Source: a virus (Duplodnaviria > Caudoviricetes). From it: 38,465 bases of DNA. The stretch lies in the IMG/VR virus record IMGVR_UViG_3300046739_000253, positions 1 through 38,465 of that record; one strand, written 5' to 3'. Both the position numbers and the translations under genes were made by a program. Positions 1-38,465 of the stretch are shown one piece after another (within the stretch, counting starts at the first letter, position 1; every line of letters begins with the position of its first letter). Under the pieces are notes generated by a model. It did no database searches, was not told where the DNA came from, and saw nothing but the letters and a program-made list of their open reading frames with translations.

Positions 1-2
1 CG

Positions 3-1571
3 GTGCTGTCGGCGCGCTCGACCGTCAACGAGCACTACTTCGTCTACGACCGCAACCTCGTCGCGCTGTTCGACGGCCTCGGCGCGATGAAGAAGAGCAC
101 CGACGGCGCGACGTGGACGCAGATGGGCATCACGCCGCCTGCTGCCGCGCCGGTCTTGTCGCTGCTCGCAGGCGGGTCGCTCGTCGCGGGCAACGTCTAC
201 GAGGTGGCGGTCACCTACAGCGACGGCACGTTCGAAAGCAGCGCGTCGCCGGTCGCGACGATCACGCCGACGGCGGGCAACCTGACGATCCACGCGAACA
301 TCGCCGGGAGCGCCGACCCGCAGGTCACGACGAAGTACTACTACTGCCGGAACGTGACGGCGGGCGAGTCGGTGCTGCGCCGCGCGGGGTCCAGCCCGAA
401 CACCACGACGTTCCTCGACATCTCGACGCCCGGCAGCTTCTTCCCCGACGGCGTGGAGATGCCGACGAAGAACACGGTGCCGGGCGCGTTCAGCTTCGGC
501 GTCGTCTGGCGCAACCGCTGGTGGGCGCGCGACGCGGCGATCACGAACCGGATCTGGTTCTCGGAGATCTTCCTGCCGCAGGCGTGGCCGGGCCTGTACT
601 ACCTCGACATCCCGTTTGAACGCGGCGACCGGATCACGGCGCTCATCGCGCTCGGCGACACGCTCATCGTCTTCGGCAACACCGGGGTCTACCTGATCAT
701 CGGGCAGACCTCGCTCGACTTTGAAGTGCGCCCCAGCGCGGGCGCGGTGGCCGGGGCGGTCGGGCCTCGCGCGGTCTACCAGATCGAAGCGGGCGTGCTG
801 CACGGCAGCGACGGCGGCGTCTACCTCTTCGACGGCGCAAGCGACTCGCTGCTCTCGGACGACATCTGGACGGCGTGGCAGGACATGATGACCCACGTCG
901 CGCCGACGGACATTCAGCGGATCGCCCTCGTGTATCACCCGCAGCGCAAGGAGGTGCGGATCGCGGTGCCGCGCCTCTACGACATCTCGGTGCCGGGCGA
1001 GTGGGTGCTCGACCTCTCGCGCACGAAGGCCGCAGAGGGCACGTCGGCGTGGACGAGCACGACGCGCACCATCGGCGGCTACCTCCCGTGGGACGGGCGC
1101 GAGGCGAGCGCAGGCGACTCGGGGCGGCTCTGGTCGTGGAAGCTGGCCTCGGGCGAACTGGCGGAAGAGTCGATCCCCGGCGCGGGCGAAGACGGCGCGG
1201 ACATGACGTGCTACTACGAAGGCCCGGCGCTGCTGCCTGCCGCGCGGCGCTGGGCGCGCTTCATCGAGATGTTCGGCGAGTACCGTCCGACCTCGGGCAC
1301 GTTCAACATCGAGGTGATGGTGGACGACCAGTCGATCACGGTGCTGCCGATTGACGTGACCGGCGCGGGCGTCTCGCTCTACGGGCTGGGAGTGTATGGT
1401 GTCGCCAGCTACTCGGGGCGGCAACGGAAGTACTTCACGTCGATGCTGCCGCTGACCGCCGAGGGCAACGCGATCACGCTGCGCGCGACCTACGTCGGCA
1501 TCGGGCTGTTCAAGTGGTTCACCTACGCCATAGGCGTGCGGCCTGAGCCGCAAATGCGAGGGTTCAACTGA
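3..1571 (+). CDS. Tail nozzle / packaged-DNA stabilisation protein (P22 gp10 / T7 gp12-like), probably 5'-truncated
   Basis: Beta-propeller-like repeats (NRIWFSE..PQAWP, GDRITALIALGDTLIVFG, GVYLFDG). Lies upstream of the fibre and ejection genes. Reading frame is open at the window edge. Confidence 0.7.
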   Translation: MLSARSTVNEHYFVYDRNLVALFDGLGAMKKSTDGATWTQMGITPPAAAPVLSLLAGGSLVAGNVYEVAVTYSDGTFESSASPVATITPTAGNLTIHANIAGSADPQVTTKYYYCRNVTAGESVLRRAGSSPNTTTFLDISTPGSFFPDGVEMPTKNTVPGAFSFGVVWRNRWWARDAAITNRIWFSEIFLPQAWPGLYYLDIPFERGDRITALIALGDTLIVFGNTGVYLIIGQTSLDFEVRPSAGAVAGAVGPRAVYQIEAGVLHGSDGGVYLFDGASDSLLSDDIWTAWQDMMTHVAPTDIQRIALVYHPQRKEVRIAVPRLYDISVPGEWVLDLSRTKAAEGTSAWTSTTRTIGGYLPWDGREASAGDSGRLWSWKLASGELAEESIPGAGEDGADMTCYYEGPALLPAARRWARFIEMFGEYRPTSGTFNIEVMVDDQSITVLPIDVTGAGVSLYGLGVYGVASYSGRQRKYFTSMLPLTAEGNAITLRATYVGIGLFKWFTYAIGVRPEPQMRGFN

Positions 1572-2431
1572 TGGCGAGCTATCCTGCCGCCCCCGTCGTC
1601 TTCCCGGCCCGCAGCGACGGGCAGACCGTCTTCGCGCAGCACATGAACGCGGTGCAGGACGAGATCGCGGCCATCGAGGCGTCGCTGGTCGGCGGCACGC
1701 TGCCGAACCCGCAGCGCATCGTGGGCACGAACCCGACGCTCGTGCTGGACGACAACCAAGGCGGCGGCGCACTCTCGAAGGTCCGGCTGAATAGCGACGT
1801 GAACGGCAACGTCAACCTCACCAGTAACGCGGACTACCCCGGTGGAGTGTGGACGGCTGATGACGTGGCGTCGCTCTCCGCGCTGTTACAACTCCAGCCC
1901 CAGACCGGTCGCCTCGTTTTTTACAACGCGCCCGTCGGGCCGAACCCGCGCAGCTTTAACGTGCTGTTCCAAGTGCAAAGCGACGGCAGCATCCGCGAGC
2001 GCGGACGGGCGGCGGCGCTGGGCGACTGGACCAACGTGCCGTTCAACGCGGCGGACTACACCGGCAGCGGCTCGATGACATGGCCGGTGATCGCGGGCAA
2101 CGTCGCTTTGTTTCGCTACGCCATTGCAGGGAAGACGGCCTTCGTGCAGATGGACATCACTGGCGCGGTGCTGGGGGGCACGGCCTCGTCGGCGCTGCGG
2201 GTGGCCCTGCCCGCCGCCATTACGCCCGGCGGGACCGGGGCGCAGCAACTGGTGCTCCCGGCGTGGATCCAGACGCAAGCCTCCAGTTTGGCGACCGGCG
2301 CAGTCGGCATCGTGGTCATCACCGGAGGCGTCGCGCGGATCGACTTCTATTGCACGCCCCTGACGAACACGAACTGGACGCTCGCCGTCGCACCGCGCGT
2401 CAACGGGTCATTCGCGTTTCAGATCCAGTGA
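1571..2431 (+). CDS. Tail fibre / receptor-binding protein
   Basis: N-terminal AQHMNAVQDEIAAIEASL resembles virion-anchoring segments of fibres. C-terminus is beta-rich (YAIAGKTAFVQMDI...LRVALP). TGATG coupling to the previous gene. Confidence 0.6.
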   Translation: MASYPAAPVVFPARSDGQTVFAQHMNAVQDEIAAIEASLVGGTLPNPQRIVGTNPTLVLDDNQGGGALSKVRLNSDVNGNVNLTSNADYPGGVWTADDVASLSALLQLQPQTGRLVFYNAPVGPNPRSFNVLFQVQSDGSIRERGRAAALGDWTNVPFNAADYTGSGSMTWPVIAGNVALFRYAIAGKTAFVQMDITGAVLGGTASSALRVALPAAITPGGTGAQQLVLPAWIQTQASSLATGAVGIVVITGGVARIDFYCTPLTNTNWTLAVAPRVNGSFAFQIQ

Positions 2432-2437
2432 AAGGCG

Positions 2438-2803
2438 ATGGCGCAGACCAGCTACGTGAATCAGGTGCTCGCGGGGTTCCCCGCCGATCAGCGCAAGGCG
2501 CTGCAGTTGGCGTTTGAGTACGTGCTCACGAACCTGCGGCTCGGGCGACCGGACCCATCGAGCCGCGCCGAGAACCTGCAGTTGTACTATTTCGACGGCG
2601 TGACGGCGTCGGTCGCGAACACGGAGTTCTCGATGGTGCATGGGCTGGCGGCGGTGCCCTACAACATGATCCAAGTGCTCCCGGTGAGAATCGTCGGCGC
2701 GCAGATCGTGCCGCTGCGCGTGACGCGTGCCGCCGACAACAACCGGATCTACCTCGCGTCGTCGGTCGCGAACGCGCCCTTCATGGTCGCGCTGGAGGTC
2801 TGA
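2438..2803 (+). CDS. Small virion (tail-associated) protein
   Basis: Clean 121-aa ORF in the tail operon. F-x-x-x-HGL-x-x-x-P motif seen in phage tail proteins. Confidence 0.55.
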   Translation: MAQTSYVNQVLAGFPADQRKALQLAFEYVLTNLRLGRPDPSSRAENLQLYYFDGVTASVANTEFSMVHGLAAVPYNMIQVLPVRIVGAQIVPLRVTRAADNNRIYLASSVANAPFMVALEV

Positions 2804-4026
2804 TGGCCTACGGCTACAACTCGCAAGGGCAGATTGTCTGGGTGGACCAGCCCGGCGGGGCGACGGCGTTCGACCCGCACTCGGGCCAGTCGCATCCCAT
2901 ATCGAGCAGCACGCCAATCATCGCGTATGGGCCGAACCGAAACATCACACCGGGTGTCGGGTGGATCGACCCGGCCACGCAACACGTCGCGCCGCAGTCG
3001 TCCGAGGAACTGGGGGCGATCTACGACCGCTCGCCCAGCGGGACGCCGGAGGGCCGGGCGAAGTTCATCGCCGCGATGCAAGCGCCCGACACGCGACGTG
3101 CGCCAACCCAAGACACTTCTGGCCCGATCTGGAACATTATCCGGGGCAAACTCCCGCCGGGGAAGAAGTACGACTCGCAGGGCAACATCGTCAACACGAC
3201 GTTCGCCGAGAAGTTCGACACGGGCCTCAACAACGCAGCGGCCTACGGCGGCGCGGGCCTCGGCATCGCCGCTGGTGGCCTCGCGCTTGGCGCGCTCGCG
3301 GCGGGCGCGTATGGTGGGGCCGCAGCAGGCGGGGGCGGCGCGGCGGCAGCGGGGAGCGGCAGCGCGGCGCTGCCTGCGGGCTGGGCACCCGTGGCGATGG
3401 GCAGCGGTGGGGCGTGGGGCGGCGGCACCGCCGCAGGCGGCGCGGCAGCGGGCCTCGGCGGCGCAGGCACCGGGCTGGCGATGACCCCGGAAGGCGTCCT
3501 CCTGCCCTCGGCGGCGTCGGCGGGCGGCAGCACGGGCCTCGGGGCGACGGGCGATCTCGTCTTCGGATCCGGGTTCGGCGCGGCCCCGACCATCGGCGTG
3601 CCAGCGGGCACGTTTGGGGCGGGCACTGCCGCAGCGGGCACGGCGGGCGCGGGCACGGCAACCACGGTGGGGGAGACGTTGGCAAAACAAGCAGCCAAGA
3701 CCGGCGCGCAGACGGCGGCGAAGAAGGTGATGAAGGCGGGCGCCGTCGTCGCGCCTGCGGTCGCCGGGCTGTATGCTGCGACGCGGGGCGGGAGTGGAGG
3801 CGGGTCGATGGACATGAATCAGGCGCTCACGGCGCTCCTGCAGCAGCAGCAGGATCAGATGCAGGAAGAGTCGCCGCTGCGGAAGTTGCTGCTGTCGCAG
3901 CAGGCCGGGATGCTCCCGAGCTACATGAAGCGGGATCCGCAGTACCAGCAGTGGCTGCAGAACAGCGCGCCCGCCGCGCAGAGCGCGATGAACGCGGCGG
4001 TGCAGCGCCCGCCGTATCTCACGTAG
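2803..4026 (+). CDS. Putative DNA-ejection (internal virion) protein, Gly/Ala-rich
   Basis: Long G/A-rich hydrophobic tract and Q-rich C-terminus. Position matches the P22 gp7-type ejection gene. GGAGG RBS and TGATG coupling. Confidence 0.55.
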   Translation: MAYGYNSQGQIVWVDQPGGATAFDPHSGQSHPISSSTPIIAYGPNRNITPGVGWIDPATQHVAPQSSEELGAIYDRSPSGTPEGRAKFIAAMQAPDTRRAPTQDTSGPIWNIIRGKLPPGKKYDSQGNIVNTTFAEKFDTGLNNAAAYGGAGLGIAAGGLALGALAAGAYGGAAAGGGGAAAAGSGSAALPAGWAPVAMGSGGAWGGGTAAGGAAAGLGGAGTGLAMTPEGVLLPSAASAGGSTGLGATGDLVFGSGFGAAPTIGVPAGTFGAGTAAAGTAGAGTATTVGETLAKQAAKTGAQTAAKKVMKAGAVVAPAVAGLYAATRGGSGGGSMDMNQALTALLQQQQDQMQEESPLRKLLLSQQAGMLPSYMKRDPQYQQWLQNSAPAAQSAMNAAVQRPPYLT

Positions 4027-4035
4027 GAGGTTTCG

Positions 4036-5187
4036 ATGGCGTCCCCTTCGCCCTACTACAACCCCGGAGGCCCGCCCGCGCAGTACGGCGGGTCGTCGCC
4101 GAGCTACACGCCTCCGAGCTACGCGCCGTCGCCGATGGCGGGGTGGGGCGCACCGTCAACGAGCAGCGCCAGCGCCCAACCGGACACCAGTCCGTTCGGG
4201 AACTTCTTTGACGACCCGACCTCGCAGCCGATCAACACCGCGTGGAACCAGCGGATGACGCAGTTGAATCAGGCCGCGCCCAGCTACGGTGACATCACCA
4301 GCACGCTCGGCAGCTACCTGCAGCCCGACCCGCGCTTCAACGCGGGCCTCGCGGCGCTCGCGGGCGCGGCGGGCGGCAGCGCCGCGCAAGCGAAGGTGCT
4401 CGACAACCCCTACACCGCGCAGTTCGCGACGGCGACGCAGAACCGGATGAAGGAACTGAATCAGGATCCGTTCTCGTCGTCGGACGAGGCGGCGCTGAAG
4501 GCGCGGTTCTTCGACTCGCTCGCGCTCTCGCGCGATGACGCGTACAAGCAGAACGCGCAGCAGATGGCGTCGCGTGGCCTCGCGCCATCGAGCGGCGTCG
4601 CGCAGGCGCTCGGCGCGGAGACGAGCGCGGGCTACCAGAAGGCGCGAGCCGGGCAGCAGCAGGCGCTCCTGCAGTACGTCACCGACGAGCGCAACCGGCG
4701 GCGCGACGCGGCGGTCGGGATGTCGGGCAACCTGCAGCAGGCGGGGCTGGCCGACACCTCCGAGAAGCAGGGCGCACTGACGAGCAACGCGTCGCTGGCG
4801 AACCAGTGGCAGGCGACCCGCGCGAGCATCCTCGGCAACGTGCTGCAGGCGATCCAAGGGCAGCAGGGGCTGGGCCTCAACGCGGCGACCACGATGGCGT
4901 CGCTGCGGCGGCAGCAGTATCTGGACGACAACCAGCGCGGCGCGGACCTGCTGCAGACCTCGGCGCTGCCGAACGCGCTGACGCAGGCGCGGATGCAGGC
5001 GCTGCAGCAGACGCTGGCGGGCGGGCCGACGAGTCAGTCGCTCTTCGGCCAGTACAGCCAGATGAACGCGCAGCAGATCGCGCAGGCGCAGGCCAACGCG
5101 CAGCGCAACGCGGCCATCTGGGGCGCGGCGGGCCAGATCGGCGCGGGCGTCGCGAACAACATCAACTGGGGTCAGGTCTTCTCGTAG
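4036..5187 (+). CDS. Putative DNA-ejection protein, Q/A-rich helical
   Basis: MASRGLAPSSG motif and helical Q/A-rich body typical of podoviral pilot proteins. TAGGAGG RBS. Confidence 0.6.
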   Translation: MASPSPYYNPGGPPAQYGGSSPSYTPPSYAPSPMAGWGAPSTSSASAQPDTSPFGNFFDDPTSQPINTAWNQRMTQLNQAAPSYGDITSTLGSYLQPDPRFNAGLAALAGAAGGSAAQAKVLDNPYTAQFATATQNRMKELNQDPFSSSDEAALKARFFDSLALSRDDAYKQNAQQMASRGLAPSSGVAQALGAETSAGYQKARAGQQQALLQYVTDERNRRRDAAVGMSGNLQQAGLADTSEKQGALTSNASLANQWQATRASILGNVLQAIQGQQGLGLNAATTMASLRRQQYLDDNQRGADLLQTSALPNALTQARMQALQQTLAGGPTSQSLFGQYSQMNAQQIAQAQANAQRNAAIWGAAGQIGAGVANNINWGQVFS

Positions 5188-5196
5188 GCGCGACCG

Positions 5197-7263
5197 ATGG
5201 ACAACTTCCAGCAACTGCTCGGCAACCCGAACCCGCTGCAGGCGCTCCTGCAGCCGCAGTCGCCGTACGCGATGCCGGGCATGGCCTCGATGGAACCGAC
5301 CGCGATGCCGGATCTGTCGGAGCTTGCCGGGCCGGGCGCGTCCAGTCCGCTCGCCGCCATCGCGTCGGCGATCAGCGCGGGCGGGGCGGGCGGCACCGCG
5401 CCGATGGACGAGGAGCCGAACTACGACGGCCCCAACGCGGGGTCGGCGGCGGCGGGCCTCGGGCCTGACCTGCAGCAGTCGCTGGGGCTGGGCGCGGGAC
5501 CGTCGGCGATGACCGGCAGCGGCGACGCGGACGCGGGGCAATACACGCTGGGCGTGACGCCCGTCAGCACCGGCTACACACCGCCGCCGCGTCCCCCGGA
5601 TCCGCTCGATGAACGCACGCTGCACCCGAGCGGCACGCGCAACATCATGCAGGGCGTCATGCCCGGCATCGCCGCGCTGATCGCCGGGCTGACCGGCGGC
5701 AAGGAGTCAGCAGCGGCGGTGCTGCAGGGCGCGAACGCGGGGAACCAAGCCTACAACGCGGACCTGAAGGAGCGCGGCCTGCGGAAGTATCAGCAGGCGC
5801 AGCAGAGCTACGCGCGGGACCACCAGTTGTGGCAGGACGAGCAGCAGCGGCTGGAGCACAACACGTCGATCATCGCGTCGCTCGCCGAGAAGGCGAAGTC
5901 GTTCGCGAACCCGGCTGACGGCCTCGCGTGGCTGAAGTCGCAGGAGGCGATCTACGCCAAGCAGGGCGTCAACGTGATGGACGCGTGGAAGGGCGTCGAG
6001 GTCGGCGCGGACACGCGGCGGAAGGACTACCTCGCGGGCAAGCTGAAGACCGTGATCGACACCATGCGCCAGCAGGCCAAGGACAGCGGGCGGGTGTTCG
6101 ATGAATCGAAGCTCGATGACAACATGGCGATCCGCATCGACGGCGAGACGAAGCCGCTGTCGGTGTGGCGCGAACTGGCCGACGCGTTGCCGCCGTCTGC
6201 CGGGCGCGGCGCGACGACCTCGGCCATCGAGCAGAAGGTCGAGAGCGACGTGCAGGATCAGATCGCGATCATCAGGGCGCGGACGGGCCGCGAGCCGCTG
6301 ACCGCCGAGGTGTCGCAGATCCGCAAGGACGAGTGGAACAAGGTTGCCACCGAGCAGGATCAGTCGGAGGAGATGAAGAAGCTCGCACTGGAGCACGCAC
6401 GCAAGGCGAACCGCTACCTCGACGCGACGACCGCAGAGGCGCTGGCGAAGGCGCACGCGGGCGGCGGCATCACCTCGCAGCAGGACATCTTCGCGCGAAG
6501 CCGCATGGCCGAACTGTCGCGCAATAAGGTCTTCGTGCAGGCGCAGGCGCAGGGGAACCTCTACGACCAGTTCCTGCAGACGATGAACGACCCGCACCCG
6601 AACGGCATCACCGACCAGACGCTGATCGCGGAGTTTATCCGCGCGAAGCATCCCGGCTCGGCGCGGGTCGGCGATCAGGAAAGTATGCGGATCGAACTGG
6701 CGCGAGCGGGCGTGTCGAACCCGCAGGCGATAGCGGCGCAACTGTTCAGCGGGACGGCGCTGCTGCCGAAGCAGCGGCAGGAAATGGCCGACGTGCTCAA
6801 GCGGTCCTACGAGGCGTCGCGGGCGGGGGCCGAGATGCTGATGGACGGCTACCAGTCGCAACTGGAAGCGCGGCAGATCCCGCCCCAGCCCTATCTGCTG
6901 CCGGGGGTCGGGTCCACCCACGATCCGATTCGCCCGAAGTGGCAGCGCGACCTCGACGCGAAGGACGCCGCCGAGGAGGCCGCGCAGAAGCAGACGCAGA
7001 TGTTCCGCCCCGGCAGCGTGCAGGCGTTTGAGGGCGGGGCCGCTGCGCCTGCGGGCACGCCCGCGCAGATTCGCGCGAGCGGTGGGCGTCCGTTGATCCC
7101 CGGAGCGCAGGCCGCGCAGGGGAAGGCACCCGCGCAGGCCGGGTCGAGCGTGGTCACGGACCCCGAGGGTAAGGGGATGGTGATCACCGATCCCAACGAC
7201 GGCAAGCGATACCAGATCCTCGGGAAGAACGCGGCGGGGCAGTACGTGAAGAAGGAACTGTAG
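5197..7263 (+). CDS. Putative DNA-ejection / internal virion protein
   Basis: 688-aa coiled-coil-rich ORF in the ejection cluster. Confidence 0.55.
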   Translation: MDNFQQLLGNPNPLQALLQPQSPYAMPGMASMEPTAMPDLSELAGPGASSPLAAIASAISAGGAGGTAPMDEEPNYDGPNAGSAAAGLGPDLQQSLGLGAGPSAMTGSGDADAGQYTLGVTPVSTGYTPPPRPPDPLDERTLHPSGTRNIMQGVMPGIAALIAGLTGGKESAAAVLQGANAGNQAYNADLKERGLRKYQQAQQSYARDHQLWQDEQQRLEHNTSIIASLAEKAKSFANPADGLAWLKSQEAIYAKQGVNVMDAWKGVEVGADTRRKDYLAGKLKTVIDTMRQQAKDSGRVFDESKLDDNMAIRIDGETKPLSVWRELADALPPSAGRGATTSAIEQKVESDVQDQIAIIRARTGREPLTAEVSQIRKDEWNKVATEQDQSEEMKKLALEHARKANRYLDATTAEALAKAHAGGGITSQQDIFARSRMAELSRNKVFVQAQAQGNLYDQFLQTMNDPHPNGITDQTLIAEFIRAKHPGSARVGDQESMRIELARAGVSNPQAIAAQLFSGTALLPKQRQEMADVLKRSYEASRAGAEMLMDGYQSQLEARQIPPQPYLLPGVGSTHDPIRPKWQRDLDAKDAAEEAAQKQTQMFRPGSVQAFEGGAAAPAGTPAQIRASGGRPLIPGAQAAQGKAPAQAGSSVVTDPEGKGMVITDPNDGKRYQILGKNAAGQYVKKEL

Positions 7264-10200
7264 ATGGCGAAGGGCGACATCAGCGTCGGCTTCGGCGGCA
7301 TGGGGCCGTCGGACGTGCGGGCCAGCGGGATCCCGTCGATGGCCGACTCGGTCACCGTGCCTGCGGACGACACCAGTGCGTCGTGGCTCGACCGGCTGCT
7401 GGAGTCGGTGGCCGGGCCGAAGATGACCGAGGATCCGAACTACGGCCCCGACAGCACGATGGCGCAGTTGTACGACAAGTACGCGCGTCCGATGAACCCG
7501 CTGAACCTGCTCGTCGGCGCGGCGAAGGAAGTGCCCGCGCTCGCCGCGAAGGTGCCGCTCAACGCGACGCGGTTCGCCGCGCGGTTCTCGCCCGACCCCA
7601 ACGCCGAGCAGTATCTCAGCGGCGACGACCCCGAGAGCATCGGCGCGAAGATCGACGCGCTCACGAAGACCGGCGCTCTCAGTCCGCGTGACTTCGGCCA
7701 GTCCGTTGGCGCGGCGGGCACCGACATCATGGCGATGGTCGCGGGCGACGAGGCGGCGGGCCTGCCTGCGCTCTCCGAGGCGCTGCCGTCGGCGGTCAAG
7801 GGTCTGCCCGGCTTGGCGAAGACCGTGGACTGGGCGGGCACCAACATCGGCAAGGGCGGGCTATACGGGCAACTGCTCGACAACGACGCGGAGACGGGCG
7901 CGGTCGCAGGCGGCATCGGCGGCGCGGCGGTCGGCTCCGGCGAGGCGGTGCTGTCGCGGGCTGCGCCGTTTCTGGAGAGCGCCGCCGAGAAAAGCCTCGG
8001 GCGCGTCATCGCGCCGGGCAAGGAGGCGTGGAAGAAGTTCGTCGGCAAGAACGCGCAGGACATCATCCGCGACGTGCCGCTGTCGGCGGCTGCGCCGTGG
8101 CGCGAGGGCGGCGGGCTGCAGGGCATCGTGGACTACGCGCAGCAGCAGGCCGACAACATCGGCGTCTCGCTCGACGCCGCGTACGCGCAGCGGCTGCAGC
8201 CCGACATCGCGCCGAAGCTGAAGGGCATCCGCGATCAGATCCGTTCAACCGCCGACAACCTGCTGCAGGCGCACGGCATGGCCGTCGTGAACCTCGCGCC
8301 CGAGTCGAAGCAGGCGCTGGAGGAGATCCGCGCGTCGCTCGCCACCGGGCGCGGCGCGTTGAACCCGAAGGACACGAATATCTCGGTGCTGCAGGATGCG
8401 GCCAGCCGCCTGCAGGAGGTGACCAACGGCCTCGGGTCGGAGATGGCGCAGGTCGGCACGGCCAGCCCGCGTGCGTTCCAAGGCCAGTTGATCCAGCGCG
8501 GCATCGCGCGTGGGGCGCAGAGCACCGCCGAGCAGGGCATCGCGCGAGCGATGGGCGACATCGACAACGTGATCAGTGGCGACCTCGTCGGCACGCGGAT
8601 GGCGACCGAGCCGCTCGCGCGACGGATCGACAAGCTGCGGATGAACTTCGGCGACACCAACGCGGCGGGCGAGTTCGTCTCGACCGACCCGGCGTTCAGC
8701 AGCAGCATCGAGAAGCTCGCCGCGACGGTGCGATCGTACGGGCCGGAAATGAACGCGCAGCAACTGCGGAACCTCGCGCAGGACTGGGGCAAGATCGTCT
8801 CGGGCGCGAACGGGCGCGGGTTCCTCTCCCCGATGGCCGACGAGTCGATGAAGGGCGCGATGCGGGCCGCACGCGGCGAGGTCGAGACGACGCGCGACGC
8901 GCTGATGGGCACTAAGGTCCGCGACCAGAGCAACGAGCTTGCGTTCTGGAAGCGCCTCTCCGAGGCGGCGGAGAGCACCGCCGAGCGCCGCGTCGGCCAC
9001 ATGGGCGGCGGGCTGTTCGGCTCGATGGCGACGCTGGCCGGGGTGGGCGGCGGCGAATATGCCGCGCACGCAGCGGGCCACGGGCTGGTCGGAAGCCTCG
9101 GCCTCGGCGCGGGCGGCGCAGCAGCGGCGGCGGTGACGGTGCGCGTGATGCGCTCGCCGATCTACAACCTGCTGTCGGCGAAGACGAAGCTCGCGATGGC
9201 GAGTGCCCTGCGGAAGGGCACCAACGCGGCGCTGGGGACCGCGATGCGCCGGGCGCTGCTGGAACTGTCGCTGCTCAACCACGGCGGGCTGTCCGCGCTC
9301 GGGCACACCGACCTGACCGCCACCGAGGCCGACGCCGAGCACCACAACATCATCAACGGGCGCGATGTGACGCCGGGCGTGCTGGAGTCGGCCAACCCCG
9401 ACACCGTCTACGGCGCTGGCGGCAGCGTGGACCCCGGCATCGAGCACAACCAGCGCCTGCTGCAGCAGCAGGATCAGATCGACCAGAGCATCGAGGAGGC
9501 CGCGCCGCCGCTGGACCCGCAGACCGAGAGCCGCGTCTACGACAAGCTCGCGAACACGCAGGTCGCGTCGGCGGGCCTGAGCCGCCTGCCGGAGTGGCTG
9601 CAGACGCAACTGGTGAACGCGCCCGACCTCGGCGCGACGCACCCGCATCTGCAGAAGCTGGCGAACCTGATCGCCGAGCAGACCTCGCCGCTCAACCTCG
9701 CGTTCCTCGGCGACGAGGCGCTGCGCCCGCTGGCGGCGGGCACGAAGCTCGCCGGGGCATCGGAGATGGTCGGGAAGGGGCTGGCGGCGGCGATGGCCGC
9801 TGCGGGCCTCCAGACGGGCCTAGAAGGCGTGCAGGAGGGCCGACCGGGCAAAGTCATCGGCGGCGGCGTCCAGACCGCCCTAGGGGCGCTGGGGCTGCGT
9901 GGCGGGGGTGTGGCGGGCGCTGCCGAGGAAGCGGCGGCGGCGCTGACGCCTGCGGCCCGCCGGGCGGGTGGGTTCGCCACCCGCGTCGGGCAGGGGCTGG
10001 CGGGCGCGGGGAAGGCGGCGGTCATCGGCCCGGCCATCGGGCTGGCGTCCACGGCGCTCGCGGACACCGACCTCGCCAAGAGTCTGATCCCCGACGACGA
10101 GACGCGCAACGCCGTGTTCAACGCGGCGGGTATGGGTGCAGGCGTGGTCGGCCTCGGCATGGCGGCGGGCAAGGGGATGAAGGGGCTGCGCGAGGAGGCC

Positions 10201-12291
10201 GCTGCGGGGCGGCTCAAGGCGGTCACCGAGCACCTCGACACGCTCGACCCGGCGACGAAAGCCTCGGTCGTGGACGAGGTCGCGCAGGCGTTCCCGGTGC
10301 TCGACGGTTACCACAAGCCGACCGCGCACCTGACCGACCGGATGCTGGCGAAGCGTGCCGCCGATCTCTCGCCCGAGGCGCAGCAGGTCGTGGGCACGCT
10401 CCGCGCGGGGCTGGCGAAGGGCGACAAGATCGCGCCCGCCGAGATGCAGGCGCTGATCACCGGGCGCGAGTACGTCCCCGACCGCACCGTGCGCGACCTG
10501 CACCGCTCGAAAGACCCTGACGCCAAGACGCTGCCCGGTGCGCCGTTCGACGTGACCTCGCGCTCGCATGAGAACACGCGGCTGAAGGAGTACATGCAGC
10601 TAGTCAAGGAGGGGAAGGACGGGTGGGACTGGTACGAGAAGGGCGGGCGCGCGGTGATGTTCCACGCGAACGACGACCCGGCCTTCGCGCGGCAGATCTC
10701 CGAGGCGCTCGCGTTCACCTCTCCGGCGACCGAGGTGCTCGTCAACGGTGGCTTCGGCTTCAAGGGCGTGAATCAGGCGCGAGCGGGCGTGCCGATAGAG
10801 ACGGGGCGGTTCCCGGCGCGCATGAGCCGCGAGATCGGCGACGTATTCTCCGAGGTGGGCAGCGGCGCATCGGGGCTGAAGGTCAGGCCGTTTCGGGACG
10901 CGCTTGCGCGGGGTGGGGACTTCAAGGCGGGCGACACGCCGGAGCGCCCGGTCAACGACATCTGGCAGGGCGAGGCGTGGGGCTACATCAACCCCGACGG
11001 GACGCCGCTGCGGCGCGGGTTCACGGCGGAAGAGCACAAGTGGATGGACCGGATGAGCGACAAGGCGCTCGCCGCTGCGAAGAGCGACCCGGCGCTCGCG
11101 GCGCTCATCCCGAAAGACGCGGGCGAGTGGACGCTGTCGCGGCTGCAAGCCGCTGCGTGGGTCGGCGCGAAGCGGCGCGTGGCGTTGGCCGAACTGGCGG
11201 CGCGGGCAGAAAAGACCGGGCGTCCCACCACCGCCGCGCAGATCGCGAAGGCGCACATCGTGCCGAACTTCGCCGACGCCATCGAGCGCAACTACGGCCA
11301 CATGAGCCGCGAGACGGTCCCGGCGAAGCAGCGCGGCGGCGGGCACATGAAGGAACTGCACGACCCGAACTACGCCGACGCCGCGCAGTTGAAGCAAGAC
11401 CTGCACGACCTCACGCTCTCCGACAGCGGGCAGTACGACGCGCAGGGCCGCGACCAGATCCTCGCGAGCTACGGCGGGATGCCGGGCAAGGTGGTCGAGG
11501 GCGTCGGGATGTTCAAGGGCGACACCGCGCCCGGCCTGCAGCAGCCCGTCGTCACCGGCAGCGTGCTCGACGCGGCGGGCAGTCGCGCGCTCGATGAGGG
11601 GTCGCTGCGGATCATGCGCGCGACCGACGCGAGTCAGGCGCTGCTCAACCGGCAAGCGGCCACGGCGGGCGGCAAGGCGATGGAGGCCGGGTCAGGCGTG
11701 CCGCGCACCACCGCCGTGATCACGCTGGGACGCCCGCCGACGCGGGCCGAGACGCTCGACACGCATCAGCGCATCCTCGCGCACGGGGGCACTGCCGACA
11801 CGGTCGCGCAGAGCTACACCGGCAAGGAGATGGTGCTGCTGAACCTCGGCATGGACCCGAAGGCGTTCGCGAAGCTGGCGAAGGACGTGAACAAAGCGCA
11901 CGGCCAGCCGGGCGGGCTGGAGATGAAGGTCTGGTCGGGCTACTACGACACGAACAAGTGGAACCTGCACGGGTCGGAGTTCGGGCAGGGGTATCACCCA
12001 CAGATCGAGCCGCTGGCCGAGGGGATCAAGCCGGGGCTGGGGTTCGACGTGGCGATGCCGGGCCTCGCCGAGCGCAAGCTCCGCATCGACGCGGAACTGA
12101 AGCGGCGCTCGGGCGGGCGGCTCTCGCTCGACAAGAACCACGAATACCTGCTCAAGACGATGGCGAACGAAGGCTGGGCGGGGATGAAGAAGCTGTCGCG
12201 GGAGTTTGGCGTGCCGGTCACGCTGCTGGCGGCGGCGCTGCGCTTGATGGGCGCAACACCGCCGAGCGACGACACTACCGACGGCGCGTGA
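7264..12291 (+). CDS. Large internal virion / ejection protein (1675 aa) with a C-terminal DUF7178 / HhH-glycosylase-like domain
   Basis: Last and largest late gene, with G/A-rich hydrophobic segments. Motif series WY...LAFTSP...N...KV.PF...VNDIW...LQAAAWV at about 10620-11170. Confidence 0.6.
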   Translation: MAKGDISVGFGGMGPSDVRASGIPSMADSVTVPADDTSASWLDRLLESVAGPKMTEDPNYGPDSTMAQLYDKYARPMNPLNLLVGAAKEVPALAAKVPLNATRFAARFSPDPNAEQYLSGDDPESIGAKIDALTKTGALSPRDFGQSVGAAGTDIMAMVAGDEAAGLPALSEALPSAVKGLPGLAKTVDWAGTNIGKGGLYGQLLDNDAETGAVAGGIGGAAVGSGEAVLSRAAPFLESAAEKSLGRVIAPGKEAWKKFVGKNAQDIIRDVPLSAAAPWREGGGLQGIVDYAQQQADNIGVSLDAAYAQRLQPDIAPKLKGIRDQIRSTADNLLQAHGMAVVNLAPESKQALEEIRASLATGRGALNPKDTNISVLQDAASRLQEVTNGLGSEMAQVGTASPRAFQGQLIQRGIARGAQSTAEQGIARAMGDIDNVISGDLVGTRMATEPLARRIDKLRMNFGDTNAAGEFVSTDPAFSSSIEKLAATVRSYGPEMNAQQLRNLAQDWGKIVSGANGRGFLSPMADESMKGAMRAARGEVETTRDALMGTKVRDQSNELAFWKRLSEAAESTAERRVGHMGGGLFGSMATLAGVGGGEYAAHAAGHGLVGSLGLGAGGAAAAAVTVRVMRSPIYNLLSAKTKLAMASALRKGTNAALGTAMRRALLELSLLNHGGLSALGHTDLTATEADAEHHNIINGRDVTPGVLESANPDTVYGAGGSVDPGIEHNQRLLQQQDQIDQSIEEAAPPLDPQTESRVYDKLANTQVASAGLSRLPEWLQTQLVNAPDLGATHPHLQKLANLIAEQTSPLNLAFLGDEALRPLAAGTKLAGASEMVGKGLAAAMAAAGLQTGLEGVQEGRPGKVIGGGVQTALGALGLRGGGVAGAAEEAAAALTPAARRAGGFATRVGQGLAGAGKAAVIGPAIGLASTALADTDLAKSLIPDDETRNAVFNAAGMGAGVVGLGMAAGKGMKGLREEAAAGRLKAVTEHLDTLDPATKASVVDEVAQAFPVLDGYHKPTAHLTDRMLAKRAADLSPEAQQVVGTLRAGLAKGDKIAPAEMQALITGREYVPDRTVRDLHRSKDPDAKTLPGAPFDVTSRSHENTRLKEYMQLVKEGKDGWDWYEKGGRAVMFHANDDPAFARQISEALAFTSPATEVLVNGGFGFKGVNQARAGVPIETGRFPARMSREIGDVFSEVGSGASGLKVRPFRDALARGGDFKAGDTPERPVNDIWQGEAWGYINPDGTPLRRGFTAEEHKWMDRMSDKALAAAKSDPALAALIPKDAGEWTLSRLQAAAWVGAKRRVALAELAARAEKTGRPTTAAQIAKAHIVPNFADAIERNYGHMSRETVPAKQRGGGHMKELHDPNYADAAQLKQDLHDLTLSDSGQYDAQGRDQILASYGGMPGKVVEGVGMFKGDTAPGLQQPVVTGSVLDAAGSRALDEGSLRIMRATDASQALLNRQAATAGGKAMEAGSGVPRTTAVITLGRPPTRAETLDTHQRILAHGGTADTVAQSYTGKEMVLLNLGMDPKAFAKLAKDVNKAHGQPGGLEMKVWSGYYDTNKWNLHGSEFGQGYHPQIEPLAEGIKPGLGFDVAMPGLAERKLRIDAELKRRSGGRLSLDKNHEYLLKTMANEGWAGMKKLSREFGVPVTLLAAALRLMGATPPSDDTTDGA

Positions 12292-12511
12292 GGGCGCGCA
12301 CGCGCTGTCGCAGCACGCGCAGCAGGGTCTTCTGAAGCGCGGCTCGCGCCAGCCGTGCGCCGGTCGCGGCGGGCGTTTCGTGCCGGGCGCGCAGGTCGAG
12401 TCGCCAGCGCCGCAGCGCCGCCTCCGGTATCGGCGGGGCCGGGCGCACGGGCACCCCGGCTTGTGCGCTGTTGATCGCGGCGAACACGTCAGCCGGTGTC
12501 GGCTTCGTCAT
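12275..12511 (-). CDS. Hypothetical early protein
   Basis: Coupled (ATGA) to the upstream gene. Overlaps the end of the convergent 1675-aa gene by 17 nt. Confidence 0.55.
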   Translation of the reverse strand: MTKPTPADVFAAINSAQAGVPVRPAPPIPEAALRRWRLDLRARHETPAATGARLARAALQKTLLRVLRQRVRALTRRR

Positions 12512-12972
12512 CGCGTCACCTCGTCAGGCGTCAGCCGCTGCCGCGCCGCTGCCGTGTCCCGCATCGCCACGCGCACCTCGTCGCCATCGCCGTCGGCCAG
12601 CATGAAGAGCAGGTCGGCGAGCGTGCCCTTGTCGAGCCGCAGCAGCGAGGTCAGCAGCGGCTCGGGACAGATCAGCGCCGTGCTCGGCGGGCGTCCTTTC
12701 GACAGCGTGCCGTTGTGCGCCGACGCCGCCGCGCGAGCGGGCGAGGTGCGCGAGCCGAGCGCGACCGCCGGGTTCGGGTCGTCCCATTCCACGACGTAGC
12801 CTGCCTCGCGCAGCGTGCGGGCGAGCTTGCGCCGGTCGCCGATCACTTCGGCGGTGCGCGTCGAGGTCGCGGGGTTGTAGCGGACCTGATGCACCTCCGG
12901 GGGCAGGCGCACGGTGGTGCGCTGCTCCCGGTAGTCGGTGCCGTTGGTCTGGATCGTCACGTCGATGGTCAT
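12508..12972 (-). CDS. Hypothetical early protein
   Basis: 154-aa ORF tightly packed in the leftward operon. Confidence 0.65.
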   Translation of the reverse strand: MTIDVTIQTNGTDYREQRTTVRLPPEVHQVRYNPATSTRTAEVIGDRRKLARTLREAGYVVEWDDPNPAVALGSRTSPARAAASAHNGTLSKGRPPSTALICPEPLLTSLLRLDKGTLADLLFMLADGDGDEVRVAMRDTAAARQRLTPDEVTR

Positions 12973-12975
12973 GGG

Positions 12976-13164
12976 CTAGTTCCTCTTCTGTTTCCAATGC
13001 CGCTTGGCGCACGTTCGGCAGACCGACGACGTGGTCAGGCTGGCAGCGTCCGGTGGGAACTTCCAGCGCACGCTGGCGAGGTCGCGCCCGCAGAGGACGC
13101 GCTCGCCCTGCGCGGTGGGGCGCTTGAAGTCGTAGTAGTGCATCAACGTCGGGTAGTTCCTCAC
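12976..13164 (-). CDS. Small Zn-binding hypothetical protein
   Basis: H...LCG...CRTC pattern. GTG start overlaps the previous stop, with a CAGGAG RBS. Confidence 0.6.
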   Translation of the reverse strand: MRNYPTLMHYYDFKRPTAQGERVLCGRDLASVRWKFPPDAASLTTSSVCRTCAKRHWKQKRN

Positions 13165-13445
13165 GTCGGGTTCTCCTGCTTCTGCACCCAGCCGCTGCCG
13201 AGCGCGTGTCGCTCCGGCGCGCCGACGGGGCCGACGATGGTGAAGGTCACGCCGCGCACGGGCGGGTCGCCCAGCAGCGTCAGCGTGCGGTCGTGGCGCA
13301 TCGCGCTCGTCGTCGGCATCGACAGCGAGTGCGCCTCGGTGCAGACCTGCTGGCAGAACATCGCGGTGCGCGTCTCCCAGTCGAGGTGATACTCCTGCGC
13401 GTAGCTGTAGCCGCTCACGCGAGCGATGCTCTTAGGGTCGCGCAT
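13161..13445 (-). CDS. Hypothetical early protein (MRDPKSIARV...)
   Basis: True start inferred at 13445 behind a GGGAGGG RBS. The longer ORF in the track is an upstream shadow. Confidence 0.6.
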   Translation of the reverse strand: MRDPKSIARVSGYSYAQEYHLDWETRTAMFCQQVCTEAHSLSMPTTSAMRHDRTLTLLGDPPVRGVTFTIVGPVGAPERHALGSGWVQKQENPT

Positions 13446-13447
13446 GA

Positions 13448-13519
13448 TCAGTTCCCTCCCGCGCAGCAGAGGCCGCAGAGGATGCCGAAGCCGATGACGA
13501 AGAGGATGGTGGCGATCAC
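13448..13519 (-). CDS. 23-aa single-pass membrane peptide (VIATILFVIGFGILCGLCCAGGN)
   Basis: GTGA overlap with the upstream stop. Hydrophobic. Fills the operon gap exactly. Confidence 0.45.
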   Translation of the reverse strand: MIATILFVIGFGILCGLCCAGGN

Positions 13520-13749
13520 TTGCCACCGCCTTCCGTCGCGCCGCCGCTGACGGTCTGGATGATCTTCCGCGCCTCCTGCAGATGCGTGAGCGCCGCCTGC
13601 AGCGCCTGCGTGGGCGCGTGGGCGACGGCGCGTTCCCAGCGGTAGTGGCGAATCTCCAGCCCGGCGCTGACCTCGTCGTTGATCGCGCGGATGATCGCGA
13701 TCCGCTCCAGCTGCTCCTGCGTGCGTCCCGTGATCGTCTTCTTCGGCAT
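13516..13749 (-). CDS. Hypothetical early protein (MPKKTITGRT...)
   Basis: ATG lies 8 nt after CACTGGAG, which follows a cUUCGg hairpin. Confidence 0.75.
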   Translation of the reverse strand: MPKKTITGRTQEQLERIAIIRAINDEVSAGLEIRHYRWERAVAHAPTQALQAALTHLQEARKIIQTVSGGATEGGGK

Positions 13750-13798
13750 GGTCGTGTCTCCAGTGAAGGGCGGGGGCCGAAGCCCCCACCCGGATGAA

Positions 13799-14239
13799 CT
13801 ACTTGCTGCGCTTCTCGCGCCGCGCACGTCGGGCTGCGGCCTTCGCCGCTCGCGCGACCCGCGCCTTCTCGCGGACCTTCGGGTCGAGCAGCGGGTTCGG
13901 GCGCGTCGGCGCGTCCTGCTGCGCCTCGGCCAGCCGCTGGCCCTGCTTGCGCTTCGCGAGGTAGGCCACGGCGTCGCGCTGCCGGGCGATGACCTCGGTG
14001 ACGTGCGGCGGGAACACGATCCGCGTCGTGCGGTTCTTCGCGACGTGCTCCACGAAGAGGTAGTCGCCCTTGTCGAACCGCACGGTCTGGATGATGAACG
14101 TCTCGCTCGACACGATGTCGGTCGAGCGCACGGTCGCCGGGCGGGTCTGCGCCGCCTCCGGCAGCTTGTGCAGTTGCCCAAGCTGGTGGTCGAAGTTGTC
14201 TTGCCCTGAGTCGCCTGCCGGTCGGAGTGCTTTGGTCAT
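13799..14239 (-). CDS. Hypothetical early protein with a basic C-terminus
   Basis: CACTGGAG RBS with an upstream hairpin. K/R-rich tail. Confidence 0.75.
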   Translation of the reverse strand: MTKALRPAGDSGQDNFDHQLGQLHKLPEAAQTRPATVRSTDIVSSETFIIQTVRFDKGDYLFVEHVAKNRTTRIVFPPHVTEVIARQRDAVAYLAKRKQGQRLAEAQQDAPTRPNPLLDPKVREKARVARAAKAAARRARREKRSK

Positions 14240-14293
14240 CGTCGTCTCTCCAGTGGGGCGCGAGCACCATGCCCGCGCCCAGTCGTCCGTCGT

Positions 14294-15040
14294 CTACAGT
14301 CGGTCGTCGGCGGCAAGCTCCACCACCACGCGCCCGTCGTGGCGCGCCTCGCGCGGCGTGAAGCCGGGCTGCGCGTCATACGCGGCCTCGGCGACCTTCA
14401 CCCACGCGGCGACCTTGTCGGCGACCGGGGCCACGTTGACCACCGGCACGACCTTGGCGCTGCCCTTGGCCTTGTGCGGCAGGCCGTAGCGGCTCGCGCA
14501 CACCGGGCCGTAGCCGACCTCGACGCTGCCCTCGTCCGTCAGGCCGAGGCCGCAGAACGAGCAGCGGCCCGTCAGCGCGCCGTAGGCGGCACCAGCCGCC
14601 GCCGGGTCGGCCTCGATGGCCTGCAGCGTCGGCAGCAGGGCGTCCACGCCGTAGGCCGCGCCCTCGCGCGTCACCTTGCCCACGTACTCGCCGTTGAGCT
14701 TGACGTAGACGCTGCCGGGGTTGCGCGAGTCGTCGCCCGCCAGCGAGAGCAGAAGCTCGCCGTTGCCGGGGGCCGCGAAGCGCGTCTTGGGGAACTTGAG
14801 GCCGCGCTCACGCGCCGCCTTCAGGAAGGCCACCAGCCCGCTCAGGCTGACGACCGGGCGCGGGGCCGGGGCGACCGCAGACGCTGCCACCGCGACGGCG
14901 GCGAGCGCCTGCGCGGCTTGGCAGTCGCTCAGGTTGGCGTGCTTGGAGCCAGCGCCGCGTGCCCAGATGATGCTCTGGCCGGGGGTGATGGCTGACTTGC
15001 AGATGGTGCAGGTTCCGGCGAACTTCGCAGTGATGGTCAT
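14294..15040 (-). CDS. DUF6011-like Zn-finger protein
   Basis: N-terminal CTIC...H motif and YGALTGRCSFCGLGLTDEGSVEVGYGPVCA (CxxC-x3-LTD-x2-S-x3-G-x-GPxC). Start at 15040 behind CACTGGAG. Confidence 0.75.
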   Translation of the reverse strand: MTITAKFAGTCTICKSAITPGQSIIWARGAGSKHANLSDCQAAQALAAVAVAASAVAPAPRPVVSLSGLVAFLKAARERGLKFPKTRFAAPGNGELLLSLAGDDSRNPGSVYVKLNGEYVGKVTREGAAYGVDALLPTLQAIEADPAAAGAAYGALTGRCSFCGLGLTDEGSVEVGYGPVCASRYGLPHKAKGSAKVVPVVNVAPVADKVAAWVKVAEAAYDAQPGFTPREARHDGRVVVELAADDRL

Positions 15041-15087
15041 TGTCGTCTCCAGTGTCTCGGGGCGACCCAGCGCCGCCCCACCCAATG

Positions 15088-15117
15088 ATTAGACACCCAG
15101 CGGTAGGTTGCTGTCAA
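15088..15117 (-). promoter_or_regulatory. Sigma70-type leftward promoter PL3
   Basis: TTGACA-18 nt-TCTAAT, followed by a hairpin and the CACTGGAG RBS. Confidence 0.6.
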
Positions 15118-15146
15118 GCCCCCGTCAAACCTTGGGCTTTTCGGCC

Positions 15147-15497
15147 CTACGCCCGCCTCCCGCTCAGGACGCCGACGGCCTCGGAGGCCGCGCGTTCGAT
15201 GATGGCGGCGACGTAGCCCCGGCGCTCGCCGCACGCCTTCTCCGTCTCGCGGCGCAGCACGTCGGCCTTGTCGCGGGCGAGGTCGGTGATGACGGTCGCG
15301 GCCTCCTTCGCGTCGGCGACGATCTGCGCGGCCACCCGGTGGGCCGTGCTCGGCAGCATCGGCGACGGCAGGATGTCCGTCGCGATGTCGCGGACGATGG
15401 CGTCGCGCTGGTCGGCCAGCCACGGGCCGAGGTAGGTGTGCGGGCCGAGCTTCGCGATGAACGCGTCGAGGGCGGCGACTTCTAGGTCTTTGGTCAT
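15147..15497 (-). CDS. Hypothetical early protein, helical
   Basis: CACTGGAGACACGACC-ATG leader. Confidence 0.75.
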   Translation of the reverse strand: MTKDLEVAALDAFIAKLGPHTYLGPWLADQRDAIVRDIATDILPSPMLPSTAHRVAAQIVADAKEAATVITDLARDKADVLRRETEKACGERRGYVAAIIERAASEAVGVLSGRRA

Positions 15498-15521
15498 GGT
15501 CGTGTCTCCAGTGGTCGAGGG
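15495..15521 (-). repeat. 27-bp direct repeat, copy 1 (CCCTCGACCACTGGAGACACGACCATG); copy 2 at 15922-15948
   Basis: Exact match read from the sequence. The copies flank gene 15523-15924. Confidence 0.9.
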
Positions 15522-15522
15522 G

Positions 15523-15924
15523 TTAGAAACCGTTGCCGACGGGGAAGCCGAAGTGCGCCTTCAGCTTCGCGATCAGGTGCGACTCGGAGGTCGCGCCGAG
15601 CACCGCGCCGTCGCGGATGAGGACGCAGACGTTCGTCTCCAGTTGGCGCTCGCCCATGTAGGTCGAGGTGACGTAGAGGTCAAGCTCGGCGCAGCCCGGC
15701 GCGGCGGCGTGCGCGTCGATGGCCTTGATGGCGCGCAGCGCGACGAAGTCGCCGAGGTCGCTGTCGTCGGTCCAGTTCAGCGCGTTCGGCAGGTTCGCGC
15801 CGTCGCCGTTCGGCGAGCAGTCGCGCAGGCCGACCTCCGCGCAGGGCGCGAAGCCGCTGGTGTTCGCGCGGACGGCGGCGTTGATCGCCTTCCGCAGGGC
15901 CGGGGTGACGGGGATGCTGTTCAT
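15523..15924 (-). CDS. Hypothetical early protein
   Basis: Leader identical to that of the downstream gene. Confidence 0.75.
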   Translation of the reverse strand: MNSIPVTPALRKAINAAVRANTSGFAPCAEVGLRDCSPNGDGANLPNALNWTDDSDLGDFVALRAIKAIDAHAAAPGCAELDLYVTSTYMGERQLETNVCVLIRDGAVLGATSESHLIAKLKAHFGFPVGNGF

Positions 15925-15948
15925 GGTCGTGTCTCCAGTGGTCGAGGG

Positions 15949-16068
15949 TCAGAAGCTCTGCAGCCACGCGATCAGCGCGTCGGCGTGTGGCCTCGCCTGC
16001 TCGGGCTTGCCGCAGGCGAGGAAGGCGAACACCTTCGCGAGGTGGGTCGAGGCGGTCTGGCGGTCCAT
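15949..16068 (-). CDS. 39-aa early peptide MDRQTASTHLAKVFAFLACGKPEQARPHADALIAWLQSF (absent from the ORF track)
   Basis: Translated by hand. Has its own cUUCGg hairpin and CACTGGAG RBS. Its stop abuts the next repeat. Confidence 0.7.
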   Translation of the reverse strand: MDRQTASTHLAKVFAFLACGKPEQARPHADALIAWLQSF

Positions 16069-16074
16069 GTCAGT

Positions 16075-16113
16075 GTCTCCAGTGAGGCCGGGGGCCGAAG
16101 CCCCCGGCGGGTG
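16075..16113 (-). repeat. Hairpin-RBS repeat CACCCGCCGGGGGCTTCGGCCCCCGGCCT(T)CACTGGAGAC; near-identical copy at 18354-18393 and a variant at 13756-13790
   Basis: 9-bp stem with a cUUCGg tetraloop on the minus strand (6-bp stem in the variant), directly before the RBS. Confidence 0.9.
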
Positions 16114-16114
16114 G

Positions 16115-16495
16115 TCAGTCGTTGCGTCCGTTGGCGTCGCCGCGCCACGCCCCGGCGAGCTTCAGCGGCTCGGCGGCGAGGCCGAAGTGGTCAACCGGGT
16201 AGACGCCGACGCAGCGTGCGGCCTGCCAGACATAGCCCTCGGCGTTCTTGCGAGCGCCCGCCTCGGTGCGCGACCAGACGATGTGGTAGCGGACGCGCTG
16301 CGTGCCGGGGTGCGTCTTGCCTTGGTACTCGTAGGTTTCCGAGAGGGCCGGGTCGCCGATGCGGTTGCCCGTGACGCGTAGCCCGGCTTCCGGGTTCACG
16401 GCGGCTTCGGCGACGGCGGCGAAGCCGTAGGCGGTGCCTGACTTGCGGGTGAAGTTGCCGAAGGGGGTGTTGATGACGTTCGTGAGCTTTGCCAT
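16115..16495 (-). CDS. Hypothetical early protein (MAKLTNVINTPFG...)
   Basis: First gene after PL2. ATG lies 8 nt after CACTGGAG. Confidence 0.75.
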   Translation of the reverse strand: MAKLTNVINTPFGNFTRKSGTAYGFAAVAEAAVNPEAGLRVTGNRIGDPALSETYEYQGKTHPGTQRVRYHIVWSRTEAGARKNAEGYVWQAARCVGVYPVDHFGLAAEPLKLAGAWRGDANGRND

Positions 16496-16511
16496 TGGTC
16501 GTTCTCCAGTG

Positions 16512-16544
16512 TCTGGTGGGGCGACCCAACGCCGCCCCACCAGA
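16512..16544 (-). repeat. Leader hairpin GGGGCGGC-G(C/T)TGG-GTCGCCCC; second copy at 15059-15079
   Basis: 14-bp stem here and 8-bp stem at 15059. Both lie between a promoter and CACTGGAG. Confidence 0.85.
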
Positions 16545-16546
16545 AG

Positions 16547-16576
16547 AGTATGCGCCCAAACCTAGCGGACTGTCAA
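16547..16576 (-). promoter_or_regulatory. Sigma70-type leftward promoter PL2
   Basis: TTGACA-18 nt-CATACT. Confidence 0.65.
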
Positions 16577-16581
16577 CCCCC

Positions 16582-17523
16582 TCATATTCCCTCGAAAACT
16601 GCCATCAGCTTGTCTCGCAGCGCCTGACGACTGCCGCGCAGGGCGGCGTTCTGGGCGCTCAGGCCGACCAGTTGCTCGCGGGCCAGCCCGAGAACCGCCA
16701 CGGCGTCGTCCAGCATCCGCAGCAGTTCGGTGAGCGAGGTGTCCACTGCCGCCTCGGTCGTCGCCCCAGCGGCCACCAGCGCGGCCACAGAGGGCTTCTG
16801 GGGCAGGTCGGCGGCGACCGCCTCCAGCGCCGCCTGCGCCCCCGGCGTGACCGTCAGGGTCGGCACGTTGGCCGGGTCGAGGCGCATCGACAGCAGGTCG
16901 GGCACGTCAGGCGGCACCGGGGTGTGCTTGAGGCGCTCCTCCTCCAGCGCCCGCTCGATGCCCCGGCGCACGACGCTGACGGTGGACTGCACCGACACCA
17001 GCGTCGTCGTAAACCCGTGCGTGTAGGCCGACCGCAGCAGGCGCTCGGCCTCGGCCTTCTGGTGGCCGTGGTCGCTGCCGTAGACGTAGTTGCGCTCGAT
17101 GAAGCTGAACAGCGACCCGGTCCACTTCTCGCTCGGGGCGTCGGGGTGCTTCGGCGTCTCCAGTGTCTTCGGTTGCAGCGGCTGCAGCAGGCGGCGCACC
17201 TCGCCGGTCCCGAGCAGCGCCGGGTGGACGAAGGTCTGCGTCCCCTTCGCGAGGTCGCAGACGCGGCGGTGCTGTCGGTGGCCGATCCACTTGAAGAACA
17301 GCACGACGCCGATGTCGCCGCGCAGGTTCGCGGCCTTGTCGATCTCCGGCCCCTCTGAGGGCCAGAGGCAGATGCGCGGGTCGTCGGCGACCCACTGCGG
17401 CAGGTTGCCAGCCTTTGTCCCAACGATCAGGATCCGCCGTTGGTTTGCGACCGCGTCGAGGATGGCATTGGCGACGGGTTCACCGGGTGGTAGCAGGTCA
17501 CGAAGTGGCGTTGACATGGTCAT
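16582..17523 (-). CDS. DUF2325-like N-terminal domain plus C-terminal coiled coil
   Basis: RILIVG...VVLFFKWIGH......DLAK...G resembles DUF2325. AAGGAG RBS before the ATG at 17523. Confidence 0.55.
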   Translation of the reverse strand: MTMSTPLRDLLPPGEPVANAILDAVANQRRILIVGTKAGNLPQWVADDPRICLWPSEGPEIDKAANLRGDIGVVLFFKWIGHRQHRRVCDLAKGTQTFVHPALLGTGEVRRLLQPLQPKTLETPKHPDAPSEKWTGSLFSFIERNYVYGSDHGHQKAEAERLLRSAYTHGFTTTLVSVQSTVSVVRRGIERALEEERLKHTPVPPDVPDLLSMRLDPANVPTLTVTPGAQAALEAVAADLPQKPSVAALVAAGATTEAAVDTSLTELLRMLDDAVAVLGLAREQLVGLSAQNAALRGSRQALRDKLMAVFEGI

Positions 17524-17858
17524 GCTCCTTTTCGAGCGTATCGAGCGCGTTTCCGAGCCGCCCGGCAGACGAGGCAGGCTTGATGCCCGCTGCCGAGTAG
17601 AACGTAGGCGTGCCCCTTCGGGCAGTGTGTGTGTCGAGGCTTGTGGTGCCGCCCGTGGGCAGCGCCAGACATCAGGGCGAGGTGGTTCGGGTTGATGCAC
17701 GCGCGGACGCCACAGCGGTGGTGGACGCACTGCCCCGGCGGGATCGGCCCGACGAACACCTCGTAGGCGAGGCGATGCACCCGCCAGAGACGACCGGCGT
17801 GCTTCACCACGCCGTAGCCGTCAGGGCGGCGAGTGCCGGTCCAGAGCCAGCACTTCAC
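17520..17858 (-). CDS. HNH endonuclease
   Basis: CWLWTG...GYG...VHRLAYE...GPIP...VHHRCGVRACINPNHL, plus a THCPKGH...CLVC tail. Confidence 0.9.
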   Translation of the reverse strand: MKCWLWTGTRRPDGYGVVKHAGRLWRVHRLAYEVFVGPIPPGQCVHHRCGVRACINPNHLALMSGAAHGRHHKPRHTHCPKGHAYVLLGSGHQACLVCRAARKRARYARKGA

Positions 17859-18349
17859 AGTGCATCCTCCTGCGCGACCGCCGCGAGGGCGGGGAGCGCG
17901 GCCCGCACGCGCTGCTGGACCGCTGCGATGCGGGCAGCGGCCTCGGCAGGCGACGGCAGGGGCTTGCCCGAGACGAGGCTGACGGCGGCGCTGGGGGGCG
18001 TAGGACGGGTCGGGGGCACCGGGCGGGGCACACGCGCGCCGCCGGGCAGGTTCGTGCTCTGGCGGGCCGCAGGAGCCGCCGGAGGGGCCGTCTCAGCGAC
18101 GACCGGCTGCGCGAGCGCCTGCGCCAGTTGGTGCCGCACGGCGTGCCACCGGGCGCGCACGGCGTCGGCGACATCCGGGGCGGTCACGGCGACCAGCGAG
18201 AAGTGGAGGGCCGACGCCTGCTGCTCGCGGTCGAGCAGGCCGACGGGGACGCCCTCGGTGACGAGGTAGCAGAACGCGCGGAGGCCGAACGCCTCGGCGG
18301 TTTCGCCGGGCTGCTGCCGGGCGAGGACGGGGATGCGGGGGAAGCTCAT
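17855..18349 (-). CDS. Hypothetical early protein with a Pro/Ala-rich linker
   Basis: Hairpin plus CACTGGAG leader. Confidence 0.7.
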   Translation of the reverse strand: MSFPRIPVLARQQPGETAEAFGLRAFCYLVTEGVPVGLLDREQQASALHFSLVAVTAPDVADAVRARWHAVRHQLAQALAQPVVAETAPPAAPAARQSTNLPGGARVPRPVPPTRPTPPSAAVSLVSGKPLPSPAEAAARIAAVQQRVRAALPALAAVAQEDAL

Positions 18350-18398
18350 GGTCGTCTCCAGTGAAGGCCGGGGGCCGAAGCCCCCGGCGGGTGAGGTG

Positions 18399-19409
18399 TT
18401 ACGCCGCCACCAACTGGCGGGCCTGCGTGAGGGCGAGCACCTTGACCTCGGCGTTCGCGCCGAAGAGGGCCGACTCGTTCGCCCGCTGGCGACCGCTGAC
18501 CGAGGATGCCTCGGCAGGACGGACGTGGTCGAAGTACTCCGTGACGGCGTTGTAGACCGACCACGCGTTCGGGTCGCCGCCGGTCAGGACGGTCGCCTGC
18601 TCGACGCCGACGCCTTCGAAGACCAGCCGCGACACCGTCGCCCGGCGCTTCGCCAGCGTGTCGTTGACGACCAGCTTGCCGCCGACGACCTCGCCGGGGA
18701 ACACCGACTCGATGTAGGCGATGACCTCGCTCGGGTTCAGCTTGCGCTGGGCCAACTGCTTGAAGCTCTCGCCCGTGGCGATCAGCGACTTGGTCAGGCC
18801 GGTGAAGAGCGCCCGCGCCTGCTCGACGCGCGACGCCGCCGACGTGGTGTGGCGGATGCTCACGACGTTCGCGTGGGCCTCGCTGCGGGCCAGCGCGATG
18901 GTGTTCTGGCAGACCGCGCGGGTGCCGGTCGCGATGATCTTCACCGCGCCGCTGCCGTCGTGCGACCACGTCAGGAGCGCGTAGCCCTGCACGCTGTCGC
19001 CGTTGCCGGTGACATCGACCGTCGCCCCGGCCAGCCGCACCAGCGCCCAGAGCCGCTCGCCGCGCCCGAGGGAGCCGATGACCTCGATGGTCGCGCCCAG
19101 TTCCTCGACCGCCGTCTCCAGAATCGAGACGGCCTGCCGGTTCTGCACCGCCGCGTAAGACGGGCCGACCACCGCCAACTGCGCGAGGTCGGTCGAGCGC
19201 CGGGCCAACTGGCCGAGCGGGATGAGCGAGCCGGTGCCGTCGTAGAGCGGCTCAAGGATGACGGTCCAGTCGAGGCCAGCCGCCGCGAGCGACTGGTCGA
19301 TGGAGTAGCGCACGTCGCCGCGTAGGCGGGTGCCGAGGCCGTGCCACGGGGTCGAGCCGATGTAGGCGATGGACGACTGGCCGTTGATGGTTGCGATGTT
19401 GTGAGCCAT
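18399..19409 (-). CDS. DUF932 / TIGR03299-family phage-plasmid protein
   Basis: MAH...PWHGLG, AAGLDW.V, Y..VQN, GSL..G...W, SHDGS, R.VCQNT, RHT, AWSVYNAVTEYFDH. Confidence 0.9.
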   Translation of the reverse strand: MAHNIATINGQSSIAYIGSTPWHGLGTRLRGDVRYSIDQSLAAAGLDWTVILEPLYDGTGSLIPLGQLARRSTDLAQLAVVGPSYAAVQNRQAVSILETAVEELGATIEVIGSLGRGERLWALVRLAGATVDVTGNGDSVQGYALLTWSHDGSGAVKIIATGTRAVCQNTIALARSEAHANVVSIRHTTSAASRVEQARALFTGLTKSLIATGESFKQLAQRKLNPSEVIAYIESVFPGEVVGGKLVVNDTLAKRRATVSRLVFEGVGVEQATVLTGGDPNAWSVYNAVTEYFDHVRPAEASSVSGRQRANESALFGANAEVKVLALTQARQLVAA

Positions 19410-19442
19410 TGGTCTGATCTCCAGTGAACGAGGGTTGACGAG

Positions 19443-19688
19443 TTAGCGGACGCGGACGGCGAACTTCTTGCCGCCGCCGAAGGTCGGGACGACGTAGGTC
19501 GTGGCGCTCAGGCCCGCGCGGTGCGCGAGCGTGACGGCGGCGCTCACCGCGTGGTCATCGAAGCTGGTCAGCGTGACGCTCTTCGGGTTGATCTGGATGC
19601 GGAGGGCGTGCAGCAGGGCGTCGTTCGCCTCGACGGCGTTGATGAACTTCTGCTGGGCGGCTTCGGCGGCAGCGGTGAGCTTCGTCAT
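19443..19688 (-). CDS. First early gene, hypothetical (MTKLTAAAEA...)
   Basis: Directly after PL1, a hairpin and CACTGGAG. Confidence 0.75.
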   Translation of the reverse strand: MTKLTAAAEAAQQKFINAVEANDALLHALRIQINPKSVTLTSFDDHAVSAAVTLAHRAGLSATTYVVPTFGGGKKFAVRVR

Positions 19689-19734
19689 CGGTGTCTCTCC
19701 AGTGCGTCGCCGCGACAATCGCGACGACCTGCCA

Positions 19735-19765
19735 AGTATACGTCGAAACCTAGCCACCGCGTCAA
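19735..19765 (-). promoter_or_regulatory. Sigma70-type leftward promoter PL1
   Basis: TTGACG-19 nt-TATACT (long spacer). Confidence 0.6.
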
Positions 19766-19816
19766 GCCCCCCTAAACATTGGGCTTTTCTCTCGTTTCGG
19801 CCCGTCCTGCAGATAC

Positions 19817-19847
19817 TTGCTGCAGCGCACGCGGGACGTGGCATCCT
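19817..19847 (+). promoter_or_regulatory. Rightward promoter, probably giving a leaderless mRNA
   Basis: TTGCTG...TGgCATCCT (extended -10) ends 7 nt before the ATG at 19855. No SD is present. Confidence 0.45.
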
Positions 19848-19854
19848 ACTCCCC

Positions 19855-20127
19855 ATGACGAGAGACGACCTCATCGCGGCACTGGCGGCGTCGCCCAAAC
19901 GGGGGCGGCTGACGCTGCTCCTGAAGCTCATCCCCCAGCCTGCGGCGCTCATCGCCAAGCGGGCGGGCATCGGGCGGGCGTCGCTCTACCGCGAGGCGAC
20001 GATGTCCCTCGCCCTGAAGCTGCGGGTGGCGCGGGTGGTCCGCGTGCCCGCGTCGATCATCTGGCCGGAGACAGCGACGCTCGCGTTCGAACTGCTCTAC
20101 GGCTTTGGGGGAGGGAAACGGCGATGA
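19855..20127 (+). CDS. Cro/Ner-like helix-turn-helix regulator
   Basis: AALIAKRAGIGRASLYR...RVARVVRVPASIIWP. First gene of the divergent rightward operon. Confidence 0.7.
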   Translation: MTRDDLIAALAASPKRGRLTLLLKLIPQPAALIAKRAGIGRASLYREATMSLALKLRVARVVRVPASIIWPETATLAFELLYGFGGGKRR

Positions 20128-20426
20128 AGAAGAGCAAGGTAGACGACACCGGGACGCTGCAGGAGGCGCGCGTGATCAACGCGCTGGTCAGCGACGTGAC
20201 GCTGACGCTGGCGAAGCCCGAGGCCGGGACGGTGGCCGAGGTCGGCGACGACAAGTTCGTGCGCGTCGGGCCGCTGGTCACCGACGTGAGCGCCGCGCTG
20301 GGCGTGACCGAGGAGAACGTGCGGATGGCCCTGACCGCCGCCGTGAGTCAGGGGCTGCTGGAGGTGCCGCCGTCACTGCCGGTGAGCGAGCACCCGATCA
20401 CGCTGGTCAGGCCGGGGACGTTGTGA
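20124..20426 (+). CDS. Hypothetical protein, possible winged HTH
   Basis: ATGA coupling. VTDVSAALGVTEENVRMAL...QGLLEV pattern. Confidence 0.55.
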   Translation: MKKSKVDDTGTLQEARVINALVSDVTLTLAKPEAGTVAEVGDDKFVRVGPLVTDVSAALGVTEENVRMALTAAVSQGLLEVPPSLPVSEHPITLVRPGTL

Positions 20427-20680
20427 GGGTCAGGGTCGTGGTCGAACTGGAAGCCGGGGGCGTGCTCTACGAGCGGACGGCCAAGGCGCTGGCCGTGGCG
20501 AGCGCGCTGCGGGTGCTGGCCGACGACCTCGACCCGCCGCGCCCGCGCAGCCGGGGCCGGGGGTCGCGGGTGTGGGGCGTCATTCGCTACGTCGGGAAGA
20601 CCGAGATCGACTTGGATGTGCAGGCGGCACCCGCGCCGCCTGCCGAGACACCGCTGCTCGATGCGGCTGAGGGCAAGTGA
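20423..20680 (+). CDS. Hypothetical protein
   Basis: GTGA overlaps at both ends. Confidence 0.5.
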   Translation: MRVRVVVELEAGGVLYERTAKALAVASALRVLADDLDPPRPRSRGRGSRVWGVIRYVGKTEIDLDVQAAPAPPAETPLLDAAEGK

Positions 20681-21066
20681 CCGACTGTGTGCTCTGGCCC
20701 GGCTACGTGATGCCCAACGGCTACGGGCAGGCGTATGACCCTGCCCGGTATCTCGCAGGCGAGCGCCCGCAGGTCTACGCGCATCGCCTCGTCTACGAGC
20801 AGCACGTCGGGCCGATCCCGGCGGGGCACGAAGTGCATCACCGTTGCGGGGTGAAGGCGTGCGTGAACCCCGCGCACCTTGAGGCGCTGACCTACTCCAC
20901 GCACAAGCGCACGCACCGGAGCGTCTGCAAGAACGGCCACGCCATCGACGGCGACAACATCAGCCGCTGGTCGGCTCGCGACGGACGCGAGCACCGCCAG
21001 TGTCGAACCTGCTACAACGCGCGGATGCGTGCCTTTCGCGCACGCCGCACTGGAGAAGCCCGATGA
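20677..21066 (+). CDS. HNH endonuclease
   Basis: CVLWPG...NGYG...AHRLVYE...GPIP...VHHRCGVKACVNPAHL, plus CKNGH...CRTC. Confidence 0.9.
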   Translation: MTDCVLWPGYVMPNGYGQAYDPARYLAGERPQVYAHRLVYEQHVGPIPAGHEVHHRCGVKACVNPAHLEALTYSTHKRTHRSVCKNGHAIDGDNISRWSARDGREHRQCRTCYNARMRAFRARRTGEAR

Positions 21067-21947
21067 CCGAAGAACAGCAGCCGCCCACCCCGGCGGTCGA
21101 GAGCGGGGTGTTCGCGCACTCCCCCACGTTTGCCAAGCTCGCCGCCGCGCTCGCGAAGGCGCAGGCCAACTACGGCGACCTGAAGGCGTCGCAGGTCGCT
21201 GACGCCGAGAAGTACGTCTACAAGTACGCCGACCTCGCGGCGGTGCTCGCGGCGGTGCGCCCGGCGCTGAACGCAGCGGGCATCGCGCTGTTGCAGGGCG
21301 TCGCCATGCAACGCCCGCAGGGCAGCAGCGGGCTGATCGTGCTGGTCGAGACGCGCCTGATCGACCAGTCGGGCGAGTGGCTGGCGACGACCGTGAAGCT
21401 CCCGAGCGGCGAGGTCGCGCCGCAGAAGGTTGGGTCGCTGGTTTCATACCTTCGTCGGTATGCCCTGCTCGCGATGGTCGGGGTCGCTGCCGAGGACGAT
21501 GACGGCAAGGAGGCCCAGCAGGCCGCACCGCCGAAGCGCACGGCCCCGCCTGCGCCGCCGAAGACGCAGCCCGCGACCGCCAAGCCGGTGGCCGCGCCCA
21601 AGCCGGTGCCCGCGACGCCGCCTGCCGAGGAGCGCGTCGAGCCGCGCGTCATCGCCGACCCGGTGCGCGAGGACGGGGTCCGCATCAGCGCGAAGGACCG
21701 GGGCTTGCTCTTCAAGGTGGCGAAGGAGCAGGGGCTGAACGAGACGCAGGTCAAGCAGTTGATCTTCGCGCTCTGGGGCTACACCTCGACCGGGGCCATC
21801 CTGCAGGGCGCGCAGTTCGGCAAGCTGCTCTCGGCGATGGAGAACCCGCAGGACCACGGCGTCACCATCGGCAACGGCGACCTGACCTACGACCGTGCGC
21901 AGGACGCCAACCCGCTGCCGGGCAACCCTGACCTCGGGGGACTGTGA
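21063..21947 (+). CDS. erf: ERF-family single-strand annealing protein
   Basis: LAAALAKAQ, YKYADL, SGEW, PQKVGSLVSYLRRYAL...EDDDG. Start at 21063 behind CACTGGAG. Confidence 0.9.
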   Translation: MTEEQQPPTPAVESGVFAHSPTFAKLAAALAKAQANYGDLKASQVADAEKYVYKYADLAAVLAAVRPALNAAGIALLQGVAMQRPQGSSGLIVLVETRLIDQSGEWLATTVKLPSGEVAPQKVGSLVSYLRRYALLAMVGVAAEDDDGKEAQQAAPPKRTAPPAPPKTQPATAKPVAAPKPVPATPPAEERVEPRVIADPVREDGVRISAKDRGLLFKVAKEQGLNETQVKQLIFALWGYTSTGAILQGAQFGKLLSAMENPQDHGVTIGNGDLTYDRAQDANPLPGNPDLGGL

Positions 21948-22198
21948 TGGCGAAGGCACGCGCGCCCCGTGCGGGGCCGAAGGTCTACGCCAAGCAGTTG
22001 GTCATCGAGGTGCCCAAGGCGATGCTGGAGGAGGCCGCGCAGCAGGCGTGGCCTGACCTCGTCACGCTGGCCGAGGGCGCAGGCTGGCGGGTCCGCGACA
22101 CCGACGACTACCTCTGGTGCAGCAAGGACCACGCGCTGCTGCGGCAGGGCACCGACGAGATGCGCGGCATCCCGGTGCTGCTGTTTCAAAACTGGTGA
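21947..22198 (+). CDS. Hypothetical protein
   Basis: TGATG coupling at both ends. Confidence 0.6.
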   Translation: MAKARAPRAGPKVYAKQLVIEVPKAMLEEAAQQAWPDLVTLAEGAGWRVRDTDDYLWCSKDHALLRQGTDEMRGIPVLLFQNW

Positions 22199-22782
22199 TG
22201 CCGACGCTGCACTTCGACCACGAAACCCACACCTTCTGGCGCGAGGGCCAGCGGGTGCTGGGCGTCACTGAGATCCTGCGGCGGTGCCGCCTGACCTCGC
22301 CCTACTGGACCGTCGAGGCCCGCAACCGGGGCACGCGCGTCCACAAGGCGCTGCACGTCCTGCAGACGCTCGGGGACGCCGAGGCCCGCGCGCATCTGCT
22401 GGCGGGCGACCTGCCGTTCTACGCGGCGGGCGTGCGGGCGCTGGACACGTTCGGCATCGAGGTGCTCGGGGCCGAGGAACTGGTGGACGGCGGCAGCTAC
22501 GCGGGCTGGCTGGACCTGCGCTGCCGCCTCCGGGGGCGCGACCTGCCGATGGTCATCGACTTCAAGACGGGCCGCGCCGCGCCGTGGACGCCGCTCCAGT
22601 TGGCCGCGTATGCTGCCCCGCAGCCGACGCCGCACGACCGGGCGTTCATCGAACTGCTCCCGTCGGGAGCGCCGAAGCTGACGGTCTGCCGCGAGCATCG
22701 CGGCGACCTGCGGCACTTCAACGCCTGCGTCGCCGTGGCGCAGTTGCAACTGGCACTGGAGATCCCTGATGGCGAAGACTGA
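22198..22782 (+). CDS. PD-(D/E)XK (Cas4/RecB-like) phage exonuclease
   Basis: FDHETHTF...GVTEIL, RGTRVH, YAGWLD, VIDFKTG, LQLAAY. Confidence 0.85.
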   Translation: MPTLHFDHETHTFWREGQRVLGVTEILRRCRLTSPYWTVEARNRGTRVHKALHVLQTLGDAEARAHLLAGDLPFYAAGVRALDTFGIEVLGAEELVDGGSYAGWLDLRCRLRGRDLPMVIDFKTGRAAPWTPLQLAAYAAPQPTPHDRAFIELLPSGAPKLTVCREHRGDLRHFNACVAVAQLQLALEIPDGED

Positions 22783-23470
22783 GACGCTCGTCGTGTTTGA
22801 ACCCGCCACGCACATCGACCTCGCCGAGGTGGCGACGTGGGTGGTGGACGGCCCCGAGACGGCGGAACTGGCCGTCGAGTATCGCGAGGGCGTCAAGGCG
22901 CTCATCCGCGAGATCGAGGCGGGCTACAAGCCGCACGTCGCCCGCGCCCACGCCGCGCACAAGGCGCTCTGCGAGGAACTGCGCCTGCGCCTGCTGCCCT
23001 GCACGGTCGCGCTCGACGCGCTGAACCGGGCCATCGGCAGCTACGAGGTGGCGCGGCAGCGGGCCGAGGAGAAGGCCCGGCGCGACGCGGAGGCGGCGGC
23101 ACTGGCCGACGCGGAGGCCGCACGGGCGTCGGATGCCGAGGCCGCACGGCTGCGCGGGAACACGGCGCTGGCGGCGTCCATCGCCTCGGCCCCGGTCGAG
23201 GAGTTCATGGCCCCGGTGGTCGTGCCCCCGACGAAGAAGACCTCGGGCGTCGCGGTGACGGTCACCTACGAGCCGGTGGTCGAGGACTTCGACGCGCTGC
23301 TGCAGTTCGCGGCGGCGAGCGACAGCGCGATGCGTCCGCTGCTGGTGCAGGCGAACCTGAAGGGGCTGCAGGCGCTGGTCGATCAGATGGGCGAGGGGTT
23401 CAATGTGCCCGGCGTCACGCGCGTGATGCGGACCCCCACCGTTCGTAGCACGCGCGCGGGGCGTTCCTAG
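22769..23470 (+). CDS. Coiled-coil protein of phage recombination modules, function unknown
   Basis: Long helical body and a C-terminal V.D...L...VPGV motif. CACTGGAG RBS. Confidence 0.65.
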   Translation: MAKTETLVVFEPATHIDLAEVATWVVDGPETAELAVEYREGVKALIREIEAGYKPHVARAHAAHKALCEELRLRLLPCTVALDALNRAIGSYEVARQRAEEKARRDAEAAALADAEAARASDAEAARLRGNTALAASIASAPVEEFMAPVVVPPTKKTSGVAVTVTYEPVVEDFDALLQFAAASDSAMRPLLVQANLKGLQALVDQMGEGFNVPGVTRVMRTPTVRSTRAGRS

Positions 23471-23480
23471 ATTTTGTGGC

Positions 23481-23550
23481 TTGCGCCTGACCGGCGCGAG
23501 GACCGAGAATCGTGCCCGACGCGCCGAGTGGGGTCAGCGCGTCGGGTCTT
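23481..23550 (+). promoter_or_regulatory. Putative promoter and leader hairpin of the replication operon
   Basis: TTGCGC-18 nt-GAGAAT, then the stem CCCGACGCGC...GCGCGTCGGG followed by TCTTT. Confidence 0.4.
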
Positions 23551-23578
23551 TCCCGGTTGCCAACGTGAGGTGAGCACG

Positions 23579-23797
23579 ATGACGGCACAATCCTATCAGA
23601 CCGCGCCCGAGCTTGCGAGGGAACACCTCGCGCTCTCTGAGCACACCTTGGCCGAGGAGGTCGCCCGCTACCGCGAGGCGCTCTACCGCAGCCTCGACCT
23701 GCTGCACGACACCCTCCAGTCGTTCGACACGCTGCAGGGGCGCTACGAGCGCCTCCTGACCGAGAACCGCGCCCTGCGGGCCGAGTCGCGGGCGTGA
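23579..23797 (+). CDS. Small coiled-coil protein
   Basis: GAGGTGA RBS. GTGA overlap with the helicase gene. Confidence 0.65.
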   Translation: MTAQSYQTAPELAREHLALSEHTLAEEVARYREALYRSLDLLHDTLQSFDTLQGRYERLLTENRALRAESRA

Positions 23798-25107
23798 ACA
23801 AGCCGCTGCCGACCGGCGACGACCTCTTCAGCCGCGACCCCTCGCGCACCTTCCGGGTGGTCGAGGACACCTACCGCTACACGGCGCTCGACGGCGCGGT
23901 GGAACTGCGGATCACCGGGCTGCACCGCGAGCGCGGGCACCTCATCGGCGAGATCACCGCCCGCACCAGCCTGCCCGGCGCACGCACGTTCGGCAAGGAC
24001 GGCACGACGCTGTTCACGGAGCGGGTCAACCTGATGTTCGCCCGCGACAAGCAGTCCCTCGCCCGTAACTGCGCCATCCGCGCCGCGACCAACCCGCGCG
24101 ACGTGCGCTGGGAAGACCTCATCGAGGACTTCGTCCAGCGCGTCATCGACACCGAGAAGGAGGGCGAGCCGCTCGCGTGGATCCACGCCGCCGCCCGCAC
24201 GCCGCCTGACCGCTGCGTCACCGTCTACGGGATGCCGATCTACCTCGACCACCCGCAGGTCTTCTTCGGCCAAGCGGCCACGGGCAAGAGCATGATCGCG
24301 CTGGCGATGCTCGGGGAACTGGGGCGGCTCGGCATCAGGAGCCTCATCCTCGATTGGGAGATGGAGATCGGCGTCCACAAGGACCGCTTCGACGCGCTCG
24401 GCCTGCCGCCGACCATCGCCCATATGCGCTGCGCCGCGCCCCTGACCGTCATCGCCGACGCCGTGAAGCAGCGGTGCAGCGAGGCCGACATCCAGTTCCT
24501 CGTCATCGACTCGGCCATCCTCGCGTGCGACGGCAAGCCCGAGGACAGCATCGTCGCCAAGGACTTCCACGCCGCCCTGCGCCGCATCGGGCGCGGCTCC
24601 CAACTGATCGCCCACACCCGCGCCGAAGACCCCGGCAACGCCCGCGAGCCGCAGCAGCAGCGCCCCTTCGGCTCCGTCGTCTGGCACAACAGCGCCCGCG
24701 CCACATGGTTCGTCAAACGCGTGAACGCCGAGACGGACCTCGCCCACATCAACAACGGGATCTACAACCCGAAGGCCAGCTTCCGGGGCACCACGCCGCC
24801 CTACGGCCTCGCGCTCGACCTGACCGAACGGGGCGACGGCACCCTCGACAACATCACCGTGCGCCGCACCAACCTCGCCGACGAGCCGGAACTGGCCGCG
24901 ACGCTGCCCATCCCGGCCCGTATCTACGCCGCCCTCGCCTCCGGCAAGATGACGCAGGCCGAACTGGTCGAGCAGACGGGCGCGAAAGCGTCGTCCGTCA
25001 AGGCGAACCTCCACCGCTACAAGGGCACCAAGTTCACCCTCATCACCAGCGACCGGGACGGGGTCCACCGCTGGGGGCGGCTGGAGGGTCGCCACGATGA
25101 CGAGTAA
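23794..25107 (+). CDS. SF4 / RepA-like (AAA_25) replicative helicase with C-terminal winged HTH
   Basis: Walker A GQAATGKS, Walker B FLVIDS, LIAH, PFGSVVWHNSAR, and MTQAELVEQTG...SVKANLHR. Confidence 0.85.
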   Translation: MNKPLPTGDDLFSRDPSRTFRVVEDTYRYTALDGAVELRITGLHRERGHLIGEITARTSLPGARTFGKDGTTLFTERVNLMFARDKQSLARNCAIRAATNPRDVRWEDLIEDFVQRVIDTEKEGEPLAWIHAAARTPPDRCVTVYGMPIYLDHPQVFFGQAATGKSMIALAMLGELGRLGIRSLILDWEMEIGVHKDRFDALGLPPTIAHMRCAAPLTVIADAVKQRCSEADIQFLVIDSAILACDGKPEDSIVAKDFHAALRRIGRGSQLIAHTRAEDPGNAREPQQQRPFGSVVWHNSARATWFVKRVNAETDLAHINNGIYNPKASFRGTTPPYGLALDLTERGDGTLDNITVRRTNLADEPELAATLPIPARIYAALASGKMTQAELVEQTGAKASSVKANLHRYKGTKFTLITSDRDGVHRWGRLEGRHDDE

Positions 25108-25113
25108 GACCCC

Positions 25114-25213
25114 GTCACAGTGTGACCGTCACACTGTGACCAAACCGTTCTGTCACACCCACCCTCCCTCCCTTTAGGGAGGGTGTGACGGTCGTCGCAG
25201 TCACGTCACACCC
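25114..25213. repeat. Putative replication origin: GTCACA/TGTGAC iterons and nested palindromes
   Basis: GTCACAGTGTGAC-C-GTCACACTGTGAC (perfect 13-bp inverted repeat), GTCACACCC...GGGTGTGAC around CCCTCCC-TTTA-GGGAGGG, and further GTCAC copies. Directly after the helicase stop. Confidence 0.65.
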
Positions 25214-25226
25214 ACTGGAGCATCGC

Positions 25227-25463
25227 ATGACCACCGACCGCCCCGCGCTCGTCCCGTATCCGCTCAACGCCGTGTTGGCGTTCCTCACGAAAGGCACCCC
25301 GCTGCCCGATGTCGCGCCGCCCATCACGATCCTCACGATCTCCGAGGGCCAATGGACGACCGTCCATCGCGTCGGCTACGAGGAGTTCGGGACCATCCTG
25401 CTGGAACTGGACGACAACGAGCAGCCCCTGCGGGCCTACCGCAAGCCGGAGCCACGGGCGTGA
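25227..25463 (+). CDS. Hypothetical protein (MTTDRPALVP...)
   Basis: CCCACTGGAG RBS. Confidence 0.7.
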   Translation: MTTDRPALVPYPLNAVLAFLTKGTPLPDVAPPITILTISEGQWTTVHRVGYEEFGTILLELDDNEQPLRAYRKPEPRA

Positions 25464-25759
25464 GCTTCAAGCGCGGGGAACCCGTCCACCTCTGGTGGCG
25501 CAAGCAGGTCGTCGCCAGTCGCGTGCTGGAGGTTCGCAGACGCCTGCTCGTCGTCGCAGGACCGGAGGGGCCACTCACCGTGCCTCGTCAACGCGTCTGG
25601 CGTCCCTCGGAGCGCCCAGAGCTTCACCCCGGAAAACCGGGGCCGCGCCCGCGATGCGACAATCGAGCTTCCCCTCCGGGGGGAACGGGGGGGTTCCGAG
25701 GGGGCTGTCGGTTCTCCGACACCCACCTTCGCTCGAAAAGCGAAGCGCCTCCGTGGTGA
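25460..25759 (+). CDS. Hypothetical protein
   Basis: GTGA coupling. The C-terminal half is low-complexity and may be under DNA-level constraint. Confidence 0.4.
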   Translation: MSFKRGEPVHLWWRKQVVASRVLEVRRRLLVVAGPEGPLTVPRQRVWRPSERPELHPGKPGPRPRCDNRASPPGGTGGFRGGCRFSDTHLRSKSEAPPW

Positions 25760-25858
25760 AGAGATCTCAGGGGGGGCCGCTACTACCCCCGTCTGGACGC
25801 GGTCGCGTTCAACGTGGGGCAACCTAGCGGTCTACAGCCCCATGTCCGGTTGTGGGAT

Positions 25859-25871
25859 TATCAACAACTTA
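25859..25871 (+). promoter_or_regulatory. IHF consensus site
   Basis: TATCAACAACTTA matches WATCAANNNNTTR, in an AT-rich intergenic region. Confidence 0.55.
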
Positions 25872-25997
25872 CGGGTGGTGAGAATCTTTTCACAGTGTGC
25901 CATTCTGAGACACGCGTGGCACACTTCATGTTAGGTGCTGGAAGTTGTTGCAAACGCGCCACTTCGCGGTAAGGGTCAAGTGCCCTAACGTCCAAAT

Positions 25998-26384
25998 ATG
26001 CGAAAAGCCCAATGTTTCGTGCCCGGTCGCCCGGTGCCCCAAGGGTCGATGCGGTCGCTCGGGAAGGGGCGCATGACGCACAACAGCGTCCATCTCAAGG
26101 CGTGGCGCACCGCCGTCGGCTGGGCCATGCGGGCCGCGCTGGGCACCGAGCCGCCGACCGAGGGCGAGGTCTGGATGAAGCTCCACTTCGTCGTCCAGCC
26201 CCGGCGGCAGGGCGACGCGCCCGACCTCGACAAGCTGGTGCGGGCGGTGCTCGACGCCCTAACGGGCATCGCCTATCTGGACGATAAGCAGGTCGTCGCC
26301 ATCAACGCCCGGCGCACGCTGCTCGGGCCTGACGCGCTCGCCAGCGACCGCGAGGGCGTCACCATCGAACTGGAGCCGCGATGA
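25998..26384 (+). CDS. rusA: RusA-family Holliday junction resolvase
   Basis: VPGRPVPQGS...PDLDKLVRAVLDALTGIAYLDDKQVV. Confidence 0.92.
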   Translation: MRKAQCFVPGRPVPQGSMRSLGKGRMTHNSVHLKAWRTAVGWAMRAALGTEPPTEGEVWMKLHFVVQPRRQGDAPDLDKLVRAVLDALTGIAYLDDKQVVAINARRTLLGPDALASDREGVTIELEPR

Positions 26385-26899
26385 GCAGCACCGAGCCGTT
26401 CGACCTCGTCAGCCACCCCGACGCGCACTCCAACCTGCTGCGCGAGCGGCTGCTGCAGTTGTCGCTGGCCTCGGCGCTGGCGCTGCCCGGCGAGCGGTGC
26501 GTGGTCAGCGCCCGCGACCTGCACGACGTGACGACGCAGGCGCTGGACCTGACGCAGGAACTGCTGATGCTGCGGCGCTGCCTGATCGTGTTCATGCGCG
26601 CGTCGCACGTCGAGGCGCTCGCGCTGCCGTTCGCCGAGACGGTGCTGGCCTCGACGGTGCCGCTGCGCGTGAAGCACGACCCGCACGCGCTGCCCGACCT
26701 GCTGCAGTTGCTGCTCGACGGCGAGGGCTTCGTGACGGTCAGCAGCAGCGCCTACGCGTCGCCTCCGGCGCTGTTCGACAGCGAGGGCCAGAGCGAGGCC
26801 GCGCGGCTCAGGGCGGCGCTCATCGAGGCGCGGCAGGCCATCGTCAACGCGGGCGGCAGCGACACGGTGCTGGCGCTCATCGACGTGAGCTTGCGGTAG
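26381..26899 (+). CDS. Hypothetical protein
   Basis: AACTGGAG RBS and ATGA coupling. Confidence 0.65.
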   Translation: MSSTEPFDLVSHPDAHSNLLRERLLQLSLASALALPGERCVVSARDLHDVTTQALDLTQELLMLRRCLIVFMRASHVEALALPFAETVLASTVPLRVKHDPHALPDLLQLLLDGEGFVTVSSSAYASPPALFDSEGQSEAARLRAALIEARQAIVNAGGSDTVLALIDVSLR

Positions 26900-26910
26900 G
26901 ATACCCAGCC

Positions 26911-27324
26911 ATGCCGCACCGCCTGCTGCTCGCGCTGCCCCTGCTCGGTCTGCTGGCGGGGTGCTCGACGCTCTGCGGCTGCTCCGAGGACAAGAGCGTC
27001 TCCGTCATCGCGCCCGACCCGCCTGCGCCGCCGCCAGCGGTCCACGTCATCGACTTCCACGTCACGGGGACGGACCCCGGCACGGTGGAGATCACGCTCA
27101 CGTCGAGCACCGAGGGGACGAGCACGATCCGCACGAACCTGCCGTGGTTCTCGACGCTGAAGACCACGCGCACGTCGAGCTTCCTCTCGCTGTCGGCGAA
27201 GGACCGCGACTTCTTCAGCGGCACCATCACGGTGCAGATCTTCGTGGACGGGCAACTGTTCCGCGAGGCGAGCGTGACGGGGTTCAACCCGGTCGCAGCC
27301 ATCGACGGCACATGGACGAACTGA
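26911..27324 (+). CDS. Lipoprotein with an MmpS-like beta-sandwich domain
   Basis: Signal peptide with lipobox LLAG-C and a Pro linker. FHVTG...LPW...LSA...ITVQIFVDG pattern. Confidence 0.65.
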   Translation: MPHRLLLALPLLGLLAGCSTLCGCSEDKSVSVIAPDPPAPPPAVHVIDFHVTGTDPGTVEITLTSSTEGTSTIRTNLPWFSTLKTTRTSSFLSLSAKDRDFFSGTITVQIFVDGQLFREASVTGFNPVAAIDGTWTN

Positions 27325-27785
27325 TCCGCGTGCGGCTCATCGGCTACCTCGGTCGCCCGGCGTTCATGGTGCGGCAGCAGCCTCGGCGCATCGGGCGGGC
27401 GGGGCTGCGTCCGTCGGTGACGCAGGACGAACTGGTGTCGCTGCACGCGTGGTTCCGCATCCCGCGCCGCGAGATCGACGCGGTGGTGGTGGCGCGGCAG
27501 GCCGCAGACCGGGCACGCGGGGCGGTGAACAAGGCGGTGGCGGCGCACGCGCACGGCGGGCTGTCGCCGTTCGACGCGGAGTGGCAGGGCGCAGCCGCCG
27601 AGTGTGCGGCGAGCCGGTGGCTGGGTCAGCCGGTGCGGACGCACGCGCCCGACCTCGGCTGGGACTTCCTGCACGACGGCAGGACGCTCGACGTGAAGGG
27701 CACGGCGCATCGAGACGGGGTGCTCTACTTCCCGTCGCTGGCCGCGTTCAAGGCCGACGAGGCTGCGCTGGGGGTGATCGCGTGA
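27312..27785 (+). CDS. Hypothetical protein, possible PD-(D/E)XK nuclease fold
   Basis: G..AE.A...WL...WDF.....LDVKGT. Confidence 0.45.
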   Translation: MDELIRVRLIGYLGRPAFMVRQQPRRIGRAGLRPSVTQDELVSLHAWFRIPRREIDAVVVARQAADRARGAVNKAVAAHAHGGLSPFDAEWQGAAAECAASRWLGQPVRTHAPDLGWDFLHDGRTLDVKGTAHRDGVLYFPSLAAFKADEAALGVIA

Positions 27786-28135
27786 AGCCTGCGATGCCCG
27801 ACATGGCCGACACGGTCTTCTGCGCCCTCGCGCATCTGCCCGACCTCGGCGCGGCGTTCGCGCTCAACGGCGAGGGCGAGGCGCTGCTACGGCTGTCGCT
27901 GGACCCGGCGAGTGTGGCCGGGCTGACCGACGTGCTGCAGGCGCTGCGGAACCGCACGTTCTACGTCGCGCTGGTCGCGACACCGAAAGGGGCACGCCAT
28001 GCCCGTGAAGACGAAGGCACCGGATCGGTTTCCGAATCGGAACCGCAAGCCGAGGAAACCCCGGAAGCCGAGGGGCCGCGCCCTCGCCGCCGCCGCCGAG
28101 TACCTGCTGACAAACCCGACCGCCGCACTCATTGA
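27782..28135 (+). CDS. Hypothetical protein
   Basis: GTGA coupling. Its 3' end overlaps the next ORF by about 135 nt. Confidence 0.45.
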   Translation: MKPAMPDMADTVFCALAHLPDLGAAFALNGEGEALLRLSLDPASVAGLTDVLQALRNRTFYVALVATPKGARHAREDEGTGSVSESEPQAEETPEAEGPRPRRRRRVPADKPDRRTH

Positions 28136-28463
28136 CAAGCACACCGGCAAGCCGGATGGCGAGCGGATCATCGAGGCGCTGAGTGTGCTCGCGACGGGGA
28201 CGGGCGAGCAGGTCGCGAAGTTCTTCGGCGGCTACTACCGGCTGCGGGCGCGGGACCGGCAGGCGGCGCTCAACGTGCTGGAGCAGCGGCGCTTCGGGCG
28301 GGTGCCGCAGATCGATGAGGTGCCGAGCGAGCACCGGCCCACGACCATCGTGAACGTGTTCACGACGAGCGAGGAGTTTGCGTTCGTCACCGCGCAGCAG
28401 CCGAAGCTGGTTGGCTCGACGCGCGCGTTGCCCACTGGAGAGCCTGATGACCGAGACGGCTGA
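27999..28463 (+). CDS. Putative terminase small subunit
   Basis: Basic N-terminus, helical core ending R..A...LE.R.FG..PQ and a beta tail. Lies upstream of the large subunit. Confidence 0.45.
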   Translation: MPVKTKAPDRFPNRNRKPRKPRKPRGRALAAAAEYLLTNPTAALIDKHTGKPDGERIIEALSVLATGTGEQVAKFFGGYYRLRARDRQAALNVLEQRRFGRVPQIDEVPSEHRPTTIVNVFTTSEEFAFVTAQQPKLVGSTRALPTGEPDDRDG

Positions 28464-28776
28464 CACCGCCGACCACGACCCGACGATCCTCGCGGCGCGG
28501 ACGCTGATCGGGCGGCTGCGGGCGAGCACCTACGAGGCGGGCGTGCCGCCGCCGGAGACGCCGCCGCCGTGGTGGAAGTTCGACGCCGAGGACGACGCCG
28601 CGCTGCGGCTGGTGCTCGACTTCACGCTGACGGAGAACACGCGCACGGTGCTGCGGCGCAACGAACGCTACGCCCAGTTGCTGCACTGCGCGATGCTGCG
28701 GCTCTGCGACCACGGCGAGACGGCGAACAGCAGCACGCTGGTGCGCGAGATCCGCGACCTGCTGGGAGGGGCGTGA
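28447..28776 (+). CDS. Hypothetical protein (MTETADTADH...)
   Basis: CCCACTGGAG RBS. Confidence 0.65.
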   Translation: MTETADTADHDPTILAARTLIGRLRASTYEAGVPPPETPPPWWKFDAEDDAALRLVLDFTLTENTRTVLRRNERYAQLLHCAMLRLCDHGETANSSTLVREIRDLLGGA

Positions 28777-28997
28777 TGAACTACAAGGACGCGTTCCAAG
28801 GGCTGGACGACATCCCGCTCCACGACCCGCTGTTCGTGACGTGGGAACTGCTGCACTACAACTACCTGCAGGCCGAGTATGAGGGCGACCGCGAGGGCGC
28901 GGACGCCGCCGAGCGCGAGCGCGACGCGTGGATGTGCGAGGTGCTGACGCGCTGGTGGCATCTGCCGCCGCCGCGCTGGACGGGGGTCGTGCATTGA
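28776..28997 (+). CDS. Hypothetical protein (MNYKDAFQGL...)
   Basis: GGAGG RBS and TGATG coupling. Confidence 0.6.
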   Translation: MNYKDAFQGLDDIPLHDPLFVTWELLHYNYLQAEYEGDREGADAAERERDAWMCEVLTRWWHLPPPRWTGVVH

Positions 28998-29164
28998 GGA
29001 ACGCGTGGGAGCGCGTGGCGTGGTGGTTCTGGTTCCTGCTCGACGTGACGGCGTGTCTGTTCACCTCGGCCATCGCTGGCGGCATCTTCGGGGTTCACGC
29101 CTACGTCGAAGACGTGCGCTACGCGTGGCGGCGTCCCGTGCGCCAGTGGCGACGCGTGCGATGA
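28994..29164 (+). CDS. Small membrane protein
   Basis: TTGA overlap. One hydrophobic segment and a basic tail. Confidence 0.4.
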   Translation: MRNAWERVAWWFWFLLDVTACLFTSAIAGGIFGVHAYVEDVRYAWRRPVRQWRRVR

Positions 29165-29253
29165 GGGATGCGGGCTGGCTGATCGTGTTCTTCGCGACGG
29201 TCGCGCTGGTGGCGTGGCTGGTCGAGAAGGCGCTCGACCGCTGGTGGTCGTGA
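29161..29253 (+). CDS. 30-aa membrane peptide (MRDAGWLIVFFATVALVAWLVEKALDRWWS)
   Basis: ATGA and TGATG couplings bridge exactly to the terminase start. Confidence 0.5.
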   Translation: MRDAGWLIVFFATVALVAWLVEKALDRWWS

Positions 29254-30764
29254 TGCCCGAGGTCAAAGACTTCTGGAACCCGGTGCAGAGCGCGTTCCTG
29301 CTCGCCGATGCCGAGCGGTGGCCCTACGTGGACTTGGAGGGAGCCGTCCGCGCCGGGAAGACGACGCCGCTGGTGGCGAAGAGCGCGGCCTACTGCGTGG
29401 ACTACCACGGCATCCACGGCGCGCTCTGCCGGTGGACGCAGGACGCGCTCGACGCGCAACTGAAGCCGCGCTGGCGTGACTGGTGCGCGACGCACGGCAT
29501 CCGGCTGCAGTGGCACGGCGACGAGGAGTACGACGAGATCCTCGGGACCGGGTCGCGGGTCTACCTGCGGGCGCTGAAGAGCGCCGAGGAGACGAGCCGC
29601 TACGGCAAGCTGGCGGGCCTGACGCTGGCGTTTCTCGGCATCGACCAGCCCGAGGAGGTGCCCGAGGACGTGTATCGGCACTACGTGCCCGCGCGGCTGT
29701 CGCAGCCGGGCTACCCGCATCAGGTGCTGCTCACGCCGAACCCGCCGGGGCTGACGCACTGGATCGCGCAGGACTTCCCCGAGCGCAACGGCAAGGCGGG
29801 CTACCTCTACCTGCGGACCAGCGTCTACGACAACCGGCACAACCTCGGCGACGACTACATCGCGAAGCTGGAGGAGGCGTATCCCGAGGGGCACGCGCTG
29901 CGGCGGCGCTTCATCGAGGGCAAGCGCGGCCTGAGCATCGTGGGCAAGCCGGTGTATGCGGGCTGCTTCAACGCGCGGATCCACGCGCAGCGGCTGCGCC
30001 TGAACGGCAACGTGCCGCTGCTGGAGGGGTGGGACTTCGGGCACTCGCACCCGGCGGTGGTGTGGGCGCAGATCCTGCCGTGGGGCGAACTGCGGGTGCT
30101 CGGCGGCATCCTCGGCACGGACCAGTTCATCGAGGACTTCGCGCCGATGGCGGTGGCGCAGCGGGCGCTCTGGTTCGGCGGGACGCCGGATGTCGATGGC
30201 GAGCGGAAGCTGCCGTGCGAGGTGTGGAGCACGGGCGACCCGGCGGGCGACCAGAACAATTCGCAGGGCACCCGGGTCAGCGCCGCCGACGTGCTGCGCG
30301 AGTATGGCGTGATGCTCTACACCATCGGCGGGGCGAACCATCCCGACGCGCGGGACCGCTGCATCCAGCACCTCGCGGGCTACATGAAGCGGCTGACGCG
30401 GCAGGGCGCGGCGTTCACGGTGGACCCCGACCGCTGGCTCGTCGTCGCGCCGGAGGGCGTCATCGAGAGCACGCACTTCATCGACGCGCTGGAGGCGGGC
30501 TACATCTGGGACGCGCGGAAGATCGCGCACTCGGTGTCGCCGAACACGCGCCGCGCGTTCAAGGACGGGTTCTACGACCACGCGATGAACGCGGTCGAGT
30601 ACATCGTGCTGGCCTACGGCCCGGCGCAGCCGACGAAGGTGGACGCCGACAAGGAGCAGCAGCGGGCGCAGCGGCAGATGCAGCAGGACCGCGACCCGGC
30701 GGATGTGAAAGTGGCGCACCGTGTGGGTGGGCGCTGGGGCGGGTCGAATAGTCGCCGCCGCTGA
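29253..30764 (+). CDS. terL: Terminase large subunit
   Basis: Walker A EGAVRAGKT, Walker B FLGIDQPEE, motif III LTPNP, RNase H-like GWDFG, GDPAG and DHAMNAVEY. Confidence 0.92.
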   Translation: MPEVKDFWNPVQSAFLLADAERWPYVDLEGAVRAGKTTPLVAKSAAYCVDYHGIHGALCRWTQDALDAQLKPRWRDWCATHGIRLQWHGDEEYDEILGTGSRVYLRALKSAEETSRYGKLAGLTLAFLGIDQPEEVPEDVYRHYVPARLSQPGYPHQVLLTPNPPGLTHWIAQDFPERNGKAGYLYLRTSVYDNRHNLGDDYIAKLEEAYPEGHALRRRFIEGKRGLSIVGKPVYAGCFNARIHAQRLRLNGNVPLLEGWDFGHSHPAVVWAQILPWGELRVLGGILGTDQFIEDFAPMAVAQRALWFGGTPDVDGERKLPCEVWSTGDPAGDQNNSQGTRVSAADVLREYGVMLYTIGGANHPDARDRCIQHLAGYMKRLTRQGAAFTVDPDRWLVVAPEGVIESTHFIDALEAGYIWDARKIAHSVSPNTRRAFKDGFYDHAMNAVEYIVLAYGPAQPTKVDADKEQQRAQRQMQQDRDPADVKVAHRVGGRWGGSNSRRR

Positions 30765-30802
30765 GTCGTGCTATCGTGAGCGCCGCCTGCGAGGTCATCA
30801 TC

Positions 30803-30916
30803 ATGGCGAAGAGTTCCGCCCCGTCGAAGAGCGCCGCGAAGCGTGAAGCCGCTGAAGAGCGGGCCGAGCCGAAGGGCAAGCAGAGCAAGGCCGAAGAGAA
30901 GGCCGAACGCAAGTAA
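30803..30916 (+). CDS. 37-aa highly charged peptide MAKSSAPSKSAAKREAAEERAEPKGKQSKAEEKAERK (absent from the ORF track)
   Basis: GAGGT RBS. Codon usage matches the phage. Translated by hand. Confidence 0.55.
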   Translation: MAKSSAPSKSAAKREAAEERAEPKGKQSKAEEKAERK

Positions 30917-30945
30917 CTCGTCCCTCAAACTGGAGCACCGAACCC

Positions 30946-31467
30946 ATGCGATCAGTCGTTGCGCTCATCACGTTCCTCGGCGAGGCACCGTATCCCGACA
31001 ACACGCTGCCCTCGCCACAGCCGAAACCGCCGTGGGCGGGCGGGCCGGGGGGACCGGGCACTCAGCCGCCCGTGTATCCGTCGCACCCGATCTATCGGCC
31101 CCCGTACCCGTCGCAGGGGTTGCCGCCGTTCCCCGACAACAGCCTGCCGGGTCAGCCGCCGTATCCGTCGCAGGGCTTGCCGCCGTTCCCGTCGCACCCC
31201 ATCGTGCTGCCGCCCGGCATCCCGCAGCCGCCGCTGGGCATCTGGGGACCGGGGTTCCCGTATCCCGACAACACGCTGCCGACGCCGCCCGCGCAGCCCG
31301 GCCACCCAGTGAACCTGCCGTCGCAGAATCCAGACGGTGGCTGGGTCTACGCGTTCGTGCCCGGCGTGGGCTGGGTCTGGGCCTACAAGCCCAGCGACGC
31401 GCGGCCTGACAACACGCTGCCGACGCCGCCGGTCGAGGGCGAGACGCCCGAGATCAATCCGCTCTGA
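30946..31467 (+). CDS. Proline-rich repeat protein (PDN[T/S]LP and PSHPI repeats)
   Basis: Four PDNxLP units, two YPSQGLPPFP units, and a GWVYAFVPGVGWVW segment. AACTGGAG RBS. Confidence 0.75.
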   Translation: MRSVVALITFLGEAPYPDNTLPSPQPKPPWAGGPGGPGTQPPVYPSHPIYRPPYPSQGLPPFPDNSLPGQPPYPSQGLPPFPSHPIVLPPGIPQPPLGIWGPGFPYPDNTLPTPPAQPGHPVNLPSQNPDGGWVYAFVPGVGWVWAYKPSDARPDNTLPTPPVEGETPEINPL

Positions 31468-31472
31468 CGGCG

Positions 31473-31646
31473 ATGCGCGTCTACCACGTCGTTCTCAGCG
31501 ACGGCAAAGAGCGCGATGTCACCGCGCACGAAGTGCTCGTCCATAACGGGTCGCTCGTCTTCAGGAATGAGGCGGGCGACGACATCCTGATTTACGCCGA
31601 CACCGCGTGGTTCGCGGTCGAGGTGAGCCGTCTCGATGACAAGTAG
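31473..31646 (+). CDS. 57-aa beta-rich protein (MRVYHVVLSDGKERDV...), absent from the ORF track
   Basis: Translated by hand. Natural-looking composition. Starts 5 nt after the previous stop. Confidence 0.55.
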   Translation: MRVYHVVLSDGKERDVTAHEVLVHNGSLVFRNEAGDDILIYADTAWFAVEVSRLDDK

Positions 31647-31842
31647 GAGGCTTCCCACGGCGTCGTGCGCCCCGTCAACCGGCGCGACCTGACGGCTCCG
31701 ATCACTGCGCCCATGTCGGACAACCAGACGTGGGCGCAGTGCCGTCGCTGCGGGCACGGCTACCGGGTGGCGGCGGTGCCCGGCGTGCTGCACGTCTCGG
31801 TCGGCGACTGTTACCCGCTGCCACAACGTCAAGGAGCGACCC

Positions 31843-31929
31843 ATGCAAACATCCGGCACGTTCCCCGCGCTCAACCAGCCGCGCAAGCCCTCGCGCAAGC
31901 CCAAGGTCAGCAAGCCGTCGAAGAAGTAA
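31843..31929 (+). CDS. 28-aa basic peptide MQTSGTFPALNQPRKPSRKPKVSKPSKK
   Basis: Strong AAGGAG RBS. Ends 4 nt before the portal GTG. Confidence 0.5.
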   Translation: MQTSGTFPALNQPRKPSRKPKVSKPSKK

Positions 31930-31933
31930 GCCC

Positions 31934-34207
31934 GTGCCTGCCCCGCCGCCCACCGTCTACCCGCGTCCGAACCGCCGCAAGCTGACGCCGCCCACGCTGG
32001 GCAAGTCGCCGTTCGACGTAAAGCTCACCGCCGAGCAGAAGACCGAACTGGTGCAGATGCTCGCCGAGGAGATCGACCGGGCGCTTGCCGCGCGGGGGCC
32101 GATCATCAACCCCGGCGGCGACCTCGACTACTGGCACTGGCTCTACAAGCAGGGCAAGCGGAACGTGAAAGACCTGCCGTTCCCCGGTGCCGCCGACCTC
32201 TCGACGTGGATCATCGCGGAGAAGGTCGATGCGATGCGGGCGCGGTTCTGCAAGACGATCTTTGTCGAGCCGGTGTGGGTCGTGGACGGGTGGGGCGCAG
32301 CCGCGCCGCGCGCGTCGCTGGTCGAAGAGTTCCACCAGTGGAAGCAGGAAGAGGAGCGGCTGCAGGGCTGGTTGCAGCGCACGCTGCAGTTGGCGCTGAT
32401 CGAGGGCACGGGCGTGCTGGAGTGCTCCGAGAAGGCCGACATGATCAAGCGCCGGAAGGTGCGGCAACTGCTGCCCGAGACGACGCCGGGGGCGCAGGAC
32501 GGCGACCCCGACCTGATCGTGGCCGATGACCGGGGCGTCGTCGCGCCCGCGCTCGACGCGCAGGGCGCGGTGATGGACGCGGAGAACCCCGACGAGACGG
32601 GCGCGGTCACTGCGCCCGTGGACGAGTTCGTGCCGGTGCGGCGCGGCCCGAGCTACCGCAACGTGTCGCTGCGCGACTTCCTGATCCTCCCGGCGCACGC
32701 GCAGGACGACAGCGAGGTGTGGTGCTACGCCAAGCGGTTCTGGCGGCGGCTGAAGGAACTGAAGAGCCGCGCGAAGAGCGGCCTCTACGACAAGGACGCC
32801 GTCGAGGGGCTGAGTGCCACCAGCGATCGTACGCGCAGCGAACTGCCGCAGAGCGTGCAGGCCGCAGGCATCGACGTGGCCGCGCAGTCGAGTGAGACGA
32901 CCATCGAAAAGGAACTGTGGGAACTGCACGTCCTGCTCGACCTCGACAACGACGGCAGCGAGGAGTGGTACATCATCACGCTCTCCGCGATCCACCGGCA
33001 GATCCTGCGCGTGCAACTGGACGACATGGGGATGCCGCGCTACCTGCTGTTCCGTCCCGCGCCCAACCCGCTCAACGTCTACGGCGACAGCCACGTCGAT
33101 AAGCTCGCGAGTATCGGCGAAGAGCACATGGGCACGCGCAACGCCATCGCCGACCGCAGCAACCTCGTCAACAACGCGCCGATCAAGCGCCTGCGGAACA
33201 GCGGCTGGGACATGGACGAGGAGCCGTGGGGCGTCGGCGCGGTCATCACCGTGCAGGATATGCAGGACGTGCAGCCGGTGACGCTGCCCGACGTGCCCGG
33301 CTCGATGGCGGGGCGCGAGCAGGCGGTGATCGACGCCGCCGAGCGGCTGTCGGGGCTGAACGACGTGACGCTCGGCAGCGCGCCGCAAGAGTCGCGCACG
33401 CTCGGCGAAGTGCAGATGGTCACCGAGCAGAGCTTCGTCCGCATCGAAGAGCAGGTCCGCAACCTGCAGGAGACGATGGAGGACTTGTTCAAGATCCGCC
33501 ACGAACTGTGGCGGCGTGCCGCCGACGAAGCGCCGCTGGAACCGAGCGAGCGGTTCATGCAGCAGTTGCAGTTCCGCTCCATCGACATGGCCGAGGGCGG
33601 CATCGACGGGCAGGCGCTCGCGGGGACGTTCCACGGCAAGCCGCACGGCAGCGTCGAGAGCGCGGACAAGTCGAAGCAGCGGTCCAACTACAACGGGTTC
33701 ATGCAGGTCATGGGCGGGTTCGCGCAGATGAACCCGACGCTGCAGCAGGTCTTCGCCAGCCCCGACGTGATCATCCCGCTGTTTGAGCAGGCGCTCTCGC
33801 TCTACGACTCGCCGAACAAGGGGCAGATGATGCGCTCGCTGCGGCAGTGGCAAGTGCAGACCGAGCAGCAGGCGCAGATGGCCGCGCAGCAGCCGCCACC
33901 GGGACCGCCCGGTGCCCAGCCCGGCGCTCCACCGCCTCCCGGCGGGCCTCCAGCGGGCGCTGGGGCACCCCCACCGCCGGGAGGGCCGGGTGCCCCGCCA
34001 CCGGGACCGCCGCCGCAAGGCGGGCCTCCTGCGCCGCCGCAGGGGCCACCGCCGGGTGGACCGCCGCCGCCGATGATGGGCGGGATGCCGCCGCCGCCCC
34101 CGGACCAGCCCGACGTGGTGCCGGGGATGGGGCAGATGCCGCAAGTGCCGCCTGACCTGCTGGCGCAGATGTCGCTGGCGATGTCCGCGCCGGGCGGGGT
34201 GCAGTAG
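31934..34207 (+). CDS. Portal protein with a Pro/Gly-rich C-terminal tail
   Basis: Size and position after terL. PFPGAADL, ALIEGTG, and AERLSG...G...RTLGEVQM motifs of podoviral portals. Start at GTG 31934 is inferred. Confidence 0.85.
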   Translation: MPAPPPTVYPRPNRRKLTPPTLGKSPFDVKLTAEQKTELVQMLAEEIDRALAARGPIINPGGDLDYWHWLYKQGKRNVKDLPFPGAADLSTWIIAEKVDAMRARFCKTIFVEPVWVVDGWGAAAPRASLVEEFHQWKQEEERLQGWLQRTLQLALIEGTGVLECSEKADMIKRRKVRQLLPETTPGAQDGDPDLIVADDRGVVAPALDAQGAVMDAENPDETGAVTAPVDEFVPVRRGPSYRNVSLRDFLILPAHAQDDSEVWCYAKRFWRRLKELKSRAKSGLYDKDAVEGLSATSDRTRSELPQSVQAAGIDVAAQSSETTIEKELWELHVLLDLDNDGSEEWYIITLSAIHRQILRVQLDDMGMPRYLLFRPAPNPLNVYGDSHVDKLASIGEEHMGTRNAIADRSNLVNNAPIKRLRNSGWDMDEEPWGVGAVITVQDMQDVQPVTLPDVPGSMAGREQAVIDAAERLSGLNDVTLGSAPQESRTLGEVQMVTEQSFVRIEEQVRNLQETMEDLFKIRHELWRRAADEAPLEPSERFMQQLQFRSIDMAEGGIDGQALAGTFHGKPHGSVESADKSKQRSNYNGFMQVMGGFAQMNPTLQQVFASPDVIIPLFEQALSLYDSPNKGQMMRSLRQWQVQTEQQAQMAAQQPPPGPPGAQPGAPPPPGGPPAGAGAPPPPGGPGAPPPGPPPQGGPPAPPQGPPPGGPPPPMMGGMPPPPPDQPDVVPGMGQMPQVPPDLLAQMSLAMSAPGGVQ

Positions 34208-34575
34208 TGCCGCGTCGCCGCCTGCCCGTCGTGGCCGACCCTGATGCGGTGCTGCAGCGGGCCAACGATCTGGAGGCGCTGCTCGTCTCGCCGGGCTGGG
34301 CGTGGCTCTGTGTCGAGGCGAACAAGCTCTACGGCCAGCGCACGTTCGTGGAGCAAGTCGAGCAGGTCGTGCGCGTGGGCGGGACCAGCGAGGCCATCGC
34401 GGCCCGCACGATCTCGCTGACCGCCGCGCGGATGGCCGCAGGGGCGCTCATCAACCTTCCGGGTGAGACGCTCGCGGACCTGAAGCGCAAGCTCGCGACG
34501 CAGCAGGGCGATGCGCCGTCGCCCGGCCTCGGAGCCAACGTCGAGGTGTCCCGTGGGGATGCAGACGCGCACTGA
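34207..34575 (+). CDS. Small post-portal protein
   Basis: LEALLVSPGW..L motif often seen in the gene following podoviral portals. Confidence 0.6.
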   Translation: MPRRRLPVVADPDAVLQRANDLEALLVSPGWAWLCVEANKLYGQRTFVEQVEQVVRVGGTSEAIAARTISLTAARMAAGALINLPGETLADLKRKLATQQGDAPSPGLGANVEVSRGDADAH

Positions 34576-34861
34576 CCTCATCCCGAGCGTGTCGATGCCG
34601 CTGACGCTGCGGCCCGACCTCGTCCTGCTCGCGCTGCCGCCCCGCCACGCGGAGAGCTTCCGGGGCGGGCTGATCATGTTGCACACCGAGGGCCGCGACC
34701 GGCGCGGGCTGGTGCTGAAAACCGGAGACGCGGTGACCGCCGTGCAGTTCTTCGACCACGTCATCTTCGACAGCTTCGCCGCTGAAGAGGTGACGGTGGA
34801 CGAGTGGCCGTGCGTGCTGGTGCCGGAGGCGGCGCTCGACGCCGTCGTGGAGAGTGACTGA
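34559..34861 (+). CDS. groES: GroES/Cpn10-like co-chaperonin
   Basis: LRPDLVLL...GGLIM...RGLVLKTG..V..V...DHVIFDSFAAEEVTVD....VLVPEAALDAVVE aligns by eye along the full GroES length. Confidence 0.75.
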   Translation: MQTRTDLIPSVSMPLTLRPDLVLLALPPRHAESFRGGLIMLHTEGRDRRGLVLKTGDAVTAVQFFDHVIFDSFAAEEVTVDEWPCVLVPEAALDAVVESD

Positions 34862-35820
34862 TGGCCGACGTAGTCCTTGAAGACGCCGCAGGCGGGATGC
34901 CGCCCGCGACCGCACAGACCCTGCCGCAAGCCCCGCAGCCGCCAGTCGAGCCGCCGCCGCCTGACCTGACGCAGCCGCTGGCCGACCCCGACGACGCCGA
35001 GGAGCCGCCTGCGCCCGGCGACGACGACCTGCCCGAGGGCGAAGAGCCGCAACCGCAGGGCCGACGCAGCGTCGTCGGCGATCTGGTGCGCGAGCGCGAG
35101 CGGCGGCAGACCGTCGAGAACAACCTGCAGCAGTCGCAGGAACTGCTGCGGCAGGTCATGTCGCTGCCCGGCGGGATGGAACTGCTGCAGGCCGCGACGA
35201 CCGGCCAGCCGCTGCCGCGCCGTCCCGGCGAGATGAGCGCCGACGATCAGGCGCTGGTGCAGGAAGCGACCGAGGTCGCGCAGGATCTGGGCCTCTACGA
35301 CGCGCAGGGCCAGCCCGACCTGAAGACCGCCGCGCGGATCGTCATCCGCGACCGCAAGCGCACCGAGACGATGCTGCGGCAGGCGCTCGGGCCGCTGCAG
35401 CAGCAGACGCTGTCGCTGGCCGCGCAGCCGGTGATCAACCGCGTGCTCGGCGTCGCGGAGCAGTTCGGCATCGACAAGAACCTCGTCTGGCAGGGGCTGC
35501 AGGCGACGCCGCCCGAGCACCTCAACAACCCGGAAGTGCAGCAGGCGGTGCTGATGATGGCGCTCGGCACGCAGACGATGTTGCAGTCGAACCAGTCGCG
35601 GGCCACCGGCACGGGCGGGCAGCAGCCGCGCGGGATGCCGCTGCAGCGCATGGGCGCACGGCCCCCGATCTTCACCGAAGCGCCCGGCGGCAGGCCGAGG
35701 GCGTCGGCGCAACTGGACGACGTGTTCCGCGAGCGGCTGCGCTCGACGGGCATGAAGGACGAAACGATCAACGCGTCGCTGGCGAACTTCGTGCCCGGCG
35801 CACCGAACCGCTTGGAGTAG
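34861..35820 (+). CDS. Putative capsid scaffolding protein
   Basis: Acidic Pro-rich N-terminus, L..ER.RRQ coiled coil, located between portal and capsid. Confidence 0.65.
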   Translation: MADVVLEDAAGGMPPATAQTLPQAPQPPVEPPPPDLTQPLADPDDAEEPPAPGDDDLPEGEEPQPQGRRSVVGDLVRERERRQTVENNLQQSQELLRQVMSLPGGMELLQAATTGQPLPRRPGEMSADDQALVQEATEVAQDLGLYDAQGQPDLKTAARIVIRDRKRTETMLRQALGPLQQQTLSLAAQPVINRVLGVAEQFGIDKNLVWQGLQATPPEHLNNPEVQQAVLMMALGTQTMLQSNQSRATGTGGQQPRGMPLQRMGARPPIFTEAPGGRPRASAQLDDVFRERLRSTGMKDETINASLANFVPGAPNRLE

Positions 35821-35823
35821 CCC

Positions 35824-36492
35824 ATGTCCCGAGTGAAGTCGCGGCTGGAGATCGAAACCGAGAAGCTGCAGCGCGGCGTGAAGCAGCGCCTGAAGGAAAC
35901 CGTCGCGTCGCAGCGCAAGGTCGCCGACGACGATCTGGTCGAGGCGTTCAAGGACTTCGCGAACATCGAGGTCGCCGGGCGGCGGTTGACGGATCCGAAC
36001 CTGCCCAACGCGCTGCCGATCCGCCTGAAGGACGAGCCGGAGGAGCACGAAGACCCGCGTGGCATCCGGCGCAAGTGGTACCTGCGCTGGATCAACCTCG
36101 CGATGCCGAACCGGCACCACATCGCGCAGCAGTCGCTCGGCTACGCGCCCGTGCGCTGGGACGAACTGCAGACCGCCGACGTGATCAGCAACCCGTCGAA
36201 GACCGACGAGTTCGTGCGCCGGAGCGAGGGCGGCAAGGAAGCCCTGATGAAGATGCCGATGGCGCTCTACCGGCGCATCAAGGCGAAGCAGCATGAGCGG
36301 CACGCGCGGACGATGACGGGCCGTGCGTTGAAAGAGTCGGCCATCGCCGCCGCTGTCGCGCGGGGGTTGTCCCCGGAGGACACCGAGGCCGTCGGAGAGG
36401 TGGTCGGCTCGATCAAGGTCGGGCGCGACCGGCTCGTCTCGCCCGACGCGAACCCGCTCGATGCGGCGGCAAACGAAGACCCCCAGCCCTAG
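35824..36492 (+). CDS. Head-module protein of unknown function
   Basis: YLRWIN...GYAPV...LMKMP pattern seen in genes between scaffold and capsid. Confidence 0.6.
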   Translation: MSRVKSRLEIETEKLQRGVKQRLKETVASQRKVADDDLVEAFKDFANIEVAGRRLTDPNLPNALPIRLKDEPEEHEDPRGIRRKWYLRWINLAMPNRHHIAQQSLGYAPVRWDELQTADVISNPSKTDEFVRRSEGGKEALMKMPMALYRRIKAKQHERHARTMTGRALKESAIAAAVARGLSPEDTEAVGEVVGSIKVGRDRLVSPDANPLDAAANEDPQP

Positions 36493-36500
36493 GAGACGCC

Positions 36501-36698
36501 ATGTCGATCATCGGCCTGCTCGTTGCGCTGCTGCTGTTCTGCCTGCTCGTCTGGGCCTCGCAGGCGCTGCTGACCGCCTTCGGCATCGCCGACCCGCTCC
36601 GCACTGTGATCTGGGTCGTCGTCGTGATCCTCGGCGTGCTGATCATCCTCGGGTATCTCGGCGCGCCGCTCCCGACCTACGGACACCTCCGGCCTTGA
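36501..36698 (+). CDS. Two-TM small membrane protein (holin-like)
   Basis: Two hydrophobic helices in 65 aa. TAGGAG RBS. Confidence 0.6.
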   Translation: MSIIGLLVALLLFCLLVWASQALLTAFGIADPLRTVIWVVVVILGVLIILGYLGAPLPTYGHLRP

Positions 36699-36724
36699 CA
36701 GTCGAGGCCACGCAGCCGTAACCT
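36695..36724 (+). promoter_or_regulatory. Sigma70-type promoter of the capsid operon / leader RNA
   Basis: TTGACA-18 nt-TAACCT, same spacing as PL2 and PL3. Confidence 0.7.
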
Positions 36725-36730
36725 CATCGC

Positions 36731-36818
36731 CGACCGGCAGGGGCAGACGGCTCTCGCGCCAAGGGACTTACTCCAGTGGGTTCCGACCGCGCAGGGCACT
36801 CTCGCCCCTGCTAGTTTT
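36731..36818 (+). ncRNA. Candidate ~88-nt rod-shaped small RNA with apical CUCCAGUG (complement of the early-gene RBS motif)
   Basis: Three stacked stems (36736-44/36804-12, 36750-58/36788-97, 36763-71/36776-84) with five G-U pairs that work only on the + strand. UCCA loop and a 3' UUUU. Confidence 0.55.
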
Positions 36819-36823
36819 CGCCT

Positions 36824-36921
36824 CCCCGATGTCACGCGCGTCGGGGCACACGGTGTGACCTGCAGTGCGTGCTGCTGCTCGCTGGCCCGGTTGGCCGCTG
36901 GCGACTGCGTCGAGGCCAACC
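36824..36921 (+). other. Further structured leader RNA (possible pseudoknot plus hairpin)
   Basis: CCCCGAU/GUCGGGG stem whose loop GUCACGC can pair with GUGUGAC (36853-59). GGUUGGCC/GGCCAACC stem at 36889-36921. Confidence 0.4.
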
Positions 36922-36982
36922 CGCAACCCCGAAGACATTCGTCTGCGCTCCCCGCGCGGACTCTCAGGGCGAGGGTTTTCTC

Positions 36983-37453
36983 ATGGTGACTTTCACGGTC
37001 GGAGCCGGTGACGGCTTCCGCGAACTGCGTCAGACGCGGATCATGTATTTCCTTGAAGGGGCGGCGCAGACCTTCAAGACGGGCGCGGTGGTGATCCTCA
37101 CCGCCGGGAAGGCCGTGAAGGGCGCAACCGCTGCGGTCGCGACCATCCTCGGCATCGCCGCCGAAGCGGCCAGCGGCGTCACCGACCGGAAGATCGGCGT
37201 GCTCGTCGCCGACGAGAACAGCGAGTTCCAAGGCCGCGTGCAGGACACGGGCGTGCTCGCGCTGGCGCTGGTCGGCGGGCAGTTCGGCCTCGTCCTCGAC
37301 GCCGTGGGCGGCAAGGACATCTTCCGCGTGAACATCGCGGACACGACCAACAAGGCCGTCGTCATCACCGAACTGATCGACGCGGTCGGCGACGTGAACG
37401 GGCGGGTCGCGTTCAAGTTCCTCAACGCGGTGCGGACGCCGCAGCAGTCGTAG
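36983..37453 (+). CDS. Capsid decoration / cement-type protein
   Basis: 156-aa small-residue beta-rich protein (F..G..V.L..G...A...ILGIA.E) directly before the major capsid gene. Confidence 0.6.
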   Translation: MVTFTVGAGDGFRELRQTRIMYFLEGAAQTFKTGAVVILTAGKAVKGATAAVATILGIAAEAASGVTDRKIGVLVADENSEFQGRVQDTGVLALALVGGQFGLVLDAVGGKDIFRVNIADTTNKAVVITELIDAVGDVNGRVAFKFLNAVRTPQQS

Positions 37454-37484
37454 TCGCGCTCATCAGTCCCACTAGGAGCCAGCC

Positions 37485-38402
37485 ATGCAAGTACGTGGAA
37501 CTTTTGCGGCGCTGTACGACAACGTCGATAAGACGGTGTACGCGCTGCTCGGCAAGCAGTTGAAGGAGCTTCCCCCGATCTGGACCGACATCTACTCGCG
37601 CAAGAGTTCCTCGCGCAAGTTTGAGCGGTTCCAGACGGTCACGCCGTTCGGCGACGTGCCCGAGAAGCCCGAGGGCAGCGTCTACGCCTTCGACCTGATC
37701 CGTCCCGGCTACAGCAAGGACGTGACCCCGGTCGAGTTCGGCCTCGGCTTTGAGGTCACCGAGACGGCGATGGAAGACGACCAGTTCGACGTGCTGCAGC
37801 GGCAGGCGTCGTGGCTGGCGTTCAGCGCCCGCGTCGTGCAGGAGAAGTACGCGGCGATCCCGTTCAACCTCGGCTTCTCGACGCAGCTTGCGCCCGACGG
37901 CGTCTCGCTGTTCAATACCGCCCATGTGCTCGCGGGCGGCGGCACGGCCCGCAACCGCCCGGCGACCGATGCCGACCTGAGCTACGACTCGCTCAATCAG
38001 GCGATCATCGACGTGCAGACGGACACGAAGCTGGAGAGCGGGCAGTTGGTCGCGCCCGTGATGAACTGGATCCTCTACGTGCCGCCCCAGTTGGAAATGC
38101 TCGCTGACCGCCTGCTGAACAGCACGCTGCTGCCCGGCTCGGTGGACAACGACGTGAACCCGATCAAGCGGCGTCGGAACATCCGCATCCTCACCAACCC
38201 CTACCTCACCGACGCCGACGCGTGGTACCTCGTCGCCGACGCGAAGGAAACGCACGGCCTCGTCTGCGTGGACCGCGTCGGCATCACCGCCGCGCCCGCG
38301 ATGCAGGACGCCCGCACCGGCAACCGGATCTACAAGGTGCGCTTCCGGCAGGCGTGGGACGCTTTTCTTTGGCAGAATATCTATGGAACTGCTGGAGCGT
38401 AA
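37485..38402 (+). CDS. Major capsid protein (HK97 fold, Mu gpT-like)
   Basis: FG.VPEKPEG, FGLGFEVT..AMEDDQF, DGVSLFNTAH, LYVPPQLE..A..LL.S, NPYLTD.DAWYL. Confidence 0.9.
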   Translation: MQVRGTFAALYDNVDKTVYALLGKQLKELPPIWTDIYSRKSSSRKFERFQTVTPFGDVPEKPEGSVYAFDLIRPGYSKDVTPVEFGLGFEVTETAMEDDQFDVLQRQASWLAFSARVVQEKYAAIPFNLGFSTQLAPDGVSLFNTAHVLAGGGTARNRPATDADLSYDSLNQAIIDVQTDTKLESGQLVAPVMNWILYVPPQLEMLADRLLNSTLLPGSVDNDVNPIKRRRNIRILTNPYLTDADAWYLVADAKETHGLVCVDRVGITAAPAMQDARTGNRIYKVRFRQAWDAFLWQNIYGTAGA

Positions 38403-38448
38403 GGGGTTAGCAACAAGGTGACGTGCAGGGCCGCGTGACACCCCTTAC
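38399..38448 (+). other. Inverted repeat closing the capsid gene
   Basis: GTAAGGGGT (38399-407) and ACCCCTTAC (38440-48). No U-tract follows. Confidence 0.45.
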
Positions 38449-38465
38449 AGAGGCGCACGAACCAG

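Follow-up and report, generated by a model that had tools for sequence, protein, structure and literature searches.

Within the 38,465-nt stretch of phage DNA analysed here as a whole (the window), the sequence CACTGGAG occurs in 17 exact copies; shuffled versions hold 1.35 on average and 5 at most, and 17 is attained in 0 of 100. Fourteen of the 17 copies precede a called start codon by 6-9 nt, at every coordinate and on the strands that the earlier note had listed (Table 1). They precede 14 of the 35 non-structural genes but none of the 19 late genes (Fisher p = 0.0009), a comparison built on gene calls and an early/late division from a simple gene caller made for this analysis, with timing read from gene position. 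CACTGGAG is a phage-specific extended Shine-Dalgarno (SD) sequence confined to non-structural genes on both strands, and the proposal of an extended ribosome-binding motif marking a gene group on both strands is thereby borne out. The plus-strand copies at 21048, 22754 and 28433 are indeed embedded in the upstream coding sequence; a codon-aware enrichment check sets these three copies within the last 36 nt of coding sequences against a synonymous-codon null mean of 0.05 (0/2000 reach 3). Both AACTGGAG variants noticed earlier were likewise found. Away from start codons, exact copies occur at 6386 and 17158 (both intragenic) and at 36771, the only reversed non-genic copy. Short hairpins are present in the upstream contexts of CACTGGAG.

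Table 1. Motif sites, leader elements and adjacent genes in the window.
Feature	Position	Strand	Context
CACTGGAG	13758..13765	-	8 nt before ATG of 77-aa gene 13749-13516; after UUCG hairpin
CACTGGAG	14248..14255	-	8 nt before ATG of 146-aa gene 14239-13799
CACTGGAG	15047..15054	-	6 nt before ATG of DUF6011 gene 15040-14294
CACTGGAG	15506..15513	-	8 nt before ATG of 116-aa gene 15497-15147
CACTGGAG	15933..15940	-	8 nt before ATG of 133-aa gene 15924-15523; 28-nt block identical to 15506
CACTGGAG	16077..16084	-	8 nt before ATG of 39-aa gene 16068-15949
CACTGGAG	16504..16511	-	8 nt before ATG of 126-aa gene 16495-16115; promoter-like site 16576 ahead
CACTGGAG	18356..18363	-	6 nt before ATG of 164-aa gene 18349-17855
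CACTGGAG	19419..19426	-	9 nt before ATG of DUF932 gene 19409-18399
CACTGGAG	19697..19704	-	8 nt before ATG of 81-aa gene 19688-19443, first of leftward block
CACTGGAG	21048..21055	+	In end of HNH gene; 7 nt before ATG of Erf-like annealing protein gene 21063-21947
CACTGGAG	22754..22761	+	In end of exonuclease-like gene; 7 nt before ATG of gene 22769-23470 (PHROG exonuclease match)
CACTGGAG	25213..25220	+	6 nt before ATG of 78-aa gene 25227-25463
CACTGGAG	28433..28440	+	In end of gene 27999-28463; 6 nt before ATG of gene 28447-28776
AACTGGAG variant	26368..26375	+	In end of rusA; 5 nt before ATG of gene 26381
AACTGGAG variant	30928..30935	+	10 nt before ATG of gene 30946; late-block exception
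Sigma-70-like promoter candidate TTGACA-N18-TAACCT	36695..36724	+	Read by eye, under threshold of scan tool; similar sites in relatives
Predicted long hairpin RNA, candidate antisense	36730..36816	+	About 85 nt; z -4.86; 5' part of capsid-operon leader
Invariant hairpin tip UUACUCCAGUGG	36768..36779	+	12 nt; includes CUCCAGUG, the motif complement
Predicted H-type pseudoknot	36879..36921	+	Second conserved element of capsid-operon leader; covarying pairs
156-aa gene	36983..37453	+	Conserved directly before capsid gene; without motif; no family match; likely head accessory protein
Major capsid protein gene	37485..38402	+	SD is TAGGAG; without motif

The reversed copy falls within the tip of a long predicted hairpin that directly follows the sigma-70-like promoter candidate and lies upstream of the capsid operon. 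Its tip TTACTCCAGTGG is present in 11 of 11 distinct leaders of the same clade (capsid identity at least 96%). Across the seven of these leaders that were aligned, the tip is the sole invariant run at a mean column identity of 53%, and the stems diverge in a compensatory manner, with double changes at 9 of 18 consensus pairs. Of the two strands, the one with the complement is favoured by folding energy and G-U pairs in 11/11 cases. In the predicted folds, four of the eight seed bases lie in an open loop in this phage's clade; the seed is exposed in the relative G004 and buried in G002. Estimated net binding after opening both partners amounts to -4.0 to -6.5 kcal/mol at 14/14 sites of this phage, is marginal in the relative G001 (median -1.7) and reaches +2.9 in G002, the predicted fold of which buries the complement in the basal stem, paired with a motif copy. 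The bare duplex of motif and complement is worth -14.4 kcal/mol, versus -6.4 kcal/mol with a generic 16S tail. Co-folding of the whole hairpin with initiation regions was abandoned as a measure, motif genes not being separable from others (0 to -3.2 kcal/mol); the co-folding model is unable to represent hairpin-loop binding, and opening-energy sums were therefore used instead. The U-run 3' of the hairpin varies among leaders, and a promoter/terminator scan listed neither the site at 36695 nor a terminator after the hairpin. An Rfam covariance search gave no match at gathering score, only a chance-level PreQ1-III hit (E 1.7), and a tRNA search of the phage sequence found none. The gene upstream of the leader matches only unnamed viral clusters and hence offers no RNA-chaperone lead.

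The start motif and the leader change together among related phages. Sister phages use CCGAGGA, CGAGGGAG, GAGGGAG or ACTGGAGGA, and each leader bears the complement of its own motif. At a capsid identity of at least 80%, the top 7-mer of early initiation regions is complemented in the own leader in 10 of 11 genomes; in G005 the complemented 7-mer ranks third. When leaders were matched to their own early genes at 8 nt, 15/35, 12/30, 5/15, 14/33, 5/7, 11/34, 10/34, 9/37, 10/38, 6/43 and 6/19 genes were hit, numbers equalled by 0-13 of 500 shuffles (13/500 in the weak case of G005), versus 0-4 matches between the two main clades. The matrix is not entirely pure, as the G004 leader matches 9/38 early genes of G003, and in some relatives up to 5/33 late genes match at 8 nt. 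Such late-gene matches include, in G006 and G014, one of 9 nt in front of the gene that precedes the leader. The targets of G003 pair in either of two registers, one of which includes a bulge. In the orthologues of the DUF932, DUF6011, Erf and 116-aa genes, the motif switches with the clade. More distant relatives (capsid identity 49-61%) have neither a dominant start motif nor a matching complement in 8 of 8 cases. The complement sits at the tip in this phage's clade and in G004, and at the 5' end in G001-G003 and G005; given this move, the leader RNAs may not be homologous. The genomes represent only about three lineages and therefore few independent changes. The tree was built without G001, for which no portal protein was paired, and the whole-genome comparison without four complete-looking metagenome relatives.

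Taken together, the motif on 14 genes, its exact complement in a hairpin and their joint change make it likely that the hairpin serves as one group-wide antisense switch. We put the probability at roughly 0.6 that a trans-acting antisense RNA occludes the barcoded SD on many early/middle mRNAs; predicted burial of the complement in two relatives speaks against this. Among the readers of the motif considered in the earlier note, an RNA encoded near 36731 is favoured, judging from the conserved hairpin tip that carries the complement and from the co-change of complement and motif across sister phages. The leader hairpin would pair in trans with CACTGGAG and thereby block ribosome loading on the marked genes together; the 8-nt seed is complementary to the SD region of 14 distant initiation regions. 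The predicted duplex of 8-9 bp would nucleate at the UCCA loop, open two U-G pairs and cover GGAG, and the CACU extension would make the pairing specific enough to leave late genes and almost all host genes untouched. Transcribed presumably from the TTGACA-N18-TAACCT site, the RNA may act while still part of the abundant capsid mRNA or after processing to a small RNA. It would accumulate once the late promoter becomes active and genome copies increase, bringing about an early-to-late translational shut-off; the resemblance of the leader promoter candidate to early promoters makes such late timing less certain.

Some trans-acting sRNAs of bacteria, RNAIII and RsaE of S. aureus among them, occlude the SD of many mRNAs by means of a short seed in an anti-SD loop. 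The candidate targets considered here differ from theirs in that all share one dedicated barcode in a single phage genome, and the candidate RNA differs in being the leader of a structural operon. The c4 RNA has three stem-loops with two recognition loops, is processed by RNase P and controls an antirepressor operon. For phages P1 and P7, c4 is described as an RNA of about 80 nt with loops that pair with short sites over ribosome-binding sites, and RNA and target differ jointly between related phages (PMC5320573); in these respects it resembles the candidate RNA. The present phage departs from c4 in its single rod-like predicted hairpin, whose one seed matches 14 genes on both strands; neither the Rfam model nor a three-stem fold of C4 antisense RNA was recovered, and no antirepressor, repressor or integrase match was detected among 54 proteins that would indicate the antirepressor operon of a temperate phage. 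On the modelled pairing, the hairpin would work like the P1 c4 RNA but falls outside the c4 family.

The same pairing could serve a different purpose if the RNA were made constitutively from a host-type promoter, i.e., as an immunity or superinfection-exclusion RNA (or in a carrier state), with the clade barcode defining an exclusion group as in P1/P7 c4. The promoter candidate, sigma-70-like as the early ones are, and the clade-specific codes agree with this, as does the P1/P7 precedent, where specificity resides in 4 nt of RNA and targets (PMC5320573). We nevertheless consider it unlikely, in that the 54 proteins scanned include no integrase or partition gene, the capsid genes would share that promoter, and the barcode is invariant clade-wide where more rapid divergence would be anticipated for an immunity code. 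Quite unlikely, in our estimation, is pairing in the reverse direction, by which early mRNAs would attach to the leader and alter its fold, with effects on termination, processing or read-through, making it a sensor that gates capsid expression. Such a sensor would not need 14 copies, an exact overlap with the SD core or the retention of three copies within coding sequences at SD distance; yet the predicted pairing of the complement with an internal motif copy in G001 and G002 is reminiscent of a strand-displacement switch, and the leader contains the predicted pseudoknot as a second structured element. A reader made of protein has the precedent of phage T4, in which RegB cleaves the GGAG of early SDs and RegA holds about 30 mRNAs in check, so that many early mRNAs are shut off post-transcriptionally via their initiation regions, as proposed here (PMC3014915). 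RegB and RegA are proteins, whereas an RNA seed, along with bases lying 5' of GGAG, appears to confer the specificity here. A RegA-like repressor, RegB-like nuclease or DNA-binding regulator could still read the motif, the reversed copy being an operator, an opposite-strand decoy or incidental; most early proteins are without a family match, and a minus-strand tip would display the motif itself. We regard this as distinctly improbable: searches of Pfam, PHROGs and NCBIfam revealed no cognate RegA/RegB-like nuclease or repressor gene, conceivable as a remote analogue may be, and the RNA-binding protein or nuclease entertained in the earlier note loses ground accordingly. G-U pairs and folding energy, moreover, favour the complement strand in 11/11 cases, and the two-register pairing in G003 suits an RNA better than a fixed operator. 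CsrA/RsmA sites, whose consensus includes ANGGA, were dropped as candidates, CACTGGAG being without ANGGA.

That copying of intergenic cassettes, through duplication or gene conversion, spread the motif and that it has no partner at all is highly improbable in our view. Copies of the leftward block do share longer blocks (28 nt between 15506 and 15933; 19 nt at 13758) and repeated hairpins (UUCG and GGTGGGGCG); the four plus-strand copies, however, have at most 11-12 nt in common with any other copy, three of them sit in coding sequences, and a matching complement in each clade would be left unexplained. Scarcely tenable is the view that CACTGGAG is the host's ordinary SD or answers to an unusual 16S tail (complementary to CACUGGAG). 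What speaks for it is that the search for a host gave none: cultured phages gave capsid matches of only about 30-35%, and a search for DUF932 homologues named no useful host. A Polyangia bin holds one related 8-kb contig and one early-region contig, the latter with phage-like genes only; neither has visible flanking host genes, so mis-binning is possible. The phage's own late genes never use CACTGGAG, however, and sister phages with 86-88% capsid identity carry other motifs. In two phyla that are no more than host candidates, counts per genome are 1-60 for CACTGGAG-N4-10-ATG across 151 genomes from the phylum to which the Polyangia bin belongs, and 0-10 for a narrower pattern across 59 genomes of the Bryobacterales-bin phylum, the latter without two unpublished genomes. 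The rarity of such starts, together with the late genes and the sister motifs, disfavours the unusual host anti-SD that had been offered as an option.

The start-associated sequences (SAS) of cluster K mycobacteriophages are described as an asymmetric over-conserved motif of unknown function (PMC3203893, PMC11373665, PMC12699233), and a SAS-like motif is reported from Microbacterium phages of cluster EF (PMC7302621). The likeness that the earlier note saw holds for placing and for the restriction to non-structural genes: CACTGGAG is itself an over-conserved, asymmetric motif at SD position that extends past 16S pairing, and its 14 genes compare with 11-19 in the SAS systems covered by these sources. 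It fails for the consensus, GGGATAGGAGCCC, with which CACTGGAG shares only GGAG; the cluster K phages are also unrelated to the present, podovirus-like phage, in which no 17-bp inverted repeats resembling the ESAS pairs found upstream of the cluster K SAS were noticed. One reversed non-start SAS copy is reported for four K1 phages. In 4 of 12 cluster K phages examined, the reversed SAS lies in an unpaired predicted hairpin loop of 10-11 nt, a parallel loop that Adephagia and Anaya have, and late transcription of Adephagia is reported to begin in the spacer holding that loop. Across the 12 phages the loop is exact in four, degenerate in three and absent in five. The prediction that an altered loop means an altered SAS was refuted, the SAS being unchanged in these latter eight; AnnaSerena has no reversed SAS copy of at least 10 nt, and a search allowing G-U pairs for a relocated anti-SAS loop gave none convincing in Pixie, Chris, TM4 and Amohnition. 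In the relatives of our phage, motif and complement are altered jointly, whereas the cluster K SAS stays constant even with a degenerate or missing loop; the cluster K anti-SAS loops are a partial parallel to the hairpin.

In papers from 2024 and 2025, the role of over-conserved phage start motifs is still called unknown, and such motifs have had no reader assigned to them. A candidate reader is now at hand in the same genome as the motif, changing with it. The question thereby becomes a simple compensatory-mutation test, for which the Adephagia/Anaya loop provides a cultured, genetically tractable counterpart. More tentatively, and as a proposal slightly more apt to fail than to hold, we envisage a re-programmable RNA code for the early-to-late switch, in which a private SD barcode of the regulon and one antisense reader in the late leader would be re-coded jointly between clades. 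If true, translational shut-off of a whole regulon would be achieved via one RNA instead of RegA/RegB-type proteins; nature would hold near-orthogonal pairs of ribosome-binding sites and antisense RNAs, usable as RBS/repressor pairs in engineering; and the same device may account for the SAS motifs of the K1 mycobacteriophages, which have lacked an explanation since 2011.

The start motif CACTGGAG, an extended Shine-Dalgarno sequence, is real and occurs far beyond chance, with 17 copies in the window against a shuffle mean of 1.35. Fourteen of them lie 6-9 nt 5' of an ATG, and our own gene caller recovered exactly the 14 start-linked copies reported in the earlier note, distributing them over 14 of the 35 non-structural and none of the 19 late genes (p=0.0009). 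That note had also described copies embedded in upstream coding sequence and proposed a codon-aware null; we found three in the 3' ends of preceding genes, and a synonymous-codon null never matched them in 2000 draws. The copies at 6386 and 17158 are intragenic, without a start.

The window (38,465 bases, 70% GC) spans an entire virus record and carries a rightward late block encoding large terminase, SU10-type portal, major capsid protein and an internal virion protein, a leftward block (12275-19688) of small genes including DUF932, DUF6011 and HNH, and a second rightward block with Erf, exonuclease-like genes and RusA. Integrase and repressor families found no match among the 54 proteins scanned, and the capsid protein is only ~30-35% identical to those of cultured phages. 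A long, largely non-coding, lower-GC tract with short TCACAC/GTGTGA repeats, following a 437-aa gene, is a possible replication origin. Two contigs of the window clade, G021:C758 (L231; motif at 5/11 genes) and L125, sit in a Polyangia metagenome bin, which is either a host hint or mis-binning.

The 17th copy, at 36771, is reversed, and the plus strand consequently reads CUCCAGUG there. This complement sits at the apex of a hairpin predicted to fold as a rod (z -4.86; 0/200 shuffles). The hairpin lies within the 284-nt spacer 5' of the capsid operon and starts a few bases 3' of TTGACA-N18-TAACCT, a promoter candidate picked by eye and absent from the promoter-scan output. All 11 distinct leaders with capsid identity of at least 96%, the window counted, contain TTACTCCAGTGG. 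After near-duplicates were dropped, seven of these were aligned; the 12-mer tip is the sole invariant run at a mean identity of 53%, and the pairs flanking it show compensatory changes. Since the complement-bearing strand folds better than its opposite in 11/11 genomes and has more G-U pairs in 9/11, it is favored as the functional one.

The comparative case for an RNA as reader of the motif, an option already raised in the earlier note and favored by our data, is strong. Eighteen relatives were fetched whole; the comparison covers 11 genomes with capsid identity of at least 80% (window counted) and eight distant ones at 49-61%. Start motifs differ among the former (CCGAGGA in G001; CGAGGGAG and CCGAGGAG in G002 and G003; ACTGGAGGA in G004; GAGGGAG in G005) and change with clade in orthologous genes. 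The genome's own leader complements the top 7-mer of the early initiation regions in 10/11 genomes, and the third-ranked one in G005. Set out by leader and genome, 8-mer matches form a block-diagonal matrix for the most part: cognate counts are highest at 5/7 and 15/35 and lowest at 6/43, equaled by 0-13 of 500 shuffled leaders, and matches between the two main clades number 0-4. Exceptions are the G004 leader, which also hits 9/38 G003 genes, and certain late genes that match in relatives. The eight distant relatives have neither a dominant start motif nor a matching complement. As the tree, in which G001 and G014 are unplaced, separates G004, the G002/G003/G005 clade and the window clade, one major joint change plus a few minor ones is indicated, not many independent events.

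Seed opening is predicted to cost 5.4 kcal/mol and the duplex to yield -14.4, leaving a net binding of -4.0 to -6.5 at 14/14 window sites; for comparison, the duplex alone with a generic 16S tail comes to -6.4. Median net binding is predicted to be favorable in 10/11 genomes, only marginally in G001, and unfavorable in G002, whose seed is predicted to pair with an internal motif copy. Whole-molecule co-folding, a model that does not reach loop binding, did not distinguish targets from non-targets.

Several leaders show further features. L148 and L017, short contigs with leaders 5' of the pre-capsid gene, carry different SD-complementary seeds (CTTCCTCA, CTCCCTCAGG), from which additional barcodes are predicted. 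L009, L010 and L188 hold an extra CTCCAGTG copy ~86 nt past the hairpin tip, its position being variable in others, and the distant relative L028 has, by eye, a tRNA-like sequence at the promoter-proximal position 5' of the pre-capsid gene. In several relatives the gene preceding the conserved late gene upstream of the leader ends in CTGGAG-stop (G001:17722, G006:15150; capsid-oriented coordinates). The G001 end reads as a sequence complementing the hairpin tip of the window in full, and the window equivalent at 35824, CTTGGAG, escapes a match to it; such gene ends are possibly the origin of the seed, or chance. In a predicted pseudoknot of the capsid-operon leader, 84% of cells are paired (0/500 shuffles) and helix GTTGGCC/GGCCAAC is replaced by GTCGGCC/GGCCGAC in 6/13 sequences; it may be a translational operator for the head genes. 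Neither hairpin nor pseudoknot matched Rfam. Two AAAAGCCCAANGTTT copies directly 5' of TTGAC promoter-like sites in the leftward block suggest a possible operator or UP element. The repeated UUCG hairpin is a possible processing or stabilizing element and recombination cassette.

Features located around the motif and the leader
Feature	Position	Strand	Remark
H-type pseudoknot, predicted	36879-36921	+	within capsid-operon leader
Sigma-70-like promoter candidates	16576-16547, 19765-19735, 15117	-	nearly the same 5' hairpin (16541, 15082), then motif, downstream of two of them
GC-rich UUCG hairpin, repeated	18390, 16110, 13786	-	directly 5' of motif, without U-run
AAAAGCCCAANGTTT repeats	19788, 15141	-	
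AAAAGCCCAANGTTT repeat	26003	+	
Possible replication origin	25100-25990		

Most likely, with a probability of roughly 0.6, the leader hairpin, acting within the capsid mRNA or after being cut out, would base-pair with the barcoded Shine-Dalgarno sequences of early and middle mRNAs and block their translation initiation while late transcription climbs; we infer hairpin transcription, in vivo pairing, repression and timing alike. That the same pairing serves exclusion or immunity is unlikely, and slightly more so that the leader works in the reverse direction, as a sensor. A protein reading the motif seems improbable. In T4 the equivalent task falls to proteins, RegA and RegB (PMC3014915). Cassette duplication by itself is a poor explanation: leftward-block copies do share up to 28 identical nt and repeated hairpins, so that repetition there stems partly from longer cassettes, but plus-strand copies have at most 12 nt in common with any other copy. 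Least probable is that the motif is simply the host's Shine-Dalgarno sequence, because the window's late genes avoid it, sister phages carry other motifs, and the pattern is rare in two candidate phyla, with 1-60 occurrences per genome across 151 genomes of the first, where a few are above the reversed control, an excess that GGAG would lead one to expect, and 0-10 across 59 published genomes of the second.

The likeness to the start-associated sequences (SAS) of cluster K mycobacteriophages, drawn in the earlier note, holds for the working and fails for the sequence. Pope et al. (PMC3203893) describe a single reversed SAS away from any start in four K1 phages, leaving its reader open. In Anaya it lies in the spacer 5' of the last three genes; in Anaya, Adephagia, Shaobing and LilPharaoh it is predicted to lie unpaired in a loop of 10-11 nt whose stem varies, the 106-nt Anaya fold being no better than shuffles (z -0.8). 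Late transcription in Adephagia reportedly begins in this spacer (PMC11373665), and a table there gives gene 39 an Hfq-like assignment from a structure search; should the anti-SAS loop be functional, its product would be a candidate chaperone. The parallel is only partial, since among 12 phages the loop is degenerate in three and absent in five while an unaltered SAS persists in 9-16 copies, and AnnaSerena lacks any reversed copy of at least 10 nt. The P1/P7 antisense RNA c4 (PMC5320573) works similarly, but the leader RNA does not conform to it in structure or context. Within the literature covered, mainly the text of open-access papers, we found no phage RNA described as complementary to a shared early-gene Shine-Dalgarno barcode. 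Judged from sequence, our verdict is that the leader and its barcode would represent a variant of antisense control by Shine-Dalgarno occlusion.

Follow-up and report, generated by a model that had tools for sequence, protein, structure and literature searches.

A Candidate Leader RNA of a Phage Capsid Operon with a Seed Complementary to the Ribosome-Site Tag of Early and Middle Genes

Ribosome-Site Motifs and Regulatory RNAs of Phages

In mycobacteriophages of cluster K (PMC3203893, PMC11373665) and Microbacterium phages of cluster EF (PMC7302621), 10-19 non-structural genes are described as sharing a conserved asymmetric motif, SAS or ESAS, at the ribosome site; according to the same accounts, ATG is the start codon that usually follows the motif, and a sigma-A-like promoter with an operator-like element often precedes it. 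One copy is reported in opposite orientation in four K1 phages, and the passages of PMC3203893 that treat it leave open whether RNA or protein is involved. The role of SAS is called unknown in PMC11373665 (2024), in which, from RNA-seq, late transcription appears to start between Adephagia genes 92 and 93 and Table 1 gives an Hfq-like structural match for Adephagia gp39. The phage analysed here is similar to these phages in having an asymmetric motif at non-structural ribosome sites, in one orientation and with ATG a few bases downstream, sigma-70-like promoters with an operator-like word upstream and, as for K1 SAS, a single opposite-orientation copy in a hairpin loop. It differs from them in belonging to an unrelated phage group and in having no 13-bp consensus of cluster K or EF, its top words being CACTGGAG and variants; moreover, co-variation between the opposite copy (the seed) and the motif (the tag) is seen here, among its relatives. 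K2, K3 and EF examples are without an antisense loop, and the passages on SAS give it neither a function nor an antisense hairpin.

For an RNA made from a late promoter, the closest precedent is StxS, which PMC7547250 describes as an Hfq-bound RNA from the lambdoid late promoter PR', made in lysogens, ending at tR' and targeting rpoS and stx1AB. The RNA predicted here would likewise come from the 5' end of a late operon with a host-type promoter and pair in trans, but it would address a tagged set of early genes. For phage specificity, the closest case is c4 of P1/P7, presented in PMC12197685 as a structured RNA whose loop pairs near a ribosome site and whose sequence differences set the specificity of the phage; in contrast to c4 and CI-type immunity RNAs, our candidate has 14 dispersed targets on both strands and is predicted to fold as a rod; it matches nothing in Rfam, and no integrase was found. 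For class-wide shut-off, the closest is T4 RegB, which hits a class of early mRNAs via GGAG in the Shine-Dalgarno sequence; RegB, however, is described as a protein nuclease needing S1 (PMC1702504), whereas the reader predicted here is an RNA seed that co-evolves with the tag.

In mechanism, the candidate RNA is best compared with a multi-target anti-Shine-Dalgarno RNA, and it lies outside any Rfam family. The bacterial RNAs with C-rich loops, such as RsaE, RNAIII, AbcR and cuckoo RNAs, mask many ribosome sites with one exposed C/U-rich seed; these are host RNAs acting on generic G-rich sites, whereas here a private tag changes with the seed from phage to phage. P4 CI, P22 sar and lambda OOP are structured antisense RNAs with one or a few targets, encoded in the immunity regions of temperate phages. 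To our knowledge, phage antisense RNAs in general reach one or a few targets, and RegA exemplifies the shut-off of early phage translation by a protein. The open-access literature, to which our search was largely confined, yielded no phage RNA with a seed co-varying with a shared ribosome-site tag.

The Tag, the Rod and the Capsid-Operon Leader

The window, namely the whole stretch of DNA analysed, is a 38,465-base phage record of 70% G+C in which a simple custom gene caller found 54 genes. Near relatives with terminal repeats measure 43-45 kb, so that about 4-5 kb of the phage genome is absent from the window. Matches to PHROGs include the large terminase, portal, major capsid, an Erf-like protein, exonuclease, RusA and HNH. 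A plus-strand structural block runs from 29253 to the window end and from the window start to 12291, a minus-strand cassette of short genes occupies 12275-19688, and plus-strand non-structural genes fill 19855-29253; we call genes early, middle or late from this layout.

The octamer CACTGGAG occurs 17 times in the window against 1.35 expected, a count reached by none of 100 shuffles, and 14 of these copies have an ATG 6-9 nt downstream, exactly the number of tagged leaders given in the first-pass annotation. The 14 sites are arranged as follows.

13758..19704, minus strand: ten tagged ribosome sites of the early cassette (13758, 14248, 15047, 15506, 15933, 16077, 16504, 18356, 19419, 19697), that at 19419 belonging to a DUF932 gene
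21048..28440, plus strand: four tagged ribosome sites of non-structural genes (21048, Erf-like; 22754, exonuclease-like; 25213; 28433)

Two copies not linked to ATG, at 6386 (plus) and 17158 (minus), lie in sense inside called genes; the third, at 36771-36778, is the sole copy antisense to its local transcript, again as had been noticed before. The 14 targets carrying the tag CACUGGAG lie on both strands, with none within the capsid operon; the ribosome site of the capsid gene, CACTAGGAG, is the tag plus one inserted A. The gap that holds the antisense copy measures 284 nt and is flanked by genes of 65 and 156 aa; the copy itself is 46 nt past a TTGACA-18-TAACCT promoter which we find where it had been annotated. 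The features of this leader and of the operon behind it are listed below.

36695..36724, plus strand: sigma-70-like promoter of the capsid-operon leader, with TTGACA (36695-36700), an 18-nt spacer and TAACCT (36719-36724)
36731..36818, plus strand: predicted RNA rod, a candidate regulatory RNA or the 5' end of the capsid-operon mRNA, with putative ends
36768..36779, plus strand: invariant tip UUAC-UCCA-GUGG with the seed CUCCAGUG at 36771-36778 (12 of 12 columns invariant)
36824..36846, plus strand: second leader hairpin, co-varying (5 of 9 pairs change on both sides in seven sequences)
36879..36921, plus strand: predicted H-type pseudoknot, separate from the seed (4 of 8 pairs of stem 1 change on both sides; stem 2 is invariant)
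36983..37453, plus strand: 156-aa gene, first in the operon after the leader, with no family match
37485..38402, plus strand: major capsid protein gene (phrog_371, E 9e-13)

The position of the 156-aa gene suggests a head protein. A promoter of the form TTGACA-17/18-TAnnnT lies at the equivalent place in G002, G003, G004, G005, G007 and G009. That of the window is absent from the output of a consensus scanner because its -10 box matches just three of six positions. Judged on sequence only, a host-type promoter heads the late operon, and the first-pass view of the RNA as a late-expressed species is not supported: the leader promoter is sigma-70-like, the same as the early promoters. Ahead of it, the small hydrophobic gene at 36501-36698 (matching places in L006-L013) is replaced by dissimilar small membrane-like genes in close relatives and is missing from the sister clade.

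The rod at 36731-36818 is predicted to fold with -51.2 kcal/mol (z -5.56, equalled by none of 200 shuffles), against -39.4 kcal/mol and z -2.21 for the reverse strand, in agreement with the structured plus-strand rod described earlier. The rods of five relatives have z values of -4.98 to -8.50 on the plus strand, the minus strand being weaker in each, so that the plus strand folds better in all six cases including the window. The apical stem is also recovered, with three G-U pairs among its 9 bp and UCCA as its loop; its tip comprises two U-G wobbles, an A-U pair, a C-G pair and the 4-nt loop. The complementarity to the tag is exact, as had been stated, but it is not confined to the loop: it spans the loop (36772-75), the closing C and the 3' strand of the wobble stem, leaving four seed bases in the loop proper. 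The 10-nt match claimed for the leaders at 14248, 25213 and 28433 is likewise present, but its tenth pair is not kept in relatives, where the conserved pairing covers 8-9 nt.

Conservation singles out this tip. The six distinct rods, from the closest relatives (capsid identity 96-99%), share an identical 12-nt tip, TTACTCCAGTGG, while only 1 of 48 flanking columns is invariant, at a mean identity of 35%; for comparison, 49 of 147 four-fold sites of the capsid gene are invariant. In the stem below the tip, both sides change in 6 of 10 pairs and 90% of cells remain paired, against 35-46% in slid controls, and the covariation score is equalled by none of 500 shuffles, a control that kinship inflates. 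Among the 81 windows of eight bases in the rod, the three that open most easily start at 36769-36771 (3.8-5.4 kcal/mol), and in the window clade the cost of opening the seed is equal in 110-nt and full-leader folds. A 24-nt covariance model finds the known tip as its sole match in the window. Rfam 15 gives no match in the window, C4 included, and the best E value in 36480-37050 is 2.6, far under gathering scores; the RNA falls in no Rfam family, which is the outcome of a check proposed with the first annotation.

The 3' end is less well defined. The UUUU proposed as the end of an RNA of about 88 nt is indeed present in the window, but the U-run is poorly conserved, with 3-5 U in G002-G004, a shifted position in G005 and near absence in G007; a terminator scan gave nothing at 36818 and no conserved intrinsic terminator after the rod, and the length of 88 nt is putative. 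We considered whether the 36771 copy might serve a tiny gene on the minus strand as ribosome site and rejected this, since such a gene would start with TTG in the window and has no start at that spacing in G002, G004 or G007; a regex scan found no minus-strand promoter near 36771. The leader of G004 contains a second CTCCAGTG (L009, about 3095, 629 nt before the capsid start), and degenerate versions of it occur at 36858-36866 of the window and elsewhere. The second hairpin and the pseudoknot, between the rod and the first operon gene, are found also in L015-L018, L024, L259 and L260; stem 2 of the pseudoknot is altered in seven of nine other leaders examined, and the sister clade keeps the pseudoknot with such a changed second stem. 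This may be a separate element for late control or packaging.

Structural genes avoid the tag. A match to the seed of at least 7 nt is found in 18 of 301 late genes versus 105 of 337 other genes (Fisher p 9e-17, with genes that are not independent and a few, at piece overlaps, counted twice). The four bases that the seed predicts upstream of GGAG precede only 1 of 111 late GGAG sites, and in 9 of 11 genomes no other four-base word is as common ahead of the non-late GGAG sites. The Shine-Dalgarno core of tagged sites is limited to GGAG, while several late genes use AGGAG, one base longer. Within the late region of the window, genes 30946 and 35824 match the seed over 7 nt.

Two side observations concern individual ribosome sites. 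G-C-rich hairpins with a UUCG loop lie directly 5' of several tagged sites on the minus strand (13766-13790, 16085-16110, 18364-18390) and are likely stabilisers or terminators of the early cassette. In most relatives, the ribosome site of a 222-aa gene (35810-35823) has the form (C/T)TGGAGTA(G/A) and shares bases with the stop codon that precedes it. Pairing of this site with UUACUCCAG could extend over 9-10 nt; the site may represent a late target, the sequence from which the seed arose or simply a conserved protein end.

Seed and Tag among Related Phages

Capsid searches returned 40, 80, 80 and 3 loci, partly overlapping, from which 29 relatives were taken, whole or partial. After dropping the fragments G006 and G022, which are without most of the early region, the later tests covered 28 genomes including the window, 11 of them near and 17 distant. 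The closest annotated capsids are just 30-35% identical, and the capsid leader has no DNA match among 50,697 annotated phage records. In the capsid tree the six CACTGGAG genomes form one clade. Early cassettes appear duplicated (families D3, D13 and D16). As to the host, the capsid contig and the early-region contig of a close relative, G039 (L333, L390), are binned in one Polyangia MAG, a weak lead given that both contigs are short and phage-like and that binning is no proof; elsewhere in this MAG the tag is not enriched (five other sites vs eight control matches).

When all 8-mers are scored for ATG linkage in each genome, seed and tag are found to change together. The top ATG-linked 8-mer is CACTGGAG or an overlapping word in G000, G002-G005 and G007, and their capsid leaders carry CTCCAGTG. 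In G009 the top word is TCCGAGGA and the capsid leader has TCCTCGGA; G010, with CGAGGGAG, and G012, with CCCGAGGA and CGAGGGAG, both have CTCCCTCG in the leader. In G015 the pair is GGGAGACA and CTCCCTCA, and in G014 a weakly ATG-linked ACACTGGA/ACTGGAGG goes with CCTCCAGT. The same ranking gives no comparable ATG-linked 8-mer in the distant genomes. The central proposal of the first-pass annotation, an RNA seed addressing a tagged gene set, is thereby strengthened and withstands the refuting condition set there for relatives: those with CACTGGAG keep its complement at the tip, those with TCCGAGGA, CGAGGGAG or ACTGGAGG carry matching seeds, and distant genomes have neither. The nearest published parallels, namely the SAS-type sequences, StxS and RegB, do not figure in that annotation. 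Six of the 11 near genomes belong to one close clade, and the evidence of co-variation hence amounts to about four seed words rather than 11 events.

For a blind test, a region of fixed length (400 nt) was taken ahead of each capsid gene, and its best antisense 8-mer was compared with 60-292 overlapping null windows per genome. In 10 of the 11 near genomes and 1 of the 17 distant ones, this 8-mer ranks 1-4 among all ATG-linked 8-mers and no null window does as well. The lone distant genome, G035, was rejected as a chance case, its word not being Shine-Dalgarno-like and one of its three sites being the leader copy itself. The near genome that fails is G015 (rank 50, with 134 of 234 null windows as good), where only the 7-mer GAGGGAG fits the seed, at 7 of 10. 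A swap of tips gives a consistent picture: the window tip matches 14 of the 54 window genes over at least 8 nt and the tips of G009, G010, G012 and G015 match none, while in their own genomes these tips match 6, 6, 11 and 1 genes, respectively. The tip of G010 suits G015 better than its own does (4 vs 1 at 8 nt). An orthologous 116-aa gene illustrates the rewriting: four genomes have CACTGGAG there, G009 has TCCGAGGA and G012 has CCGAGGGAG, and the gene bears no tag in G010 and G015.

The fit is looser in some members. Five leaders of G012 read CCGAGGAG and need a bulge for pairing, and the seeds of G014 and G015 do not predict the four bases that most often stand ahead of GGAG in these genomes. 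The seed lies at the rod tip in the window clade, in a stem loop in G014 and in an extreme 5' hairpin in G009-G012 and G015; G009, G010, G011 and G015 have two predicted seed folds, a short 5' hairpin and a competing long rod, and the longer of these folds would, by prediction, bury the seed of G010, at 13.4 kcal/mol to open. The 5' end of the G015 RNA (L024, about 9270-9283) could pair with GAGGGAG plus CACAUG at the start codon, across a bulge, which may offset the poor 8-mer fit.

Other leaders of the wider group have features of their own. Those of a distant clade (L203-L249, L269, L304) contain repeated GCCGCC...GGGCG units without an anti-tag seed and represent a different candidate structured RNA, and a tRNA-like sequence lies in the capsid leader gap of one distant relative (L028, about 2420-2500). 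A pattern scan of viral contigs gave 120 loci, of which the 12 with BLAST matches to the late proteins of the phage analysed here repeat rods already known; the remainder look like chance and were discarded.

Probable Masking of Early Messages and Its Alternatives

The feature is real and under selection. The joint changes of leader seed and tags are most simply explained by pairing between the two, which, summed over the readings that involve it, we hold to be very likely. It is rather probable, in our judgement, that a trans-acting RNA masks the tagged Shine-Dalgarno sites, lowering early and middle translation during a probably lytic infection. Transcription would begin at the sigma-70-like leader promoter, with the plus strand as the RNA strand and the seed, from predicted folding, as its most easily opened part. 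The loop would pair first, UCCA meeting UGGA, and the wobble stem would then be invaded; covering GGAG and four upstream bases, the seed could select its targets over late and host sites of AGGAG type. Ribosome binding would be blocked at the masked CACUGGAG sites, and repression would grow as the RNA accumulates. Its active form could be a terminated or processed RNA of 85-95 nt, or the 5' end of the long capsid mRNA. In a simple helix-plus-opening model the predicted net binding to the 14 tagged sites is weak, with a median of -3.7 and a range of -1.8 to -6.5 kcal/mol, and the median for 18 late and 21 other genes is 0; gene 26381 (-5.1) and the late-region gene 30946 (-2.6) are further candidate targets. 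Since predicted binding is weak, a helper protein is probably needed; a phage Hfq was found in none of the five complete relatives.

Control may act in two layers, in which a DNA-binding protein would close the early promoters and the leader RNA would mask early messages already made. The early promoters have the form TTGAC(A/G)-17/19-(T/C)AnnnT, and their spacer contains an operator-like word that may point either way, as in the following examples.

19735..19765, minus strand: early sigma-70-like promoter with the operator-like word in its spacer
16547..16576, minus strand: early sigma-70-like promoter with the operator-like word in its spacer
15086..15117, minus strand: early sigma-70-like promoter with the operator-like word in opposite orientation

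In 11 genomes this word, picked after inspection of the sites, is present in 27 of 33 non-leader promoter-like sites vs none of eight leader promoters; being without it, the leader promoter would stay on when the early promoters are shut off. Divergent from the first early promoter lies a 90-aa HTH-like gene (19855-20127, plus strand) with homologues in 7 of the 11 genomes, whose likeness to HTH proteins comes from language-model features and is taken as a lead only.

The timing and direction of the pairing can be viewed differently: Could the RNA be made all the time, or be itself the target? If it were constitutive in a carrier or non-integrated prophage state, it would confer immunity or superinfection exclusion, and seed and tag would diversify for mutual escape as in P1/P7 c4. 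The sigma-70-like nature of the leader promoter would suit such a role, as would the differences in seed between related phages, the failure of swapped seeds to match and the HTH-like gene (as a lead); precedents are c4 RNA, presented as the basis of P1/P7 heteroimmunity via pairing near a ribosome site (PMC12197685), and StxS, described as made in lysogens from an always-on late promoter (PMC7547250). However, no tyrosine or serine recombinase (PF00589, PF00239) was found in any of the five complete relatives, which favours lytic timing over lysogenic immunity and weakens the superinfection option that had been raised at first, and the matching Adephagia gap is described in PMC11373665 as a late lytic transcription start; we consider immunity improbable. 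In the reverse direction, abundant early mRNAs would bind the nascent seed, switch the fold of the leader and gate capsid read-through, thus timing the late operon. The seed does belong to the 5' leader of the capsid genes, where it is followed by a conserved hairpin and a pseudoknot, and it lies in a rod without a firm terminator after it; G009, G010, G011 and G015 have the two competing folds that such a switch could use, but the window-clade rod is predicted to fold alone, its seed being equally costly to open with or without the rest of the leader, and a trigger RNA would not need a tag fixed at Shine-Dalgarno spacing in 14 genes, which makes this direction quite unlikely.

Two further readings dispense with masking by RNA. 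A protein, either an RNA binder like RegA or RegB or a DNA-binding regulator, could read the tag, or the tag could be a copied strong ribosome site, and the leader copy would then be a protein site or a by-product. T4 RegB is reported to inactivate early mRNAs at GGAG (PMC1702504), and for SAS the relevant statements of PMC3203893 leave protein or RNA open, while a protein is put forward as a speculation in PMC11373665; tags unaccompanied by an antisense loop occur in three cultured phages, and the apparent duplication of early cassettes would fit copying. Yet an RNA-binding protein would not bind the complement, and reading of a DNA site would need neither one orientation nor fixed ATG spacing (the operator-like word does occur both ways); furthermore, the leader copy lies in a G-U-rich, co-varying stem on the plus strand and changes with the tag. 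Scans of 48 and 37 ORFs gave no match to a RegB/RegA-type family, although most early proteins are without family and the missing 4-5 kb of genome lie outside the window. A CsrA-type site was rejected, the word ANGGA that defines it being absent from CACUGGAG. We regard a protein reader or copied site as very unlikely, and give just as little credence to a helper RNA whose pairing would shield tagged leaders against a nuclease directed at GGAG or, in place of the usual anti-Shine-Dalgarno, bring them to ribosomes. Such help would make sense of tagged sites that have only GGAG, compared with the AGGAG of several late genes, in early genes that need strong expression, and the leader promoter could fire early; but GGAG itself, the part of a ribosome site that has to pair with 16S rRNA, is covered by the seed, and late genes use ordinary AGGAG-type sites, from which the host ribosome appears normal.

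Masking of tagged sites by the leader RNA can be extended into a more general proposal, which we hold to be evenly balanced: that the phage uses an RNA address code, with private tags at early sites and one seed in the late leader rewritten jointly in each lineage and the seed shifting between a rod tip and a 5' hairpin, which would also explain K1 SAS and constitute a recurrent, independently evolved early-to-late switch. Natural seed/tag pairs that do not cross-match point to an RNA-addressed regulon and could serve as compact multi-gene translational switches. For SAS, unexplained since 2011, the proposal provides a specific hypothesis of function, K1 being a cultured test system on a laboratory host; in cluster K, Adephagia gp39 is a possible helper for an SAS-directed RNA. 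Against such generality, tags can exist without an antisense RNA, because Pixie, TM4 and AnnaSerena (PMC7302621) have 16, 9 and 10 sense tags and, whether or not G-U pairs are allowed, nothing that convinces as an antisense loop. The SAS motif used in a similarity search retrieved only two weak matches, which were uninformative. Between genes 96 and 97 of Anaya, the opposite-orientation SAS copy lies in the loop, 10 nt long, of a hairpin whose region matches 151 records, 149 of them Mycobacterium phages. The antisense word lies in a hairpin loop in five of seven stretches examined, SirPhilip and Oscar being without the exact word, and in Adephagia this copy is found at 58684-58694, between genes 92 and 93. 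At L376:34850-34902, L385:1685-1695 and L381:412-419, cluster K phages expose the SAS complement in the loop of a hairpin that heads the late transcript, and in Paola the corresponding hairpin has a different stem and lies just before the small terminase gene.
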